In this document: positions 1-64,000 of the stretch, one piece after another
Layout: every line of letters begins with the position of its first letter
Numbering within the stretch: position 1 is the first letter of the stretch
Virus record (IMG/VR): IMGVR_UViG_3300033521_000004
Span: 1,144-65,143 of that record
Length of the DNA: 64,000 bases
DNA from: a virus
Taxonomy: Duplodnaviria > Caudoviricetes
Strand: one strand, 5' to 3'
Notes under the pieces: model-generated
Databases searched by the model: none
What the model saw: only the letters and a program-made list of their open reading frames with translations
Told to the model about the DNA's origin: nothing
Translations under genes and position numbers: made by a program

Positions 1-566
1 TTTGAGAATGCGGTGTTGGCCGTTACCCGCAGCTCCGTCTCGTTGGAGATAGCAGCCTCTGCATCACCCACCCGCATGCCCAGCGCGGTGTACAGATCAG
101 TGATGTACTTGTCGCCATCAACTCTGGACGTTGATTCGTTGGCGACCGACGTTTCCACTTCACCAACGCGGGTGAATATCCGATCCAGCCGGTCGTTAAT
201 TCCTTGGGGCTTGTCGATCAAATCAACCCGGGCCTCAAGGTCTGTGAACAGCTTGGAATTGAATACTTGGGTGTGGAGGTCGCCCAGCGCCCGGGAGATT
301 TCCCCCGGGTCGAGCTTAATGGCGCCAAGCGAGCGCACCGCTTTGGTGGTCTTTGTAGATACCAGCGTGTCAATCTCGCCCCGGGTCACGAATGACCCGT
401 CGCCACCGCCGGAGTTGCCATTGCGCACATGCCAACCGTCCACAAGCGCCCGCAGCACTTGGCGGGTGTTCTCGTCGTTGATGGCGTCCAGCGCGTGCAG
501 TGGCACCCCGGGGATGCCAACCTTGACCATGTTGGCCACCGAGCCGGCAATAGAGTCGAGCATCAT
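1..566 (-). CDS. Tail protein, 5' part; runs off the window edge and is not in the ORF track
   Basis: Open frame from ATG at 566 (ATGA overlap with the upstream stop) to position 1: MMLDSIAGSVANMVKVGIPGVPLHALDAINDENTRQVLRALVDGWHVRNG..., with coiled-coil-like ETSVANESTSRV / EAAISNETELRV segments. Confidence 0.7.
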   Translation of the reverse strand, partial: MMLDSIAGSVANMVKVGIPGVPLHALDAINDENTRQVLRALVDGWHVRNGNSGGGDGSFVTRGEIDTLVSTKTTKAVRSLGAIKLDPGEISRALGDLHTQVFNSKLFTDLEARVDLIDKPQGINDRLDRIFTRVGEVETSVANESTSRVDGDKYITDLYTALGMRVGDAEAAISNETELRVTANTAFS

Positions 567-2521
567 ATATTTGCCAGCTCCCGCGCCGATTGGGCCACGC
601 GCAGCTCGCGGAAGCGCCCCGATCCGCTGATCAGGATCTTGTAACGGTCGGACTCATAGCCACCCGGCAAGCGAAAGTTGTTGGTGCCGCTGTTGGCCGA
701 CTGGACATGCACGCTCTGAAATGCCCAATTGGTTGCCGTCTTCTGCACCCAAGCAAAGAACTCGATGCGCCACGTCCCTTCGCACAGCACTTGCGCCATT
801 CCGAAGTTCACCGGCTTTTGCATGGTCATCTCGCGCGACTGCCAAGTGCATTGCTGATCGTCGCCGCCGTTGAACTGGTAGAGCTTCTGGCCCAAGCCGT
901 AGTACATCTGGTCGGATAGCTGACTTACGAATGCGAAGCTGGCAATCAGCTCCGGCAGCTCTGTCATTGAGCCACCCGCCTCGTCAAATCGGATCATGAA
1001 CGAGACGAACGCAGACGAAGACGAGAAGACCACAAGCCGGCCGTCCCAAACGCAAAAGCGCATGCTGGCCAGCCCACCAGAATATGACTTGCGCCACACC
1101 TCTCTGGTGAAAAACTGCTGCGACTGGGTGAGGCTGGCGCTGGCTCCGCTGATCGTGACAATGCCGTCATTGCTGGCGTACACGACAGATCCATCCACCA
1201 CAGCAATCGACCACTTGGACACCCCGGCCTGATTGACGTTGATCTTGCTGACCGTCATCGAGTCTGGGGAAACGCCAGACACAAGGTAGGGGAAGCCGCT
1301 GGTCGTGATGGCCGCGCCAGAGCCGTAGACAATGCCGCCGACGATGGCATTGGGCACCGTCTTGACGTAAGAAGGTGGCCAAGCCCACGGCTTGTAGGCC
1401 TCGCTGAAATGCAGCTCGTTGTCCTTCCACGCGCACAGGATCCCGTTGGGCAGCGCCATCAGACCCTTGAGATTCTGGTTTGGCGGGTAGTAGTTCAGCG
1501 AGGACATGACCTCGTTGAGCAGTTCGGCCTTGATGTTGTCGTTAAACACCACCGTCGTCGAAGCAAGGACGTTGATCGTGCCGAGATAGAAGTAGTCGGT
1601 CAGCGTGGTTCCAGTGCCAGTGCGGTAAATCCGCAGCTCCTTGATCGGTGCGTACCCGGTCACTTGATTTTTTGTCAACTGCACGGACACGGGTATGACC
1701 GGTGACGTGGTCACCAGCGCCGGGTCGCTTGGCGGGCCTTCCTCGCCGTACACATTGACTTGCGTGAAGACGTAAGAACGGACTTCCTTGTCCTCTTCCT
1801 TTATGCCGGTTGTCATGGTGGCCGTGAATGTCCCGTCAGCGTTTTTTGACATGGACAGGCTGTACAGGCCACCGGTGCTGTCGAAGCTGGAGTTCTCGGT
1901 GTAGAGGTCGAACACTTGCGCACCGTCGCGCAGCCACTTGGCCGTCATGCGCAGCACAGGGAAGGCCGAGGCGTTTGTGTCTGCGGCAATCGCCGGGGCG
2001 GTGAATTGGTACTGGGTGTTGTTTATCGTGGTCGGGGCAATGGTCTGCTCTTGGTACTTGACCCCGCCGTACTCCCAGTGGAACTTGAAGGCAATCGAGG
2101 CCGTGGCCGTGGTCACCGGCTCGGCTTCCTGCACGGTCAGCACGGGCGCCGATGTCGGCCGATGTGTGCCAACCAGATAGGACGTTGCAGGGGGGCCACC
2201 ATCGAGTTTTTGGCTCAGTCGGTTGGTCACCTTAAAGCCGCTGTCCCCGGTGTAGTAGAGCCGGTTTTGCGGGTCACTCACAAGCGGCGATCGCACCGCG
2301 TCCACATCGGAAGTCCACGAGAAGAAGCTCAACCCGTTGTCGGTATAGATAGACGCTGGCGTGTTGGCCATGGTGAACAGACCGAACCCGCCTTTGGTGG
2401 CCCGCAGCTCACCATAGGCAAAGTCGCAATTCTTGGCCACCGTTGCCGCGCTCTCTGGCAGTAGCGAGTCTGGCAGGCGCGGAATCAGGCCAGATAGCTT
2501 ATTGAGTTTAAATCCAGCCAT
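563..2521 (-). CDS. Podovirus tail nozzle / DNA stabilisation protein (P22 gp10 / T7 gp12-like)
   Basis: 652 aa, beta-rich propeller-like C-terminal half (ILCAWKDNELHFSEAYKPWAWP, WSIAVVDGSVVYASNDGIV); located in the tail operon. Confidence 0.7.
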   Translation of the reverse strand: MAGFKLNKLSGLIPRLPDSLLPESAATVAKNCDFAYGELRATKGGFGLFTMANTPASIYTDNGLSFFSWTSDVDAVRSPLVSDPQNRLYYTGDSGFKVTNRLSQKLDGGPPATSYLVGTHRPTSAPVLTVQEAEPVTTATASIAFKFHWEYGGVKYQEQTIAPTTINNTQYQFTAPAIAADTNASAFPVLRMTAKWLRDGAQVFDLYTENSSFDSTGGLYSLSMSKNADGTFTATMTTGIKEEDKEVRSYVFTQVNVYGEEGPPSDPALVTTSPVIPVSVQLTKNQVTGYAPIKELRIYRTGTGTTLTDYFYLGTINVLASTTVVFNDNIKAELLNEVMSSLNYYPPNQNLKGLMALPNGILCAWKDNELHFSEAYKPWAWPPSYVKTVPNAIVGGIVYGSGAAITTSGFPYLVSGVSPDSMTVSKINVNQAGVSKWSIAVVDGSVVYASNDGIVTISGASASLTQSQQFFTREVWRKSYSGGLASMRFCVWDGRLVVFSSSSAFVSFMIRFDEAGGSMTELPELIASFAFVSQLSDQMYYGLGQKLYQFNGGDDQQCTWQSREMTMQKPVNFGMAQVLCEGTWRIEFFAWVQKTATNWAFQSVHVQSANSGTNNFRLPGGYESDRYKILISGSGRFRELRVAQSARELANI

Positions 2522-2527
2522 GGTGTA

Positions 2528-2605
2528 TTACTTCCTCATGCTCCACGCCACCCACGCCCAAACAAGCGTGACGGCAATCAGGACGGCTTTGGTAAATACG
2601 TTCAT
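2528..2605 (-). CDS. Putative 25-aa single-TM peptide
   Basis: MNVFTKAVLIAVTLVGAWVAWSMRK fills the gap between adhesin and nozzle genes; weak RBS. Confidence 0.35.
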   Translation of the reverse strand: MNVFTKAVLIAVTLVWAWVAWSMRK

Positions 2606-2622
2606 ATAGCACATCCACAAAA

Positions 2623-3795
2623 TTACGGGCTGGCATACGCCGTCAGGCCGACAGTGTTATTGCCAGTCTGATTGTTTAGGCTGATGATTTTGTTGTTGTA
2701 GTAAATAATATGAGTAGCAGAATTGTTTGGAATCAAATTGGTCATTTGAGTCCAAGTCTGCAAATCAGATGAAACCCAGACCTTGCTGGAATCCATAACC
2801 CAGAACAGGCTCTTTGCGTAGACCATGCGCCAGTCATAAATAGAGCTACGCGACACTCCTGATGGAAGCGTGAATGAAGTCCAATTAACGCCATCCGTGG
2901 TGTAGTAGCACGGAGCGTTTGCTCCGCCTCCGTAGCCAATTTTTGCAATCTTGCCGCCGCCAGCCGCGACATTCTTCCAGTAGTAATCAATCGTTGGTGT
3001 CGTACTCCTAGTCCATGTTGTACCGTTGGTACTAAAGTAGTTATCCGAATTGACGCCATAATTGGTTGTGCCGTCAACAGAATATATCCCGTTGTCGTAA
3101 AACAAATTCCCCCATGCGGAATCGAAGCCGGCGCCAGTAATTCCAGAGATTGTTCCGGTAGTCCAGTTGATTCCGTCAGTGCTGTGAGCGTAGCCGTACA
3201 CCATGCTTGGCGTGGTTGCCGTGACGCCAATCCGCCAAAACTTTGTGCCGTCAAAAATAAGGCCACCGTACATGGTGAACGTGAGAGTTCGCCGAGTCCA
3301 AGTGATGCCATCAGTGCTGGTGTAATGCCAGTAGCTGTTGTCGGTGTGGTCATTAACCACCGCAACAAAAATGCCGTTGCCGTAAGCCATCCTGCCGCAG
3401 CTAGAGTAATTAACCCAAACGCTACGCATCGTCCACGTTATGCCATCTGTGGAAGTCCAGATATTCTTTGACCCGATATAACTCTGGGAAGCAACAACGC
3501 AAATTGTTGGGCTTGCTGCCCATGTATTTGTCGGGTTCTTTCCGTAAATAGACAAATAGCTTGGATTAACTTGAGCGGTGTTATCTGGAAGGTTTCCAGC
3601 AGTCCACGTTGCTGCTGCATTGAACGCACTTTTCCCGTGAGCGTTGCTCATGGAAATTGTGGTGTTTGCTGTTGCAACACCTAGAAGGTTTCGCACATTG
3701 GCAGAGTCAAGCGAAATGGTTGCGGTCGCACTCAAACCAAGTTCGGTATTGATCTGCCCCATAGAAATCGCACTAGGGTAAGCTGGTAGCGTCAT
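2623..3795 (-). CDS. Tail-fibre tip adhesin / receptor-binding protein, gp38-like N-terminus plus Asp-box beta-propeller
   Basis: N-terminal ISMGQINTELG...ISMSNAHGKS attachment motif; six S/T-x-D/N-G-x-x-W-T-type repeats; lower GC than its neighbours. Confidence 0.65.
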   Translation of the reverse strand: MTLPAYPSAISMGQINTELGLSATATISLDSANVRNLLGVATANTTISMSNAHGKSAFNAAATWTAGNLPDNTAQVNPSYLSIYGKNPTNTWAASPTICVVASQSYIGSKNIWTSTDGITWTMRSVWVNYSSCGRMAYGNGIFVAVVNDHTDNSYWHYTSTDGITWTRRTLTFTMYGGLIFDGTKFWRIGVTATTPSMVYGYAHSTDGINWTTGTISGITGAGFDSAWGNLFYDNGIYSVDGTTNYGVNSDNYFSTNGTTWTRSTTPTIDYYWKNVAAGGGKIAKIGYGGGANAPCYYTTDGVNWTSFTLPSGVSRSSIYDWRMVYAKSLFWVMDSSKVWVSSDLQTWTQMTNLIPNNSATHIIYYNNKIISLNNQTGNNTVGLTAYASP

Positions 3796-3811
3796 AGGCC
3801 AGTTCTCCTAA

Positions 3812-6800
3812 TTAGCGGGCTTCTAGCGCCGCCAGCCGCGCCTCAAGTTGCAGTACACGCTTGGCCAGTGCGACGGCCGACACCATGGCCGCGTTGCCAT
3901 AGGCCACTGACAGCATGCCGTCCACACTTCGCAGCACAGCTTCCGGCAGCAGTGGTTGCAGGCTCTGGGCGCCCACACCGACCTGAGAAAGGCCAACAGC
4001 TCCAATGCGGTCGTAGATGCCGTGCTTGACCAGCGCAAGCCGCTCAACGAAGTCGAATGGCAGATCGCGCCAGTTGGTTTTCAGGCGCTCATCTGAATAG
4101 GCGGTGACGTTGCCAGATGCGACAAACGAGCCGGTCACGTTGACGGTGCCAGTACCCTTGCCTGCCAATGTCAGATTGATGTTGGCGTCCGATCCGCTGG
4201 CCGCAATGGTCGGTGAGTTGCCGGTTGTGTTGCCGTTGACGAGCACCGAGTTGACCGCGCTTGCCGGGTTCCATGCCGCAAGCGCCGTGGCTCCATTGGC
4301 ATTCAGCAAGACGTTGCCGGTGCCTTTGGAGTACAGGGTGAACGAGATATTGGCGTCTGTTCCCGCTGCCGACAGGTACGGTGTGCCGCCAGCAACAGAG
4401 CCGGTGGCCAGCACATAGTTGGCGCGACTGGCCACCGTGGCTGTGATCAGAGAATCTGTTGTTACGGTTCCGGTGAATGTCGGGCTTGCCTTCGGCGCAT
4501 AGGTGCTCGATGCGGTGGTCGTCGTAAGGTAGGACGACATACCGGCCGTTGTCTGATAGGACGACATACCGGCAACAGTCTGGTACGAAGACATACCAGC
4601 TTGGGTCTGGTAGGTGCTCGATGCAGTCGTGGCTTTCAGGTAGCCTTGTCCAATGACGTATGCAGTGGTGGCAATCTGGGTGGTGTTGGTGTCAGCAACC
4701 GCCGTAGGGGCAGCAGGGGTTCCAGTAAACGTGGGGCTGGCCAGCGTGGCATACGACGACATGCCAGCCGATGTCTGGTAGGTAGACGATGCTGTGGTGG
4801 CCTTGAGGTAGCCCTGACCAATCACATAGGCCGTGGTGGCAATCTGCGTGGTGTTGGTGTCAGCGGCCGCTGTGGGTGCAGCCGGGGTGCCGGTAAAAGT
4901 CGGGCTGGCCAGCGTGGCGTAGCTGGAAATGGCCACGAATGCAGCAGTGCCAAGCGTGCCTCCACCACCAATGTTCAGCGTAGAGCCGTCCGTTCCGGCC
5001 AGCGTCAGGTTGTTCTGCACCACGAAGGTCTTGGCCGTGGTTCCGCCAGCGATCTGGAAGCCTGTGGCGTTGGCCGTGAGCGAAAGCGCGTTGTAGGTCT
5101 TGCCGGTCAGGGCCGATGGCAGATCACCGTCAACGACAGTGCCCCAAGCCGGAGCAGCCGATACCGTGCCATTGCCGGTCTGAGTCAAGAACCGCTTGGA
5201 GGCTGCGGTATTGCCAGCAAGGCGAGTGGCTGAGTTGGTTCCGTCGCCATACACAATGTCGCCAAGCGTAGTAATCGGGGTGAGTGCGTTGTAACCAGCC
5301 GCTTTGGTGGACTGGCCGGTGCCGCCGTAGCTGATGCCGACCGCGCTGCCAGTCCAAGTGCCCGATGTGACGGTGCCCAACGTGACAATGCTGGTCGATC
5401 CAGCGGCCGGGGCAAAGGTGCCCGTGGCCACAAACGCCGCAGTGCCTAACGTGCCACCGGTGCCGATGTTCAGCGTCGATGCGTCAGTACCAGCCAGTGT
5501 GATCGTGTTGGAGACGGTCAGGGTCTTGCTGGTCGTGCCGCCGGCAATGGTGAAGCCGGTGGTCGCAGCCGTCAGCGTCAGGCCGTTGTAGGTCTTGCCG
5601 GTAAGTGCTGTCGGGATGTCGCCATCCACCAGCGTGTCCCAAGCCGGGGCCGTGGCGACGGTTCCATTGCCGGTCGAGCGCAGGAACTTCTTGGTCGTGG
5701 TCGTATTGCCTGCCAAACGGGCATTGCTGGCTGCGCCGTCGGCGTAGATCAGGTCGCCAGTGGTGGTAGTAGGAGACAGGGCATTGAATCCCGCTGCGGC
5801 TGTTGTCTGGCCGGTGCCGCCCTTGCCAACTGCAATCGCAGTTCCGTTCCATGTACCTGTGCCAATGGTGCCGACAGTTGTGATGTTGGCCGAGCCAGTC
5901 CATGTGGACAAAGCGGTGTTTTCCACGCTGCCCAAACCAACGTCAGCTTTTGCAACGGCAGACCAAACCGGTGCTGCTCCGTTGGTGCCGGTGCCGGTCA
6001 TGGCAAGGAACTGCTTGGCGGCTGTGATGTTCGGAGCCAACAATGTGGTTGTGTCGGTATTGGACTGGTAGCCAATAGCGCCCAACAGAGTTGTGCTGTT
6101 GCCACCCGCAAGATTTGTGGCCTTGGTGGCGGTAGTGGCTGTGGTAGCCGACCCGGCCGATCCGTCAATGCTGGTGATGCCAGTCAGCGCGATTGAGCCA
6201 GTGGTGCGGTTAATCGCAATCGCCGTCGTGCCGAGGTAAAAGGTCTGGTTGTTCAGCGCCACGGTGCCGGTGGTGGCCGGCAAGGTGATGGTGGTCGCGT
6301 CGGTGCCCGCCAGCGTGATGCTGTTGTTGACGGTCAGCGTCTTGCTGGTCGTACCGCCCGCAATCGAGAAGCCGGTGGCATTGGCCGTCAGGCTCATGGC
6401 GTTGTAGGTCTTGCCCGTGAGCGCGGTCGGAAGATCGCCGTCCGCGATTGCCGAAGCCGACCACGTCTCCGTCCCTGTACGCCGCACAAATCCGGTGGTG
6501 GCAATGGCCTCCACCGCAGCTAGGTCGTTGGCCAGAGCGAGCGTTGGATTGCCTGCGATGCCGTCGCCGTTGGTTACGGTAATGCCTGCTGCGGGCTGTG
6601 TGATCGAGCGAACCGCCATGGCGCCAGTGCCTGTGCGGGCAATGATGCCGTTGGCCGCAAGGCCAGCAACAGCCGTCAGATCGGAGTCGAGGGGCTGGTA
6701 ACCAGTAGTCAGGTCAGACGTTAGAGCAAGCGTGCCGCTGGCATTGGGGACAGTCAGCGTGCGTGTCGTTCCGGTCGTGACGCCAGAAACCTCGAATTGA

Positions 6801-7294
6801 ACCTGCTTGGTCGCATCGACATTGTCCCGAATGGTGGTCTGCGAATCCAAAGACGTGAAGGCAACGCCGCTGATCGTGCCGCCAGTGATGTTGACGGCAC
6901 TGGCGTCTTGAGTGGCCATTGTCCCAAGGCCAAGATTGGTGCGTGCCGTGGATGCGCTGGCCAGATCCGACAGGTTGTTGGTCTTTTGAACGCACTCGGT
7001 TGCAGTCGCTGCCGTCCAGCGCAACTCGATGTAGGTCGTAGTTGAGCGCGTCATGGCGGTCGTGCCGTCTTGAGCGCGAACGATTGTCCAGTTGGTGCCG
7101 ACCGTTGCGGTGACCTTGACGATTTCGACGTTTACTTCAACCGCTCCAGACACTTCATACATCGTCGCGTAGAAGTAATCGGCCCCGGTGATGACCGGGA
7201 ACAGCGCGGCACTGGCAACGGTGATGCTGGTTTGCGAGTTGTTGATCGTGCCGGAAAGCGTTGTGGTCGCGTTGTTTTTGTAGAGAATTGACAT
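3812..7294 (-). CDS. Long tail fibre with C-terminal peptidase S74 intramolecular chaperone
   Basis: 1160 aa, Thr/Gly/Ala-rich with internal repeats; C-terminal AYSDERLKTNW...YGNAAMVSAVALAKRVLQLEARLAALE is typical of S74 plus coiled coil. Confidence 0.85.
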   Translation of the reverse strand: MSILYKNNATTTLSGTINNSQTSITVASAALFPVITGADYFYATMYEVSGAVEVNVEIVKVTATVGTNWTIVRAQDGTTAMTRSTTTYIELRWTAATATECVQKTNNLSDLASASTARTNLGLGTMATQDASAVNITGGTISGVAFTSLDSQTTIRDNVDATKQVQFEVSGVTTGTTRTLTVPNASGTLALTSDLTTGYQPLDSDLTAVAGLAANGIIARTGTGAMAVRSITQPAAGITVTNGDGIAGNPTLALANDLAAVEAIATTGFVRRTGTETWSASAIADGDLPTALTGKTYNAMSLTANATGFSIAGGTTSKTLTVNNSITLAGTDATTITLPATTGTVALNNQTFYLGTTAIAINRTTGSIALTGITSIDGSAGSATTATTATKATNLAGGNSTTLLGAIGYQSNTDTTTLLAPNITAAKQFLAMTGTGTNGAAPVWSAVAKADVGLGSVENTALSTWTGSANITTVGTIGTGTWNGTAIAVGKGGTGQTTAAAGFNALSPTTTTGDLIYADGAASNARLAGNTTTTKKFLRSTGNGTVATAPAWDTLVDGDIPTALTGKTYNGLTLTAATTGFTIAGGTTSKTLTVSNTITLAGTDASTLNIGTGGTLGTAAFVATGTFAPAAGSTSIVTLGTVTSGTWTGSAVGISYGGTGQSTKAAGYNALTPITTLGDIVYGDGTNSATRLAGNTAASKRFLTQTGNGTVSAAPAWGTVVDGDLPSALTGKTYNALSLTANATGFQIAGGTTAKTFVVQNNLTLAGTDGSTLNIGGGGTLGTAAFVAISSYATLASPTFTGTPAAPTAAADTNTTQIATTAYVIGQGYLKATTASSTYQTSAGMSSYATLASPTFTGTPAAPTAVADTNTTQIATTAYVIGQGYLKATTASSTYQTQAGMSSYQTVAGMSSYQTTAGMSSYLTTTTASSTYAPKASPTFTGTVTTDSLITATVASRANYVLATGSVAGGTPYLSAAGTDANISFTLYSKGTGNVLLNANGATALAAWNPASAVNSVLVNGNTTGNSPTIAASGSDANINLTLAGKGTGTVNVTGSFVASGNVTAYSDERLKTNWRDLPFDFVERLALVKHGIYDRIGAVGLSQVGVGAQSLQPLLPEAVLRSVDGMLSVAYGNAAMVSAVALAKRVLQLEARLAALEAR
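4530..6450 (-). repeat. Nested repeat modules inside the tail fibre
   Basis: 3x DGD(L/I)P(T/S)ALTGKTYN...IAGGTT(S/A)KT...TLAGTD; 2x GTW-G-A----GGTGQ...RLAGNT...APAW; 2x YATLASPTFTGTPAAPTA-ADTNTTQIATTAYV; short YQT-AGMSS repeats. Confidence 0.85.
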
Positions 7295-7295
7295 A

Positions 7296-7607
7296 TCACT
7301 CGTCCTTCACGCGAACGGAAAATTCGACTTGCTTGACCCGGCCCGCGTTCGATCGGGCGGTGATCGTGATCTTGTATTTCTGGCCATCGGTGCCGCCAGA
7401 TACCCATTGCTTGATGATCAGGCCGTCGCGCACGAGTGTCGGGCCGAGAGTCAGGCTCCCAGTCGGTGACACCACCACATCGAGCGGATCTGGTACTGCC
7501 GGGTTGCCGGTAGTTTGCAGAGAATCGCCATCCGACAGGAACTCTGAAAAGTCGATGTCGAAGTCGAGTGTTTCTGCGGGTTGTTTTTGAAACTTTCCAA
7601 GCAGCAT
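7296..7607 (-). CDS. Small virion fibre-adaptor-like protein
   Basis: KQPAETLDFDIDFSEFL...WVSGGTDGQKYKITITARSNAGRVKQVEFSVRVKD, a common phage protein found just upstream of fibre genes. Confidence 0.6.
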   Translation of the reverse strand: MLLGKFQKQPAETLDFDIDFSEFLSDGDSLQTTGNPAVPDPLDVVVSPTGSLTLGPTLVRDGLIIKQWVSGGTDGQKYKITITARSNAGRVKQVEFSVRVKDE

Positions 7608-7608
7608 T

Positions 7609-8550
7609 TCAGACCACCTTCATATTGCGATCATAGGGAGGCACCACAATTTGACGCTCAAGCGGTGCTGGCAGGCGCGATGCGTAATCGGAGCCTGCGG
7701 CGTATGCAATTGCGGTCGCAGTGGTGGTGGCCGAAAAAATGAGGTTCAGCCTATTGGTGGCTGTGGCAATGGCGCTTGCTTCGGTGCCCGCGCCGGATGC
7801 AATCATGAGCTTTACGCCCGACAATCCAATGGCTGCGGCTTCCTGCCTTGACGGCGAAACATTGAGCCTTATCCCGGCCAATGCGCTGGCAATAACGGCA
7901 GAAGGGGCCACATTGGCGCTGCGTGGAACCCGAGAGAGTGCTCCAGCCGAAGCCACGGCCTCGGGGGCGGCGGCGGCAGACATCAGATACTTGAGCGCAA
8001 TACTGACTTGTGATGAGGCGGTAGCCGATTGGACAGAAGCAATCGGCCGCTTCATCATCACCGCAGGCACACTTGTTATGGCACTGGCAACCGTGCTGGC
8101 GCTGCGCAGAACGTACTTGATCAATGATGCCGTCAGTATGGCCTGCGCGACCGTTGAACCGCCGAGCTTGGTGTGCTGGTAGCTCGTTACTGTGCCAACG
8201 GCTGCGGCTGCTGTCGTGGCGCTAACCTGAGACTTAAACAACACGGCTGCTGTGCCGGGGGTTGCCTTGGCCGTGGCCGTCGCCCCAAAGGGGATCTTGA
8301 CCTTGGGCACGATGCTGTTGACGACCGCAGCGGCCGGGGTAGCCGCCGTGGCTCCCAGCCTGAACTTCATTGCCGCCGATGCTACCGCCGACGGAGACGT
8401 TTTGGCCGTTGCCGTCAGGCGTAGCCTAATCGTCTGAATTGAAAGCGTGACCTCGACCGTTCCCAGCAACTCGATGATGGACGATCCCTGTTCCGTTGCC
8501 GGAAAAGGGACTTTGTTCAGAGCACCGGTATTGAGGGCATGGGTGGTCAT
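7609..8550 (-). CDS. Ala-rich virion structural protein
   Basis: 313 aa, repetitive Ala/Thr composition, coupled to neighbouring genes. Confidence 0.55.
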   Translation of the reverse strand: MTTHALNTGALNKVPFPATEQGSSIIELLGTVEVTLSIQTIRLRLTATAKTSPSAVASAAMKFRLGATAATPAAAVVNSIVPKVKIPFGATATAKATPGTAAVLFKSQVSATTAAAAVGTVTSYQHTKLGGSTVAQAILTASLIKYVLRSASTVASAITSVPAVMMKRPIASVQSATASSQVSIALKYLMSAAAAPEAVASAGALSRVPRSANVAPSAVIASALAGIRLNVSPSRQEAAAIGLSGVKLMIASGAGTEASAIATATNRLNLIFSATTTATAIAYAAGSDYASRLPAPLERQIVVPPYDRNMKVV

Positions 8551-8978
8551 TTAATCAGCAGCGTGATGCTTTGCTCTGGAATCACGACGCTGTCGCCAGT
8601 AGTGATCGAGCGAGACGTTACCAAGGAGCCAGAGAACAGGATATTCCCGTCGCCAACCACTTGCTTATCCCAGATTGCCCAATGAGTGACAGTCTGGCCG
8701 GTGGCAGAGGTTGACGGCGGGAAGACGACAGCCGAGCCGTTGGTGACCTCGATGTCTACGTCACCGGTCACGGATTCGGTCAGCGTGTTTGCTGTCAGGC
8801 TGTTGAGGGGCTGGCGTGCGTAGGACAAGTACGTCGCCTCGTTCCCGTAGGTGGCATCGCTGGGTGGCGCTGTGTGCAGCGCAATCCATAAGCCATCAGG
8901 CGGGGTATAGGACGCCCGCACCGGGTTCAACGCCATGTTGAACAGTGCGAGGCCGAGGTACTTGGACAGTCCAGCCAT
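8547..8978 (-). CDS. Virion structural protein (paralogue of 8982-9410)
   Basis: Shared motifs LHTA-P, GNEATY-SYAR, FP-ST---QTVTHWAIW-Q, GD-VVIP. Confidence 0.7.
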   Translation of the reverse strand: MAGLSKYLGLALFNMALNPVRASYTPPDGLWIALHTAPPSDATYGNEATYLSYARQPLNSLTANTLTESVTGDVDIEVTNGSAVVFPPSTSATGQTVTHWAIWDKQVVGDGNILFSGSLVTSRSITTGDSVVIPEQSITLLIK

Positions 8979-8981
8979 GGC

Positions 8982-9410
8982 TTATGTCAGGTCAATCTGG
9001 AGCTGGCCGGTGGGGATCACCACCACGTCACCGGACTGCACCGCGCGGCTGGACGACAGGGCGCCGGAATACATCAGGTAGGCCGATGTGCCGAGGGTCT
9101 GGTCAGACCAGATAGCCCAGTGGGTCACGGTCTGGGTGGCACCAGTCGAAGCCGGGAAGTTGATGTCTGCGCTGTTGGTCGCGCGAACGGTCTGCTCCGG
9201 GGCCGTGCCGGTGATCGAGGAAGTCATCGACGAAGCCACATTCACGCGGGCATAGCCAGAGTAGGTGGCTTCGTTGCCGCCCGATGCGTCACTGGGCGCG
9301 GCCGTGTGCAGCGACATCCAGACACCGGGCTTGGCCGACAGGCTGGTGCGAGACGCCGCCAGAGTGGCGTCAAAGATTGCTTGTGCAAGTGCTTGGGAAA
9401 AGCCTGCCAT
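8982..9410 (-). CDS. Virion structural protein (paralogue of 8547-8978)
   Basis: Same motifs as its neighbour; 142 versus 143 aa. Confidence 0.7.
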   Translation of the reverse strand: MAGFSQALAQAIFDATLAASRTSLSAKPGVWMSLHTAAPSDASGGNEATYSGYARVNVASSMTSSITGTAPEQTVRATNSADINFPASTGATQTVTHWAIWSDQTLGTSAYLMYSGALSSSRAVQSGDVVVIPTGQLQIDLT

Positions 9411-9420
9411 GATTTACTCC

Positions 9421-10107
9421 TTATCGAGTGTTTGGGATTACGTTGGGATTGGCCGGGGCCGTCATGTTGGGGTTGACCCCCGCTTCCACCTTCGCTTTGC
9501 CGGTGAGCGCGGCAATGTAGGCGTTCTGGTGTGCAGTCGCCCGGTTCTGGTCGGCCGCAAACTCGGTGTCCTTGCTGTAAGCGCGGTACAAGCAGTAGTC
9601 CAGCAGGATCGTCTGGTAGATGTCATCCAGCGTGATCGTGCCGCCCACCACGCAGTCGGTCGGGGCGGCACCGTAGATCAGCTCGACATAGTTCTGGTCT
9701 ACCGCCGGCTGGGGTGGGTAGACATAGAAGGTCTTGGGGTCGAGCACGGTGTACATATAGTGCTTGACCTCAACATCAGCCGTGGCCGCGTGCCAGTTCG
9801 GTACTTGCGAATCCAGAATCTCGCGCATGGTGATACGGATCGCGCGGCCCGGAGTCCCGCCAGACACCCCCATGTTTCGCACCACGTCGATCAGTTGCAC
9901 ACCATCGGCCGGCAGAGTCTGCTTGGTGCCGGTAGTGAGCTTGACGGCCGTGTTCTTGACAAAGGCGTTGGGCTTGTAGAGGACGATTTCGCGCTGGCCA
10001 TCGTTGACCCAGCCAAGCAGCTCCGCGTCTGGCCAGCGAATGCCGGTTGCGTCTTGGAGGATGGTCTGGACTTTTGAGATGACCGATGCGACGGTTACGG
10101 TTGCCAT
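9421..10107 (-). CDS. Head-tail adaptor / tail tubular protein (DUF6682-like)
   Basis: Start reassigned to ATG 10107 after an AAGGA RBS: MATVTVASVISKVQTILQDATGIRWPDAELLGWVNDGQREI...YCLYRAYSKD. Confidence 0.7.
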   Translation of the reverse strand: MATVTVASVISKVQTILQDATGIRWPDAELLGWVNDGQREIVLYKPNAFVKNTAVKLTTGTKQTLPADGVQLIDVVRNMGVSGGTPGRAIRITMREILDSQVPNWHAATADVEVKHYMYTVLDPKTFYVYPPQPAVDQNYVELIYGAAPTDCVVGGTITLDDIYQTILLDYCLYRAYSKDTEFAADQNRATAHQNAYIAALTGKAKVEAGVNPNMTAPANPNVIPNTR

Positions 10108-10117
10108 GGGTTTTCCT

Positions 10118-10756
10118 TCAATGTTGCGAGGTCGTGCGGTGTGCAGCGCGACCCAGAGCCGCCAGCGTCGAGGCCTTGGCGTTGGCAATCGAGCCTTGGA
10201 AATGCGATGCGTGGAATGCTCCGGTCTGCATGTCCGTCCAAGGCTTGTTTGGCATCATCATCAGACGAGCCATAGCGCCCTCGGCCAAGACGTACATGAA
10301 CTGGGTGAAGATCCACTTGGGGATGCCAACCGCCGACTGGCTTGGTTGCAAGGCCAGCGTCATCGTCAGGCCACCGGTGATGTTCGAGTCGGGCACCGCA
10401 GCCAGCAGGATCTGGTCGGTGTCCACTTGGGTGTAATACTTCGGCACCGCTTGGTTGGTGCGCCACCCGGGCAAGTTCTTGTCCAGCCATTCGACCGACT
10501 TGGCATCGAGCGGCACTTGGTTGTGCGACACATCCATTACGGCCGTCACATCGGCGCCGGTTTCAGGCTCAAGGTCGTAGTAGGCCTCTCCGGCCACCAC
10601 GTCGATAGGGTCAGGCATGAACTGCCAGATCCACGACCCGGCGCAGAACTCGATGCAGGCCCGCTTGATGGCGTATTCGGTGACCGGGATAGACGGATCT
10701 GCCGCCAACGATGGCAGCACGTCATCAATCAGGTCGGAATACTTGGAAATGAGCAC
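10118..10756 (-). CDS. Head completion / adaptor protein
   Basis: Likely GTG start at 10756 after GAGG; AIKRACIEFC...WQF pattern; lies between capsid accessory and tail genes. Confidence 0.6.
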   Translation of the reverse strand: MLISKYSDLIDDVLPSLAADPSIPVTEYAIKRACIEFCAGSWIWQFMPDPIDVVAGEAYYDLEPETGADVTAVMDVSHNQVPLDAKSVEWLDKNLPGWRTNQAVPKYYTQVDTDQILLAAVPDSNITGGLTMTLALQPSQSAVGIPKWIFTQFMYVLAEGAMARLMMMPNKPWTDMQTGAFHASHFQGSIANAKASTLAALGRAAHRTTSQH

Positions 10757-10782
10757 GGCAAGCCTCGTCTGGTATGGGCACA

Positions 10783-10809
10783 AGTATCAGCGAGCGTGCC
10801 CTATTTGAC
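10783..10809 (-). promoter_or_regulatory. Late promoter copy 1
   Basis: Minus strand GTCAAATAG-N12-GATACT. Confidence 0.7.
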
Positions 10810-10812
10810 TGT

Positions 10813-11235
10813 TCAATCGGGCTTGGGGCCGACGCCAATGGTCACGTCCAGATCGCGCTCGAACTCTTCGACCATGTCGATCAGAAGTTTCTTAGCCTTG
10901 CTCACGTCAATGTCCTTGCCAAACTTGTTCTTGGCATAGGCCACGATTTCAGCCTTGGTCATGCGCTCGATGGGCTTGTTGAACGAGGCCGGGTCAATGA
11001 TCACGGTGTCGCCGTCCTCGTCCACGACCTTAATGTCCTCTGGCACATCCACGCGGGCTTGGTCGTCCTCGTTTAGCAGCATCCATTGATCGGGGTAGCG
11101 CGTCAGGATCTTGGCCTGCGATTCGGTCACTTCTTGGATGTCGCCATATCCGTTCCAAGTAAGCCCAGAGCGGGCCACATTGTCATGGGCCGACGGCTTA
11201 TTGCCGACGTATTGGACTTGCACGAGCTGGGTCAT
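10813..11235 (-). CDS. Capsid-cluster protein with C-terminal HeH/Rho-N-like motif
   Basis: 140 aa; IERMTKAEIVAYAKNKFGKDID...KKLLIDMV. Confidence 0.55.
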   Translation of the reverse strand: MTQLVQVQYVGNKPSAHDNVARSGLTWNGYGDIQEVTESQAKILTRYPDQWMLLNEDDQARVDVPEDIKVVDEDGDTVIIDPASFNKPIERMTKAEIVAYAKNKFGKDIDVSKAKKLLIDMVEEFERDLDVTIGVGPKPD

Positions 11236-11252
11236 TGGTATTCCTTTGGTAC

Positions 11253-11285
11253 AAAAAAACAGGGCAGCACGAAGCCGCCCTGTTT
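11253..11285 (-). terminator. Rho-independent terminator after the capsid genes
   Basis: Minus strand ACAGGGCGGC-TTCG-TGCTGCCCTGT followed by a T run. Confidence 0.75.
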
Positions 11286-11311
11286 ACTCACTCACCGGGA
11301 GTCAGGGGCAA

Positions 11312-11719
11312 TTACTTGCCCTTGAACTCGTAGGTGGTCACCACGTCGAGCTGGCCAGTTGCCGCACCGCCGCCGATGGTGGCAGTGATGTAGGCGTCAT
11401 AAGCCAAGACGATCGGGGCCACGGCGCCTTCGCGGGTAGCGGCAGCGGAGACAGTCGAGGTAGCGGCCAGCAGGGCAGCAGCGCCACCGCCAGCTTGGCC
11501 ATCGACATATTCAAAACCCAGCGACACAGTGGTGGCTGCGCCGAGGGCGGCGTTGACCATCTTGATGTCGTAGATTTTGGTGCCGGCATACAGCTTGTTC
11601 AGGCGAACCTTGTCAGCGATAGCGGCAGCAGCCAGCGTCACATAACCGTGAGCGTTGGCAAGGGGGCAATCGCCGCTGTACTGAACGTCTTGCAGCGAGG
11701 GGGCATTGATAGTTGCCAT
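11312..11719 (-). CDS. Capsid decoration / cement protein
   Basis: 135 aa, Ala/Gly-rich beta protein directly downstream of the major capsid gene. Confidence 0.6.
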   Translation of the reverse strand: MATINAPSLQDVQYSGDCPLANAHGYVTLAAAAIADKVRLNKLYAGTKIYDIKMVNAALGAATTVSLGFEYVDGQAGGGAAALLAATSTVSAAATREGAVAPIVLAYDAYITATIGGGAATGQLDVVTTYEFKGK

Positions 11720-11769
11720 GTTTGATTCTCCAAAAAAGTTTCGTCAGAGAGGGGCCGAAGCCCCACTCA

Positions 11770-13038
11770 TTAGGAAGCCAGCAGCGTGCGTCCAGCAGCC
11801 GATGCGGGATCGGGTGCGTAGCTATCCACCACTGCAACACCGAAGTCGGTGTCAGCGCCGTCGATCTTGAAGCGGATCTTGGCGGCACCGGTCATCGCGG
11901 CAGCGACGGTTTCGATGCTATTGCCGTGGTCAACTTCCTTCTCCGACCAGTCGTAGAAGTAGTCGGAAGCCGACTTGCCGTAGGCCTTGGCCAGAGCTTG
12001 CGCACCAACGATGATGGCGCGGTCAACGGGCTGGGTGGTGGTGGCGCTGGCCTCGGTGTAGGTCAGGCCATCGGCGCCGCCGGTGTCATAGGTCACGCTG
12101 TCGCCGGCGTTGAAACGGATCGCGTAGCGGTTCATGCGCTTGATCAGCACACCGTTCCACATGATCGTCTCGTAGGCGTCGAACAGGGGGTGCTTGACAC
12201 TGCCGTTCTTGCGCTCGAAGGCGTACTGCACAGCCTGACGCCATGTGGTCTGGCCGGTGCGGGATTGCAGGTACAGCCACTGGCGCTCGGTCACGAACAT
12301 GACCCACAGGGGATCATTCCATGCGCGGTCGTCGCCCTTGACCTTGACGGTCTGCATGACCACCGGGGACTCGCGGAGCTGGGCCACGATGCGGTCGATG
12401 TCTTGCAGGGTCAGCGCGTCATTGGTGCCCACGTCGGCCGGGGTGGTCGCGTCATTGGCAGCAAAGTAGCGGTTCTTGGTCGGTGCCTTCACGGCATTGA
12501 CCATGATTTCGGAGAAGTCCGGGTCAGTGCTTGCGGGGACAACCCAGTCGGTAGTGGACTGAGCGCCGCGAGCGCCGGCCAGATGCACCAGAGCGGTTTG
12601 GTCTTCCAGACGCTGCATCCAAGCCTGAATGCCGGCCATGGAGATGTTGCGCAGGTTGTGCACAGTGCGCTTCTGGGTCATGCGGCCACCAGAGTCAGCG
12701 CCACCGCGAACTTGGTTGATCTGCACGTCCATGCTGGAGTAGGTGAGCTGCATCATGCGGCCTTCGATGCGCTTGTCGCCCATCACCGGCTTGCCTTGCA
12801 GAATGTTGAACAGGTCAATGCTGACCGTGTCGCCAGCGCCCTTGGCCAAGTCACCGGCCTTCACGACGGGGTAGTCGGGGCTGGTCTGGCCTTTGGTCTT
12901 GGCCGCGAAAGAACCTTCCTTCGGCATTTCGCCGGAGAGCAGATTCATGAAACCGGGAGTGTGTTGCACGCGAGTGAACAGACCCACCGAGTAGATTTTC
13001 CGCGCTAACGCGGAACCGACTGGGATAGTAGTAGCCAT
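11770..13038 (-). CDS. Major capsid protein (N4-gp56 / DUF4043-like)
   Basis: 422 aa; DLAKGAGDTVSIDLF, KGDDR, GAQALAKAYG, EKEVDHGNSIE motifs; follows the scaffold gene. Confidence 0.85.
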   Translation of the reverse strand: MATTIPVGSALARKIYSVGLFTRVQHTPGFMNLLSGEMPKEGSFAAKTKGQTSPDYPVVKAGDLAKGAGDTVSIDLFNILQGKPVMGDKRIEGRMMQLTYSSMDVQINQVRGGADSGGRMTQKRTVHNLRNISMAGIQAWMQRLEDQTALVHLAGARGAQSTTDWVVPASTDPDFSEIMVNAVKAPTKNRYFAANDATTPADVGTNDALTLQDIDRIVAQLRESPVVMQTVKVKGDDRAWNDPLWVMFVTERQWLYLQSRTGQTTWRQAVQYAFERKNGSVKHPLFDAYETIMWNGVLIKRMNRYAIRFNAGDSVTYDTGGADGLTYTEASATTTQPVDRAIIVGAQALAKAYGKSASDYFYDWSEKEVDHGNSIETVAAAMTGAAKIRFKIDGADTDFGVAVVDSYAPDPASAAGRTLLAS

Positions 13039-13045
13039 TTAAGCC

Positions 13046-14041
13046 TCACAAAGTTTGGAAATACGCATCCATTTGATCCGGCGTCATCTTGGACATGAAC
13101 TCGGCAAGTTGCATGGGTGTCATGTTCTCTGCCGCTTGTCTCTCGTCCATAGCCGCCGGCTCGCCTACTGGGAACTCGGAAAGCGAGGTCGGCACTGCCG
13201 TCTTGTTCGCCTTCGTTGCAGCGTCGGCCTTGGCCTTCGCAGCAGCTTTCAAGTCCACCTGTGTCGTCTTGGCTTGACCCGGTACTTCGATAGCTCCCAA
13301 TGCGGCCTCCACCATCTCGGTCACCTTCTCGAACCGCTCTGACAAGCTGGCGTTAGCCCACTTGCTTTGCGATCGCAAGGTCGCGTCGAACTGCTTTGCC
13401 AGCTCAAACGCCTCTGGATTTGACGACTGAATGTGTGCGAGCTTGGGGATCGAGTCGATTGCATCCTGCACGGTTTCCTGTGCTGAACGCGCTTGATCGG
13501 CCTGTGCCTCGCGCACTGTTGCTTCCACCGGCTGCAACTTAGCTTCAAGCGCCTTGGCCGCAGCCATCGACGCCATCACTGCCTTGTAGACAGTCGGGAA
13601 GTCCTCTTTCAGAGTCTCCAGATCCTCGGGTGAAAGGTCACTTACAGGCGTGGTTGGATTCTCGGTGCGGGCGCTCTCACCAGTTTTCGCCCCTTCACTT
13701 GCCGCCTTCGTCATGGCTTCAAGCTCGGCCACTCGCGTTTTCATCTCTTCGGCCAATTGCTCGGCACGAGAGGCACGCTCGCGTTCGCTCTTGAGCACCG
13801 CATACGGGATTACTCGCTTCCCGTCCTTGGTGGCCACGCCTTCCGGCTCGGCATCGCTCAAACCATCTTGCTGTTGGGTCTTACCTTCCGGTTCGGTCTT
13901 GCTTGCAGCAGCCGGCGCAGGATCTGGGTCTGCTGGTTTAGGGTCGCTCGAAACGGGCGTGTCGCCTGCCTCAAGAGCTTCAAAAGCCTTCGCCAGAGAT
14001 TCCGGGTCAGTCGCCAAATTGTCCAAGTCAAAACCTGCCAT
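13046..14041 (-). CDS. Capsid scaffolding protein
   Basis: Acidic, Pro-rich and coiled-coil; VIPYAVLKSERERA motif; directly upstream of the capsid gene. Confidence 0.75.
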   Translation of the reverse strand: MAGFDLDNLATDPESLAKAFEALEAGDTPVSSDPKPADPDPAPAAASKTEPEGKTQQQDGLSDAEPEGVATKDGKRVIPYAVLKSERERASRAEQLAEEMKTRVAELEAMTKAASEGAKTGESARTENPTTPVSDLSPEDLETLKEDFPTVYKAVMASMAAAKALEAKLQPVEATVREAQADQARSAQETVQDAIDSIPKLAHIQSSNPEAFELAKQFDATLRSQSKWANASLSERFEKVTEMVEAALGAIEVPGQAKTTQVDLKAAAKAKADAATKANKTAVPTSLSEFPVGEPAAMDERQAAENMTPMQLAEFMSKMTPDQMDAYFQTL

Positions 14042-14132
14042 TCACTTCACTCCACTTATCGCGTTGGTTGCGGAAATCCATCAAGGCGGGCCAATAACCC
14101 ATGGCGGGGAATACTGCCTATCAGGTATGCCG

Positions 14133-14159
14133 AGTATCTAACTGCCCGCGCTATTTGAC
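14133..14159 (-). promoter_or_regulatory. Late promoter copy 2 (scaffold-capsid operon)
   Basis: GTCAAATAG-N12-GATACT, just downstream of the terminator at 14180-14205. Confidence 0.75.
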
Positions 14160-14179
14160 TGTTTCGCTCTCATGCTGGC

Positions 14180-14205
14180 AAAAAAAAGACCCGCCGAAGC
14201 GGGTC
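14180..14205 (-). terminator. Rho-independent terminator
   Basis: Minus strand GACCCGC-TTCG-GCGGGTC followed by T8. Confidence 0.85.
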
Positions 14206-14230
14206 AACGCACTTACCGTAGGGAACACAC

Positions 14231-14620
14231 TCAAGACAATCGGCGCAACTTGTAGATGGTGCGAAAGTACAGCATCTCGACTTCGTCAATCAGGTTTTGC
14301 AATGGGGTTTCATCCTTGGGCACGGCTGTGTAACGGGTAACCCGGATCCACTTTTGCTGGCTGCGCAGGACTTCAATAATGGGGGCGCCTGAGTTGTTGG
14401 CTACAAGCGGCACATCGAGGATGCAATCGAAACATCCTTGGTAGCCTTCAACGAACGTATCGGCCAGATCGCCAATGGCGTTGTAGAAATCACCCAGCGC
14501 CATGTGTTTCGCATACGACCCCGGGCCTTGAACTTTCAAGTGCTCGCGGTGCGCAACCTCGCGGGCCAGCAACAGCGTGCCTGCGAGGATGCCTGCGTTT
14601 TTGTGATCGGCCATGCTCAA
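14231..14620 (-). CDS. Ferritin/Dps-like four-helix protein (DUF5856-like)
   Basis: AHREHL...SYAKHMALGDFYNAIGDLADTFVEGYQG...LIDEVEMLY..YKL. Confidence 0.55.
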   Translation of the reverse strand: MSMADHKNAGILAGTLLLAREVAHREHLKVQGPGSYAKHMALGDFYNAIGDLADTFVEGYQGCFDCILDVPLVANNSGAPIIEVLRSQQKWIRVTRYTAVPKDETPLQNLIDEVEMLYFRTIYKLRRLS

Positions 14621-14889
14621 TACTCGGCAATGATGCCGGTTGCAGCCGTGCCGGTGGCCCAGACGCGCTTCACGCGCATCATGTGTCGGCCAGCGGCCAT
14701 GGTCGGATAAGTCACCACCGTGCCATCGAACATGGTTACCTTGAGCGCCCCGGCCACGCTGATATACAGCGCGAGGGTGAACTCGGGCAGATCGGTGGCG
14801 TCATTCGGGGTGACGGCCACAGCTCCGGTGATTGGGCTGGCCAGTACCAGCGCCTTACCGGTATGCCGCGACTTGATGTTGGTGGACAT
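14617..14889 (-). CDS. Head spike base protein (RcGTA Rcc01079-like)
   Basis: AVAVTPNDATDLP...ALYISVAGALKVTM.DG..VTY....G...RVKRVWATGTAATGI matches the family pattern as I recall it. Confidence 0.7.
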   Translation of the reverse strand: MSTNIKSRHTGKALVLASPITGAVAVTPNDATDLPEFTLALYISVAGALKVTMFDGTVVTYPTMAAGRHMMRVKRVWATGTAATGIIAEY

Positions 14890-14914
14890 TGACTATGCTC
14901 CTTGCAGTGCTTCG

Positions 14915-14941
14915 AGTGTTGCAGATCCGGTGCTATTTGAT
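14915..14941 (-). promoter_or_regulatory. Late promoter copy 3
   Basis: ATCAAATAG-N12-AACACT in the intergenic gap before the spike-base gene. Confidence 0.55.
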
Positions 14942-14944
14942 TTC

Positions 14945-15556
14945 CTATGGCCACTCGGATGCTGTCAGAAGCATGAGAATGCGTTTGCGCTCTTCGCCTG
15001 CCTCGGCCGCAACCCGCGCGGCGTAGTCCTCGAAGTCAAAGCTCCAGCCCGCGCTAAGGCTTGGCATCTCGCGCAGCATGGGCCGGAACATGGGCACTTC
15101 AATGATCCGGTCGTTCTCGGTCTTGACCATGAACGTGCGGGCCAGCTTCTTCTCCTGCCGCTCCAGCTCGGTCTTGCCGGATGGGGGTGCCTTGGCTGCG
15201 GCCTCGATGATGTCGATCAGGCCCGGGGTGAACGGGTCGTACTCCTTGCCGTCGATGACCACCTTCTGCAACCGCTCGGCCACCCGGTCGGAGTCGTAGG
15301 CGCGGTCGTCCGAATTGCGGCTGGTGCGCTCTAGGTAGTGCGGCCGGCCACCGCCAAGACCGTCGCCCTGCTTGACCTCGTACTGGGTCAGCGGCAGGTA
15401 GTGTGGCCACATCAGCAAGGCGCCCGGGATCGAGCGCCACAGCACGCCGGCCGCGTCGGTTAGCTCGCCTCCAGACTCGTCATAGACGTGCCACTTCCCA
15501 TCGACCAGAATCTTTTGGCCGACGAGGATTTCATAGATTTGGTCTTCAACCGCCAT
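14945..15556 (-). CDS. Hypothetical protein in the head-fibre module
   Basis: 203 aa ORF with phage-like codon usage; no motif recognised. Confidence 0.55.
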   Translation of the reverse strand: MAVEDQIYEILVGQKILVDGKWHVYDESGGELTDAAGVLWRSIPGALLMWPHYLPLTQYEVKQGDGLGGGRPHYLERTSRNSDDRAYDSDRVAERLQKVVIDGKEYDPFTPGLIDIIEAAAKAPPSGKTELERQEKKLARTFMVKTENDRIIEVPMFRPMLREMPSLSAGWSFDFEDYAARVAAEAGEERKRILMLLTASEWP

Positions 15557-18002
15557 ACGGGGTTAGCCTGTCGATTCTGGCCAACCCCAGCCCACGGAAG
15601 GGGATAGACCCTGCCGCGTCTTCCCAAGCGTTAGCCTGCATGAATATCGTCACGCCGTCGTCGTAATAGACGTTGAACTTGCCCGTGGTCGCGTCCAGCT
15701 CCTGCCTATTGGACAGAAGGCGATAGATGTCCGATAGCCTATCGCCCAAGCGCGGCGGATAGATCGTGTTCTGGTTGACCAGCAGCGGAACGGTAATCTG
15801 CGCCGCGCCCTGATTGAACGACGGCGGGAAGATGGTGTTCGAGTTGGCCAGCAGCGGCGGGGCGATGTCCTTGTACGCCGCCAGCACTGGCGCAAAGACC
15901 GCGCTGGTGTTGGTCAGAAGGCTCGCAGCCAGCGCCACCGCGCCGGGGATTACCGTGGGCGTAAAGAATGCGTTGGTGGTGTCCACCAAAGGCGGCGCCA
16001 GTGTCGCTGCCCCCACCGCCACCGAAGGCGGGAAGAAGCTCTGGACGTTGGCCACGAGCGACGGCACCAGCGTCGAGATGGCCAAGACGGTAGGCGCAGA
16101 CACCGTATTGGCGTTGGACACCAACGACGGAGCCAGCGTTACCGCTCCGGGTGTTACCGTTGGCGCAAACACCGCATTGGCGTTGTCCACCAGTGGCGGT
16201 GCCAACGAGGCGCCTTGTGTAAGCGTCGGCGCAAAGAAGCTCTGCGTATTGGTCAGCAGAGCTGGCGTCAGCGTGACAGCACCCACCGTAACGGTCGGAG
16301 CATTGACCGTGCTGGCATTGGTCAGCAGGCTTGGCGCCAGCGTGATCGCACCGACGGAAACCGTTGGCGAGAACACCGTATTGGTGTTTGTGACCAGCGA
16401 TGGCGTCAGTGTGACCGCGCCGGTGGCGACTGTTGGCGCAAACAGGGTATTGCTGTTGGTCAGCAGCCCGGGGGCAAGTGTGGTCGCTCCAACTGCCACT
16501 GTCGGCGCAAACAGCGAATTGCTGTTGGTCAGCAGGGTCGGCGTCAGCGTCTGTGTTGCCCCGGCTCCTTGCGAAACCGTGGGGGCGAACAGGGTATTGC
16601 TGTTGCTGACCAGTGACGGGGTCAGGGTCACCGCGCCGGTGGTGACGGTCGGGCCGAAGAACGACTGAGCGTTGGTCAGCAGCGACGGAGCCAGCGTAGA
16701 TGCGCCAACCCCAACGGTCGGGGCAAAAAAGGTCTGGCTGTTGGTAACGAGACTCGGTGAGAGCGTCACCGCTCCGCGTGTCACCGTCGGGGCAAACAGT
16801 GTATTGGTGTTAGTTACCAGCGACGGGGTCAGCGTGACTGCGCCAACCGTTGCCGTTGGGGCAAACAGTGTGTTTGCGTTTGTGACCAGACTGGGGGAGA
16901 GTGTCTGGGCACCGCCACCGGCTACGGCCACCGTAGGGGCGTAGAAAGTTTGGCTGTTGGTTGTCAGCGCAGGCGACAGGGTCTGCGTGGCAGGCCCGCC
17001 GCTCGAAGCTACGACAGGGCCGCTCCATGTGCCAGCCGCCACCGCACCGCCAACATCGTGCCAAGCTGCACCAGCCACCGCAGTTGCGCTGACGGACGTG
17101 TAAACGGTGCTGGATGTGACTGTGCCGTTGCTGTCGGTCACCACGCAGTCATACGCGCCACCGTTGTCCACCAGCCCGAGAGCCGGTGTCGTGTAGCTCG
17201 AAGACGTGGCGAGGCTGATGTTGACGCCACCCTTGCGCCACTGGTAGGACAGACCAGTGCCTTCTGTTGTGGCGGTCAGGCTGAATGTGACCGTGCTGCC
17301 TTCAATGACGCCTTTGTCTTTTGGCTGAACGGTGATCGTCGGCCCAAGCGAAACCGCTTGCAGGCCAATGCCGACCATCGTCTCCTGCACGGAGTTGGCG
17401 TTGATACCGTTGGTGAAGTTGTATGCGCCAGCAGCCGGATAAATCCGGTACTCGGACGAGACACCCATTGCCCCGGTGAAGTTGTCCGAGTAATTCTGCG
17501 TGTTGCCCGCACCAACCCCGATAGAGCCGCCGTTGTCAGTGAACGCGGTAATGGCCGTGATTGGCGAGTTTGGTCGGCTCAAGCCAATCGCAGGAAGCGA
17601 GGCGTTAGTGGTCGCGCCGGAAGTGACTGCGTAACTGGCGGGCGATCCTTCGAGGATCAGCGGGCCAATGCCAGTCCATCGCTCCACCACAATGTCTTTG
17701 CGTGTCGGTGTACCGGTGACGCCAGCGACAGTCACCGTCATGCTTGCGCCGCCGACCGTGACCGGGGCGGTGAAGATCACAACGCTGGAGCCACCAGCCG
17801 CTGCGGCAACGCGCCGGGTGTAGGTGTTGCCTAGAGTGTCGGAGCAGGTCGCAGCAGCGTAGGACGGGGTGGTGCCAGCAACCGCAGCCTTGACCACAAT
17901 GACCTGCCCGACAGCAGGAGTAGTCAGTGCTGGCGAAGTGATCGACGTTGCTGCGCTTGTTACGCCTGTCGATACGGTTGTAACAAGGGTGGGCACTGCC
18001 AT
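15546..18002 (-). CDS. Virion fibre protein with an Ig-like domain and a 23-aa repeat stalk
   Basis: Ig I-set-like PTITVQP...TVTFSLTA...LSYQWRKGG...GAYDCVVTDSNG; about 18 repeats follow. Confidence 0.75.
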   Translation of the reverse strand: MAVPTLVTTVSTGVTSAATSITSPALTTPAVGQVIVVKAAVAGTTPSYAAATCSDTLGNTYTRRVAAAAGGSSVVIFTAPVTVGGASMTVTVAGVTGTPTRKDIVVERWTGIGPLILEGSPASYAVTSGATTNASLPAIGLSRPNSPITAITAFTDNGGSIGVGAGNTQNYSDNFTGAMGVSSEYRIYPAAGAYNFTNGINANSVQETMVGIGLQAVSLGPTITVQPKDKGVIEGSTVTFSLTATTEGTGLSYQWRKGGVNISLATSSSYTTPALGLVDNGGAYDCVVTDSNGTVTSSTVYTSVSATAVAGAAWHDVGGAVAAGTWSGPVVASSGGPATQTLSPALTTNSQTFYAPTVAVAGGGAQTLSPSLVTNANTLFAPTATVGAVTLTPSLVTNTNTLFAPTVTRGAVTLSPSLVTNSQTFFAPTVGVGASTLAPSLLTNAQSFFGPTVTTGAVTLTPSLVSNSNTLFAPTVSQGAGATQTLTPTLLTNSNSLFAPTVAVGATTLAPGLLTNSNTLFAPTVATGAVTLTPSLVTNTNTVFSPTVSVGAITLAPSLLTNASTVNAPTVTVGAVTLTPALLTNTQSFFAPTLTQGASLAPPLVDNANAVFAPTVTPGAVTLAPSLVSNANTVSAPTVLAISTLVPSLVANVQSFFPPSVAVGAATLAPPLVDTTNAFFTPTVIPGAVALAASLLTNTSAVFAPVLAAYKDIAPPLLANSNTIFPPSFNQGAAQITVPLLVNQNTIYPPRLGDRLSDIYRLLSNRQELDATTGKFNVYYDDGVTIFMQANAWEDAAGSIPFRGLGLARIDRLTPYGG
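15745..16990 (-). repeat. About 18 tandem 23-aa repeats
   Basis: Consensus (V/T)TL(A/T/S)PSL(V/L)TN(S/T/A)(N/Q)T(L/F/V)FAPTV-(V/T)GA. Confidence 0.9.
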
Positions 18003-18011
18003 AGCGCGACC

Positions 18012-18173
18012 TTATTCGGTAGGCAGGTCAATCACTACGGGCTGATTTCCTTCAACCTGAACCCAGTAGAGGTAAGCCAGAAAATCTGCATCGTCGGGAG
18101 ACTGGCACGGAGCCACCACTTTCCCATCGGAAACTCGGACGACCTCGCCGGTAGAGAGGGTTATTTCGTACAT
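18012..18173 (-). CDS. 53-aa fibre-associated chaperone-like protein (not in the ORF track)
   Basis: MYEITLSTGEVVRVSDGKVVAPCQSPDDADFLAYLYWVQVEGNQPVVIDLPTE; TGATG overlap with the upstream stop. Confidence 0.55.
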   Translation of the reverse strand: MYEITLSTGEVVRVSDGKVVAPCQSPDDADFLAYLYWVQVEGNQPVVIDLPTE

Positions 18174-19375
18174 CACTCATCCGTTTCGATATACAGGCCA
18201 CACAAATCAAGGCCGACCGCAGCGGCTGTGGCATTGTTGCAGCGCCAAGCGCGAGGGGCCAACAGTGTTGTGCTTGACGGCAAGACTGTTCCGGCAACAC
18301 CGGTCAACGAGCCGGTAACAGAAGTGCCGGAGCCAAGGTTGGTGACCGTATAGCCGACAGTGTTGCTTGAACCCGGAGAGGCAAAAAGCGCAAGCTCAAA
18401 GGCGGTGTTTGTCAGCGTTGGTGCGCCAAGTGCTGTGCCAAGCGCAATCGCGGTCTGTGCAGCAGAGCCGCCATAAACGATGTACCACTGGGTATTGTCA
18501 GTGCTCAGTTGGGCGATGCCAACAGAGTTGGTAAGGGTTGCTGGATCGACGTTTGTCGGAGCGGCAATGCTGGAAGACATACCAACAAAAGCGCGAGCAC
18601 CGGCAACAGCGGCGGCGTCCGATGTGGCGAACCGAAAAAGCGCATGGAACCCACCAAGGCCAGCGCCGTCGCCTACGGTGTACTGGGCTACCGTGAAGTA
18701 GATGCCGGACAAGCTGGCCGCTGTTGCTGCCGAAACGTAGCCAAGCCGCTTCATGCGGGTCAAGATGTTGGTCACCGCCACAGCACGCTGTGTTGCCGTG
18801 CCGACTGCGGTGCCAGCGGCCATACCGGTGGCAATAGGCACGGTAGTGGCGTTGCCGATTGGCTGCCACCATGCTGCCCGATTGCGGCCAATGTGCGGCT
18901 GCAACAGAGTGTCCAAGCCAGATGGCCCCATAAATCCCGGCATCAAACGGCCCGCATTGCTGCGAACAAAGTGCGCCACGATGCCTGCTGGCGGTGCGGT
19001 TGGATTGGCGACTGACAGAACTGGCTGGTGGAAACTGTGGTCATCTTGCAGCCAGAGCGTTTCATCGGGCAGCAGAGCGCCAAAGACGTAGACGTTGGCA
19101 TCGGTGAAGTTCACCAGCGCGTCGGCGTTGGATGACTTGTAAATGATGTTGCGGGCCAGCGCCGAACCATTCCAAGTGCCCTCACCAGCCTCCCAATTTC
19201 CGGTAGGCACACCGTTGGCATCGACCGCCATCGCCATGTAGTGACAGTCCGTACCAGCAGCCATCCGGTTGCCGAATGTGTCCCGCCCGGTGATGGCCGT
19301 GAAAGTGCCAAACGCAGCAGTGCCCGGTGCCGAGCACTTCTGCATTACGTTGGTTAGGGCTACGTCTGCCATCAA
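18173..19375 (-). CDS. Virion fibre/spike-like protein
   Basis: 400 aa, Ala/Gly/Thr-rich beta protein, followed by the small chaperone-like gene. Confidence 0.55.
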   Translation of the reverse strand: MMADVALTNVMQKCSAPGTAAFGTFTAITGRDTFGNRMAAGTDCHYMAMAVDANGVPTGNWEAGEGTWNGSALARNIIYKSSNADALVNFTDANVYVFGALLPDETLWLQDDHSFHQPVLSVANPTAPPAGIVAHFVRSNAGRLMPGFMGPSGLDTLLQPHIGRNRAAWWQPIGNATTVPIATGMAAGTAVGTATQRAVAVTNILTRMKRLGYVSAATAASLSGIYFTVAQYTVGDGAGLGGFHALFRFATSDAAAVAGARAFVGMSSSIAAPTNVDPATLTNSVGIAQLSTDNTQWYIVYGGSAAQTAIALGTALGAPTLTNTAFELALFASPGSSNTVGYTVTNLGSGTSVTGSLTGVAGTVLPSSTTLLAPRAWRCNNATAAAVGLDLCGLYIETDE

Positions 19376-19779
19376 TTACCCCACTGGACAATTACGTTTT
19401 TACAGTTTTCGGTGCCGTCAAAGCTCGGGTCATGGTCATAGACCTTGCGCTCCCAGCGGTCGCGGCACCATGGCTCCGCGCAGCTTTTAATCTCGTCAGG
19501 CATCCAATCCAGATTGCTCACAGAGTCGCACCCCCCACAGGCTAGGGGAATCGTATGATTCAGCGCCCACCCGGGGCATGCGCCGGTCGTCAGACCGGTA
19601 CTCGGGCACGGGTGAATCTTCTGGAACTCCTTGAGCACCAACCTGCTTCGTTGAATTTCACCGTTCGCATCGCGCACTGGCGTGCCGCAATAACGCGACT
19701 CCACAAGATGCTGCGGCAAGGTGGCCAAAGCACTTGTGTAATAGGCGAGCGCAACCAGCGCGAACAGCAGGCGTTTCAC
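19372..19779 (-). CDS. HNH-type nuclease with predicted signal peptide
   Basis: GTG start overlapping the upstream TGA; MKRLLFALVALAYYTSALA then PCPSTG...GACPGWALNHTIPLACGGCDSVSNLDW. Confidence 0.65.
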   Translation of the reverse strand: MKRLLFALVALAYYTSALATLPQHLVESRYCGTPVRDANGEIQRSRLVLKEFQKIHPCPSTGLTTGACPGWALNHTIPLACGGCDSVSNLDWMPDEIKSCAEPWCRDRWERKVYDHDPSFDGTENCKNVIVQWGN

Positions 19780-20192
19780 AGTTGGAAGATCCCCGAGGGA
19801 TTCCAAGTCACGTTGATGTTGCCGCCGTTGGGGGTCACTGGCAGGCCGGTAACACCAGTGTCGATCCATGCGACCAGAGGCCAAGTGGTGTTGGCACCAG
19901 CGGTCTTCACGAAGATCGCAATGGCCTCGGCGGTGTTGCCGCTCACGGCTGTAAAGGTGCTGTCAGCAGCGTCAAACAAGCCATTGGTGAATGTCTTGGT
20001 GCCCAGTTCAACTTCGGTGCCCACCTGACCGGCGGCGATCGAGCTGTAAAACTGGTTGGCCGCGTTGTAGGTCGCTGTGCCGGTGTCGATCAGCGCGGCG
20101 TAGACGCCGGTGGTGCCCGTGCCATTGAGGCTAGAGGCCGCAGTAGCCTTCAAGGCTTCCTGCTTGAACAGGGGATAGAGTGCATTTGCCAT
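19776..20192 (-). CDS. Virion structural protein
   Basis: MANALYPLFKQEAL...FDAADSTFTAV...LPVTPNGGNINVTWNPSGIFQL, a recurrent phage structural family. Confidence 0.6.
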   Translation of the reverse strand: MANALYPLFKQEALKATAASSLNGTGTTGVYAALIDTGTATYNAANQFYSSIAAGQVGTEVELGTKTFTNGLFDAADSTFTAVSGNTAEAIAIFVKTAGANTTWPLVAWIDTGVTGLPVTPNGGNINVTWNPSGIFQL

Positions 20193-20195
20193 GGG

Positions 20196-22784
20196 TTACT
20201 CCTTGGTTGGCTTGGTTGCGGGCTTTGAAACGGCACCCACTGCGCGGCCGTTCTCATCCTCGATGATCTTGGTTTCGCGGGGCTGGGCGATAACTTGCGC
20301 GAGCGCGGCTTGCGTTTGCGCCAGTGTGGCCAAGACTTGCGCCATGGCCGGGTCTTGCTTTGGCTCTTCCTTCACCGGCTCGGGTTCCGGCTCTGCCTCG
20401 GCAACCTTCTTGACCTCTTCGATTTTGGATTCGAGCGCCTGCACGCGGGCGTCCTCGTCCTTTTTCATGAGGTCGAGCTGGTGTTGGATCTGCACCAGAC
20501 CGTCAAACAGCGGCTTGAGCATGTCGGCGCCTGCGGCTTTGGCCTGCTCGGCCCTGATCTTGGCAGCGCCGTCGATGTTGGCCTTCTCGATGTCGGCTTG
20601 GTACTTGGCTTGAATTTCCTGCTGGCGGTTGGCCAACTGCATCTGCAACGTGCTGATCTGGTCGTACAGCGGGCGCATCTGGCGCTCGAAGTCCATCTTC
20701 ATCTGCTCGATCTGACCGCCGTTCTGGTTGGCATAGGCCGCAGCTTCGGCGTCGGCCATGAGCTTTTGTGCCTTGGCCATCGTCTCTTGGATCTTGGCTT
20801 GGCGCTCTTCCGTCTGGAGCTGGATTTCGTGCTGTTGCAAGGCCTGCTGCTGCTTGGCCTGCTCCATCTGCTGCTCGGGCGACGTGATGCCCACCACGGC
20901 CCGAAGGCGGTCGGCCAGCTCGTGACGCTTGGGCATGTCGGTGGCTTCGATGATGAAGTCCATGACGTAGCCTTGGAGCTGCGGGGGCAGGCTCTTGGTG
21001 ATTTCGGTCAGCATCTGGAGCTGCTGCATGCGGTAGGTCGGCGTGCTCGGCACATCGTCCAGCACAATCTTGGCCTTGACCTTCTGCACATCGTTCTGGG
21101 TGACCATGCGCCCGGTCTGCGGATCCATCGTGATCTGGTTGAGCGGGATGATTTTCTTGTTCAAGCCCTCGCCAATCGTGACCACCATGGGCTTTGTGCC
21201 GATCTGCTCTTGCAGCAGCGAGAACAGCATCTCGCCCACCAGACGGCGCGAGTACCGGTAGTTGTCGTTGATTTCGGCCAGCGTGTTGACGCCCTGCTCC
21301 ACCAGCGAGTTGATGGCCAGCCCAGAGCTTGCGTTCGAGTTCTGGCCCATCATGGCCTTGTGGATGCCGGAAGCCTCGGCAATCTCCAGCTTGGCCTCCT
21401 GCATGACTTGGAACTGCTGCGTGGCCAAGTCTCCACCCGGCTCCACCTTGAACTGGCTTTGCGGCTTGCGGTTGGCATTCAGGACGATGTAAGCGTCCGG
21501 GCGGGCAACCTCGGCCATCGCGCGGCCATGGTCGGTCACAGCATCCCCGTCGGTGATGACCCGGCGGCTGTTGAGCGACCAGAGCATCTTGGACTTGCGA
21601 GCGTTGATTTCGTCTTGCGGGCTGATCATCGAGCGGATCAGGCCGTATGGCACGTTGGTCAGATCCTCGCGGTGGCCAAAGAACGGCACATAGGGGAACT
21701 GGTTGTGCTTGTAGGGGCTGGGCACGTCATACAAGAAGTGCGGCCCGGTGTACCAAGCCAATCGCACCTTCTGGAATGTGGCCTGCTTGACTTGCGCGTA
21801 GCCGCTAACGATGGCTTCGTTGTGCTTGGGGTTGTTGAAATCAGCCTCAATCACCCGGCCATTGGGCAGCGTCAATGTGTAGCCGCGCACCCACTTGCGA
21901 TACCAGACCTCGTACAGGCAGATCCGCATGCGCTGAATGTCGCGCCAGTCCACGGCCGCAATCCGGGTGTCGCGCTCTATTTCCCAGCTCTGCACCAGTC
22001 TTGAGTCTTGCTCAAGTAGCGGGTCAAACCCGGCCCAGCCGCCCGTGGTCATGCGGAATAGGCCGGCGTACTGGGGCATCATGGCAATGGCCTGCTCCAG
22101 CTCCATCCAACGGCGCCGGATCAGGTAGCGGGCGTCCGAAATGTCGGGCTGCTCGGCACGCCAATCCCAGAAAATCTCACGTCTGTGCACATACCGAACC
22201 CGCACCGGACACTTGAATGGGTCGTGCTCGCGGGCCACTTCGACCCATGACAGCCCCGCCTTGATCTGGCCAGCATACGCATCCGACACCGCGCGGTCGG
22301 CGCGGCTCTCGATTTCTGCGTGCTTCAACTTCACCGACAGCGCCTCGGCCAGCGCATCATTGGCTTCGTCGTCGTCTTCGGGGCGCACGCGCCAGTCTGT
22401 GCGGGTCTTGGCTTCCATGCCCAGCACCGTGTCGATGGTGGGCTTGATCAGATTGGTAATCAGCGGGGGCTGGCCACGCTCCTTCAACTTCTCCACCGTC
22501 TCCGGTGAAAGCTGGTTTCCGTCGTAGTAGTCGGCAGCACGGTCGGCCTCGCGGCGCCAGTGGGGCTGGTGCTTAATCTCCCACAGGAACATTTCGAGCT
22601 GTTTGCGCGGCAGCGCCGTGTCGTCCAGTTCCTCGGGCATCGTCTTGTCCGTCGGCTCTTCACCGATGACAACATTGCCGCGCGGCCCCTCGTCAGTTGA
22701 GTAGGGGCCGAATTGTGTGTCTGTTGGAGGGCGATTCAATCGGGGAATCGCCGCCTCTGTGAGTTGGATGTCACCAATGGCCAT
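20196..22784 (-). CDS. Portal protein (P22-like) with long C-terminal coiled-coil barrel
   Basis: ADYYDGNQ, TNLIKPTIDTVLG, RSMISPQDEINARKSK; Gln/Glu/Ala-rich tail; follows terL. Confidence 0.9.
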   Translation of the reverse strand: MAIGDIQLTEAAIPRLNRPPTDTQFGPYSTDEGPRGNVVIGEEPTDKTMPEELDDTALPRKQLEMFLWEIKHQPHWRREADRAADYYDGNQLSPETVEKLKERGQPPLITNLIKPTIDTVLGMEAKTRTDWRVRPEDDDEANDALAEALSVKLKHAEIESRADRAVSDAYAGQIKAGLSWVEVAREHDPFKCPVRVRYVHRREIFWDWRAEQPDISDARYLIRRRWMELEQAIAMMPQYAGLFRMTTGGWAGFDPLLEQDSRLVQSWEIERDTRIAAVDWRDIQRMRICLYEVWYRKWVRGYTLTLPNGRVIEADFNNPKHNEAIVSGYAQVKQATFQKVRLAWYTGPHFLYDVPSPYKHNQFPYVPFFGHREDLTNVPYGLIRSMISPQDEINARKSKMLWSLNSRRVITDGDAVTDHGRAMAEVARPDAYIVLNANRKPQSQFKVEPGGDLATQQFQVMQEAKLEIAEASGIHKAMMGQNSNASSGLAINSLVEQGVNTLAEINDNYRYSRRLVGEMLFSLLQEQIGTKPMVVTIGEGLNKKIIPLNQITMDPQTGRMVTQNDVQKVKAKIVLDDVPSTPTYRMQQLQMLTEITKSLPPQLQGYVMDFIIEATDMPKRHELADRLRAVVGITSPEQQMEQAKQQQALQQHEIQLQTEERQAKIQETMAKAQKLMADAEAAAYANQNGGQIEQMKMDFERQMRPLYDQISTLQMQLANRQQEIQAKYQADIEKANIDGAAKIRAEQAKAAGADMLKPLFDGLVQIQHQLDLMKKDEDARVQALESKIEEVKKVAEAEPEPEPVKEEPKQDPAMAQVLATLAQTQAALAQVIAQPRETKIIEDENGRAVGAVSKPATKPTKE

Positions 22785-22804
22785 ATATATTGCTTCCGGC
22801 AGGG

Positions 22805-24283
22805 TTACCCGGCCCTCCAGTCGTATTCTCTTCGGGGGTTCACTATTTGACTGCTTGGGTCAGGCGGGGTGATTGCGTAGCGCAGCATCATGTGGGCGTA
22901 CCGGCTGGCGCTGATCAAGTCGTCATTGAGCTTGACGATCTTGCCGTCCTTGCGGTGGTACAGCCGGAACTCGGCCAGCCAGTCCGTCTGGTTGGAAAAC
23001 ACCTTCCAGCGCCCGGTCTGCATGCGGTTGAGCATGTCCAGAACCGAGGCCTCAACACTTGTTCGGGAAATCTTGTGCCCCAGCTCGTCACCCGTCTCCG
23101 GCATCTGCGCCATCTCGTGCAGCATGTTGATTCCGGCATCCCGGTACTGCTGGGCCAACTGGAAACCAGACCCTTTTTCCGTCTGCAAACCGTCATGTGG
23201 CCACGCCACAGGCACCCAATCGCCCTTTTCCTTGATGACCCGGGCCTGATCGCGCGGCGTCGTCTCGCGCATGCGGTACGAATCGAACAAATACACAATG
23301 TCCTTGTCCCGATCCCACGCCAACCACGCCCCCGCCGCCGGGTGATCCCAGCCGAAGTCCAATCCGCAAATCTGCGGCCATAAATCGGGGATCTGGAACG
23401 GCTCGACCACAATCTGAGCCTCGGCAATGGGAAAAATCCGACCCGAACCCAGAATTGGAATGCCCTTGGCCCGGGCCTCGCGCTCGTGCTCTGGGTAACT
23501 CGACACAATCCGGTCGATTTCCTCGCGGGAATAGTGCCCAACGTCCTCGATCGTCATGTTGATGTCGATCCGATCAGGGCTTTCCTCTTGCAAGAAGCGC
23601 ATCACCACCTGAGACATACCCAAAAGTGGCGTGAAAGTGATCCAGACAATGCCCTTTGTCGCGTTTGTCCGGGTCAAAACCTCCGTGTAAATGTCCAGCG
23701 GCGGCTCTTCGTCCAGCGCAGCAAAATCCAGCGTTTCACCCTGCAACTTGGAGCGGCCTTTCTCATACGACTTGAAATAAAGGCGTGAAATACCCCCGCT
23801 GGCGTGCCGCACAAACATGCAATCGACCGAATCCGCGATACCTTGGGCGCGTTTTGGCTCCCCAATCAGCAGCTCCGACGGCACCGTGCCCGTCCCCCAC
23901 TCGTTCGGACGGCCCAAAATTAACCGCTGCATCGTGTCGCGCGTGGATTCCATCGACTCACCCAGCGCCCACCCCGTCACCGGCCGGCTCCAACGCTTCC
24001 CCTCCCACCACGTCGGGTACAAACCCGTCAGGTGGAACGCCACTTCGTAGGCGCTACTCCAAGTTTTCCCCAACTGGTTGCCCGCGCGGAACAACCTCTC
24101 GCGCTTCGTGGCCCCAGCATTGTGAAACTCAATCTGCTTTGGGTACGGCTTGTACCTCGATAACTTGTTGCGATCTTGCCTTCTCTTCTGCTCCTGCAAT
24201 ATAGCCAGCAAGGCCTGTTTGGGCGGCAAGTTCCGCAGCGATTCGGGCAATTTCGTCGTCAGTGAGGTTTGCATATTCATCAT
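22805..24283 (-). CDS. terL: Terminase large subunit
   Basis: Walker A RAGNQLGKT, Walker B FAALDEEP, RNase H acidic residues GLDFGWDHP and DDLISASRY. Confidence 0.95.
   Translation of the reverse strand: MMNMQTSLTTKLPESLRNLPPKQALLAILQEQKRRQDRNKLSRYKPYPKQIEFHNAGATKRERLFRAGNQLGKTWSSAYEVAFHLTGLYPTWWEGKRWSRPVTGWALGESMESTRDTMQRLILGRPNEWGTGTVPSELLIGEPKRAQGIADSVDCMFVRHASGGISRLYFKSYEKGRSKLQGETLDFAALDEEPPLDIYTEVLTRTNATKGIVWITFTPLLGMSQVVMRFLQEESPDRIDINMTIEDVGHYSREEIDRIVSSYPEHEREARAKGIPILGSGRIFPIAEAQIVVEPFQIPDLWPQICGLDFGWDHPAAGAWLAWDRDKDIVYLFDSYRMRETTPRDQARVIKEKGDWVPVAWPHDGLQTEKGSGFQLAQQYRDAGINMLHEMAQMPETGDELGHKISRTSVEASVLDMLNRMQTGRWKVFSNQTDWLAEFRLYHRKDGKIVKLNDDLISASRYAHMMLRYAITPPDPSSQIVNPRREYDWRAG
22825..22851 (-). 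promoter_or_regulatory. Late promoter copy 4 (portal), inside the 3' end of terL
   Basis: GTCAAATAG-N12-GAGAAT. Confidence 0.6.
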
Positions 24284-24782
24284 TCTTCACCGGATCCTTT
24301 GCTTCAAACATCCTCATCGTCTTGCCCAACAGCTCCAGCGCCCGATTCGCGCCAGCAGAATCAAATCGAAACTCTCCCGTCGGATTCCCATCACGGTCTT
24401 TGACCGGCTCGGCCTGCATGCACCGCTCCGTGACAGTCATCAGGCGAGTAATCACCCACCCCCTGTCCAAACCAGCCTTCAATATCGAGTTCTGCGTCAC
24501 CAGCTCGCACAACTCTTGGATGCGCTTTTGTACCTCGGGCACCTTCTCCCATCTGGTCGCATAGTGCGGCGAGTCCAACCCGATCAGTTGCAGCGACTCG
24601 CGCTTGTCCATCCCCAGCGACCTAGCCCGACAATAAGCCTCCTGCTGCGGCGTCAACCCAGACTCCATCTTGGGCGCCGGCGGCAACCGCGTGCCCTTGG
24701 CAATACCCTTGCGCGGCTTGATCTTTAGACCTTGCTCGACATCCTTCGTCAGCTCGTCAAGCTGTGTTTTTACATCCATCAA
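24129..24782 (-). CDS. terS: Terminase small subunit
   Basis: LTPQQEAYCR HTH-like region, DSAGANRALELLGKTMRMF, NLTDDEI; upstream of and overlapping terL. Confidence 0.8.
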   Translation of the reverse strand: MMDVKTQLDELTKDVEQGLKIKPRKGIAKGTRLPPAPKMESGLTPQQEAYCRARSLGMDKRESLQLIGLDSPHYATRWEKVPEVQKRIQELCELVTQNSILKAGLDRGWVITRLMTVTERCMQAEPVKDRDGNPTGEFRFDSAGANRALELLGKTMRMFEAKDPVKNDEYANLTDDEIARIAAELAAQTGLAGYIAGAEEKARSQQVIEVQAVPKAD

Positions 24783-25066
24783 TGCACCACCAATTTAAAA
24801 ATAGCCGCGCCCAATAAGGCACCAACACCCACAACAACCGACAAAATCCACCCGCGCGTCAGCTTCAACGTCGGTATCTCCAACTCGATCGACTTGATCC
24901 GCTCGTCCTGCGACTTGATCGAGCTAAACGCCCGGTCAAGCGCCTGCCGCGTCTCATGGTGCTTCTGCTCAAGCGCCGTGAGCTGCGCCAGCGAATCCCT
25001 GATCGCCGATAGCGTCTCTTCTATCGCCGCCAGTCTGTATTGGGTGAGCTTGTCATCATCGGCCAT
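24779..25066 (-). CDS. Coiled-coil protein with C-terminal TM (holin/antiholin- or XhlA-like)
   Basis: Soluble coiled coil, then GWILSVVVGVGALLGAAIFKLV. Confidence 0.5.
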   Translation of the reverse strand: MADDDKLTQYRLAAIEETLSAIRDSLAQLTALEQKHHETRQALDRAFSSIKSQDERIKSIELEIPTLKLTRGWILSVVVGVGALLGAAIFKLVVH

Positions 25067-25547
25067 TTCTCGACACGCTTACTGCGTACTCCTGCAAACC
25101 TGTAACCTGATTCCTCAGTGCGTCAGCGTCTGCCGCCACTGCTCGATATTCATCAGCGCACGATCCAAGTAGCTCTCTCGCTTCGGCGGCTCCATGAGCT
25201 GCACCGGGGGCGCCGGAATCTCCGGCTGGTTCACGGGCATTGAGGGCTGCGATGGTGTTCCGCAACTCGCCAACAGCCACGAGAGCGTCAGAAGCACGAC
25301 GACTGAGTTCTTGCGCTTTTGCTTGAGCATTTATTGCCACCTTTTCCACTTGTAAACGAAGTTCCTGCTCCTTGGCACGCGCCTTCTGCTCCATCTCCAA
25401 AGCCACAGCAGCATCATGCTCCCGTGTCTTCGCATGCGCAGCACGCTCGTTCGTAAACCGAACATAGTTCGCACCGGCAACCGCAGTCGTCACCGCCAAC
25501 GCAACCGCCCACACAACACCGGGCACAACGTCAAAGATTTTCCACAT
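25056..25547 (-). CDS. Rz: i-spanin (Rz-like)
   Basis: N-terminal TM followed by a long coiled coil; directly after the endolysin. Confidence 0.85.
   Translation of the reverse strand: MWKIFDVVPGVVWAVALAVTTAVAGANYVRFTNERAAHAKTREHDAAVALEMEQKARAKEQELRLQVEKVAINAQAKAQELSRRASDALVAVGELRNTIAALNAREPAGDSGAPGAAHGAAEARELLGSCADEYRAVAADADALRNQVTGLQEYAVSVSRNGR
25115..25330 (-). CDS. Rz1: o-spanin lipoprotein (Rz1-like), fully nested in Rz in another frame
   Basis: Lipobox LASC, Pro-rich mature part. Confidence 0.85.
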   Translation of the reverse strand: MLKQKRKNSVVVLLTLSWLLASCGTPSQPSMPVNQPEIPAPPVQLMEPPKRESYLDRALMNIEQWRQTLTH

Positions 25548-25550
25548 AGC

Positions 25551-26015
25551 TCACTCTATACATTTCCGAAATTCAGCTTGACGGCGAACAGTCAAACCTC
25601 TTAGAGGCTGACCCTTGAACTTGTCCCAGCGCAATATCTCGTAGCACGCCCCAGTGAAATCCATCTTGTTGAGCTTCTTCACCAGCGTCGAATTGCAAAA
25701 CGCATCCGGGCCGATGTTGTAGGCCAAACTCACAAAGGCGTCATACTCATTTTGCGCAAGCGGAACCTTCACGCACTTCTTGAGCGCACCCTCATACTTA
25801 TTGATGTCCAGCAGCGCACGCTCAATAGCCTTAGTCGGTGTAATCGTGTCTCCGGGCTTCACACCTTCCGTAGTACCAAACCCAATCGTCGGAACATCAC
25901 CCGGCACAGGTATATACGCCTTGTCCGAATACCCCTCGTGCATGACGATACTCACCAGCGCAGACGCCGACAGAAATATCGCCGCAATCGGTGCTCTGTT
26001 TTTCTTGTCGATCAT
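25551..26015 (-). CDS. SAR endolysin, GH24 lysozyme
   Basis: Weakly hydrophobic N-terminal anchor followed by HEGYSDKAYIPVPGDVPTIGFGTT (E...D...T triad). Confidence 0.9.
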   Translation of the reverse strand: MIDKKNRAPIAAIFLSASALVSIVMHEGYSDKAYIPVPGDVPTIGFGTTEGVKPGDTITPTKAIERALLDINKYEGALKKCVKVPLAQNEYDAFVSLAYNIGPDAFCNSTLVKKLNKMDFTGACYEILRWDKFKGQPLRGLTVRRQAEFRKCIE

Positions 26016-26191
26016 TTCTCGTTAAGCGGCATCGTAGTTACTACGCGCAACCCAGCGATACACGCCGCCACAACAATGCCGCTGACTGCGTGCATCTTCG
26101 GATCAGTAATCAGATCGAGTAAACCCTGCGCGGCAGATAGCGCCGCCAGAATCATTGCAAACCACATCGTTTTTGATTTCAGGTACTGCAT
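26012..26191 (-). CDS. Holin (2 TM, pinholin candidate)
   Basis: MQYLKSKTMWFAMILAALSAAQGLLDLITDPKMHAVSGIVVAACIAGLRVVTTMPLNEK; ATGA overlap with the endolysin; the longer 172-aa call in the ORF track looks artefactual. Confidence 0.75.
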   Translation of the reverse strand: MQYLKSKTMWFAMILAALSAAQGLLDLITDPKMHAVSGIVVAACIAGLRVVTTMPLNEK

Positions 26192-26204
26192 GCTGCTACT
26201 GCCT

Positions 26205-26340
26205 TCAAAAAAAATTTCGGGACTCCGATTTTGCAAATTTCGGGAGGGTGGGCCCGTGTATGCAACCGCCCGCCCCCGCCCGTTTTGGCCTCCCCCCCGG
26301 GGGGTGGGGGGTCGGTGTGGCGATGGTAGGGGGGAGGGGG
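26205..26340. other. Non-coding G/C-run tract in the late leader (candidate pac or structural element)
   Basis: AAATTTCGGGA twice (26212, 26235), TTTGCAAA palindrome, C7G6 and several G5-G6 runs. Confidence 0.45.
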
Positions 26341-26349
26341 CTATTTGAC
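26323..26349 (-). promoter_or_regulatory. Late promoter copy 5, head of the lysis-packaging operon
   Basis: GTCAAATAG-N12-TACCAT. Confidence 0.75.
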
Positions 26350-26640
26350 GTGCTGCTGCGTGCGTTCGAGCAGTCGGAGGTAGCCGCAGGCGTCGATCTG
26401 GCTGTCTCGATGGCGCGGATCGTTGGCCAGACGTGCGAGCTTGAGCTGCACCATCATGCAGGCCACGTCGTCGGTGGTGAGGTAGAAGTCTGGTGGCATG
26501 TGGCCGCGTGCGATAAGCCATTGAGTCCACATGCCGGCGATGGCGCGTAGGTTTTTGCCGGGGTCGCCGTAGGTTTGCTCGCGGTCGCCGTCCACGATGG
26601 CGGCTGCTTGTTCAAGGATCGAGGGTTGGTCGGAAGCCAT
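26341..26640 (-). CDS. DUF6378-like protein
   Basis: ILEQAAAIVDGDREQTYGDP..NLRAIAGMW...DVACMMVQLKLARL...HRDSQIDACGY. Confidence 0.8.
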   Translation of the reverse strand: MASDQPSILEQAAAIVDGDREQTYGDPGKNLRAIAGMWTQWLIARGHMPPDFYLTTDDVACMMVQLKLARLANDPRHRDSQIDACGYLRLLERTQQHVK

Positions 26641-26896
26641 GGAAGATTTGCTCAAGGGTTGCGAGTGCTTCGGCGGTCGGGTTGTTCTCGATCAGGAGCA
26701 CCGAACCCCATCGAGCCGTGGACTTGCGGCCGGAGCGTGCGATTGCGCCGGTGTTGTATAGCGCGTTGAGCGCGAAGATAGTCTGGTGGTAGGTCAAGCT
26801 GGTGCGCTGCGCTATTTGACGTGCTTGCAGCCATTCCGTTTCCGCGTTGACCACGCGGAGCACGCGGGAGCGATACGTTTGGCGCGTGCCGCTCAT
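26612..26896 (-). CDS. Winged-helix DNA-binding protein, candidate late activator
   Basis: WLQARQIAQRTSLTYHQTIFALNALYNTGAIARSGRKSTARW fits HTH plus wing. Confidence 0.55.
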   Translation of the reverse strand: MSGTRQTYRSRVLRVVNAETEWLQARQIAQRTSLTYHQTIFALNALYNTGAIARSGRKSTARWGSVLLIENNPTAEALATLEQIFHGFRPTLDP

Positions 26897-27294
26897 GCTT
26901 CCAGCGGTGGAGCACCGTCGTGTGACACGCCGAAGTAATCCAATAGTGCTTCACGCGCGTCGGCTGCCGAACGACACACGGCCGTGCTCCATCCTTGAGC
27001 TGCGAAATTGGCGAGCCATTCCTTCTGTTCCGTGGTGGTCGAGCCGGTGGCCGATTTCATCTCGATCACGAGGCCTATTTGCTCGCCGCTGCGCACGGGC
27101 AGGATGAGGTCGGGAAACCCGGGCTTCGTGCCGAGTGCCTTCATCTGCCCGCCTGTGATTGCGTCACGCTTCCCGCCGTTGGGTGAGTGGTGCAGCCAGC
27201 GCAGTTGAGGGAGCACTGCTCGAACCGCAACCTTGTGCGTCCACTTGATGAGCCGAGCCTGTTCGCGTTCTTCGTTTCTTTGCATCCCGCGCAT
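26893..27294 (-). CDS. VRR-NUC domain nuclease / resolvase
   Basis: HHSPNGGKR...GTKPGFPDL...IEMKS..G..TTEQKEW, a PD-(D/E)XK pattern. Confidence 0.9.
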   Translation of the reverse strand: MRGMQRNEEREQARLIKWTHKVAVRAVLPQLRWLHHSPNGGKRDAITGGQMKALGTKPGFPDLILPVRSGEQIGLVIEMKSATGSTTTEQKEWLANFAAQGWSTAVCRSAADAREALLDYFGVSHDGAPPLEA

Positions 27295-27437
27295 TCTATA
27301 AAAACTAAACCTTGGGAGGCAATGGTGGGGCAAACCCGGGGGTCGAGGCCGGGTGGTCACCCGCAGCCGGCCAGTTCCAGCCGTGTTCCGGCGTGTTCCG
27401 GCGTGTTCCGAAGCCCGAAACCGGGATTCTCCAATGA

Positions 27438-27450
27438 AATCAATGGGTTA
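27438..27450 (+). promoter_or_regulatory. IHF site
   Basis: AATCAATGGGTTA matches WATCAANNNNTTR. Confidence 0.65.
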
Positions 27451-27584
27451 CGGCCATTGTTCCAGTGTTCCAATTGTTCCGGCATTTTTTTGCTTTTTTG
27501 GTCTGGACATGCGGAAGGGGGGGAGGGCCGGAACTCTGGAACAGAGAGGAAAAAAAGAAAAAAAATATATGAAATACATATATA

Positions 27585-27597
27585 TATCAATAACTTA
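27585..27597 (+). promoter_or_regulatory. IHF site
   Basis: TATCAATAACTTA matches WATCAANNNNTTR, with an A-tract upstream. Confidence 0.7.
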
Positions 27598-27719
27598 CGT
27601 CACATCGAACCTACCCGTTTGTGTTCCGGCTGACTTGGAACAATTCGGAACAATCGGAACCCAAGACCGGCCCGATAGGCAAAATCTATGCAAAGTTTGC
27701 ATGCGATGAAATTAAAGTG

Positions 27720-27748
27720 TTCCGCGGTCGGAACAATTGTTTTACACT
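27720..27748 (+). promoter_or_regulatory. Candidate early sigma70 promoter
   Basis: TTCCGC-N17-TACACT; the weak -35 overlaps the TGTTCC-N6-GGAACA inverted repeat. Confidence 0.4.
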
Positions 27749-27800
27749 GTGTTCGGGTTGATTTTTTCTCACGCAAACGAAGCACGAAAGGAAGTACGAA

Positions 27801-28235
27801 ATGAACGCAAAAAAACTGACAGTCAAGCAGCGTCTGGAGGCCGTCAAGTTGATGGGCAAATACGTTGCATGGGAATGCAACACGCGGCCGGTGCACGAAA
27901 TTACACACGAGCTGGATCGTCTGGATGATCGCCCAGTTGCATACGAGGCCATGCGCCTGATTGAGCAATACGTTGCCTCGGCCAAGTGGGAATACGCGCA
28001 CCTGAACGAGCAATTGAGCCTGATTGAGAAGAAGCACAGCGACAGCATGAACGGCGTGTTCGTGTACCTGCAAGACCCGATGGTCGATGAGGAGAACGTC
28101 TTGGTGAACGGGATGACCGAGTTTTCGATTGGGTTCTGGCCGGCTATGTGCGCGGCGCAGGCTTCGGCTGCGGGCATGCGTGCCGAGGACTTGGGGCTGG
28201 ATCTGAACAAGGCCGTGGGCCGGGTTGTGTACTAA
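27801..28235 (+). CDS. First early gene, hypothetical
   Basis: 144 aa; strong AAGGAAG RBS. Confidence 0.65.
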   Translation: MNAKKLTVKQRLEAVKLMGKYVAWECNTRPVHEITHELDRLDDRPVAYEAMRLIEQYVASAKWEYAHLNEQLSLIEKKHSDSMNGVFVYLQDPMVDEENVLVNGMTEFSIGFWPAMCAAQASAAGMRAEDLGLDLNKAVGRVVY

Positions 28236-28245
28236 GGGGGCCGGA

Positions 28246-30071
28246 ATGCTACTGACTCAAGCCCAAGCCGAAGCCGTGGTGAATGCCTTGGCCCAATTGA
28301 CCAACGCCGGGGCAACCCGGCTGGAAGTCCGGTTTCAGAACGACAAGAGCCGCTATGCGGTTGTGGCGGGCTGCGACAAGGTTTTCGTCAAGGAAACGAG
28401 CCGCTCGACCTTGATGACCGTCCAGCGCGAGGTTTTCACCATTGACGAATTTAACAAGGCCTACGGGCTGTAAGGAGAACGACATGACCAAGACAGAACA
28501 GAAAGCAATTGCCCGGGCTTCGGCCCAAGGCCGGGGGGCGCTGCTGCGCACATTGGCCCAGATTCACCGGGCCGGAACCAAGCGCACCCAGCGCGAGATT
28601 GACACCCAGATCAACGAAGCCCGGGCATGGGCCGAGTTTGTGATGGTCAACGGCGCTTTGCTTCACCAGTCGGAGGTTTGAGCCATGACCGCAAAACTAA
28701 TTGCCACACATCAAGACCTTCGCCGGGAGGTTTGGGCGCAGTTTGACCCGACGGCCGAGGTTTGGGAGTTGTTCGCCAGCAAGGAGTGCGACGACTATTT
28801 GGGCTGCGCCGACACGCTGACCGAGGCCAAGGCCGTGGCCCGGGAATGGTTTGAGGACTTGATGAGCCGCTGATGACAGCGACAAGCCTTCGGGGCTTGT
28901 CAGTGTCACCCGACGCTAAACCAACCGACCGACGAAAGGAAGTAAGTAATGAAAACGATCACGCCAGAACAAACCGCCGCACTGGTGGCCGCTTGGAAGA
29001 GCCGCGCAGCCGTGCAGGGCTACTCCAAGAAGAAGGAGAAAGACGCCCGGGCCGACTTTTTTGCCGGGGCTGCGTATGCCCTGTCAAATCAAGGGCTGGA
29101 GCTGCCCCCGTACATCCTGATCTGCATCCTGACCGGGAGGGAGCTGCCATGAGCTATTTGGAGCACGTTTGGCGCTGCAAGTGCGCCGGCATCAAGCCAC
29201 TGACCTATTGCCAGTACCTCAACGTCATCAACAACCGGAGCCAAGCATGACCATCGTTCTAAACACGCCCGTCCAGATTCAGGCTTACCGCGCGGCCGTC
29301 ATCAAGCACGCGCTCAAGATTTACGCCAACACCGGCATGCAAGTGAACCGGGCTTACACGCCCACGGCCATGCTCAAAGCTGCCGGCCAGCTCACCGGCA
29401 AGACCTACAAGCGCGGCCAGTACCTGCTTGCAGCCGATGATCTTCAATCCCTGCTGGAGGCCTGAACCATGACCAACAAACACACGCCCGGGCCGTGGAA
29501 GAGTGACATTGTCCAAGTCACAAGAGAATTTTTCAAAGGTGGCCGGCTGGTAGAGGGCATAACAACCGAGTCGGGCCAGATTGTTGCCATTACCGGCGAA
29601 GGTGATGCAGACGCCCGCCTGATTGCAGCAGCGCCGGATCTGCTGGCCGCGCTGCAACGCCTTGTATCGGGTTGCGATAACAACGCCGACGCTGATGGCA
29701 ATGTCGATATGGACATGGCAATGTTTGCGGAAGCCCGAGCCGCCATCGCCAAAGCAGGAGCCTGAGCCATGGACGAATACACCCAATTGGTTTCGGACTG
29801 CGCCCAGCAGGGCCGCAACCTTATGCAGATGATGGCCAACGCCGGGACTATTGAACCCTTGTACCTGTACTACCGGGCGAGCAATGGCAAGACCCCGGGC
29901 AAGCTGCTGCTGATCCGCGACAGCGTGCCGGTGCTCGAAGAGACTGGCCTCAAGCTGGCCACCGGCGAGGGGCTGCGCTCCAACGTGCCCTACGCGGGCT
30001 ACTTTCAATGGGTTTGGGAACGCGCCCGCCGCTGCCCCATCCTTTCTTATGAGGGATCCGACCATGCCTAG
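28246..30071 (+). CDS. Run of small early hypothetical genes: 28246-28473, 28484-28681, 28685-28873, 28949-29152, 29149-29250, 29247-29465, 29469-29765, 29769-30071
   Basis: Tightly packed with ATGA overlaps or RBSs; 29469 has the common HTPGPW...ARLIAAAPDLLAAL motif. Confidence 0.65.
28874..28908 (+). other. Intergenic hairpin with no U-tract
   Basis: TGACA-GC-GACAAGCC-TTCGG-GGCTTGTC-AG-TGTCA. Confidence 0.5.
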
Positions 30072-30818
30072 AAACCTTTTCATTCGCAACCTGCTGGAGA
30101 TGCACCACGGCAATTTGCAACACGCCCGCGACCGGCGTTTGGCCCGCCTGCACTGGCTTGACCAGATCAAGACCTTGGCCGAGGACGGCCAGATTGCCCT
30201 GTGCTCTTGGAGCCGCGACTGCGATATGTGCGAGGGCACAACGCGCACGGTAATGCCTGCCGATGCCAAGCTGATCGACGAGCGCATGGATCGTGACTAT
30301 GCAGGGGCCGAAGGGCCGATGAACCACTGGCTGCAACGGGTCAGCGCACCGTATGAGGGTTATTTCCGCGACCGTGCCTTGGAGGCATACGAGGACGGAC
30401 ACCCGCACGTCATTTACTTGGACTAGGAGTTGAGAATGCCTAAATTTTCCCTGCACATTCACTGCGATAACGCGGCCTTCGCTGATGCACAAGGCAACGT
30501 GACGCCCGAGAGCGCGGCCAACGAGCTGGCCGTGCTGCTGCGCGTAGTGGCGCTGCGCCTTGAGCGTGGCGACTACTACGACAAGTACCGCACCATCCAC
30601 GACACCAACGGCAACGACGTGGGCCGCTTTGCAATTAAGGAGGACTGACCATGGAAACCGGAGACATTCTGACCAAGGGCGAGGCCAGCGCGATAGATGG
30701 CCTCTACGAGGCTGCTGTGGACTTGGTCAACAAGTTGCGAACCATGTCACTGCACCCCAGCCACTACCAGCCGCTTGCGGAAGCAATCACGCGATTTGAA
30801 TTTGAGACAGAGGACTGA
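30064..30818 (+). CDS. Three small early genes: 30064-30426, 30436-30648, 30651-30818
   Basis: RBS-led ORFs; 30436 has the recurrent DNAAF...E.A..LR..A...IHDTNGNDVG motif. Confidence 0.6.
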
Positions 30819-30822
30819 AACC

Positions 30823-31410
30823 ATGACCAACCCCATTGAAACCAAAACCCTGCCGTCTGGCTTCCGTGTGGAAGTCATGCACGACGATGATGCAATGAAC
30901 CCGGCAAAGGACTGGGACATGCTGGCCAATATCGTTTTGCACGATCGCTGCCGCTACAACTTCGGGCACAAGCAGGCCAGCATGGATGAGCTGCGCTCCA
31001 TCCACGAGAACCCGGCGAATCTGGTGCTGCCCCTGTATATGTACGACCACTCTGGCATCACCATCAAGACCAGCCCCTTTAGCTGCCAGTGGGACAGCGG
31101 CCAAGTGGGCCTTGTGTATTGCACCCGGGCCGAGGCGCGGCGCGAGTTTGGCGACGACGAAGAGAAAGCCCTGAACTGCATGCGTGGCGATGTGCAGTCC
31201 GTGGACGACTACCTGACGGGCCGCGTCTATGGTTTCCAAGTGTTTGACCCAGACGGAGACATGGTCGATAGCTGCTGGGGATTCTTTGGCGATTCCGACT
31301 ACTGCATGGGCGAAGGCGTGGCCGCAGCCGAGCACCATGCCAAGGAGCGCGAAGAGGAAGCCACCGAGCGCGACTACTGGGCCAATCGTGGCGTGGAGAC
31401 AGTGGAATGA
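30823..31410 (+). CDS. Conserved mobile-element early protein
   Basis: LPLYMYDHSGITI...FSCQWDSGQVGLVY...DSCWGFFG; I recall this family from conjugative elements and phages. Confidence 0.6.
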   Translation: MTNPIETKTLPSGFRVEVMHDDDAMNPAKDWDMLANIVLHDRCRYNFGHKQASMDELRSIHENPANLVLPLYMYDHSGITIKTSPFSCQWDSGQVGLVYCTRAEARREFGDDEEKALNCMRGDVQSVDDYLTGRVYGFQVFDPDGDMVDSCWGFFGDSDYCMGEGVAAAEHHAKEREEEATERDYWANRGVETVE

Positions 31411-32135
31411 AAACCATCACGATTGACACCTACACGCCATGGGGCACCACCAGCGCGATATGCGTGGAGCTGCACTACCGTGGCAAGAAGCTGCACCAGA
31501 TCACGGCACACAAGGGCGACCGCGAGCGCCTGATGCAATTGGCCCGCAAGTGGGCCAAGAATCAAGGATTCACCCACGTCCATCTAATTGGGACACCCGG
31601 AAAGGAAATGCTGAAATGAAACTCGAATGGAAACAACTCTGGGACGCCATGGACGCCCGCCCCGATGACTGGATTGAAACGACAGAGGATATGTACTGGG
31701 AAATGCTGGAAGTTGTGCCACCCCGGGCGCAGCTCAGTGGCCGCTTCCTTGTGGGCGAGGCCAAGACCCACAACAACGAAGGCAAGGCCGTGTACGCATG
31801 TTTCAGGCAGGCGGGCACCCAGTTTTTTGCCAAGCACATGACCGTGAACGAATTTATGAAGGAGGTACGTTAAATGGACTGGATTGACGCAATTGTTGTG
31901 ACCCTTGCGGGGCTGTACGCCCTGTTCATGGCCTTATCTGAGACTTGGAGGTAACATGGCCAGCACTGGAAACGCATTCGACTGGAAGGGCAAGCCTTCC
32001 ATCTTCACCAAGACGCAGCAGCGGGGGGAAAGCCTCAAGCAGATCACCCAGAACGCGCTGCGCGAGAACGCCGACGCCAGTTTGGGCCACACGCCCAAGC
32101 CGCAACGCCGGCGCCGCAAGGTTGAAATCAAGTGA
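31407..32135 (+). CDS. Small early genes: 31407-31619, 31616-31873 (DUF1419-like), 31874-31954 (26-aa TM peptide), 31956-32135
   Basis: Coupled ORFs; YWEMLEVVPP...FLVGE motif in 31616. Confidence 0.55.
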
Positions 32136-32338
32136 AACCCTATCTGACCGTTACCGAAGTGGCCAAGCGTGAGGGTATCTCTACCCGGCGCTTGCGCCTT
32201 TTGTGTGAGCAGGGCCGCGTCTACTACGCCGAAAAGGTGGGCGGGCAGTGGCTTATCCAGCTCAACTATCGCCTTGACAAGCGGGACGTTACGGGCCGTC
32301 CCCCCAAGAAACGTCAGTCACCCCCAACCAAGAAATAG
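32132..32338 (+). CDS. HTH DNA-binding protein (HTH_17/MerR-like)
   Basis: YLTVTEVAKREGISTRRLRLLCEQGRV..AEKVGGQWLI. Confidence 0.75.
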   Translation: MKPYLTVTEVAKREGISTRRLRLLCEQGRVYYAEKVGGQWLIQLNYRLDKRDVTGRPPKKRQSPPTKK

Positions 32339-34740
32339 CAGTTTCCCCCGTAATTCAAGCCCTGCTTCACCCCGTCAACAATGGAAACCACGCCGGCCTC
32401 GCTGGCCGTTTCCATCAGCTCTTTGAACTCCCGGCTCTTCATGCTCATCAACTTGAGCAGCTTTCCATGGGGCAACCCGCCGGCTTCGCACACTGTTCCA
32501 TAGCGTTTGTCCCCTGCGTACTTCTTCGCGTTCTTGAGGAAGTTGATGGCCCTCTTAATGTCGCCGTCCGTCTGATTCGCAATGCGCTCGCGCTTCACGG
32601 CACGCACCAGCGCCATGTCGTAGTGCCTGACGTACTCGATGGCCCAGCGTAGGTGCTCGGCCTGCACTTCCCTTTGATTCGGGTCGGTGGCCTTGCAGAC
32701 GATCATGGCCAGCTTCATTGCCTTTTCCAGCGTGCGGCCGAGCAGCACGTCAAAGCCCTCTGTTTCGTGCGCTTCCTTGTGGTCGTTCAGCTCGCGCTCG
32801 AATGCCGTCATCAGGGCTACGCATGCCTCACTGAATGGCAGCTCAATGATGCTGGGGGGCATCTCGGCCGGGGCCACTGAGGCTAGATTGCCGTCCTTGA
32901 TCCCGGTCACATGGACTGCCTTGCACCAGTCAATGATGGCCGGGGGGGCATCGTCGCGCGGCACGAACCGCAGGAGCTGGCGCGGTTGCCGTGACTCCAC
33001 CACAATGCAGCGCCCTAAGAATCCGTCCTTGACCAAGTCGTCGGTCAGGTTCTCGTAAAACGTGGCCGGGGTTGTGGCCCCTAGCAACGTGATGCCCGGG
33101 TTGTGCACGATGCGCTCGACTTGGCTGGCCTGCCCTTTGGATAGGGTCATGGTCGAGTAGGTCGGTGGGCGCAGCACTCCATCAGTGCGGCCAAAGGCCT
33201 CGATGAGCTTGTCCAGCGCGGCTTCGGTGTTTGCCTGCCCTTTGGCCCGGGACATTTTCAGGAGCTTGCCCATCTCGTCAATGGTGGCCACATGGCATGG
33301 GGACTTGAGCAATGCCGAGTACACGGCACCCGCCGATGTGTAGCCGCTGCCGCCGATCAAGTGGGCCATATTCGCGTCGGTCAGCACCTTCTCTACGCAT
33401 GCCTGCGGGTGTTCCTTGCCCTCTGTGGACTTGGCCACCAGCACCAGATATAGAGAAGTCCAATTGCCATATTGACTTCGATAGGTTCTGCCCATCACCA
33501 CGGAGCAAAGCCCTATGGCTGCGGCCAATGCCAGCTCGTGCTGGGCTTTGGGGGCCGTGGCCACAATCCAGCGGGTGATGTCCCCCAAGATACCCGGCGG
33601 GTTGGCAATGAAAGCGGGTATTGCCCGGGCCGGCTCCACGCTGGTCGTGGGCGGGAGCTGCACCGGAGCTGGAGCTGCGGGCTTGGCCCACGGCAGCGGA
33701 ACGACGTTCCCTATGGTCTGTGTAACGACGGGCGCAGGCTCACCAGATGAGCCTCCCCCAAACAAGATCGGCTCCGGCTCATCTAGTTTGAGGCAGCTCC
33801 GCAATGACTCTGCGGCTTTGGCAAACGGCAGGCCATTGGCGTACATGACCAGATCAATCGGGGTGATGCCGTAGTTCCCGCCGAAGTCAAAGATGCCGCT
33901 GGGGTGAATGCCTACGTTCGGGTTCTTGGCTCCGCGCCAAGTGGCCACGGTACGGTAACCGTCGCGCTCGCGCTTGGAATACGGGATGATCTTGGGCACC
34001 CAGTCCTCAAGCTGGCGCAGCGCCTGCTCATTGAGGTCGTAGTAATACTGGGCACTGGTGCTGCGGTTGGTGTTGATCGGGCCGGCGTTGTCGGGCAGGG
34101 CCACGGTCTTGCGTTGGTACTTCTTGTCTTCGTCGGTCTGGTACGGGGCCAGCGTAGCCGCCACCTGATCGAAGAAATTGTCGGGCAGGACGGGCAGATC
34201 CTTGGGGTCGAAGTCTTCGAGCAGATCCTCGGTCAGGTAGTGATAGGTTGGGCCGTCTGGGTGCAGTGTCCCGGGCATAAGGGTCTGGCGCCCGTCGGAC
34301 AGAACATCGAGCACCCGAATGCCGTTGATGTTGAAGCTGCATGACCGCTCGCCGTTGTAGCGGAAGAATGCGGTGTACCCCTTGGCGCCCTTTTTCTTGA
34401 CCGGTGTGTATGGAATGAGCCGGTCAAGTGCGTCGGTGCCCTTTGTGTCGTAGTCCCGGTCAAGCCCTATGACGCCAGAGAGTTTGCCAGTCAGCAGCCC
34501 AATGCCAGCCCCGGGCCACTTGTCCCATGCCTCCAGCTCTATCGGGGTTGGCAGGCGCCGGAAGAAACGCTCCCAGTCGTGCATGCCCTTCCAGCCCTCG
34601 GCCTCCGACCACACGCCGGGGCGCTTGGTGCCCGGGGCGATGGGGATTACGCAGTAGCCGCGCTCGATGTAGGCATAGGATCGGCGTTCATAGGGCGATT
34701 GTGTCTTTTGGTCAATCTGTGGTGCTGAAACTGGCTGCAT
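32314..34740 (-). CDS. Bifunctional primase-polymerase fused to DUF3987-like helicase
   Basis: GYCVIPIAPGTKRPG, GIGLLTG...IGLDRD, TLMPGTLHPDG..Y; C-terminal STEGKE and IDEMGKLL, DGFLGRCIV. Confidence 0.85.
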   Translation of the reverse strand: MQPVSAPQIDQKTQSPYERRSYAYIERGYCVIPIAPGTKRPGVWSEAEGWKGMHDWERFFRRLPTPIELEAWDKWPGAGIGLLTGKLSGVIGLDRDYDTKGTDALDRLIPYTPVKKKGAKGYTAFFRYNGERSCSFNINGIRVLDVLSDGRQTLMPGTLHPDGPTYHYLTEDLLEDFDPKDLPVLPDNFFDQVAATLAPYQTDEDKKYQRKTVALPDNAGPINTNRSTSAQYYYDLNEQALRQLEDWVPKIIPYSKRERDGYRTVATWRGAKNPNVGIHPSGIFDFGGNYGITPIDLVMYANGLPFAKAAESLRSCLKLDEPEPILFGGGSSGEPAPVVTQTIGNVVPLPWAKPAAPAPVQLPPTTSVEPARAIPAFIANPPGILGDITRWIVATAPKAQHELALAAAIGLCSVVMGRTYRSQYGNWTSLYLVLVAKSTEGKEHPQACVEKVLTDANMAHLIGGSGYTSAGAVYSALLKSPCHVATIDEMGKLLKMSRAKGQANTEAALDKLIEAFGRTDGVLRPPTYSTMTLSKGQASQVERIVHNPGITLLGATTPATFYENLTDDLVKDGFLGRCIVVESRQPRQLLRFVPRDDAPPAIIDWCKAVHVTGIKDGNLASVAPAEMPPSIIELPFSEACVALMTAFERELNDHKEAHETEGFDVLLGRTLEKAMKLAMIVCKATDPNQREVQAEHLRWAIEYVRHYDMALVRAVKRERIANQTDGDIKRAINFLKNAKKYAGDKRYGTVCEAGGLPHGKLLKLMSMKSREFKELMETASEAGVVSIVDGVKQGLNYGGNCYFLVGGD

Positions 34741-34742
34741 AG

Positions 34743-35198
34743 CTATAACTCTGTTACCTCTGGTGCCCTGCTCATGATGCGATTGCGAGTCACCGCAATA
34801 AGCTGCTCGTAAGTTGATCTGGGCACGCTGCTGCGTTGCAGATCGTGATAGTCGAATAGGTCGCGCATGAGCGTCAGACCCGGCCCTGTAAGTCCCATCT
34901 TCCCGGTTCGCTCGAACCGTTCGGCTGCTGATACAAGTTCAAACTGCGCCGCCTTGCATACCGGCAGCACTTCTGGCCCTATGCCACGCATGCCCATCGT
35001 CTCGGCCAGATTGAGCATGTCGCCCAAGTCTTTCCACTCCCGCAGCGTGGCTTTACCGTGTGCAAAAGCGTCGATGGCAGACAACTCGCGCAGCCGTAGG
35101 CCGGCCAACATCTCGGGCGGTGTGATGCACGCGCCTTCGATCGCGTATGTGATCGGGTTGACCAAGGCGTACACCTTGCGTCGGGTCTTCTTTCTCAT
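34743..35198 (-). CDS. Hypothetical protein in the cro operon
   Basis: 151 aa, coupled between cro and primpol. Confidence 0.65.
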   Translation of the reverse strand: MRKKTRRKVYALVNPITYAIEGACITPPEMLAGLRLRELSAIDAFAHGKATLREWKDLGDMLNLAETMGMRGIGPEVLPVCKAAQFELVSAAERFERTGKMGLTGPGLTLMRDLFDYHDLQRSSVPRSTYEQLIAVTRNRIMSRAPEVTEL

Positions 35199-35431
35199 GC
35201 CTGCAAGGCAATAGCGTGGCCAGCCTTGACCATGTCAGGGCGCACGATTTCAAGCGGCAAACCGGCCAAAATGGCCACCTTGCGAGCGTGATCGGCTGGC
35301 ACGCGACGGCGCCACTTCGTTACTGACTGGACTGAAACGCCGCATGCGCGGGCGACTTCACCGGCCCCACCGGCAAGGGCAACAATGCCCGCGACGGTAA
35401 AGCCAAGCGGCTCTTGTGAGTTGATTTTCAT
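35195..35431 (-). CDS. cro: Cro-like HTH regulator
   Basis: AGGAGEVARACGVSVQSVTKWRRRVPADH...LEIVRPD; divergent from cI. Confidence 0.8.
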   Translation of the reverse strand: MKINSQEPLGFTVAGIVALAGGAGEVARACGVSVQSVTKWRRRVPADHARKVAILAGLPLEIVRPDMVKAGHAIALQA

Positions 35432-35464
35432 GTTGATTCAGGAGTTTGCAGTTGGGGGTTGAGA

Positions 35465-35515
35465 GTTTAGTTTATCTCACTGCCCATTGCCAACTAGATT
35501 GTTTAGTTTGTCTCA
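35465..35515. promoter_or_regulatory. Two operator-like 15-mers in the cro/cI gap
   Basis: GTTTAGTTTATCTCA (35465) and GTTTAGTTTGTCTCA (35501). Confidence 0.65.
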
Positions 35516-35558
35516 TGTAAATTTACGCCTTTCGCCCAACAGAGTGCAGGGAAGTCCA

Positions 35559-36176
35559 ATGTCCAAGATCCTTGCAGGCCGGCTCAAGGCAGCGCGTACC
35601 GCGTCACACCCGCCCATCCTCCAAAAGGATATTGCCAAGCGATTCAGGGTTACCCCGGGGGCCGTCTCCCTATGGGAATCTGGCACCACGGAGCCGAGCA
35701 CCGAAGTTCTGGCCGAGCTGGCCAAGCTCTACAAAGTGAGCGTGGATTATCTGGTCGGCATGACAGAAGGGCGCACGCTGGACGTGCAATTCAATACGCC
35801 GCTGCACACTGTCCCCCTCGTTCCAGCGCGGGCCTTGGCCAAGTGGCGCTTAGAGCTGGAAACTGGGCGTCTCCAGACGGAAGTTGCCTATGTGAAGGGG
35901 TCAGCAGCGGCCATGCTGGTTGCGTCTGACGCACTCACATCAACCTGCCCCTATGGCAGCTACGCGGTAGTCAGCAAGCTCCACAAGCCAGCCCCGGGGT
36001 GCGTGGTGCTGGCCGACACAGGCCGGGTAAGCGAGCCTGTGCTGCGGCGCTACATTGAAGAGGGAAGCGACCGCCTGCTTATGGCCGACGATGCCCGTTG
36101 GCCTACGCTAAAGCTCGTGCAATCCAAGATCGTTGGCTGCGTTGTCGAGGTCACGCTGCGCCGGCGCCTTATGTGA
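35559..36176 (+). CDS. cI: CI-like repressor, XRE HTH plus degenerate S24 domain
   Basis: LQKDIAKRFRVTPGAVSLWESGTTEPS...YKVSVDYL; the S24 region has SDAL and VLRRY where GDSM and TxKR are expected. Confidence 0.85.
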   Translation: MSKILAGRLKAARTASHPPILQKDIAKRFRVTPGAVSLWESGTTEPSTEVLAELAKLYKVSVDYLVGMTEGRTLDVQFNTPLHTVPLVPARALAKWRLELETGRLQTEVAYVKGSAAAMLVASDALTSTCPYGSYAVVSKLHKPAPGCVVLADTGRVSEPVLRRYIEEGSDRLLMADDARWPTLKLVQSKIVGCVVEVTLRRRLM

Positions 36177-36184
36177 CGCAGTTA

Positions 36185-36267
36185 TAACGATTTGATTCGT
36201 TAATTGAACTCTGTCGAACAAAATTGCACGAAAAAGTGCATGAGAAAAACTAAACCATAGTTATGAT
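36185..36267 (+). promoter_or_regulatory. Promoter region of the recombination/replication operon, with IHF site and third operator copy
   Basis: IHF match on the minus strand 36185-36197 (AATCAAATCGTTA); TGAGAAAAACTAAAC at 36241; TATGAT at 36262. Confidence 0.55.
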
Positions 36268-36300
36268 GGTGACCCCGCAACCGAAGTAAGGAACTTACGC

Positions 36301-37872
36301 ATGAATGAAGCACTGACAGAATTAGTGAAGCGCCGTGTCGAAGCCAAGCGGGCCGAGGATGCAGCAGCCGATACTCGCAAGAAGATCGACTCTGAAATCG
36401 CGGCCGCTTTGGCCAAGGCCGACACACTTGAAGGAACCGTGAGCGAAAAGCTCGAAGGCTTCAAGGTCGCCGTCACTTATGGCATCACCCGCAAGGTCGA
36501 TGTCGAAAAAATCCGCAACGACTGGGCCAAGCTCCCCAAGGAAGTACAGGACTCTATCAACTGGAAGGCCGAGCTTTCCGTGAGCAAGTTCCGCGCTCTG
36601 GAAGGTGAAGCCGCGCTCACGATGAGCAACTATGTTGAATCCAAACCGGCCTCGCCGTCGGTGAAAGTGGAGATCCTGTAATGGACAAAAATATCGCAGC
36701 AATCCTGCGTGAAGATACGCGCACCGTAGGGGTCGCATTCCTTAGCCCGCTGGGCGAGCCTTCTCGCACCTACCGCTACATCACCGACTTGCAACTGGAG
36801 GTCGGCGATACCGTCGTCGTGCCTGCCGGCGGTGACGACGAGTGGAAGATCGGCGAAGTCATGGCCGTTGACTCTGACCTCGAAATCGAACCCAACGCCA
36901 CCATGAAGTTCAAGTGGGTCGTGGACAAGATCGACCTCAAGCGCCACCGCCTGAACATGGAGCGCAACGAGGAAATCGAAAAGCGGCTGGCCAAGACCTA
37001 CCGCAGCCACGCACGCCAAGCCTACGCGAGCCAGTTCCTGCTGAACGCTGATCCTGACGTTGTGGCCTTGGTCAAGGGGGAGGCTCCCAATGTCTAAAGA
37101 TTCCGACGAGTATTTTGAAGAGCTGAAAAAGGCCGTGCCAGAACTCATTGGCAAGATCGGTGACCTCGTGAAAGACACACTGCTGGAGCATCAAGTCGTG
37201 GTCGGCGTGCCTACGGCCGTGCTCGCCTTGGCCAACGTGACTGCCATGACCATCGGCGCCATCCCCGAAGAGAGCCAGCGCAAAAATCTGGCCCAGATGT
37301 TTGATGACGAGTACGGCAAGCAGCTAGAACAAACGAAGCGCATCGCCACGGCGTTTGACATCTTGGCCGGAGCACTGGAGAAAAAGCACCATGCCTAAAG
37401 TCACCATCACCCTCGAAGACGAGGACGACGGCAACGTCAACATCGGCGCCGACTTTGGCGACTTTGTCGAGCAGACCAGCCAAGCGCACCAGATGGGCAT
37501 TGTCCTGCTGGAGTCCGTGCTGCGCAGCTCCAAGAGCTACACCAAGATCGAGGACTCTGCGCCCGACATCAACGTGGAACCCAGCAAAATCATCGTACCG
37601 GAGTAACCGACGTGACTAAAGACCAGCTTGACTCCTATGCCGAAGGGCTAAGACAAGGCGCTGAAAGAATGAACAGGGCGTATGCGAGTACAGCCACATA
37701 CTTAATGGCCCAAGAAGTCCGGGTTCTTATTTGTTCCCTTAATGCAGCGCACAACGTCCGTGACGAAATGGCCTTTATGTCAGCTATTGAAGTAGCAAAG
37801 CTGACGTTATCAAAGTACGCGAATTTCAACGATGAAGACTGGTCATTGTTTCAACCGCACAAACCACTTTAA
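36301..37872 (+). CDS. Hypothetical genes: 36301-36681, 36681-37097, 37090-37398, 37391-37606, 37612-37872
   Basis: Coupled ORFs; the last is AT-richer. Confidence 0.6.
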
Positions 37873-37884
37873 GGAACCTACAAC

Positions 37885-38646
37885 ATGGCATTCGACCTCT
37901 CTTCCATTACCAAGGGCAAGCGCCTTCGCGCTCCCAAAGTCGTGATCTATGGCCCGCCCAAGATCGGCAAGTCCACCTTTGCGGCCACGGCACCCAACGC
38001 CATTGGCATCCTGACCGAGGAAGGCTTGGACAACATCGACGTGGCTGCATTCCCTCTGTGCACCACCTACGCTGACGCGCTCACGGCCATCAACACCCTG
38101 CGCGTTGACCCCCACGAGTTCCAGACCGTGTTTGTGGACTCGCTGGACTGGCTGGAGCCTCTGATCTTGGCCAAGGTGTGCGGCGACAAGGGCGTCAAGA
38201 ACATCGAGGACATTGGCTACGGCAAGGGCTACATCATGGCCGACGACCTGTGGCGCCAGTTCTTCGCGGCTCTGGACACCCTGCGTAACGAGCGCAACAT
38301 GACCGTGATCTGCATCGCCCACGAGCAGATCAACAAGGTGCGCAACCCGACGCTGGCCGAGGACTATGACGCCTACTCGCTCAAGCTCAACAAGCGGGCC
38401 GTGGCCATCATCAGCGAGTGGGCCGACGTGATCGGGTTCTGCGCCCACGAGGTCATGACCCGTCAGGTTGACTCTGGTTTCCAGCAAAAGGAAACCAAGG
38501 CGATCACCACCGGCCAGCGCAAGCTGCACACCAACCCGAACGCCGCCTACGTTGCGGGCAACCGGTACGGCATGCCCGACTGCCTGCTGAACTGGGCCGC
38601 TTTTCAGACCACGCTCGGCGCGGCCATGACTTCGCCCTCGAAGTAA
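37885..38646 (+). CDS. AAA_24 ATPase (Sak4-like annealing/recombination protein)
   Basis: IYGPPKIGKST Walker A, VFVDSLDWLE, ICIAHE, WADVIGF. Confidence 0.9.
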   Translation: MAFDLSSITKGKRLRAPKVVIYGPPKIGKSTFAATAPNAIGILTEEGLDNIDVAAFPLCTTYADALTAINTLRVDPHEFQTVFVDSLDWLEPLILAKVCGDKGVKNIEDIGYGKGYIMADDLWRQFFAALDTLRNERNMTVICIAHEQINKVRNPTLAEDYDAYSLKLNKRAVAIISEWADVIGFCAHEVMTRQVDSGFQQKETKAITTGQRKLHTNPNAAYVAGNRYGMPDCLLNWAAFQTTLGAAMTSPSK

Positions 38647-38681
38647 AGTTTTTCTCAACTGCCACACGAAAGGATTGAACG

Positions 38682-39194
38682 ATGGCAAATCTCGCAGGCT
38701 TTGATGCCTCCCAAGTACCCGAACAGCAGGACTTCGCAGCCCTGCCCGAGGGTCAATATGTGGCCATTGCCACCAGCTCGGAAGAGAAGGTGACCAAGGC
38801 CGGCACCGGCAAGTACCTCCAGATCACCTTCGAGGTGATGGACGGCCCCGCCAAGGGCCGCAAGCTCTGGGCACGCCTGAACCTCTGGAACCCCAACCAG
38901 ACGGCCAAGGAAATTGCGCAGCGTGAGCTGGGCGCCCTGTGCCGTGCGGTGGGCGTCATTCGCCCCAATGACAGCTCCGAGCTGCACAACAAACCTCTGG
39001 TGCTGACCGTCAAGGTCGAGCTGGACGACAAGCAGCGCCAGAGCAACACCATCAGCAAGTACGAGCCGCTGCCGCAGGCCGGCATGCCTGCCGCGCCCCC
39101 GGCCGCGCCCCAAGCCCAAGCCCCAGCGTTCCAAAGCGCATCTGCTGCGCCTGCCGCCGCTGCGGCACCGGCCTCGATGCCTTGGGCACGCTAA
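38682..39194 (+). CDS. DUF669-like ssDNA-binding protein
   Basis: FAALPEGQYVA, GKYLQITFEV..GP.KGRKLW; Pro/Ala tail ending PW. Confidence 0.85.
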   Translation: MANLAGFDASQVPEQQDFAALPEGQYVAIATSSEEKVTKAGTGKYLQITFEVMDGPAKGRKLWARLNLWNPNQTAKEIAQRELGALCRAVGVIRPNDSSELHNKPLVLTVKVELDDKQRQSNTISKYEPLPQAGMPAAPPAAPQAQAPAFQSASAAPAAAAAPASMPWAR

Positions 39195-39201
39195 TCCATT
39201 A

Positions 39202-39269
39202 GGGCCGAAAGCAGATGCTGGTGTGCTGGGAGTCCCCGGTGCAGATCAACCAGTGCAGCGAGTAGGCCC
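39202..39269 (+). ncRNA. Candidate structured RNA with a loop-E-like motif
   Basis: GGGCC-GAAAGC...GCGAGUA-GGCCC closing nested stems CUGGU/ACCAG and GUGCUGGG/CCCGGUGC. Confidence 0.5.
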
Positions 39270-39299
39270 ACTCTTTTCCCTCAACTCCGAAAGGAAATC

Positions 39300-39751
39300 A
39301 TGACTGAAAAAGTCGCATTCAACCCGGCCAGCGTGCCGATCAACTACACCCTCAACTTCCAACAAGTTGACTTGATCTTGAAGGGTCTGCGCGAGCTGCC
39401 CCGCAAAGAGTCCGAGGGCTTCTACGACCAGTTCCGCGCGGTGGCCGTGCAGACCATCCAAGCTGCCGAGCACTTGCACGACAACCCGCCCGAACTCGAA
39501 ACGACAGCGGCCCCAGAAACCGAGCGTGCGGGAGGTACTGACTAATGGCCACCCGCATCTATGTTGTTGGAGACAAGCAAGGCGCCACGCAGCGACTGGT
39601 TCGCGCTGGCAATCAGGCTCAAGCCCTGCGCCACGTTGCCAAGGATCGCTTCGAGGTCAAGGTCGCTGACCAAAACACGCTGGTCTTCTTGATGGAGAAC
39701 GGCGCCAAGGTCGAAACGGCTGAAACCGAGACGGTGGAGCAGCCGGCGTGA
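39300..39751 (+). CDS. Two small hypothetical genes: 39300-39545, 39545-39751
   Basis: RBS AAGGA; coupled. Confidence 0.65.
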
Positions 39752-40269
39752 TGCTGTTTATCGGCACCAAGCTGGTCAAGTCGCGTCCTATGACGCGGCT
39801 TGAATACAACCTGTACCGCGAGTGGGAACTTCCTGCGAACGAGAACGGCACCGACGAAGGCTATCTGGTCGAGTACATGGACGGCGGCAAGCCTAACCAC
39901 CCTGCCCACCATGGCTATATCAGTTGGAGTCCGAAGGCCCAGTTTGATAACGCCTACCGCCCATCGAATGCCATGACGTTCGGGATGGCCTTGGAAGCCC
40001 TAAAGCAGGGCCACAAGGTCGCCCGCTCCGGTTGGAACGGTAAGGGTATGTGGCTGAGTTTGTCCGGGCCGGTTGAGGGGAGAGTGATTTCCCCCGAACT
40101 GTTTTGGTCAAAGAACAACCGCGACTGGGCCGAGAAGCGAGGCGGCGCATTGGTGTTGCCCTGCATCACCATGAAGACGATCGACTCTAGTGGCCGCGAG
40201 GGGATCTTGATGGGCTGGCTTGCCAGTCAGACTGACATTCTGGCCGAAGACTGGGAGATTGTTCTATGA
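39748..40269 (+). CDS. Two-domain protein ending in DUF2829 (Tad2-like)
   Basis: MTFGMALEALKQGHKVARSGWNGKGMW...GWLASQTDILAEDWEIV; separate N-terminal GTK..K.RPM...GYLVEY.DG...YISWSPK..F domain. Confidence 0.8.
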   Translation: MMLFIGTKLVKSRPMTRLEYNLYREWELPANENGTDEGYLVEYMDGGKPNHPAHHGYISWSPKAQFDNAYRPSNAMTFGMALEALKQGHKVARSGWNGKGMWLSLSGPVEGRVISPELFWSKNNRDWAEKRGGALVLPCITMKTIDSSGREGILMGWLASQTDILAEDWEIVL

Positions 40270-40532
40270 AGCTGACCCAAGAAGACATCGAGAGCGTAAT
40301 CGTTCACGAGCAGTACCACGTCTTTCCCGGCACGACGGTAACGGTGTGCTGCCTGACGTTACTCAACGGGTTCAATGCAGTTGGCGAGTCGGCCTGCGTT
40401 GACCCCAAGAACTTCAATGCCGAGATGGGCCGCAAGATTGCGCGTGACAACGCATTCGATGTGGCTTGGAAGGTTGAAGGCTACCTGCTCAAGCAGCGCA
40501 TGTTTGAAGAGAGCAGAGCGTCCGACTCCTGA
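40266..40532 (+). CDS. Phage_gp49_66 family protein (Acb4-like)
   Basis: TVTVCCLTLLNGFNAVGESACVDPKNFNAEMGRKIARDNAFDVAWKVEGYLL. Confidence 0.8.
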   Translation: MKLTQEDIESVIVHEQYHVFPGTTVTVCCLTLLNGFNAVGESACVDPKNFNAEMGRKIARDNAFDVAWKVEGYLLKQRMFEESRASDS

Positions 40533-40565
40533 CGCGGTCACCCGGTAAACGCTGCCGGTCTGCGA

Positions 40566-40922
40566 ATGCGTGACACCCCGGAGAGACGGGGGCACTACCA
40601 AAGGATGTACGAAATGAATTACCAAGAAGAATGCCGGAAAATGATGATCCACATGGGTTGCAACTTTTCCAGCGACCAGTTTGCAGAAATGATTGAGGCA
40701 ATGGCCGTGGCGATTGCCCGCACCATGGCCCTGATCGAAGACCACGACCAGATGCACGAGGCCTTGGAGAAACTGTGCGAAGCCATGCAAAAAGACGCAT
40801 GCCACCACCACGCCTTCTTGCACAAGGTCAAAGAGGAAAAAGCAAAAGCAGATGGCGTGCGCTTTATCAATGCCGAAGATTTCCTACGCGACATCTTCAA
40901 GCCGGAGAAGTTCAATGGCTGA
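40566..40922 (+). CDS. Hypothetical protein
   Basis: Met/His-rich helical ORF; start uncertain. Confidence 0.5.
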   Translation: MRDTPERRGHYQRMYEMNYQEECRKMMIHMGCNFSSDQFAEMIEAMAVAIARTMALIEDHDQMHEALEKLCEAMQKDACHHHAFLHKVKEEKAKADGVRFINAEDFLRDIFKPEKFNG

Positions 40923-42006
40923 TCTAACCGGTGCAATTGACCCGATTGTCAGCGCCATCTACGAGGCCTATCACAAGGCCGGGAGCGTCGAGGCCAGCCG
41001 CGCCTATCTGGGTGCGTCGATCATCGGTAAAGAGTGCAGCCGCGCACTCTGGTACGACTTCCGCTGGGCCAGCAAGGCCGACTTCGACGGGCGCATGTAC
41101 CGCCTGTTCCAGACCGGACACTTGGAAGAGCCGCGCATGGTGGCCGACCTCCGTGCCATTGGTGCCGAGGTATTCGACGTGAACCCGGCCAATGGCAAGC
41201 AGTTCGGCTTCGTTGACCACGCTGGCCACATGCGCGGCCACATGGACGGCTGCGCCCGCAATATCCCCGGTGGCGGTGGCAAGTGGCACGTCCTTGAGTT
41301 CAAGACCCACTCGGCCAAGAGCTTTGCCGACCTGACCAAGAACGGGGTGAAGAAGTCCAAGCCGCAGCACTACGACCAGATGCAGTGGTACATGGGCCAG
41401 AGCGGCATGGATCGCGCTCTGTACTTGGCCAAAAACAAAGACACCGAAGAGCTGTACAGCGAGCGCGTGCCATTCGACAAGGTGCGCTTCGAGCAGATCC
41501 AAGTCCGTGCCCCGAGCGTGATCTTCGCCGAGACGCCGCCCTCGAAGCTCTCCGAAGACCCAAGTTACTACGTCTGCAAGATGTGCGACCACCGCCCTGT
41601 GTGCCACCTTGGCCGTGTTCCTGCCGTCTCTTGCCGAACTTGTGTGCACTCCACCCCGGAGCAGCAGGGAGATGGTCGCTGGTCATGTGCAAAGACCGGC
41701 ACGCCAGATCCAAACATCAACAGCATCCCGATCAACGTGCAGCGGGCCGGTTGCCCCCAGCATCTTCCCTTGCCGTTTCTGTTGACCTACGCCGAGCCGG
41801 TGGATGCTGGGGATGGCTGGATTCACTTCAAGCGCAAGGACAACGGCAAAGAGTTCATCGTGACCACGGGCCAAGTGCCTTTCGCGCCGCAGGAATACCC
41901 GCTGTATTCGACGCAAGAAATCAGCGCCGCTGCCGACCACAAGGCTATTTGCGACCCCGGCATCGAAGACTACCGCCAGAAGTTCGGCGCAACGATTGTG
42001 GGGTGA
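40915..42006 (+). CDS. Cas4/RecB-like PD-(D/E)XK exonuclease with Cys clusters
   Basis: YLGASIIGKECSRALWY, GHMDG, LEFKT, HYDQMQWYM, CKMCDHRPVC, CRTCVH; start at ATG 40915. Confidence 0.85.
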   Translation: MADLTGAIDPIVSAIYEAYHKAGSVEASRAYLGASIIGKECSRALWYDFRWASKADFDGRMYRLFQTGHLEEPRMVADLRAIGAEVFDVNPANGKQFGFVDHAGHMRGHMDGCARNIPGGGGKWHVLEFKTHSAKSFADLTKNGVKKSKPQHYDQMQWYMGQSGMDRALYLAKNKDTEELYSERVPFDKVRFEQIQVRAPSVIFAETPPSKLSEDPSYYVCKMCDHRPVCHLGRVPAVSCRTCVHSTPEQQGDGRWSCAKTGTPDPNINSIPINVQRAGCPQHLPLPFLLTYAEPVDAGDGWIHFKRKDNGKEFIVTTGQVPFAPQEYPLYSTQEISAAADHKAICDPGIEDYRQKFGATIVG

Positions 42007-42009
42007 CGT

Positions 42010-43186
42010 ATGGCCATGCACGTTACCGACGAGCTAAAGCGTAAATTGTTGAGCGGAGAAATTCTGGCCGACGTTCCATTCGACGCAATCGAGATACGCG
42101 GAGACGATTACGGCTTGACTGTCTATTTCATGTATTGCGGCAAGGGAGTGCTGTATCAAAAAGTACCCCCTGTTCGGTTTGATATTGGCGAGACGCTGAC
42201 CATCACCGGATTTGACGGAGTAGTAAAGATCGGAGTGACTGTATGACTTTCCACGTCCCCAACAAATACCGCGTCCGTGGTGGCCGCTTGGCCAGCACCG
42301 AGGCCTATGGCAACAACGGCGCCTTTGAAATCCCTCTCAAGCACGGCCAGCGCGTGTTCGTGATGTCGGGAGATGGCCTTGGCTGGGAGCACGTCAGTGT
42401 GTCTCGCAAAGATCGCTGCCCCACATGGGACGAGATGTGCCAGATCAAAGACCTGTTCTGGGATGACACCGATTGCGTGGTGCAGTACCACCCGCCGCGC
42501 AGCGAGTACGTCAACAACCACCCGTATTGCCTGCACCTTTGGCGTCAGATCGGTGCAGAGTTTCCTCTTCCTGACAGCATCATGGTTGGGACAACAGCAT
42601 GATTGAAGAAACAAAAGCAGTCCAGCGATGGGCAGTAGAGGCGCATGAAGGCGGCGGCTTTGTTGCAGTGGGTGACTACATGACGCTCCGCGCAGAGAAC
42701 AAGCGGCTGAACAAAGGCTTGGCAGATGCGAACCTGTTGGCATTCAAACACGCCCAAGAGATTGAGCGACTCCGCGAGAAGTTGTCCTTACAAGAACAAA
42801 ACCGCTCGGCAATTGAGCAAAAGGAACCCAGTTTGTCCCCACAGGAGCAAGCGGAGCCGGTGGCGTGGATGAGCAACGGTGGTTGCGGGTCGGTTATTGC
42901 AGCAGAAGAAAAGAGTGATGGGTTTGCATACACCGAAAGGTTTTGCATCCCACTCTACACCGCACCCCAAGGCCAAACAGTCAACGCAGAACTAAGGTGC
43001 GTCATATCTGACCTTGGCGATCAGGTGCGTGAACGTGATGCCCTGCTGCGGCAGGCTCTGGAACAGCTCCGATGCAACACAGACAACATGAACAAGGGTA
43101 TGAGCAAGTCAATTCAGAGGCTGTGTGCTCGTGAAAACAAAGCAGTCATCCAATCCATCAAACAGCACTTAGGTGAAGCAACATGA
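42010..43186 (+). CDS. Three genes: 42010-42246, 42243-42602 (DUF7694-like), 42599-43186
   Basis: Middle ORF WEHVSVS...PTWDEMC..K..FW...QYHP...YVNNHPYCLHLW; the flanking ORFs are AT-richer. Confidence 0.6.
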
Positions 43187-44817
43187 TCACGCTGCGCCCC
43201 TACCAACGCGAGGCCATCAATGCCATCTGGGCCTACTTTGGCGAGCACACGGGCAATCCGCTGATCGTCCTACCCACGGGCGCGGGAAAAAGCCTGACCA
43301 TGGCCGCGTTCATCGCCGAGGCCATGGCCGCGTACTCCGGCATGAATGTGCTGCTGCTCACCCACGTCAAGGAACTGATCGAGCAAGACGCCAAGGCCAT
43401 CATCAACTACTGGCACGATGCGCCTATCGGCATCTGGTCTGCTGGTGTTGGCCAGAAGGTCAAAGACCAGATCACCGTGGCTGGCATCCAGTCCATCCAC
43501 AAGCTGCCGGCCAAGTTTGCCAGCACCGACCTCGTGATCATTGACGAGGCCCATCTGGTGCCGCGCAACAGCGACACCATGTACCGGCGCTTTCTCGACG
43601 CCCTGATCAAGTACAACCCCAAGATCAAGGTGATCGGGCTGACGGCCACGCACTACCGCATGGACTCTGGCCTGCTGACCGAAGGCTCCAGCCGGATCTT
43701 CACCGACGTGGCCTACGAGGCCGACGTGGGCACGCTGATCAAGGATGGCTGGCTCTGCCCTCTGGTGGCCAAGAACGGCGCCACCAAGGCCGATTTGGCC
43801 AAGGTGCATACCCGTGGCGGCGAGTACGTCGAGAAAGAGCTGCAAGACGCCATGGACAAGACGCACCTGATCGAGGGTGCACTGGACGAGGTCGCCCAGT
43901 ACGCAGCCGACCGCAAGCACGTCCTTGGGTTCTGCGCCGGAGTGGAGCACGCCGCGCACTGCGCAGAGCTGGCCCGCGCTCGCGGCTGGACTGCTGCCCA
44001 CGTCAGCGGTGACATGGCCGCAGGAGAGCGCGACCGCATCATTGGTGACTTCAAGACCGGTCGCATTCGCTTCCTCTTCAATGCCAACCTGCTGACCACC
44101 GGCTTCGATGCGCCGCACATCGACTGCATCATCATGCTGCGCCCGACCAAGTCCACCGGCTTGTATGTGCAGATCATGGGCCGGGGGTTGAGAAAACATC
44201 AAGACAAGGAAAACACCCTCGTGCTGGACTTCGCCGGCAACATCGAGCGCCATGGCCCCATCGACCAGATCCGCGTTAAGCGCAAGGGCGAGAAGGGCGA
44301 CAGCGTATCGGTGGCTCCAGTGAAGGAATGCCCGGACTGCCACGAGCTGCTGGCCACTATGGTCATGGTGTGCCCCCAGTGCGGCCACGAGTTCCCACGG
44401 CAAGCCCCCCACGGCACCGAGGCCAGTGAAGCCGTGCTGGTGGCCGCGCTCGCGCAGCCCAAGGTCTACGCCGTGGATTCTGTCGAGTACGAAACGCATC
44501 ACAAGGCCGGTAAAGATCCGAGCCTAAAGGTCACCTACTGGTGTGGCCCGTCTTCCTTTGTTGAATGGGTGCCAATCGAGGACGAGCGCCACTTCGTCAG
44601 GAAGCATGCAATCTACTGGTTCTACAAGCGCAAGCTGGCATGCCCCGATACCGTTGAGAAGGCTCTGGCCATGATCGACAAGATCCCAGCCCCGGACACC
44701 ATCACGGTCAAGCTGGACGGCAAGTATTGGCGCGTGATCGACTGCGATATGGGGTCTAGTCGCATGAACATTTCCCAGAAGGTCGGCAGCTACTTGCTTA
44801 TGGGTCGTGCAGCATGA
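43183..44817 (+). CDS. SF2 DEAD/DEAH helicase with zinc ribbon
   Basis: LPTGAGKS, IIDEAH, GLTAT, LTTGFDAP, QIMGRGLR, KECPDC...CPQCG. Confidence 0.95.
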   Translation: MITLRPYQREAINAIWAYFGEHTGNPLIVLPTGAGKSLTMAAFIAEAMAAYSGMNVLLLTHVKELIEQDAKAIINYWHDAPIGIWSAGVGQKVKDQITVAGIQSIHKLPAKFASTDLVIIDEAHLVPRNSDTMYRRFLDALIKYNPKIKVIGLTATHYRMDSGLLTEGSSRIFTDVAYEADVGTLIKDGWLCPLVAKNGATKADLAKVHTRGGEYVEKELQDAMDKTHLIEGALDEVAQYAADRKHVLGFCAGVEHAAHCAELARARGWTAAHVSGDMAAGERDRIIGDFKTGRIRFLFNANLLTTGFDAPHIDCIIMLRPTKSTGLYVQIMGRGLRKHQDKENTLVLDFAGNIERHGPIDQIRVKRKGEKGDSVSVAPVKECPDCHELLATMVMVCPQCGHEFPRQAPHGTEASEAVLVAALAQPKVYAVDSVEYETHHKAGKDPSLKVTYWCGPSSFVEWVPIEDERHFVRKHAIYWFYKRKLACPDTVEKALAMIDKIPAPDTITVKLDGKYWRVIDCDMGSSRMNISQKVGSYLLMGRAA

Positions 44818-45017
44818 GCCGCGCCTACATCGAAGTCCGTATCAACATCGCCCGCCGCGAGCTGGAGTATTGGCAGAACCTCTTGCGCAACAAGTCGTGC
44901 GACGACTGCAAAGAGTTCCAGCAAGGCGTGTGCAACAAGGCCGGGGGGGTGCGCCCTCCCCCCGACATCATCAAGACCGGGTGCCCAGAATGGGACTGGG
45001 ACGAGATTCCCTTCTAG
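44814..45017 (+). CDS. Small Cys-containing protein
   Basis: CDDC..F..G.C...G..PP......CPEW. Confidence 0.6.
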   Translation: MSRAYIEVRINIARRELEYWQNLLRNKSCDDCKEFQQGVCNKAGGVRPPPDIIKTGCPEWDWDEIPF

Positions 45018-45019
45018 CC

Positions 45020-45394
45020 ATGAAGACCCTCACCCTGATCGAAGCCGCTGCGCTTCTTGGCCTGCACCCAGTCACCTTGCAGGGTCGGGCCAAGGCCGGC
45101 GCTATCCCCGGCGCCAAGGTTGGCCGCGAGTGGCGCTTTCTCGACGTTGACCTGATCGAGTATCTGCGTTCACAATATCCTTCCTCCAACCCACAGCCAC
45201 AGCCATGCCGCACGGTCTATACCGCAGGAAAGGCAGCAAAACGTGGTACGTCCTGCTCTACAACAACGGGCAGCGCATTCGAGAAAGCACTCGGACTACC
45301 GATCGCAAAGAAGCCGAGGCGTATTACGACGACCTCCGCGCCCGCCTGCGCACGCAGGAACAATCTGGCATCTCATGGAAAGAGGCCTGCATAG
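45020..45394 (+). CDS. xis: Excisionase-like HTH_17 protein
   Basis: Start at ATG 45020: MKTLTLIEAAALLGLHPVTLQGRAKAGAIPGAKVGREWRF; tail overlaps int. Confidence 0.8.
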   Translation: MKTLTLIEAAALLGLHPVTLQGRAKAGAIPGAKVGREWRFLDVDLIEYLRSQYPSSNPQPQPCRTVYTAGKAAKRGTSCSTTTGSAFEKALGLPIAKKPRRITTTSAPACARRNNLASHGKRPA

Positions 45395-46191
45395 CGTGGC
45401 TCAACGCCGCTCCGCGCTCCGAGAATGACCGCTACATCTTGCGGTCGCTGGGCGACGAAGACTGGCCGCTGCGGGACGTGACTGCCGACTCATTCGACCT
45501 CACCCACCTGACCCCGGCCACCTTCAACCGCTACCGGGCAATCATCGTGGCCGTCTGCCGGTACTCCGGCCACCAGCTCAAGATGCCACTCAAGCCGGTC
45601 AAGAACGGCCGGCTGCGCTTCCTGACGGCCGAGGAATGGAAGCGGCTCTACAAGGAACTGCCAGCGCACTTGAAACCCTTGGCCAAGTTCGCCATCTCCA
45701 CCGGCCTGCGCCAGCGCAACGTGACCATGCTGCGCTGGGATCAGATCGACATGAGCCGTAGCATGCTCTGGATTCACGCCGATCAGGCCAAAGCGAACCG
45801 CGCGATAGGCATCCCCCTATCGACCGACGCCATGGACGTGCTGGTTGGCCAAGATGGCAAGTCAAAAGAGTGGGTCTTCCCGTACAAAGGGCGCGGCCGC
45901 AAACAGGGCGAGCCGATGGTGAAGATCAAGACCGCGTGGACGGCTGCGCTGGAGCGGGCCAAGATCGAGGGATTCACTTGGCATGGCCTTCGCCACACAT
46001 GGGCTAGTTGGCATATCATGGCAGGCACCCCCATCGAAACCTTGGCCAAGCTGGGCGGCTGGGAGGATCTTCGCATGGTGCAACGGTACGCGCACTTATC
46101 CACGGAGCACTTGGCACAGTTCGCCGGCAACGCACTCCCGTGGTCTAGGAAACAGCCACAAAAACAGCCACACAGGAGCGCAGCTTCATAG
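45205..46191 (+). CDS. int: Tyrosine integrase
   Basis: TGLRQRN (R), WHGLRHTWAS (HxxR), LGGW, RYAH (Y). Confidence 0.95.
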   Translation: MPHGLYRRKGSKTWYVLLYNNGQRIRESTRTTDRKEAEAYYDDLRARLRTQEQSGISWKEACIAWLNAAPRSENDRYILRSLGDEDWPLRDVTADSFDLTHLTPATFNRYRAIIVAVCRYSGHQLKMPLKPVKNGRLRFLTAEEWKRLYKELPAHLKPLAKFAISTGLRQRNVTMLRWDQIDMSRSMLWIHADQAKANRAIGIPLSTDAMDVLVGQDGKSKEWVFPYKGRGRKQGEPMVKIKTAWTAALERAKIEGFTWHGLRHTWASWHIMAGTPIETLAKLGGWEDLRMVQRYAHLSTEHLAQFAGNALPWSRKQPQKQPHRSAAS

Positions 46192-46199
46192 GTAATCAG

Positions 46200-46250
46200 A
46201 CCACCTTGACATGGTGGGGGTCGTTGGTTCGAGTCCAATCGCGCCTACCA
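46200..46250 (+). tRNA. 3' fragment of tRNA-Val(GAC) = att core; not a complete tRNA
   Basis: CCACC-TTGACAT-GGTGG anticodon arm, GGTTCGAGTCC T-arm, CCA end; D-arm and 5' acceptor strand absent. Confidence 0.9.
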
Positions 46251-46263
46251 AAATCAAAGACTT

Positions 46264-46293
46264 AGGCCCGGTAACCCCGGGCCTATTTCTTTT
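46264..46293 (+). terminator. Terminator-like hairpin after the att core
   Basis: AGGCCCGG-TAACC-CCGGGCCT followed by ATTTCTTTT. Confidence 0.6.
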
Positions 46294-46566
46294 CCGAGCA
46301 GCCACAAACAGCCTCAGTTTGCCTGCCGCTGCCACACCAACAGCCACACCCATTTTCGTGGCATGGGTATTGCTCGAACGCGGGCATCCAATAACAACAG
46401 AGACAGTCCCATGTTCAGAGTAATGCACACCCCAGCTCTTGAAAATCTGATCCAGCGGTTCGGCTGCGAACAGGCGATTGTCGAATACCAGAAGATGCAA
46501 GACAGCATGGCCGTGATGGCCACGCATGTCGCGTCCGTCAAGAGTCAGAACGATGCAACTATCGCG

Positions 46567-49500
46567 TCACTTTGCAATATCAAGACCGACGCGACCACGA
46601 AGCTCCCGGGGCGTTGATTTCAGGATCCGGGTGTTCTGATCCGTCAGGTACTGTCGGGCCGCGCTGCGGATCTGGTCGCTGTTGATCTTCACCGGCGTGT
46701 CTGGGTTGCGCTTGTTCCAGTCTTCCAGCCGCTGCGCAGCCTTCTTGGACAGGGCATCGTCCTGCGTGGCAATCCCTCGCGCCCACATATCCACAATGCT
46801 CGACTCCATTTGCTTTTGAAGTGCGGCATCTTGCATGCCCGGGGCACGAGAGCGTGAGGCGTCGGCAATCTTGGTCGGGTTGAACCCCACGGCCTTGATC
46901 GCCGCGTCGGCCAGCGTCACGTCCATGTTCTTGCGACCCTTGGAGTCCTTGGCCGTGCCCGTGCTGGCCATGTCGGCTGCGGCCATCAGATCCTTGATGG
47001 CCTTGGGAGACAGGTTTTCCAGCGCCTTGCGGGTGTTGCCCTCGGAGTAGGCCTCCTTGGCCTTGAAGATGCTCTCAACCATGCTTCCGGCCGGCCCCCC
47101 AGCTTCGGCCAGATCGCGCGTCAGGTTGCCCTCTTCCGACACCTTGAGCGCCCCAGTGCCCGGGATCAGGTTGCCCATACCCATGCGGCCGGAGAAGTCC
47201 AGCGGGAGCTTGGCCGAGACGCCGTACAGGGCAAGGTCGCCCCACGTCTCGCCAAACTTCTCGTGCGCCCAGCGGCGCATGTTGCGCTTCATGTTCGTGT
47301 CCGACTTGAAGAACAACTGGCCGATCGTGTCGATCAGATCCATGATGTCGTCAGCAAACGGGGCGCCCACGGCACCAGACAGCAAGATCAGTGTGGCCAG
47401 TGACAGAGCCACGGCACGCTTGCCCTCGGCGCCACCGTCGCGCCACATGCGCCGCTGCATCTCGATGTACATGATCGAGTATTGCTTGAACGTGAAGACG
47501 GCGCGGCCTCCCCACGGGCGGGCCAAGTTGGGCCGGTTGGCCTTGTTGTAGATACCCTGCGTCTCGTTGACGGCACGAACCGCGAAGGCGTAGGGGTTGC
47601 GCTCGTTGTTGGCGATGGCCACGTTCCAAGCCGCAATGAAGGCCACCTTGCGGTTGAACTTCTCGGCCACCGAGAACATCATGCCCCACAGCGTCAGAAA
47701 TGCCTCGCCACGGGCGCGTAGGCCTTCGGTGCCCTGCTTGAGCTTTTCTCCGACCACCGGCACGCGCGAAGCGAGGTTGGCCAACTGGCGTGATACGCCT
47801 TGGGCGCCTTGGCTGTACAGGTGGAAGATTTCTTGCGCTTCCACAATGCCCTCGCGGCTGGCGCGTTGCAGCGCCTTGGCCAGATCCTTGTCCGTGATCT
47901 GAACTTGACCCATGGCCACCGGGACGGCCTTGGCCATGGCCACGCTGGCTGTGCCGACCCCGAACTGGGACAGGTACGGGCCGGTCATGGTCACCGTCTG
48001 CGTCAAGTTCATGGCCGCAGCCGCCACCGAGCCGCCGAGGAAGTGGGCAAACATGACCGACGACAGCACTGCCCCGCTATCGTTGGGGTTCATCATGAAC
48101 TTGCGCAGCTTGATTGCCTCGTCGCGCACGTCACCCTTGGCGTTGGGGATGTACTTGATGGCGTTATTCAGGTCGCGCATGTAGTACCGCTGCGCTGCGA
48201 ACCGGCCATTGCTGGTAACGAAGTTGGCCAAGATACGGGGCAGATCCTCGCTGTACCCGGCAGTTCCCTTGCGTTCGAGCTTGCGCTTGAGCGCCGACCG
48301 CTCGGTCAGAGCGTTCTTGTAAAACTCCTTCATGACCTGATCGACGCCGACCTCGTCGGCAAACAGCGCCAGCGTCTCTGGCGACAGGCCTTGGTACAGC
48401 TCGTGGGTCAGGTTGCTCTTGACCCCGGGGGTGATGCGGATCGTGTCGTCGCCGGCGTACTTGATGCGCAGCCGCTCTTCTGCCTTCTTGGCTTCGGCTT
48501 CCGTCTCGAACTGGCGGTAATACTCGGTGATTGATTTGCCGTCTGGATCCTTGGCCAGCGTACCCGTGGCCGGGTCAATCCGCTGCACCGTCAGCGAGTA
48601 CGGGCCAAAGCGCATCAGCGGCGCGTAGCCGGCCTTCTTGAGGTCGCGCGACTTGCCAAACAGCGCCTTGAGACGTTCTTCCGTGTCGGTGTAGGCGGCG
48701 ATCGAGGCCGTCAGGTAGTCGATGCGCTCTTGGCTGGCCTTGGACTTGATGGCCGCGTCCAGCGTGGTTTGCAGCATCTTCTTGCCCTTGGACAGGGCAC
48801 CGAACAGCACCCGGTTGGCGTGCTGCGGGTTCTCGATGATCTGGCGGCGGGCCTGCTTTGGCACATAGCCTTGGCACAGGGCAAAGGCTTCGGCTGCTGC
48901 GACCTCGTCAAGGCTGGCGTCGATCGCCGCGCGGGCTTGCTCATAGAGCGCGACCCCGGCATCGTCCAGACCGAAGTTGTTGCGCAGCTCGTCGGTCGTC
49001 CAGACCCTTCCCTCCATGACGGTTGCGCCTTGCAGCGTGCCGGCGAACAGCGCGGAAGCTGCGCCCTGCATGCTCTTGTGCGTGCGCTGGCCCAGTGTCA
49101 GCGTGGAGACGGCCGACTTGAAATCGTCCACCTTGCGCAGGATTCCCGGCGCCAGCTCGGCCGGCCGGATCGAGGTCAGCGAGACTTCGTTCTGCATGGC
49201 GTTGATGTAGCCAAACACCTTGCCGTAGTCGTTGTCCTTGAGCGCCTTGTGGAACTGGGTAGCAATGCTCCGGTCGTACCAGCCAAACGTGCGCAGGCTC
49301 TGCGAGTTGCCAAAGAACTGCGCGGCATCGCGCTTGATCTTGGCCATGATGTCCTGCGGGTTCGGTACTTCGGCCTTCTGCTCGGTGCCCTTCTCGCCCA
49401 TCCACTGCGAGTAGTCCATGTTCACCAGCATGCCGTTGTTCAGGTCACCTTCGCCCTGAATGACTGCTTTCAAGGCCCGCAGCACCGGCGCGTCACTGGA

Positions 49501-52500
49501 CAGGCCGAGGAATCCTTTGACGTGCTGGTAGAACTCCTTGAGCCACTGCACTGCCCGAGACACCCACGAGCCGCGTGCCTCGTACCGGCCGGAGACGATG
49601 CGCGTGGCATTCACCGCCCAGAACTCCGACGGGCTGTAAAGCTGGTAGTGCTGGTCGTAGGTCAGCGTGCCGTCGTTGAAGGCCTTGGCCACCGCCTTCG
49701 TTGCCTCTTGGTTGCCCATGGAGGCCTCCAGCATGGCCCGCATGGCCGCTTTGGTGGCCGGTGTGGCCTTGCGGTAGGTGGCGTCCCATTGGCGCTGCCA
49801 CTCGCGCAGCACGCCACCCTGAACCATGTGCGGCATCATCTGCTCGACGTGGTGCAGGATTTCGTGCACGGCCGTGTTGCCGTTCTCGTCCAGATTGGCC
49901 GCAAACAGCTTCATGACGCGGCTGATCGGGTTGTAGTTGCCGCGTGAGGTCAGGTCGCTCTTGACGCTGATCGAGTAGCCGAGGTCATTGGCCAAGTGCG
50001 GGTTCTGATCCAGCAGCCACTTGGCAAACTCGGCCTGATTGCGCGGCACCAAGCCGTCTGCCACGCCGCGCATCAACTGGGCGACCACCCAGTCAGCACC
50101 GCGCCGACGGCCGCGCTCGACCTCGGCAATCTTGCGGTCGTCGGCCTGATCGTTGAGCATGCGGGTGATTTCCCGCACGCCAAAGACGTACTCGGCCTCG
50201 GTGATCTTGCCCGCGTCGAGCTTGCGCTCCAGCGAATTGAGTTTTCCTCGTGCGTTGACGCGAACGGAATCCGGCAGACCGGCAAACGCATAGGACGGGC
50301 TGACCTTGAGGTCGTTCAAGACTTGAGGCTTGTTCTGCCCCAGCATCTCGCGGGCCTGCTCTTGGTGAGTAAGCGCCACCAGCGTCTCTTGCCGTCCGGT
50401 GATCAGGTAGTCGATGGCCTTGGCCGCGTCTTCCCCGTAGAACATCGACGCCACCATGACGCTGCCGCGCTTGTAGAAGTCGCCTTGCAGCACGTCGGTG
50501 AATTGCTTGTCTAGGAAGTAGGTGCCGCCCTCTTTCTTGGACGACGGCACGATGAAGTTGTAGCGGTTGCTCTGCTTGGTGATGCGCAGCACGCCGTCTT
50601 CGGTGCCCACCGTGCCCTTGAAGTTGTCGAGGAACTTCACAACCTCGGCCCCGGTCTTGATGCCGACGGGCTGGTTCTTCATTTCCTTGTCGAAGTCGAA
50701 CTGGCGATTCATCAGCACGCCTTGGCCGGTTGTGCCGTCCTTGCGCGTGTAGGTGATGATCTGCCCCGGGAACTTGGCATACCCGGCCAAGATGTTGCCG
50801 GTCACCATCCACCGCTTCTCGCGGCGGGCCGTGGTGCCCTTGTCAAAGACGGCCAGAACCGAGATGTATTCGAGCTGCTGCGTCTCTGGGTTGAACCAGT
50901 TGATCTGGTCTTCGCGGGCCAGTTGGTACTTGGTGCCGAGCTGGCTGAAAGTCAGGTTCAGGCTCTTGGCGTCACCGTTGGCCAGCGCAATCGTCATCTT
51001 CCAGTCAGACCCGGCCGCAGGGTTGGCCGTGCGCTTGGCCGGTTTGATGTCGGTGATAACGCCGTAGACGATCATGCCCAGCTTGTCCTTGATCGAGACG
51101 GACATGCCGATTTGGTAGGTTTCCAGCGCGGCCTTGGTGTTGCCCAAGATCATGTTGAGCAGGTTCTTTTGCGCCTCAATCTGGAGATGGTCGGCGTTTG
51201 GCTGCGCTTCCATCTTGGCAATGCGCTCCTTGGCCCATGGAATCATGCGATCGCGCAGATCCTCGATGTTCTCACGCGCAATTTGGTGGGCGCTCTTGCC
51301 GTCCAGACTCTCTTCGATCAGGCCATTGACCTCCTTGGACGAATACGGCTTGACAGTGCGCTTGACATTGACCTGTTCCATGTTTGCCGGAGCGGCAAAG
51401 ATCGAGGGGTCGCCCTTGTCCTCGGTGATCTGGCGGGTGTTCAGCGTCTCGGCGTCAAGGTCAACGGCCTTGGCTTCGAGCTTGTTGGTGCCCATCGTGT
51501 TCTCGCGCTCCAGCAGCTCGTTGTAGCGGTCGATCAGATCCTTGTAGATTTCCTCCTGCTGCTTGATGGGCAGGATCGGCACATAGCCGGTGAACTTGCG
51601 AATGTCGTCTTCGGTGGCTTCGGACGAATCCTCGACCAGCGAAATGATCTTGTTGCCACCGATGGCTTCGAGCACGTCGGGGTTGTCGCGCAGATACTCC
51701 TGCACCACTTGGCCACCGTAGTCGTTCATGAAGTCCACCACGCCCTCGGCCGTCACGCTGGACTTGCGCGAAGCGGTGGTGTTGGCGTTCAAGCTGGCCA
51801 TCTTCTTGAGCAGCACGGCTGCGGGCCGCATCTCGGCGGGAACGTCGGCCATCATCTGCGAGTAGGCCGGGGCGATCACTTGGCCAGTGCGGTGCACACG
51901 GCCCAGCATCTGCATGTGCGTGTCGATGTTCTTCTCGGCCTGCACGATGATCATGTGCCGCTTCTTCTTGTCCTTGACCTTGGAAGATGCGTGCAGCGAC
52001 AGGCCAGTGGATCCGGCCTGATTCAGGATGATCACGTCGATGTCGCCGTTGTTGAATCCGCGCACCGCGTTGACCCGCTGCCGGATGTTGGCGCTGCGGC
52101 TGGTGATTTTCGGGCCTGCGGAAGACGCCCCTCTAGCCTTGCTAAACCCATCCAGTTCGCTTTGGTAATTCTTATCTACTTCCGCCGTTTCCCCTGTCGG
52201 GAATGACATGGGTGGACTGGAGACAAACAACTCGCCAGTCTTCAAGTTCTTGGCCACGAAATAGAGATTCCCGTTCTTCTCCTTCGACTCCTTCACACGG
52301 CCGACGATTACAGCGCGGTTGCTTCCAGAATTGTCATCAGCAATCACTTTCCCAACATCGAAATCATTGCCTTGCATCTGGTATGGCTTGGCGTTCGCGT
52401 AGGCCGAATACCACTCCGTCTTTTGCTCTCCCTGCTCTAGGGTCTTGAAGCTGAATTTTGTTTCTTCCCTAGCCTCTCCTACGCCAACCTCAGAATAGTT

Positions 52501-55500
52501 GAGCGTGATGGTGCGGCCCGTGATTTCGTCGGTCTTGTAGCCTGCCTTGCGCAGCTCGTTGTGCATGTAGTCGATGGGGCTGATCGGAGCCGAGCCAAAC
52601 CCAGAATTGGCAATCTCTTGGCCAATCTCGTTGAACATATTGACCAGACCGGGGCCAAGCTCCTGATCGGTCAGGCGGCGCTGGTTCTTCTGGCCACGGG
52701 CGTCCTTGATGGTCACCCAGCGTTGCTTCTCCAAGTACCGCTGGTACAGGTCGGCAAAGGTCAGGGCCACCGGGTCGCCCACATTCAGGCCCATCTCTTC
52801 CGCGTAGGTCTGGAGGAACGAACCCATGGTGTTCGAGACGGTCATCACCACCTTCTCGCCTGCTTTCAGGCGCTCGATGGCGTGGCGCACGCTGTCTTGC
52901 ACCTTGAGCGAAAGCAGCATCTGGTCGATCAGGTTGTGCATGACCGAGCCGAAGTTCGACCCTTGGATGGTGGCCTTTTCGCCGCCCATCTCCTTGACCA
53001 TCGCGCCCTCTTTGTCCATCTCGGACTGGATTTCCTTGACGGCCTTTTCCTTGGCCCGGGAGAAGGCCAGCACGCGGCGCATGGCTTTGGCCATGTTCTC
53101 GGCCGTCTGCTTGTCCACCGCTGTCTCGACCGTGTCGTAGGAGACGCCGGCAAAGGTGCGCTCGCGCCGGATGTACTGGCCATCCGTGGTCAGCATGTTG
53201 GCCACCACTTGCTGCATGGGCACGCCGCCGGTCTTGATGGCCTCGGCCAACTGGCTGAGTTTGTCCACAGCCAGCTTCATGTTGGTGCTGGAGTACAGAT
53301 CCATCACGTCGGGCCGCTTGGCGTAGGTGGCCGACGAGAAGAAGGTGCCGAATGCACGATCAACCAGCCCGCGCACGAATGCAGCGCGGCCTGTTTGGTC
53401 AGCAGACCCCTCTGCTTCGCGTTGCTCACTGCTGCGTGCTTTGTTGCGTTGAGGCCCAGCGCCGCCAGCGTTGTGCGACTCATCGAAGATCATGAAGTTG
53501 GACGAGCCGAACTGCTGCACAAACTTCATGCGGTCGGTCACCTTGCCCTTGACCGTCTGCAACTGGCTGTAAGTGGTGAAGATGACCTTGTAGTCGCCCA
53601 AGCTCTCGCCTTCCATCATGTCGCGGAAGAGCTTGTTCAGCGGCTCGCCAGACTTGGGCGCCTTGAGCGTCAGGTTGTTCTCGGTGACCTCGCCATTGAC
53701 CGTGCGCAGCAGGGTGTAGGGTATCGACTCCGAGCCGTTGGTGATCAGAATTTTGGGCTTGGCCGTGTCCAGCCCCAGCTCGTCGGTCATGCCGATGTCG
53801 TCCAAGTCCCGAATCATGTCCGAGTACAAGTTCGGCTTCTCGGTGACGAAGATGGGCGTCTTGTCGTTGACGATGGCGTACTTGATCATGGCCGCGACCA
53901 CCCGGCCCTTACCGATACCGGTCTGGTCGCCAATGATGAACCCCCGGCCCTCTTCGGCGTTCTTGATGGCCAGCGCCAGCGCGTCTACCTGCTCGGCCGA
54001 GAAGTTGGTGCGTACCGTCTCGATGTCCATGCCAAGCCGATCTGCAACGTACTCGTCCAGATTGCCAAGCGTGTCCTCGATCTTCTGGAGCGATGCCTCG
54101 ATGGCACCGGCCATGGCCCGGGGCACGAGCGTGCCCACGGATGCAGCTTGAGAGTGCGGAGCGTAGGCGACTTGGCCGGATGTTTCCTGCTCTTCGCCCC
54201 GGCGGTCGTTCAGTCCAGACTCGACGCGCTCACCAGCGACAACGCTTGTTCCACCCAGTCGCTCAGTTCCAGCTCCAGTGCGTCCTTGAGTTCCTGTGCC
54301 GGCTCGCCCGCTGTCGCCGGGAACGGATGCTTCGCCGGCATTGCCAGATTGAGGTTTGTCCGTAGATTGAGGTTGTTGAGTACCAGTGCCTGTCCCGCTT
54401 CCTCGATTTCCTCCGGTTCCGGTACGTCCAGATTCCGGCACGCTTGCATCGTTTCCACTGCGCCCGCTTTGTTCGCCAGTTCCTGCACCCGATCCGCTAG
54501 GGCTTCGATCCACTCCCGCTCCGTCACTTGCCCCGGGTTGATCCGTACCGCTATCAGTTCCAGCGGTGCTGCCATCCCCTTCGGTGCCCACGCTACGAGT
54601 GCCATTCAGTTTCTCCTTGAGTTCGTCATACGAGCCGATCACCTTGGGCAGATCGGCGGCGGGAAGATCACGGGACGACTTGCCGCGCCCCTCGATGACG
54701 ATGACATCCACCGGGTAGCTCGCGCCTTGTTTGGCGTAAAGAGAGCCATCCACAGTGAAGTGGTCAACGACATTGTAGTTTTGGTACAGGTTGAAGTAAA
54801 ACGCCCGCTTGTTCTTACCGCGATAGTCGCCACGGCGCCCTTCTTCACTGGTCGCGTTCGAGCCGCCGACGATGAGCACGGCGCGGCCGTCGTCCTTCAT
54901 GCTGGCCAGCGCCTTGAATGCGATGGCATGGTCGATTTCGCTGGTCTGATAAAAGGCCGTGCTCGACACTTCGGCGCGGTAGACGATGGTGTCACCGCTG
55001 TCGTTCTTGACGACTCCAAAAGGCGGGTTGGCAATCACCGCATCTACCGGGTAGCCTGAGTGGCGCACGTTCTCCGTGGCCGCGTTTTTGTGCGTCGGGT
55101 CAAAGCCCATCTGGCGCAGCATGGCCGCGCGGGCCAGATTCAGCTCGTTGACAACGGCATTCTTGATGCCGGCGCCGATCAGCAGCATGCCGTTGCCGGC
55201 GGTCGGCTCCAGCACTTTCGTCTTGTTGTTGATGCCCGCCAGCTCCGAGGCCACAAAGGCCAGCGGCACGGGCGTGCTGTAAGCCTGTTCGCGCACGCTG
55301 GTGGACGAGCGCACCGATAGGTTCGGCTGCGCGTTGTACAGCGCCAGCAACCGGTCGTAGATGACCTGTGCGCTGCGGCCCTGCTTGCGACCGGCCTCGA
55401 CCATGTCCCGGGCGGCGATGACAACGGCCGCTTCGATCGTCTCGTCGGCCAGCTTGGCCAACTCGGTGCCGGGGTCAATCTTCTTGCCGATCAGCTCGCC

Positions 55501-58500
55501 AATGCGCTTGCGGGCCTCAATGATGGAGGCGAAGCTGGCGCCGCCAATGAAATCGTCGGCCAGCGCCTTTGCCACCTTGTACCGGCCCTCGGGGTATTGC
55601 AGGTCGATGGCGGTGGCCACCGGCTCTGTCTCGGTCGGCTTGTCTTCCTGCTCCAGCTCGGCCAGTGATTCAACGGCCACCACGTCCTTTTTGCTCGATG
55701 CCGTGCCCTCGGACTGGTACTTACCAGCCATGCCGATGTAGGCGCCCTGCAAGTGGTCGAGCGTGATCTGGTCGGCCGCGTCCTTGCCCAGCTTCTCGCG
55801 GATCGTGGACAACACAAAGCGGGCCGCGTCCTTGAACTTGTAGTAGCCCAGCCGGAAAGCAGCGTCCATGACCTTTGTGAGCACCGGAAGCAGCTTGTGC
55901 TCTTCCTCCGGCACGATGTTCATGCGCGTGCCCTTGCCGAGGATGTCGCCCAGCTCGCCCAGTGCGGCGTCAAGGTCGGCTTGGGCTTTGGCCTTCTTGG
56001 CCTCGGCTTCGGTTTGGGGCGCAGCCTGCGGCGGCTGGGTGCCCCCGGCCCCTTCCTCCGGCGTCCCGCCAGTGGGATCAGGCTGCTTACGTTCCTTGGC
56101 TTCCTTCTCGGTCTTGGGCGGCGCCAGTTCGGCCTTGCGCTTGTTGTCCAGCGCCTCCAGCGCGTCAGCCAGATCGTCCAGCTTCTGCGCTTTCAGGTCG
56201 TCCTTGACGCGCTGCGCTTCCTCGCGCAGCCGTGCAATGGTGCTTGGCACGTCATCGAGCGGCGGCACAAACAGGCGAGTGGCCCGATTCTTGAGCAGCT
56301 TTTGGTACAGCTCCGGGTGCTTGGCCGGATCTACCGCATTCCACAGCTCTTCGCCGTAGCGCCGAATGTTCTCGTCGCTGACATCCTGATTGCCATTGAT
56401 CACCGAGCGCACGACATGGCGCACATGGTTGCTCTCGGCCACCATGTCGCGGGTGTGCTGGATGCTCTTGTCGCGCCAGTTGGCGGCAATATCGACCAGC
56501 GCATCCTTTGGTTTGTACCGGCTATCCTCGCCCAGCGAGGTCACCAGTTGGCGCAGCTCCGGCACCGTCATGGCGTCGAGCTGTTCGCGGGTCACATTGC
56601 GCATGCGGGAGCGGTTGTCCTGCACCTTGCGAATGTTGGCCAGCAGATCGGCTTTGCTGCCGCTCACGTTGGTGTTGAGCAGCTTGGCCAAGGTGACCAA
56701 ATCGTCGCGGCCAAAGCGTTCATGAACCTGCTCGTCGGTGAGCTTGGTAAGGTCAGTGGTCAGAACCCCGGCCGGCACCCGATACGGATCTGAGTGCTGC
56801 TCTTGGAACTGGCCAAGGTTCAGCGTGCCGTAGTCGGTTTCGGGCACTCCCGTTCCTTGCCGTGCTTCTTCTTGCACTGCGGGCACCGGGGCTTCTGGGG
56901 CTTGAGGGGCATTTCTATTTCCTAGTAGGTCTGCAATTTCCTGCTCGGAGAAGCCCATTGAGCGCATTGCTTCCTCTTCGGAGACGTTGCTGGGGGCGCC
57001 GATGTCAGGAATGTCGGAGTCTTGCTCGTTGGTTTCTGTGACGGTCTTTCCGTTCAGGTGCGACAAATACCGCTTGGCAAAGGACGGGTTCAGGACAATC
57101 TCACCTTCGCCAACATTGCCAAGAACGGCATTGCCATCACGAATCGCCTGAATAAGGTCTTGCACAGGAATCGTGAACGTGCCGACAACGCGATCGGGGC
57201 GGCTGGTTGTGCCAAACGACTGATCCCAACCGGACATTCCTGACGTTGGTATTCCTCTTCCGCCGCCGTGCCACATCGACGTGGACATCAACTCTTCGCG
57301 CCCAATCTGGCGCCAGCTCTTGCCAAGGTGATCCTCATTGTCTGCAACGCGGGTCAGCACGACATTGCCGTTGCCGTCCATGTTGAGCGTTCCAGAGCCT
57401 GCAAAAGTCCCGTCGGCCAACGAAATTGACGGAACGCTGGGGTGATTTCCACCAAAGGCTTCGTCGGACAGTCGGCCAATTTCACGCAGTACGGCTTTGG
57501 GGTCTAGCGCATCTTGGGCTGATAGCCCTTCGTATCGTTGCCCTGCGGGGGCACCGACTTCGGCGCCACCGGTGCCGGCCCCTGATTCTTGGCCGATGCC
57601 TGCGGTTTGGCCTGTGTCACTGCCGGCCCCTTGACCGAGTGCAGGCCCATTTGTTTGGTCTTGTTGCTGAGTTTCATTAGAGTTCTCCGGTTGGGTTTGG
57701 TCGAAGCCGTACATCTGACGCAGCTTGGCCACGTCATCGCCAGCCGCTTCAAGCTGGCGCAGTTCATCTTGCTCGGTTGGCGTGAGCGTGCCCGTGGCGT
57801 GCTGGTCGTCGCCTTCGCCAGCTTGCTTGGCTTGCAGCGCCTCGATGCGCGTCTCGGCGAAGTCGCGCACGTCCTGATCGCTGTGCGTCTCGGTAGGGGG
57901 AGGCGTGTTGACCGCCCCGGTGGTCGGCGCATTGATGGCCGGTGCACCAGCTTCCTCGGCCGGTGTGACCGTGGGGCGCCCCGGGATCTGGGTCGCGCCG
58001 CCGGGGGGTGGCATGGTGATCGCGTTGTTGGGATTCATCGAGCGGATAACCTGCTCGTTGATGCCCTCGCGCGTGAACTGGCGGGATTTGATGTCTCCGC
58101 TCAATGCCCGGGCGAACTGATCCTCTGGCATGTGGGCTTGATTCAGGAACTCGACCGCCTTGCCGACGCCCGTAGTGCCAGCACCTTGAATGCCAGACTG
58201 CATGATGGTCTGGACGATGGTGTCCCCGACCTGTTTCAGGTAGTCCTCAAAAGTCGCATTCGGATTGAGGGCCACGCCCTTCGGCATGAACTTGTCCGTG
58301 GCGAACTGGCCGGTGGTTGTCAGAACCTCTCCGGGGATTTCTTTCTTGAGCGCAGACCACAAGAACTTAATGATCTGGTCAGACGGCAATCCTTGTGCGG
58401 CGGCGCGATAAGCCTTGAGCGTGTCGCCCAAACCAAACTTCTCGCCGATGACCTCGAATGCCGCAAAGATGCCCGCGCGGGTGGTGGCCTCTCCGATGCT

Positions 58501-60081
58501 CTGGCCCTTGGCGCGGCCGTCGCTGTACTCTTGGCCAAAGGTCTGCACGGCCATGCCTGCCAGCGGGATTGCCTCGGCCCCTGTCTTGGCGCCAGCGATC
58601 ATGAGCGGCAACTGCTGGATGATGCTGCCGATCGCGCCCTCCAGATTGCGCTCCAGCATTGTTCCGTGGGATCCAATGGCATCTTCCTTGCCGCGCAGGA
58701 ACTCGCTCTTCTCGCGCATCGACTTATTGGCTTCGTCCAGCCCCATCACGTCGGACAGGAACTCGCCGTAACCAGTGATGGCCTTACCCATGCCAAGTCC
58801 ACCCTTGGCCAACCCGCGTGTGAGTGCGTTGTTCAGGCCTGTGTTTGGCGCATTCGGGTCGAAGGCCTGCTTGGTGTCGAAGTCGAATGTCGAGTTCTGC
58901 GCCACGCCCCGGCGCTGCGCGAAGGCAATTTCATTGCCCGGGGCCACGCCTGCTGCGGCTGCGTCTTGGCCAATGCGAGCCGCAAAGCGCGGATCTTCCC
59001 CGGCCGCTGCCAGACGGCCGGCGCGGGACTCGGCGCGGGTGTCCATGCCCAGCATGGTCTTGCCCGGGTTGCTGGCGTCAAACGCTTCGTACTGGCCGGA
59101 GCGCGAGCGGGCGAGCTGGCCAACCCAGCCGGGGATCTTGCCCATGGCCTTGCGTTGGTCTGGCGTGGCCGCGTCCCACTTGGCATTGAACTCGGCCAGC
59201 ACTTCTGGGCGCACCGGCACCTTGCTGTCGGTCGGCAGAGCCTGCGGCCCGGGTTGCCCCTCCATCACCGATTGGCGTGGAGGCGTCAAGGTATCGACGG
59301 TGTCGTCGGTCGTGGGCACGTTCTGGCCATTGTTGGCCAAGAATCGCTGGCGCAGGGCATCCTTTTGGGCGCCAGCGTGCGGTGCAATCCAGTAGTCGAA
59401 ATACGCCGCCTTGGTCTTGGCCTTGTCTTCCGCGCTTAATGCTGCGTACTCGGCCTTGGCTTCCACGTCGGCCCACTTGGGTGCCTTGCCGAGGTCGGCG
59501 CCAGTGCTGGTCTGCTGCGCAGGCGCAGCTCCAACGCGGCCAAGCACATCGCTGACGTAGCTCGAAACCCGCTTGCCGTTGCCGTCGGCTGCATCGTTCT
59601 TCCATGCGCTGCCCTGCCCCGGGTTGACGTTGCCGTCGCCGGAGAAATAGCCCGTGGCAATCTTGGCTGGGTCGTTGCCGAACTTGTCGCCCAGCGACTT
59701 GATGATGCGAATGCCGACGCGCATGTTGTCGTCGGCGTTGTTGATGTCCTCCCCGGACTTGGCGTAGCGCCGGAAGGTGTCGGGCGTGATCTGCATGCCG
59801 CCCCGGGCGCCGTCCACACTGGTGACGGCGTTGGCGCCACCACCGGATTCTTGGCCGTAGATCGCACCGATCACCGGCAGCAGATGCTCGGCACCCTCTT
59901 GCGCGGCCAAGCCTCGCAGGGATTCGGTATCGACAGGCTTGTATTCCTTGACGGGCTGCGCGGCTTTGCGCTCGCGCTCGGTCAGGAGGTCGCCAAACCC
60001 GCCGCCTCCACCGGAGGGGGCTGGAATCGAACCAGTCTTAGAAGTATTGAGAAGATCACCAAAGTTCTGATTCGATTCCAT
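46567..60081 (-). CDS. DarB-like large polyvalent ejection protein (4504 aa)
   Basis: SLT (GQES...GGMQITPDTF); N6-MTase (VLEPTAGNG, IANPPFG); Strawberry-notch-type helicase (GDQTGIGKGR, FDESHN, LGRVHRTGQ); HEILH zincin; PLMRFG domain. Confidence 0.9.
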   Translation of the reverse strand: MESNQNFGDLLNTSKTGSIPAPSGGGGGFGDLLTERERKAAQPVKEYKPVDTESLRGLAAQEGAEHLLPVIGAIYGQESGGGANAVTSVDGARGGMQITPDTFRRYAKSGEDINNADDNMRVGIRIIKSLGDKFGNDPAKIATGYFSGDGNVNPGQGSAWKNDAADGNGKRVSSYVSDVLGRVGAAPAQQTSTGADLGKAPKWADVEAKAEYAALSAEDKAKTKAAYFDYWIAPHAGAQKDALRQRFLANNGQNVPTTDDTVDTLTPPRQSVMEGQPGPQALPTDSKVPVRPEVLAEFNAKWDAATPDQRKAMGKIPGWVGQLARSRSGQYEAFDASNPGKTMLGMDTRAESRAGRLAAAGEDPRFAARIGQDAAAAGVAPGNEIAFAQRRGVAQNSTFDFDTKQAFDPNAPNTGLNNALTRGLAKGGLGMGKAITGYGEFLSDVMGLDEANKSMREKSEFLRGKEDAIGSHGTMLERNLEGAIGSIIQQLPLMIAGAKTGAEAIPLAGMAVQTFGQEYSDGRAKGQSIGEATTRAGIFAAFEVIGEKFGLGDTLKAYRAAAQGLPSDQIIKFLWSALKKEIPGEVLTTTGQFATDKFMPKGVALNPNATFEDYLKQVGDTIVQTIMQSGIQGAGTTGVGKAVEFLNQAHMPEDQFARALSGDIKSRQFTREGINEQVIRSMNPNNAITMPPPGGATQIPGRPTVTPAEEAGAPAINAPTTGAVNTPPPTETHSDQDVRDFAETRIEALQAKQAGEGDDQHATGTLTPTEQDELRQLEAAGDDVAKLRQMYGFDQTQPENSNETQQQDQTNGPALGQGAGSDTGQTAGIGQESGAGTGGAEVGAPAGQRYEGLSAQDALDPKAVLREIGRLSDEAFGGNHPSVPSISLADGTFAGSGTLNMDGNGNVVLTRVADNEDHLGKSWRQIGREELMSTSMWHGGGRGIPTSGMSGWDQSFGTTSRPDRVVGTFTIPVQDLIQAIRDGNAVLGNVGEGEIVLNPSFAKRYLSHLNGKTVTETNEQDSDIPDIGAPSNVSEEEAMRSMGFSEQEIADLLGNRNAPQAPEAPVPAVQEEARQGTGVPETDYGTLNLGQFQEQHSDPYRVPAGVLTTDLTKLTDEQVHERFGRDDLVTLAKLLNTNVSGSKADLLANIRKVQDNRSRMRNVTREQLDAMTVPELRQLVTSLGEDSRYKPKDALVDIAANWRDKSIQHTRDMVAESNHVRHVVRSVINGNQDVSDENIRRYGEELWNAVDPAKHPELYQKLLKNRATRLFVPPLDDVPSTIARLREEAQRVKDDLKAQKLDDLADALEALDNKRKAELAPPKTEKEAKERKQPDPTGGTPEEGAGGTQPPQAAPQTEAEAKKAKAQADLDAALGELGDILGKGTRMNIVPEEEHKLLPVLTKVMDAAFRLGYYKFKDAARFVLSTIREKLGKDAADQITLDHLQGAYIGMAGKYQSEGTASSKKDVVAVESLAELEQEDKPTETEPVATAIDLQYPEGRYKVAKALADDFIGGASFASIIEARKRIGELIGKKIDPGTELAKLADETIEAAVVIAARDMVEAGRKQGRSAQVIYDRLLALYNAQPNLSVRSSTSVREQAYSTPVPLAFVASELAGINNKTKVLEPTAGNGMLLIGAGIKNAVVNELNLARAAMLRQMGFDPTHKNAATENVRHSGYPVDAVIANPPFGVVKNDSGDTIVYRAEVSSTAFYQTSEIDHAIAFKALASMKDDGRAVLIVGGSNATSEEGRRGDYRGKNKRAFYFNLYQNYNVVDHFTVDGSLYAKQGASYPVDVIVIEGRGKSSRDLPAADLPKVIGSYDELKEKLNGTRSVGTEGDGSTAGTDSGTDQPGASDGAGVDRSPSGSGAGTGEQSGRSGNDASVPESGRTGTGGNRGSGTGTGTQQPQSTDKPQSGNAGEASVPGDSGRAGTGTQGRTGAGTERLGGTSVVAGERVESGLNDRRGEEQETSGQVAYAPHSQAASVGTLVPRAMAGAIEASLQKIEDTLGNLDEYVADRLGMDIETVRTNFSAEQVDALALAIKNAEEGRGFIIGDQTGIGKGRVVAAMIKYAIVNDKTPIFVTEKPNLYSDMIRDLDDIGMTDELGLDTAKPKILITNGSESIPYTLLRTVNGEVTENNLTLKAPKSGEPLNKLFRDMMEGESLGDYKVIFTTYSQLQTVKGKVTDRMKFVQQFGSSNFMIFDESHNAGGAGPQRNKARSSEQREAEGSADQTGRAAFVRGLVDRAFGTFFSSATYAKRPDVMDLYSSTNMKLAVDKLSQLAEAIKTGGVPMQQVVANMLTTDGQYIRRERTFAGVSYDTVETAVDKQTAENMAKAMRRVLAFSRAKEKAVKEIQSEMDKEGAMVKEMGGEKATIQGSNFGSVMHNLIDQMLLSLKVQDSVRHAIERLKAGEKVVMTVSNTMGSFLQTYAEEMGLNVGDPVALTFADLYQRYLEKQRWVTIKDARGQKNQRRLTDQELGPGLVNMFNEIGQEIANSGFGSAPISPIDYMHNELRKAGYKTDEITGRTITLNYSEVGVGEAREETKFSFKTLEQGEQKTEWYSAYANAKPYQMQGNDFDVGKVIADDNSGSNRAVIVGRVKESKEKNGNLYFVAKNLKTGELFVSSPPMSFPTGETAEVDKNYQSELDGFSKARGASSAGPKITSRSANIRQRVNAVRGFNNGDIDVIILNQAGSTGLSLHASSKVKDKKKRHMIIVQAEKNIDTHMQMLGRVHRTGQVIAPAYSQMMADVPAEMRPAAVLLKKMASLNANTTASRKSSVTAEGVVDFMNDYGGQVVQEYLRDNPDVLEAIGGNKIISLVEDSSEATEDDIRKFTGYVPILPIKQQEEIYKDLIDRYNELLERENTMGTNKLEAKAVDLDAETLNTRQITEDKGDPSIFAAPANMEQVNVKRTVKPYSSKEVNGLIEESLDGKSAHQIARENIEDLRDRMIPWAKERIAKMEAQPNADHLQIEAQKNLLNMILGNTKAALETYQIGMSVSIKDKLGMIVYGVITDIKPAKRTANPAAGSDWKMTIALANGDAKSLNLTFSQLGTKYQLAREDQINWFNPETQQLEYISVLAVFDKGTTARREKRWMVTGNILAGYAKFPGQIITYTRKDGTTGQGVLMNRQFDFDKEMKNQPVGIKTGAEVVKFLDNFKGTVGTEDGVLRITKQSNRYNFIVPSSKKEGGTYFLDKQFTDVLQGDFYKRGSVMVASMFYGEDAAKAIDYLITGRQETLVALTHQEQAREMLGQNKPQVLNDLKVSPSYAFAGLPDSVRVNARGKLNSLERKLDAGKITEAEYVFGVREITRMLNDQADDRKIAEVERGRRRGADWVVAQLMRGVADGLVPRNQAEFAKWLLDQNPHLANDLGYSISVKSDLTSRGNYNPISRVMKLFAANLDENGNTAVHEILHHVEQMMPHMVQGGVLREWQRQWDATYRKATPATKAAMRAMLEASMGNQEATKAVAKAFNDGTLTYDQHYQLYSPSEFWAVNATRIVSGRYEARGSWVSRAVQWLKEFYQHVKGFLGLSSDAPVLRALKAVIQGEGDLNNGMLVNMDYSQWMGEKGTEQKAEVPNPQDIMAKIKRDAAQFFGNSQSLRTFGWYDRSIATQFHKALKDNDYGKVFGYINAMQNEVSLTSIRPAELAPGILRKVDDFKSAVSTLTLGQRTHKSMQGAASALFAGTLQGATVMEGRVWTTDELRNNFGLDDAGVALYEQARAAIDASLDEVAAAEAFALCQGYVPKQARRQIIENPQHANRVLFGALSKGKKMLQTTLDAAIKSKASQERIDYLTASIAAYTDTEERLKALFGKSRDLKKAGYAPLMRFGPYSLTVQRIDPATGTLAKDPDGKSITEYYRQFETEAEAKKAEERLRIKYAGDDTIRITPGVKSNLTHELYQGLSPETLALFADEVGVDQVMKEFYKNALTERSALKRKLERKGTAGYSEDLPRILANFVTSNGRFAAQRYYMRDLNNAIKYIPNAKGDVRDEAIKLRKFMMNPNDSGAVLSSVMFAHFLGGSVAAAAMNLTQTVTMTGPYLSQFGVGTASVAMAKAVPVAMGQVQITDKDLAKALQRASREGIVEAQEIFHLYSQGAQGVSRQLANLASRVPVVGEKLKQGTEGLRARGEAFLTLWGMMFSVAEKFNRKVAFIAAWNVAIANNERNPYAFAVRAVNETQGIYNKANRPNLARPWGGRAVFTFKQYSIMYIEMQRRMWRDGGAEGKRAVALSLATLILLSGAVGAPFADDIMDLIDTIGQLFFKSDTNMKRNMRRWAHEKFGETWGDLALYGVSAKLPLDFSGRMGMGNLIPGTGALKVSEEGNLTRDLAEAGGPAGSMVESIFKAKEAYSEGNTRKALENLSPKAIKDLMAAADMASTGTAKDSKGRKNMDVTLADAAIKAVGFNPTKIADASRSRAPGMQDAALQKQMESSIVDMWARGIATQDDALSKKAAQRLEDWNKRNPDTPVKINSDQIRSAARQYLTDQNTRILKSTPRELRGRVGLDIAK

Positions 60082-60089
60082 AAGGCTTC

Positions 60090-61217
60090 TTACTGTGAAG
60101 GGATGCCGATGAGGTTGCTAATGCGCGGGTCAAGTGTGCCCGGAGCCGGGTTATTTGACGGCTCTGGTGCTTGCGACTTGCGCAGCTCGTCGTAGAGCTT
60201 TCCAGCATCGTCTGCGAGCTTCTTGGAGTCCTGACCGGGCAGCGCGTTCTTGGCCACATAGTCCATGACAAACGCGGTGCGTGTCTTCTCCTTGGAAGAG
60301 CGCACGGCTTCCCAAGCCAATTCCGGGTTGTTCTTGAACTTGGGCACCTTGGACATGAGCCATTCGGCCGACTGCACATCTGCTGGGCTGTGCATGGAAT
60401 GACGCGCACTGGGGTCGCCTTGGTGCGTTTGCGTGACCGTGCCGGTGGACTTGTTGCCGGCCCAGACGTTTCCGTAGTTGTCGTGGATGAACTGGTACTC
60501 GCCCGTCTTCATCTTGCCCAGCGCCGCTTGCATAGCTTGAACCGGCACAAACTTGGTCACGCCGTCGGACGTGGTGAAGTTGTAGCCGTCGCCTTGCGGG
60601 CCACCGCGCACCGGCGCAATGTCGGTGAATGTCTTGCCGTTGGTGTTTGGCATGATGTCGCTGACCTTGGCAATACGGTTGGCAAAATCAAGCGCACCGG
60701 CCTTATCCTGACGCGAGATGATCTGCGCCAGCGTGCCCAGCACCACGTCACTCTGGCCCTGCGCGGAAAGCTGGCCAGACACTGCGGCCTGCCGAATCTT
60801 CTCTGGCAGGTTGTCCAGATCGGCTTTGGACTGCTGCAATTGGCCTTGCAGCGTGTTGTTCGTGATGGCCTGCTTGGTCGGCAAGTTGGTCTGCTCGTTC
60901 TGCGCGTTGGAAAGACCCACGTCGGCGTTGATGTTCTTGGTCTTGATTTCCGTCGGCTGACGCGCGACCTGACCAGCCAGATCGGTTGTCTCCAAACCAA
61001 TTTTGGTCTTGGCGTTCTCGGTCTGCTGCGGCAGCAGGCTTGTATTGGCCACGTTCTGAGCGTCACGCAACTGGTAGCCGGAGCGTTCTGACTTGGTCTT
61101 GTCGTCCAGCACCGACAGTTCGGCGTCACGCTTGGCCTGCTCGTAGTCGCGCACCTTGCGGCGGTCGCCCTCCTTGAAGTATTCGTCGGCGGCAATAATC
61201 CCGAGTCCGAGGTTCAT
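60090..61217 (-). CDS. Ejection (DNA transfer) protein
   Basis: 375 aa, Gln/Asn-rich helical protein between the gp7-like gene and the giant protein. Confidence 0.6.
   Translation of the reverse strand: MNLGLGIIAADEYFKEGDRRKVRDYEQAKRDAELSVLDDKTKSERSGYQLRDAQNVANTSLLPQQTENAKTKIGLETTDLAGQVARQPTEIKTKNINADVGLSNAQNEQTNLPTKQAITNNTLQGQLQQSKADLDNLPEKIRQAAVSGQLSAQGQSDVVLGTLAQIISRQDKAGALDFANRIAKVSDIMPNTNGKTFTDIAPVRGGPQGDGYNFTTSDGVTKFVPVQAMQAALGKMKTGEYQFIHDNYGNVWAGNKSTGTVTQTHQGDPSARHSMHSPADVQSAEWLMSKVPKFKNNPELAWEAVRSSKEKTRTAFVMDYVAKNALPGQDSKKLADDAGKLYDELRKSQAPEPSNNPAPGTLDPRISNLIGIPSQ
60133..60159 (-). promoter_or_regulatory. Late promoter copy 6, upstream of the giant protein
   Basis: GTCAAATAA-N12-CACACT inside the 3' end of the 375-aa gene. 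Confidence 0.6.
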
Positions 61218-61226
61218 GATGGCTCC

Positions 61227-61928
61227 TTATAGGTCGTAGATGTAGTCGGGATTGCCTTGAACAGAGCCATTGCCACTTAAAGATCCTGCGCCGCCGGTTG
61301 GTTGGAAGTAGGCTGGGCCGGAGTGGTTGAATAGACGATCGGTTACACGTCCGATCGCACCGGCTTGCTGATTGGTTTGCTCCAAACCAAGGCGGGCCAT
61401 AGAAGCGTTGGCTGTCGCAGCCGAGTTTAGGCCGCTAGACGCAGTAGCATCCAGCCCCTTACCAACCCCCAGCGCGGCCGTCTTGCGGGCGTAGGCCGTG
61501 TCTTTGACGTTCTTGCGGGCGAGATTCTGCGCGGTGGCATCGTTGGCCGCTTGGGCCAGATCGAGGCCGACCATACTGGATTGGTAGGCCGCGCTCGACG
61601 GATCCATGCCCGGGGTGCGGGTCAGTCGGTCACGGGCCTTGCCGAACTGGCTGGCCACCGAAGCCGATGCGTCACCGGCCGCGAGCGAGTAGTTCTCCGG
61701 CGAGTCGTAGTTCTGCGCCTCTTGGACAACCTGACGCTCCAGCGGCTCGTAGATTTCCTTGTAGCGGCCCCATTGATCAGCCGCAATCTGCGTCTGCATG
61801 GCGTTGGCGTCGGCCGCTGCATTGTTTGCGCGGCCTGCACCGTGGTCGCCTATGATGGCGCTCGAAATGACGGGCGCTGCAACTGCGCCCACAAGGGCGG
61901 CGGCTCCCGCGCTAAGTCCAAAGGCCAT
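61227..61928 (-). CDS. Ejection protein (P22 gp7-like)
   Basis: Gly/Ala hydrophobic N-terminus MAFGLSAGAAALVGAVAAP, then Gln/Ala helices. Confidence 0.65.
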   Translation of the reverse strand: MAFGLSAGAAALVGAVAAPVISSAIIGDHGAGRANNAAADANAMQTQIAADQWGRYKEIYEPLERQVVQEAQNYDSPENYSLAAGDASASVASQFGKARDRLTRTPGMDPSSAAYQSSMVGLDLAQAANDATAQNLARKNVKDTAYARKTAALGVGKGLDATASSGLNSAATANASMARLGLEQTNQQAGAIGRVTDRLFNHSGPAYFQPTGGAGSLSGNGSVQGNPDYIYDL

Positions 61929-61929
61929 G

Positions 61930-62424
61930 TCAGTCTCCTTCAATCAATCCAGCGCACCACGCATCGTATTCAGCGTAGGAGCGCGTGGTCAGTTCGTCTT
62001 CCAGCACGTCAGGATCTGTCGTGTCTGTGCCGCAGATAGTGAGCCAGCGGGTATCCTCGTGCGCGTACCCTGCCCGCTTGGCCCCGGCGGGGGACTCGAA
62101 TACTTGCGGCGCCTTCAATCGTTGGATGCCGTGCTCGGTGAGAACAGAAATTTCACCAGACAGCAAGATATTGATCTGGCTGTACTTGTGAATCCGCCCG
62201 GTTAGCACCGTGTCCTTGGGGATCAGCAGCTCGCGGCAATAGACGCCACGGGAGAACCGGTGCGTTACCGGCATGTCCACTTGCGGCACGGTGGCCAGAA
62301 CGGCGTCTAGTCGCTCCAGCTTTCCGCGCCAGTCATCCCCTTGCGCCAGCGCCGAAAACGGCCCGAACGGTGCAACCGGGGCCGCGATTAGGTGGTTCAC
62401 GGGCGCAAGAAGGGTAGTCTGCAT
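61930..62424 (-). CDS. Cupin-fold protein
   Basis: HRFSRGVYCRELLIPKDTVLTGRIH...NILLSGEI...PAGAKRAGYAHED. Confidence 0.7.
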   Translation of the reverse strand: MQTTLLAPVNHLIAAPVAPFGPFSALAQGDDWRGKLERLDAVLATVPQVDMPVTHRFSRGVYCRELLIPKDTVLTGRIHKYSQINILLSGEISVLTEHGIQRLKAPQVFESPAGAKRAGYAHEDTRWLTICGTDTTDPDVLEDELTTRSYAEYDAWCAGLIEGD

Positions 62425-62430
62425 CCTTCG

Positions 62431-62457
62431 ATTCTCCCAATCGGGGGGTTATTTGAT
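62431..62457 (-). promoter_or_regulatory. Late promoter copy 7
   Basis: ATCAAATAA-N12-GAGAAT, 6 nt before the cupin ATG. Confidence 0.55.
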
Positions 62458-63287
62458 GTTGTCCAGCACCCCGAACCGCTTGCAGTCTCGGATGTAGACC
62501 ACGTCCCAATCCGAGAAAAGATCGTTCTGATCGTGGTAAATGTAGGTCTTCATGCGCAGCAGCTTGTTGCCGTCCTCGGTGTCGAAGGTCGCCGCGTAAA
62601 ACGTCGAATAGGCGCCCTGCGGCAGGGTCTTGCCGGCCCACTGCTCCACCGCCGCATGGTTCGGGTGCATGAAATACAGGCACTGGTAGCGCGTCATGTC
62701 CTCGTCACCGGGTTGGCCAAAGACGTTGACCAGCTTGCCGACGTACATGCCCTTGCCGCCAACTGGGATTGGAAGCGTGCACGCCCCGGGGCGCAAGAAC
62801 TCGTAGACCTTGTCGTACACCCAGCCCTTTTCGAGAAAGTATTTCCGGCCGGCTGCGCCCAGCTCCCCGTGATATGCCGGGTTGGCACCGAACACCACCG
62901 ACACAATCGAGTCGCCGTAGATCGAGTTGAACTGCGGCGTGGAAATCGAATACCACGACTCAGGCTTGATCGTAGGAAACCGGTGGCGCAGGATTGCAAC
63001 CTCCGCGTTGAACTCTGGTGTCCCCCGGCGGTAGGCCACGCGCTCTTCGCCGTCGCACATCATTTGCTCGATCATTCGACCCACCCTCCTTGCTGCAAGT
63101 GGGCCAACAGCCCCAGCTTTGGATCTTCACCGGCCGGGGAGTTGTAATAGCCTTCCAGCTTCTTGGTTAGCCGCTCCGAATCTGAAATCAAGACGGTGTT
63201 CGTCACTGAATAGAGCACTCCAGTCGAGCCGTCTGCCTCAACGCGCGTCGAAAGAATGGTGAATGGATCAATCATAGAAACTCCCAT
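62449..63287 (-). CDS. Two hypothetical tail-region genes: 62449-63084, 63072-63287
   Basis: Overlapping ORFs with phage-like codon usage; no motif recognised. Confidence 0.5.
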
Positions 63288-64000
63288 CCGAGATGATGAC
63301 GGCCGTTGGCGCCAGATTCAGCGTCTCATTGCTGTATGGCCACACGCCACCGACAGAACTCTTGTCGCCCAGTCCAATAATCTCGATCAGCGTCTTGGAT
63401 TCTTTTCGCCACCAGTTGCATCCAAATTCTGCTGTTACCCAACCTGCGAATATGTAACCTCCAACAGACCTTATTCCACCGCGATAGAAGGCCCAGTAGT
63501 CACTTGAGAACTCATAGGCTCTGCTAAAGCCAATACAGACCCCGTAATTGATACCGTCGCACTGCTGCTCTTCCTCGTAGAAGTGGAACTGCCTTTGCGC
63601 TTGGGCAATCGACGGATAGAAGAAGATCGGCTTGGTGGCTCCGGTTGTCACCGGGTAGGTGTTCTCGTTGTTCGGGCCAAGGTAATCTGCCGCCGGCCCG
63701 CCGCAGAACCGGGCGGTCAGAGTTGGTGGGGTTACCGTCAGCGGGTTCGAGGGCGGCGCCACCTGAATACCACCGGTCACGATCAGCGGGTTGAATCTGC
63801 TGTCAAAGGACGGCGTGTTGTCGTCGCGCATGACTTGCATGCCGTAGTCGGTAGTTGGCGGGTTAATCATCCCGCGCGGGTCACAGAAGACGTAGACCTC
63901 TGGAATAGTGGCGCTGACTCCAGAACGCAGCACTTCGATTTCCCAGACCGTTGCCGAGACGTTGCGGATTGCCACGATGCCGTACCGGTCTGCCGTTGGC
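63268..64000 (-). CDS. Tail-associated protein, 5' end outside the window
   Basis: Frame is open to 64000 (PTADRYGIVAIRNVSATVWE...); YGMQVMRDDNTPSFDSRF motif. Confidence 0.6.
   Translation of the reverse strand, partial: PTADRYGIVAIRNVSATVWEIEVLRSGVSATIPEVYVFCDPRGMINPPTTDYGMQVMRDDNTPSFDSRFNPLIVTGGIQVAPPSNPLTVTPPTLTARFCGGPAADYLGPNNENTYPVTTGATKPIFFYPSIAQAQRQFHFYEEEQQCDGINYGVCIGFSRAYEFSSDYWAFYRGGIRSVGGYIFAGWVTAEFGCNWWRKESKTLIEIIGLGDKSSVGGVWPYSNETLNLAPTAVIISDGSFYD

Follow-up and report, generated by a model that had tools for sequence, protein, structure and literature searches.

Seven copies of a 9-bp box at a fixed distance from a -10-type hexamer suggest a late-promoter class in temperate podophages of Betaproteobacteria

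Introduction

Why does a 9-bp box, followed after exactly 12 nt by a hexamer of the form nAnnnT, recur seven times on one strand of a phage genome, ahead of its late gene blocks? An earlier note, made from the letters of a 64-kb window (the whole stretch of DNA analysed) alone, had proposed that a phage activator redirects host RNA polymerase through this box. Here we have examined the element in the window and in related phages and prophages, together with the protein that may read it.

Results

The sequence RTCAAATAR was found in eight copies on the minus, late-gene strand of the 64-kb window vs. 0.60 expected, a number that none of 100 shuffles reached, and the composite RTCAAATAR-N12-nAnnnT in seven copies vs. 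0.02 expected. The most over-represented 9-mer of the genome was GTCAAATAG (5 copies vs. 0.04). The coordinates, minus-strand orientation and hexamers of the seven composite sites in the earlier note were all correct (Table 1), as was its observation that the spacers have no common sequence. It had overlooked, however, an eighth copy consisting of the box only, which displayed no -10-like hexamer at spacings of 11 to 14; homologues of the 94-aa protein encoded there read R-D-I-A at this position, so that the box is not conserved there, and no recurrent box appeared within this gene in the relatives. This copy is possibly a binding-only site or a chance occurrence.

Table 1. Features of the window, with predicted starts of transcription (+1) and gene context.
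Feature	Coordinates	Strand	Sequence elements	Context
Putative late promoter 1, lysis and terminase block	26323..26349	-	box 26341-26349; hexamer TACCAT 26323-26328; 12-nt C-rich spacer	predicted +1 near 26316; holin-like ORF start 26190
Putative late promoter 2, portal block	22825..22851	-	GAGAAT	predicted +1 22818; portal ATG 22784; at large terminase ORF 3' end
Putative late promoter 3	14915..14941	-	AACACT	predicted +1 14908; AAGGAG then ATG 14889; precedes two small head-spike or fibre genes (14617-14889 and 14231-14620)
Putative late promoter 4, scaffold and major capsid block	14133..14159	-	GATACT	predicted +1 14126; scaffold ATG 14041
Putative late promoter 5, adaptor/tail/tail-spike block	10783..10809	-	GATACT	predicted +1 near 10776; GAGG then GTG 10756; block continues across record ends
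Putative late promoter 6	62431..62457	-	GAGAAT	ATG 62424 exactly 7 nt after hexamer; precedes three genes (61930-62424, 61227-61943 and 60090-61217)
Putative late promoter 7, 4504-aa giant virion protein (46567-60081)	60133..60159	-	CACACT	predicted +1 60126; ATG 60081
Doubtful extra site	7627..7654	-	TCAAATTG, 12-nt spacer, ATGATC (misfits nAnnnT)	before 103-aa gene 7296-7607
Eighth exact box	26812-26820	-	GTCAAATAG	inside candidate activator CDS, codons R-Q-I-A
Candidate late activator P0001, 94-aa HTH (winged-helix-like) protein	26612..26896	-		second gene of short operon
Sigma70-like promoter match	27293..27322	-	TTGCCT, 18-nt spacer, TAGAAT	ahead of VRR-NUC/wHTH operon
Intrinsic terminator	14188..14205	-	7-bp GC stem and T8	ends head-spike unit; adjoins promoter 4
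Intrinsic terminator	11257..11285	-	12-bp stem and T run	after capsid and 135-aa genes
Bidirectional terminator-like hairpin	46263..46285	.		end of giant gene (late strand) and of integrase gene

Two sites are embedded in upstream coding sequence (22851 in the 3' end of the large terminase gene and 60159 in the 3' end of a 375-aa ORF), and two further boxes give the upstream ORF its stop codon (26341, where the TAG of the box is the stop of the DUF6378 ORF, and 62449), both as previously described. A codon artefact was rejected, since the box serves as a stop codon at no more than two sites and orthologous boxes lie in other coding contexts. The same applied to a Chi-like or packaging site, given the phased second element and the position of the sites at the head of gene blocks. 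Downstream of the sites, the genes for portal, terminase, endolysin, spanin, major capsid and virion proteins are backed by PHROG or Pfam matches, whereas scaffold, adaptor and ejection functions derive from gene position only. A conserved 85-nt leader extends from promoter 4 to the scaffold ATG, with neither covariation nor an Rfam match. Canonical sigma70 promoter matches were no commoner in the late region than in shuffles. The match at 27293..27322 is likewise a match to the consensus only, of a kind no commoner than in shuffles, and is possibly the promoter supplying the activator.

The element was conserved among nearer relatives and lacking in more distant ones. RTCRAATWG-N12-nAnAMT was present on the late strand in 52 of 52 IMG/VR loci with a portal protein at least 58% identical, and in 0 of 28 loci with a portal at most 48% identical; bacterial genomes presented the same split between near and distant relatives, and the motif also appeared in prophages of Herminiimonas, Nitrosomonas, Rhodocyclaceae and Burkholderiaceae. 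In eight whole genomes, a PWM scan at 14 bits or more gave 45 late-strand matches vs. 0 on the opposite strand, and a pattern scan of ten relatives gave 45 vs. 1, with 1 for the reversed control. Orthologous promoters precede the portal, scaffold, adaptor, ejection and giant genes, with diverged spacers and flanks: in about 50 relatives box, N12 and hexamer stand 35-60 nt before the portal ATG, as at promoter 2; promoter 1 has orthologues directly 3' of the wHTH gene in G002-G007 and G001, promoter 4 in G001-G006, promoter 5 in all seven whole relatives, and promoter 7 in G001, G002, G004 and G005, some of the latter with boxes ending in C. The form RTCAAATAR given by the earlier note needs correction for the relatives, where the last base can also be C. 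Box variants did not segregate by genome, most genomes mixing A/G at position 3 and A/T at position 7. In the 3.4-Mb genome of Herminiimonas sp. CN three of the four strict matches fell inside the prophage, which argues against a host regulon.

Cultured phages offered few points of comparison. A megablast of 17 kb against phages gave no match, and a collection of 50,697 records contained no cultured phage with the candidate activator or with capsid or portal identity above 45%; the best cultured matches were to Achromobacter phage CF418P1 (44-45% for capsid and portal), whose record is barely annotated. A 14-base version of the motif mostly retrieved chance single matches in AT-rich and giant-virus contigs of the collection, and in the literature the box sequences matched primers only.

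The spacing was analysed with a scan for the box alone, using dereplicated TCRAATWG boxes across the clade. There were 131 such boxes on the late strand vs. 30 on the opposite strand; nAnnnT stood at exactly N12 in 107 of the 131, vs. 1-6 at any other spacing from 9 to 16, and at N12 in just 2 of the 30 opposite-strand boxes. Among hexamer positions not fixed by the search pattern, A occupied -9 in about 80% and A or C occupied -8, and the seventh base after the hexamer was a purine in 79% of sites. T at -12 occurred in just 21 of 112 sites, which makes the -10 weak by sigma70 standards. The box itself, (G/A)TC(A/G)AAT(A/T)(G/C/A), is non-palindromic and would span about -33 to -25, with its centre near -29. 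The first gene of the ejection block has its ATG exactly at the predicted +1 in seven genomes (6 nt past the hexamer, 5 in G006), with differing bases between hexamer and ATG; a leaderless mRNA is thus predicted, as the position of the ATG at the putative +1 of promoter 6 in the window also indicates.

Known regulators were searched for in six frames. Over the whole 65-kb record, MotA (PF09114 activation and PF09158 DNA-binding domains) gave no match at E up to 1, nor did AsiA (PF09010) or Sigma70_r2/r4 at the same threshold, the sigma controls being positive in 11-14 of 14 genomes. The Q (PF06530, PF03589), Mor (PF08765) and Ogr_Delta zinc-finger (PF04606) families had no match in the genome either. 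Very divergent sigma factors (e.g., gp55-like), co-activators and very remote MotA homologues would be missed by Pfam models. T7-type RNA polymerase (PF00940) gave no match in the genome and none in the control genomes, and the bipartite layout and unconserved spacer speak against a promoter class of that type.

The only non-structural ORF common to the window genome and its seven whole relatives, including the distant G007, encodes the 94-aa HTH protein. Its operon (VRR-NUC, the 94-aa gene and DUF6378) ends at late promoter 1, and in most loci a late promoter follows the gene at a distance of about 30-900 nt; in one relative the gene is itself behind a late-type promoter. Among loci retrieved through this protein with a narrow family alignment, every locus with a portal match belonged to the same portal clade, and motif sites were on the forward strand only. 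Four relatives presented no strict-consensus site from the 94-aa gene to the portal, just the variant ending in C, and locus L332 carried a partial homologue without the motif and with a different structural module. The AF2 model (pLDDT 78) had its best fold matches, of a generic kind (Z 4-4.9; Foldseek E above 0.6), with MarR, ScpB, Z-alpha and sigma region 4. Profile matches to NsrR, AspA and SlyA were weak, atlas neighbours were wHTH families throughout, and no Pfam family was assigned. Neither tblastn against cultured phages nor an alignment-based search of genome contigs gave a match; the protein family, of about 90 aa, comprises 143 clusters at 50% identity, all unnamed. We lean towards this protein as the reader of the box, and its co-occurrence with the motif could reflect shared clade ancestry.

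Discussion

The seven sites very probably constitute a promoter class. From the observed motif, rigid spacing, orientation, conservation and gene context we infer that the sites are active as promoters, where transcription starts, that host sigma70 is used and which protein is the activator. Every prediction that this reading makes at the level of sequence was borne out: the sites are co-oriented, with a rigid 12-nt spacer and a sigma70-type -10 (A-11, A-9, A/C-8, T-7), a purine at +1 and a leaderless ATG, and they are conserved in the clade and placed after terminators and before gene blocks. It is probable that they are activator-dependent late promoters lacking a -35, the most likely reader of the box being the 94-aa protein. 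The idea of a phage activator redirecting host polymerase gained support from the lack of a recognisable sigma factor or Q-type antiterminator, from the conserved candidate HTH protein and from the clustering of the motif in the prophage, though it is still a proposal. In the suggested mechanism, expression of the short operon that immediately precedes the first late promoter would supply the 94-aa protein, and host RNA polymerase holoenzyme would engage a sigma70-type -10 (nAnAMT, -12 to -7), with the box, exactly 12 bp upstream, replacing the -35 and the box-bound phage protein serving as upstream contact. Transcription is predicted to start 7 nt past the hexamer. The late strand, of about 46 kb, would be cut by the seven promoters into seven units: lysis/terminase, portal/head fibres, two small head-spike genes, scaffold/capsid, adaptor/tail/spikes, three ejection-type genes on a leaderless mRNA, and the giant virion protein. 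With a requirement for the activator, the promoters would be off in the lysogen and would be switched on jointly by synthesis of the protein.

An alternative sigma factor, either divergent and phage-encoded or of the host, could instead read the box as a -35 and nAnAMT as its -10. A bipartite layout with a rigid spacer is typical of sigma recognition, certain alternative sigmas work with short spacers, sigmas of the T4 gp55 type go undetected by standard models, and the P0001 model matches sigma region 4 domains as weakly as MarR-type domains (Z 4.0-4.5). We consider this improbable, as the six-frame search gave no Sigma70_r2/r4 match at E up to 1, the conserved A-11, A-9, A/C-8 and T-7 are the positions of the housekeeping sigma, 94 aa is too small to hold region 2, and sites of a host alternative sigma would be expected outside the prophage too, whereas matches cluster within it. 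Alternatively, the element might have no part in initiation and work instead at the level of RNA or of the elongating polymerase, for example in processing or in the loading of a Q-like antiterminator. Every copy is on the sense strand of the late transcript, and a 126-nt GC-rich leader separates the first copy from the lysis genes, as at lambda PR'. That leader, however, folded no better than shuffles (z = 0.35) and had no clear terminator; there are seven copies per genome instead of one and no Q family match, the conserved part beyond the variable spacer is a -10 hexamer set at a constant distance, one copy comes right after a terminator, and an ATG falls at a predicted +1. Such a role therefore seems very remote.

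If the promoters are real, their box could still be read by another phage protein or by a host activator conserved across Betaproteobacteria, which we regard as unlikely. The link between the 94-aa protein and the box is correlative only, and small wHTH proteins are often recombination directionality factors (PMC11963761); on this reading its role would lie elsewhere, for example in excision or replication. No second non-structural gene is common to all eight genomes, however, and the 94-aa gene is far from the integrase gene, itself present in only four of the seven relatives. A system relying on the host alone would express the lysis genes in lysogens, and the motif is not found scattered through the host genome.

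Among known systems, the closest geometry is that of T4 middle promoters, and the comparison drawn in the earlier note was correct: 12 ± 1 bp separate the MotA box from the -10 (PMC2988021). In both systems an asymmetric box of 9-10 bp replaces the -35, in one orientation and in many copies per genome (PMC2988021). The MotA box is, however, (a/t)(a/t)(a/t)TGCTTtA and not RTCRAATWG, neither domain of MotA nor AsiA has a homologue here, and the -10 is weaker at -12. Moreover, this is a temperate podophage of Betaproteobacteria with late instead of middle genes under the box. The putative reader has 94 aa and a single HTH domain; MotA has 211 aa in two domains and works with a co-activator. The same geometry in an unrelated temperate phage without MotA or AsiA points to convergence. 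The P2/P4 Ogr/Delta promoters differ by their regulator, for which there was no PF04606 match, and the lambdoid Q system acts at a single PR', in contrast with the seven sites per genome and the lack of a Q match here. The late promoters of P1 likewise lack a -35, but their element is a 9-bp inverted repeat nearer to the -10. P1 also resembles this phage in having dispersed late operons with their own promoters that need a phage activator (PMC8198154), namely Lpa (and host SspA). Mu is also temperate, with several late promoters having only a -10, and uses the small HTH protein C with the host sigma70 holoenzyme (PMC2582627). The C dimer binds a 16-bp dyad centred at -43.5 (PMC2582627), in contrast with the asymmetric 9-bp box near -29, and no Mor-family match to Mor/C was found. 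An undescribed family of HTH proteins of about 90 aa may, tentatively and with slightly less than even confidence on our part, represent a one-protein late activator that takes the place of -35 recognition by host sigma70: it would bind the 9-bp asymmetric box (-33 to -25) in a MotA-like geometry, act without an AsiA-type co-activator and govern all virion and lysis genes of the clade.

These results provide a complete and testable map of late-gene transcription for a clade known only from metagenomes and prophages, and point to a small unnamed protein family as a possible novel type of late activator. In practical terms, the motif marks late operons and prophage boundaries in genomes of Burkholderiales, Nitrosomonadales and Rhodocyclales, and Herminiimonas sp. 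CN is a cultured lysogen suited to testing the prediction. If the proposal is true, an HTH family of about 90 aa would govern late transcription in a widespread clade of short-tailed, temperate phages that infect Betaproteobacteria of freshwater and soil, and one of the late mRNAs under its control would be leaderless and conserved as such.

Composite motif of the predicted promoters

The earlier note had proposed that seven minus-strand sites, each formed by a 9-nt box (RTCAAATAR), a 12-nt spacer (N12) and a -10-like hexamer (nAnnnT), act as an activator-dependent late promoter. All seven sites and their hexamers were confirmed exactly in the sequence of the window, whereas its list of boxes was one short, the overlooked eighth copy having no -10-like hexamer nearby. 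The eight copies of the box were found on the minus strand every time (0.60 expected), the composite motif gave 7 matches against 0.02 expected, and GTCAAATAG displayed the highest over-representation among the 9-mers of the genome. Another sequence, AGGAAATC, was present in 8 copies on the minus strand (0.35 expected; for example at 14939-14946, 18044-18051, and 23516-23523), mostly within coding sequence, one of them overlapping the box of late promoter 3.

Features of the window, with predicted late promoters, and their positions
Feature	Position	Strand
Late promoter 1 (lysis)	26323-26349	-
Late promoter 2	22825-22851	-
Late promoter 3	14915-14941	-
Late promoter 4	14133-14159	-
Late promoter 5	10783-10809	-
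Late promoter 6	62431-62457	-
Late promoter 7	60133-60159	-
Eighth box	26812-26820	-
94-aa protein gene	26612-26896	-
Scaffold leader (85 nt)	14042-14126	-
Lysis-promoter leader (126 nt)	26190-26322	-
Strong terminator	14188-14205	
TGTTCC/GGAACA array	27380-27770	
Cro-like gene	35195-35431	
S24-type repressor	35487-36176	
Tad2-like domain protein	39748-40269	+
Integrase	45205-46191	
tRNA-like match	46174-46247	+
Bidirectional terminator	46263-46285	

When the box alone was used as query and duplicates were removed, 131 boxes were obtained on the late strand vs. 30 on the opposite one. A hexamer with A at position 2 and T at position 6 followed at exactly N12 in 107 of the 131 late-strand boxes, in contrast with 1-6 of them at each of the remaining spacings between 9 and 16 and with 2 of the 30 opposite-strand boxes at N12. 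Outside the search pattern, informative positions were G or A before the box and C after it, A at -9 in about 80% and A/C at -8 within the hexamer, and a purine at the seventh base past the hexamer, the expected start, in 79% of sites. A weight-matrix scan of eight whole genomes yielded 45 late-strand sites and none on the opposite strand.

Conservation among relatives

Relatives were retrieved through the portal protein (80 IMG/VR loci). Where this protein was 58-86% identical, essentially every locus presented the box, 12 unconserved bases and a hexamer of the type CACAAT, GAGAAT, or CAGAAT 35-60 nt upstream of the portal ATG, whereas the motif was absent from all 28 loci with portal identity of 48% or lower. 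The box varied as RTC(A/G)AAT(A/T)G, with T1, C2, A4, A5 and T6 (counted from the first T) invariant and the final base possibly being C at some lysis and giant-gene promoters. Forward sites occurred in 52 of the 52 loci of the clade, with one reverse site in total; in ten relatives, whole or partial, the composite matched 45 times on the late strand, once on the opposite strand and once in the reversed control. Prophages of the clade carrying the motif were found in Herminiimonas sp. CN (locus L164, on NZ_AVCC01000004.1) and in Nitrosomonas, Rhodocyclaceae, and Burkholderiaceae MAGs; relatives from Achromobacter, Enterobacterales, and Vibrio lacked it.

Genome organization and gene context

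The parent IMG/VR virus record, of which the window covers bases 1144-65143, comprises 65,143 bp and its final 100 nt reappear at 17-116, which indicates a circular or permuted assembly. The phage is temperate, as it encodes an integrase, an S24-type repressor and a Cro-like gene. Virion, packaging and lysis genes all lie on the minus strand, occupying the stretch between about 27.3 kb and 1 and, past the record ends, that between 64 kb and 46.6 kb. A protein with a Tad2-like (Thoeris anti-defence) domain is encoded in the early operon. At its 3' end, the integrase gene is overlapped by a tRNA-like Rfam match at gathering score, adjoined by a bidirectional terminator; ARAGORN found no tRNA, and the match probably represents the attP core, which would stem from a host tRNA gene. 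The VRR-NUC/wHTH operon and a plus-strand operon diverge from a gap in which at least 12 TGTTCC/GGAACA copies with a phasing of about 10 nt form two opposed clusters flanking an AT-rich core, an arrangement resembling either the iterons of an origin or an array of operators.

In most cases, predicted starts fall 15-91 nt upstream of the start codon of the next block. The ejection block differs: the ATG of its first gene (62424) lies exactly at the predicted +1 in seven genomes and one base off in the relative G006, while the six bases between hexamer and ATG vary among genomes. This indicates a conserved leaderless mRNA, as predicted from sequence, and independently supports the hexamer as -10. 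A strong terminator directly precedes late promoter 4 and another follows the capsid cassette. Canonical σ70 promoter matches in the late region were no commoner than in shuffled sequences.

Two leaders presented particular features. That separating late promoter 4 from the scaffold ATG shows conservation at the nucleotide level in genomes G000-G006 and contains a short upstream ORF (MGYW...) of variable length; it showed neither covariation nor an Rfam match, and it may control the translation of the scaffold and capsid genes. The leader that follows the lysis promoter is very rich in C and G and has a C run opposite a G run, and a similar one follows the orthologous promoter of G006; its fold was no better than those of shuffles.

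Candidate activator

At the -10, the positions that are conserved match those of the housekeeping sigma factor. That the motif does not mark a host regulon follows from the 3.4-Mb Herminiimonas genome, in which three of the four strict matches lie in the prophage. We infer that the promoters depend on a phage product, since the lysis genes have to stay silent in the lysogen. When the whole record was searched in six frames with Pfam models, no sigma region 2 or 4, Q antiterminator, MotA domain, AsiA, Mor, or Ogr was detected, and a search for a T7-type polymerase gave no match in the record, nor in the control genomes.

The 94-aa protein is the only non-structural ORF kept in all seven whole relatives, even in G007 with its otherwise different early region. 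Its gene is located downstream of a VRR-NUC gene and ahead of the first late promoter, at a distance of 30-900 nt in most loci. The protein matches no Pfam family; a three-helix or winged HTH fold is indicated, at generic scores, by its structural model (pLDDT 78) and by every neighbour search. The family comprises 143 clusters at 50% identity, none of them named and none with a member in cultured phages. Among 33 loci retrieved via this protein instead of the portal, no reverse motif site appeared, every portal match belonged to the same clade, and each locus with such a match had forward sites. In locus L327 (IMGVR_UViG_3300020176_000005, 6880-6915), the candidate gene itself stands behind a late-type promoter (box, N12, CACACT), with its ATG 6 nt past the hexamer, at +1, a layout that suggests that the gene is positively autoregulated and its mRNA leaderless. 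In contrast, the phage of locus L332 (IMGVR_UViG_3300048088_000128) encodes a partial homologue (48% identity over 60 residues) but differs in its packaging and head module and lacks the motif, which counts against the link between protein and box. Elsewhere, members of the family may recognise different boxes. On this evidence, all of it correlative, the 94-aa protein is a plausible reader of the box.

Relation to known promoter systems

T4 middle promoters, in which 12 ± 1 bp separate the MotA box and the -10 (PMC2988021), have the same geometry as the predicted late promoters of the window, but their box sequence and proteins are unrelated to those of this phage. Mu late promoters follow a comparable plan, having a -10 but no -35 and being served by a small HTH activator, although the site bound by the Mu C protein is a dyad at -43.5 (PMC2582627). 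In regulon layout, P1 Lpa is analogous as well (PMC8198154). Judged from sequence, the seven sites very probably constitute a real, conserved class of predicted late promoters. This class is a new variety of the activator-dependent type lacking a -35, and the 94-aa family is a plausible candidate for a new family of activators.

Follow-up and report, generated by a model that had tools for sequence, protein, structure and literature searches.

Two overlapping genes of a temperate phage, ORF1 and ORF2, quite probably form a translationally coupled anti-signalling cassette, in which a Tad2 domain would act against type I Thoeris and an Acb4-type protein against CBASS signals. By removing these signals ahead of the effectors, the gene products would allow the phage to escape abortive-infection defences. 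The genes are located on a 65-kb virus contig obtained from a wetland metagenome (IMG/VR record IMGVR_UViG_3300033521_000004), of which 64,000 nucleotides (the window, positions 1,144 to 65,143 of the record) were analysed; the host may be a betaproteobacterium. Fusions of Tad2 with Acb4 and anti-signalling hotspots beside SSB genes have already been published, and the gene pair is an ordinary further example of these, adding one more natural case of putative sponge stacking by a phage against Thoeris, Pycsar and CBASS. In a single set of related loci, the two families are encoded in three ways, by separate coupled genes, by neighbouring genes of either order and by fused genes. The locus may also be of help in the annotation of anti-defence hotspots adjoining SSB and recombination genes of temperate phages.

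ORF1 (39748–40269, plus strand) encodes a protein of 173 amino acids with a GTG start, which consists of an uncharacterised N-terminal domain and a C-terminal Tad2 domain. ORF2 (40266–40532, plus strand) has an ATG start and encodes a minimal Acb4-family protein (PF13876) of 88 amino acids. The TGA stop of ORF1 (40267–40269) overlaps the ATG of ORF2 (40266–40268) in the tetranucleotide ATGA, which is preceded by GGGAG and an 8-nt spacer as read from the sequence (40253–40269, plus strand). An analogous junction is found at the start of ORF1, where GGTGGAG and an 8-nt spacer precede GTGA (39733–39751, plus strand, likewise read from the sequence); here, the GTG start overlaps the TGA stop of an uncharacterised upstream ORF of 68 amino acids (39545–39751, plus strand). 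The GTG start agrees with the N-terminus of the family, M-x-x-[YF]-I-G-T-K. Since the 68-aa ORF in turn shares one base with an 81-aa ORF (39300–39545), four ORFs are chained by successive overlaps. Relatives of the 68-aa ORF are encoded in 12 of 160 related loci, mostly just upstream of the ORF1 homologues. No relatives of the neighbouring 81-, 68- and 118-aa ORFs were found in Pfam, PHROG or the PDB, and these ORFs are accordingly treated as context and not as members of the cassette.

The surrounding genes form a rightward recombination/replication operon. Upstream of the cassette, a Sak4-like AAA_24 protein (37885–38646) and a DUF669 single-stranded DNA-binding protein (SSB; 38682–39194, plus strand; PF05037, 3.8e-20; phrog_6015, SSB) are encoded, while a Cas4-domain exonuclease (40852–42006, plus strand; phrog_1990, 2.5e-104) and a helicase (43183–44817) follow downstream. 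Judged by synteny, the SSB and exonuclease genes are the left and right borders of a variable slot. Both the ATGA-coupled arrangement and the replication-operon setting had been described in an earlier, sequence-only reading of this DNA and were recovered here. The strongest terminator-like site between the SSB/Sak4 genes and the exonuclease gene is a stem of 5–6 bp, and ORF1 and ORF2 would be expressed together with the early recombination and replication genes of the phage. Four sequencing runs contain the locus, all of them wetland metagenome DNA from one study and one being probably the source of the record; no RNA run was listed among them.

The C-terminal domain of ORF1 (aa 76–172; 39973–40263, plus strand) belongs to the Tad2-like family PF11195 (DUF2829), as the pattern noted earlier at the end of this ORF had indicated. 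It is aligned over the entire profile (1–73 of 73) with an E-value of 1.1e-23 and 84 bits, the curated cut-off being 25 bits. ORF1 is covered over its full length by phrog_872 (2.6e-55), and full-length relatives are present in 89 phage records. Solved Tad2 proteins were matched by sequence with E-values between 1.9e-15 and 7e-12, among them HgmTad2/AcrIIA7 (8kbi, 1.9e-15) and SPO1 Tad2 Gp34.65 (8sme/8smf; 4.4e-12 for 8sme), both members of PF11195 like ORF1. ORF1 differs from these two proteins in its additional N-terminal domain and in the length of an insertion, which comprises approximately 33 amino acids compared to 41 in HgmTad2 and 24 in SPO1 Tad2. All eight residues reported to contact gcADPR in HgmTad2 (W21, N22, G23, W87, L88, S90, T92 and D93; Li et al.) are identical in ORF1 (W96, N97, G98, W157, L158, S160, T162 and D163 in the HMMER alignment). 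The cyclic-dinucleotide pocket of HgmTad2 is not kept; R31, P32 and D34 are deleted, N85 is replaced by M and F70 by V. In the Tad2 family, homotetramers have their pockets at the interfaces of protomers. The Tad2 domain of ORF1 is most likely a tetramer and most likely sequesters 1''-3' gcADPR, the signal of type I Thoeris. The best PDB sequence matches carry the titles 'Inhibitor of Type II CRISPR-Cas system' and 'AcrIIA7', and some phage records label relatives of ORF1 as anti-CRISPR, which would make ORF1 an anti-CRISPR protein of the AcrIIA7 type. This assignment has hardly any probability, as the inhibition of Cas9 by HgmTad2/AcrIIA7 was not reproduced in vitro or in vivo (Li et al.) and the protein is instead a sponge for gcADPR and cyclic dinucleotides according to the same authors, with whom Yirmiya et al. 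concur.

The closest tested relative of the ORF1 Tad2 domain is Tad2_70 (97 aa, IMGVR_UViG_3300004775_000033), with 60% identity to aa 76–172 (E 4e-36). Both share GWNGKGMW, ILMGWLASQTD and a similar long insertion (NFWS.NN...GG.A.VLPCITMKT), while Tad2_70 is a single-domain protein devoid of the N-terminal domain, and ORF1 has four additional residues ahead of the final strand. In the assays of Hadary et al. (10.1101/2025.08.24.671296, Table S2), Tad2_70 was active against type I Thoeris and against the cCMP and the cUMP Pycsar system, whereas type II and IV Thoeris and two CBASS systems were not inhibited. By analogy, the ORF1 domain possibly sequesters the Pycsar signals cUMP and cCMP as well, and the targets of ORF1 and ORF2 taken together are therefore likely to extend beyond Thoeris and CBASS.

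For ORF2, a Phage_gp49_66 pattern had been noted, together with the remark that this family was reported as Acb4. The HMM search matched PF13876 to aa 3–78 (E 4.8e-30, 104.3 bits compared to a curated cut-off of 27 bits; profile 1–81 of 82), and SPO1 Acb4 was indeed placed in this family, together with 1,331 homologues, by Chang et al. (10.1101/2024.12.30.630793). The SPO1 Acb4 chain (9e4w) was also found directly by sequence (E 1.2e-4). The AF2 model of ORF2 (pLDDT 96.7) contains a helix (5–11), three strands (12–19, 25–32 and 37–43) and a long second helix (52–87), and has the Acb4 fold of three antiparallel strands with flanking helices and long C-terminal helices. The structural comparison with Acb4 that had been suggested in the sequence-only reading returned 9e4w with a Foldseek probability of 1.00 and TM values of 0.70–0.74; the ten best matches listed were all 9e4w chains (probability 1.00, TM 0.68–0.74). 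This was the sole strong match of the model (E 6e-5; 28–31% identity over 65–75 aligned columns), the next family being found at 3e-2. The rmsd was 1.3–1.8 Å over 65–72 residues for the best-fitting chains and 3.9–4.4 Å for others. ORF2 is shorter at the N-terminus than SPO1 Acb4 (88 compared to 96 aa) and lacks the N-terminal helix segment of most proteobacterial homologues.

Out of ten ligand contacts of SPO1 Acb4 that were compared (K36, F48, E49, V56, Y57, F62, N63, I66, T70 and K81), four are identical in ORF2, namely the base-stacking F48, F62 and N63 of the adenine pocket, and K81 (F36, F50, N51 and K69 of ORF2). I66 is replaced by M54 and five further positions are changed (T24, N37, C44, V45 and I58), including the phosphate contacts Y57 and T70. 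Because the guanine-reading pair K36/E49 is among those replaced (T24/N37), the exact ligand of ORF2 is uncertain. The eight Acb4 homologues assayed by Chang et al. (10.1101/2024.12.30.630793) all bound 3'3'-cGAMP; those from Gram-negative phages bound 3'3'-cAA too, and specificity varies among homologues. ORF2 is most likely a tetramer sequestering CBASS cyclic dinucleotides, 3'3'-cGAMP, and probably takes 3'3'-c-di-AMP as well, like other homologues from phages of Gram-negative bacteria, to which the host presumably belongs.

It is conceivable, though unlikely, that both proteins are sponges for targets other than type I Thoeris and CBASS signals; the Tad2 domain may mainly counteract Pycsar or type II/IV Thoeris, and the Acb4-like protein may bind c-di-AMP-type, other or Panoptes-type decoy signals. 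The targets of Tad2 homologues differ widely by clade and include His-ADPR, N7-cADPR and cUMP/cCMP, and the inhibition of Pycsar by Tad2_70 points in the same direction. The replaced guanine contacts of ORF2 and the binding of 3'3'-cAA by Gram-negative-phage homologues and of 2'3'-cAA by one Acb4 fusion are likewise compatible with other ligands. This is opposed by the complete conservation of the gcADPR pocket in ORF1, the inhibition of type I Thoeris by Tad2_70 and the invariable binding of 3'3'-cGAMP by the assayed Acb4 homologues, all of which favour a cassette directed at type I Thoeris and CBASS.

Acb4-like genes are recurrently linked to relatives of ORF1. They were found in the 4-kb flanks of 45 out of 160 loci with ORF1 relatives, on the same strand in all 45, and in 40 loci at a distance of at most 400 nt, directly adjacent and either downstream (21) or upstream (19); among phage records overall, ORF2 relatives are present in 560 of 50,697. 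Two loci encode fusions of opposite order, Acb4-Tad2 (L061) and Tad2-Acb4 (L050). Fusion proteins of Acb4 and Tad2 are reported to block both Thoeris and CBASS (10.1101/2025.07.12.664507), with which the two-sponge cassette proposed in the sequence-only reading would be consistent. One of them, from Pasteurella phage Pm86, comprises the same families as ORF1 and ORF2 and overcomes type I Thoeris as well as type I CBASS. In Pseudomonas phage Ab09, gp59 is an Acb4-Sequestin fusion, which is encoded beside SSB and recombination genes in an N4-like anti-signalling hotspot, comparable to the position of the cassette described here. In contrast to these single polypeptides of Pm86 and Ab09, ORF1 and ORF2 are separate overlapping genes, and the Tad2 part of ORF1 carries the uncharacterised N-terminal domain where gp59 has Sequestin.

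The translational coupling, the frequent adjacency and the natural fusions in both orders could also be explained if ORF1 and ORF2 functioned solely as one hetero-oligomeric particle, equivalent to a split Tad2-Acb4 fusion. Such an obligate particle is very improbable, given that either family is active alone in experiments and that the two domains of the published fusion were modelled as separate homotetramers. Furthermore, the closest cultured-phage relatives of ORF1 and of ORF2 each lack the partner gene, from which it follows that the pairing is facultative, and the Acb4-like gene varies independently among syntenic phages.

The same synteny bears on whether ORF1 and ORF2 serve the recombination or replication of the phage itself rather than counter-defence. 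The location of the cassette between the SSB/Sak4 and exonuclease genes in one operon, interrupted at most by the short stems mentioned above, would fit such a role, as would the similarity of the Acb4 fold to dsRNA-binding domains. Along the conserved Sak4-SSB-...-Cas4-exonuclease backbone, however, the Acb4-like gene is variable cargo, being present, absent or relocated, and relatives of ORF1 are located in head modules of other phages. In both families, the proteins that have been assayed act as signal sponges, and the published hotspots of N4-like phages place sponge genes next to SSB and recombination genes, including RecA. A housekeeping function in nucleic acid metabolism is thus highly unlikely, and an anti-signalling cassette is the preferred reading.

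The first 73 amino acids of ORF1 (39748–39966, plus strand), which were not covered by the claims of the sequence-only reading, form a small, uncharacterised alpha/beta domain (N-domain) that is predicted to be a homodimer. The AF2 model (pLDDT 96.5) shows a beta-beta-alpha-beta-beta-alpha fold. No match was obtained in Pfam at E ≤ 10 or in NCBIfam, no sequence relative was found in the PDB by profile search, and no PDB fold was matched by Foldseek at E ≤ 0.001 (best E 2.6). The VIA wide search yielded DUF1653 (3be3) as best match with a Z of 5.2, followed by generic Tudor/SH3-like barrels with Z values of 3–4.8; since these values are low, no fold name is assigned. In the dimer prediction, an ipSAE of 0.54 was obtained compared to 0.00 for the best control. 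Conserved residues are not enriched at the predicted interface, where 13 out of 24 near-invariant residues are located compared to 34 out of all 72.

Relatives of the N-domain are numerous (3,364 cluster representatives at E ≤ 1e-3). The domain stands alone in phages as proteins of roughly 75–78 amino acids. In other proteins, it is joined to a Tad2, Sequestin, Acb4 or Acb2/Tad1 hairpin domain, and fusions with four out of seven known sponge families are thereby represented. It is a separate module accompanying several sponge families. Its motif SWSP occurs in none of the tested sponges of Hadary et al. (Table S2), which include 18 Tad2 proteins. The N-domain represents a more useful lead than the Tad2/Acb4 pair, and might, as a tentative and rather doubtful proposal, be an undescribed phage anti-signalling family, which could act as a dimeric sponge of a further immune signal or by attachment to a defence protein. 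If so, ORF1 would combine two inhibitors, and the cassette would consist of three modules; the N-domain would constitute a large new anti-defence family if it binds an immune signal or a defence protein.

An identity of the N-domain with Sequestin (PF21825) was considered and rejected, as no match was obtained at E ≤ 10 and the domain is of mixed alpha/beta type instead of a helical hairpin. The two are alike in being short phage domains that occur alone or fused to Tad2 or Acb4 and for which a dimer is predicted. Sequestin was discovered via its fusions to Tad2 and Acb4 in a guilt-by-fusion approach limited to Pfam families, so that a domain without Pfam entry, such as the N-domain, would escape. 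Among the 150 best N-domain proteins, 29 carry a fusion to Sequestin itself, and the N-domain is therefore a module distinct from it. Lockin, which was considered as well, is described as a hexamer with a curved, elongated and mostly-beta protomer; it is reported to be absent from the INPHARED phage genomes, whereas the N-domain is found in many of them.

Two overlapping reading frames in the replication operon of the phage encode a candidate pair of immune-signal sponges. ORF1 (39748, GTG start, to 40269; 173 aa) is a two-domain protein, and ORF2 (40266, ATG start, to 40532; 88 aa) is Acb4-like; both lie on the plus strand and were found where the sequence-only reading had placed them. The ATGA coupling described there was seen at the junction CT-ATGA-AG, in which the stop of ORF1 is overlapped by the start of ORF2; GGGAG is located 8 nt upstream of the latter. 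The GTG of ORF1, with GGTGGAG 8 nt upstream, overlaps the TGA stop of a 68-aa ORF (39545 to 39751), which shares one base with an 81-aa ORF (39300 to 39545), so that four reading frames form a chain. The replication setting was confirmed as well. The rightward plus-strand operon encodes, in the order listed, a Sak4-like AAA_24 protein (37885 to 38646), a DUF669 single-strand DNA-binding protein (SSB; 38682 to 39194), the four chained frames, a 118-aa ORF, a Cas4-domain exonuclease (40852 to 42006), a DUF7694 protein, a helicase (43183 to 44817) and, as last gene, an integrase (45205 to 46191), and is closed by a strong, bidirectional terminator-like hairpin with a 9-bp stem (46263 to 46285). 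Among such neighbors ORF1 and ORF2 might themselves serve replication; this role is considered very improbable, both proteins belonging to families of signal-binding proteins. Relatives of the 68-aa ORF are encoded in 12 of 160 related loci, mostly just upstream of ORF1 homologs. PHROG and PDB searches yielded no relative of it, with only a sub-threshold match to Phage_DsbA (E 0.015). Possibly, the 68-aa ORF is an additional partner in the cassette that ORF1 and ORF2 form.

The DUF2829 pattern noticed in ORF1 corresponds to a full-length match of PF11195 (Tad2-like) to residues 76 to 172 (E 1.1e-23). By sequence, the nearest solved Tad2 is HgmTad2/AcrIIA7 (8kbi, E 1.9e-15), while SPO1 Tad2 (8sme), SptTad2 and ModTad2 gave about 4e-12 to 7e-12. 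HgmTad2 contacts gcADPR, the Thoeris signal, via W21, N22, G23, M76, A78, T82, V84, W87, L88, S90, T92 and D93, and binding is lost in the W21A/N22A and S90A/T92A/D93A variants (Li et al., 10.1101/2023.11.15.567273). The gcADPR pocket is intact in ORF1: in the HMMER alignment, W21, N22, G23 and W87 correspond to W96, N97, G98 and W157, L88, S90, T92 and D93 to L158, S160, T162 and D163, and M76 is retained as M142. An anti-CRISPR role appears extremely improbable. HgmTad2 also has a separate pocket for cyclic dinucleotides, and this one is not conserved in ORF1. R31, P32 and D34 fall within a deletion, F70 and N85 are replaced by V136 and M155, and S47 (S115 in ORF1) is the sole residue left. 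The closest experimentally tested relative found for the Tad2 domain is Tad2_70 (60% identity, E 4e-36), which shares a long insertion with it and whose native locus (L307:204-494) was found via a short degenerate motif. Tad2_70 is active against type I Thoeris as well as the cCMP and cUMP Pycsar systems, and inactive against type II/IV Thoeris and two CBASS systems (Hadary et al., Table S2, 10.1101/2025.08.24.671296). From this inhibition profile and the pocket comparison, the best prediction for the ORF1 Tad2 domain is that it sequesters gcADPR and possibly cUMP/cCMP, and not CBASS dinucleotides. The gene next to Tad2_70 (L307 507-1061) encodes a 184-aa protein without a Pfam match, the N-terminus of which resembles Acb2-type helices by eye only.

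ORF2 carries the Phage_gp49_66 pattern, as first noticed; PF13876 matched it with E 4.8e-30 over profile positions 1 to 81 of 82. The link of this family to Acb4 proved correct, since PF13876 holds SPO1 Acb4 (homologs, n = 1,331; Chang et al., 10.1101/2024.12.30.630793). Acb4 is a tetramer with four bound 3'3'-cGAMP molecules; 3'3'-cGAMP was a ligand of all eight homologs tested, 3'3'-cAA an additional one of those encoded by Gram-negative phages, and c-di-GMP was bound by none (10.1101/2024.12.30.630793). The SPO1 Acb4 chain (9e4w) was matched by ORF2 at E 1.2e-4 in sequence. The AlphaFold2 model of ORF2 (39-sequence input, pLDDT 96.7) could be overlaid on Acb4: in a Foldseek search of the PDB, the ten best matches listed were all 9e4w chains (probability 1.00, TM 0.68 to 0.74, identity 28 to 31%), and the next family followed at E 3e-2. 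The rmsd was 1.3 to 1.8 Å over 65 to 72 residues for the best-fitting chains and 3.9 to 4.4 Å for the others. By membership and fold, ORF2 clearly belongs to the Acb4 family. In the sequence alignment, four of the ten named ligand contacts of SPO1 Acb4 are identical (F48, F62, N63 and K81, as F36, F50, N51 and K69), whereas I66 is replaced by M54, Y57 and T70 by V45 and I58, and the guanine-reading pair K36/E49 by T24/N37. ORF1 and ORF2 might be sponges for target signals other than those named here, which is regarded as unlikely. ORF2 is a minimal form lacking the N-terminal 'IEQEIQAKGLxAPRxTP' segment typical of most proteobacterial homologs, as are several other short Acb4-like forms. An Acb4-like protein in locus L049 (4520-4936) has about 55 additional N-terminal residues that are absent from ORF2; they may form one more accessory domain in this family.

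It is quite probable that both proteins are early-made homo-oligomers sequestering immune second messengers. Produced alongside the recombination and replication proteins, they would assemble and take up these messengers, the Tad2 domain gcADPR and possibly Pycsar signals, ORF2 cGAMP-type and probably also cAA-type dinucleotides; effectors would stay untriggered, and rescue from the corresponding defenses is presumed. The pairing of Tad2 with Acb4 is itself already known. Fusions of both are frequent ('Structural modeling reveals viral proteins that manipulate host immune signaling', 10.1101/2025.07.12.664507), and one of them, the Acb4-Tad2 protein of Pasteurella phage Pm86, was shown to abolish both type I Thoeris and type I CBASS defense (10.1101/2025.07.12.664507). 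In N4-like phages, an anti-signaling hotspot harbors Tad2, Tad3, Acb4 and Sequestin beside SSB, RecA and primase genes (2026 preprint, 10.64898/2026.06.04.730250). Compared to the Pm86 fusion, the present cassette is split into two translationally coupled genes, and the phage carrying it is temperate.

Among 80 genome and 80 viral loci encoding ORF1 relatives (flanks up to 4 kb, searched with ORF2 by tblastn), 45 contained an Acb4-like gene; the strand was the same in every case, and in 40 the gene lay within 400 nt (21 downstream, 19 upstream). Any ORF2 relative was found in 560 of 50,697 phage records, a comparison that is descriptive because the loci are not phylogenetically independent. 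According to Pfam, true fusions are encoded in two loci, Acb4-Tad2 in L061 (253 aa) and Tad2-Acb4 in L050 (216 aa). In phages sharing the backbone of the window (Sak4, SSB, 81-aa ORF, 68-aa ORF, ORF1, Cas4 exonuclease), an Acb4-like gene occurs in L155 and L111, is missing from L017 and L156, and is relocated upstream of Sak4 in L109/L110. The nearest relatives of ORF2 in cultured phages, those of Ralstonia phage YO128_1 (64%), Vibrio phage PVA1 and Pseudomonas phage KPP23, have neither Tad2 nor the N-domain of ORF1 within 2.5 kb, and the closest cultured relative of ORF1, in Pseudomonas phage phiAH14a, stands alone in the head module. The variable Acb4-like gene and these unpaired relatives show that both genes are independently mobile cargo, often but not always together. 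Coupling and fusion might also point to an obligate ORF1-ORF2 hetero-complex, which is thought highly improbable beside the genes found apart.

Residues 1 to 73 of ORF1 (N-domain) are separate from the Tad2 domain. They had no match in Pfam even at E ≤ 10 or in NCBIfam, and a profile of 74 sequences retrieved nothing from all PDB sequences. The domain is strongly conserved (IGTK..A.PMTR..YN..RGW.LP.DENG.D.GYLVEY.DGG..N.....GY[IV]SWSPK..F..AYR), with a predicted beta-beta-alpha-beta-beta-alpha fold (pLDDT 96.5). Foldseek found no PDB match at E ≤ 0.001, and an exhaustive VIA search gave weak generic matches only (DUF1653 3be3, Z 5.2; Tudor/CarD/SH3-like barrels, Z 3 to 4.8). A profile search of 1.84 billion cluster representatives retrieved 3,364 of them at E ≤ 1e-3, of which 1,617 reached E ≤ 1e-10. 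In the best 150, Pfam detected the Tad2 domain in 58, Sequestin (PF21825) in 29, Acb4 in 11 and the Acb2/Tad1 hairpin in 3, with about one third lacking any other domain. In the ESM Atlas, the fold makes up whole proteins of about 78 aa (cluster of 114 members) and also occurs in Acb4+Sequestin, Tad2+Sequestin and Acb2/Tad1 fusions; a scan of viral contigs yielded, among others, a 75-aa stand-alone gene. The homodimer prediction (ipSAE 0.54; best control 0.00) reached a mark that was also attained by 20 of 30 proteins with solved homo-pair structures and by 1 of 23 with single-chain structures; contacts agreed in three runs and partner pLDDT was at least 90. These models support pairing as a homodimer, the predicted interface of which is not enriched in conserved residues. 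The N-domain could be assigned to none of the known sponge families. It differs from Sequestin in not folding as a helical hairpin, and from Lockin, compared by description, in being common in sequenced phages. Sequestin was discovered by asking for Pfam families fused to Tad2 or Acb4 (10.1101/2025.07.12.664507), a screen that would be blind to domains lacking a Pfam entry. The motif is found in none of the tested sponges of Hadary et al. Table S2, 18 of them Tad2 (10.1101/2025.08.24.671296). The N-domain might itself be a new anti-signaling module, a tentative proposal regarded as less likely than not. In L223 and L224 (2090-2917), a Tad2-like gene lies directly 5' of an N-domain-Sequestin fusion gene (PF21825, 4.2e-13), another arrangement of these modules. 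Many viral contigs derived from IMG isolates (L183-L215, approx. 2504-3097) encode a protein of 197 aa, highly conserved and frequent among the prophages of sequenced isolates, in which the N-domain is followed by a tail of about 125 aa with a borderline Acb2/Tad1 hairpin match (26 bits, cut-off 27).

The IMG/VR virus record, of which the window spans positions 1144 to 65143, comprises 65,143 bases and is 100% complete by CheckV; near-identical DNA was found in wetland metagenome runs of one study only. The phage had been proposed to be temperate, which agrees with the presence of a CI-like repressor gene (35487 to 36176) and the integrase. Terminase, portal, major head and tail-fiber genes are located on the minus strand. 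The nearest portal is that of Achromobacter phage CF418P1 (45%), followed by Stx/933W-like podoviruses (41%), and a prophage in a Polaromonas MAG (L017) is among the syntenic relatives; a betaproteobacterial host is plausible. Since the integrase is encoded mid-record, followed by the hairpin and by virion genes on the opposite strand, the gene order looks unintegrated (virion or circular), and attP probably lies near 46.2 to 46.5 kb. Directly past integrase and terminator, a single minus-strand ORF of 4,504 aa (46567 to 60081) was found. Most of it is without any Pfam family, apart from an SLT lytic transglycosylase domain (residues 62 to 155) and a Strawberry-notch-like helicase (AAA_34 and Helicase_C_4, residues ~2027 to 2866). 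This giant protein is probably either an internal component of the virion or ejected from it.
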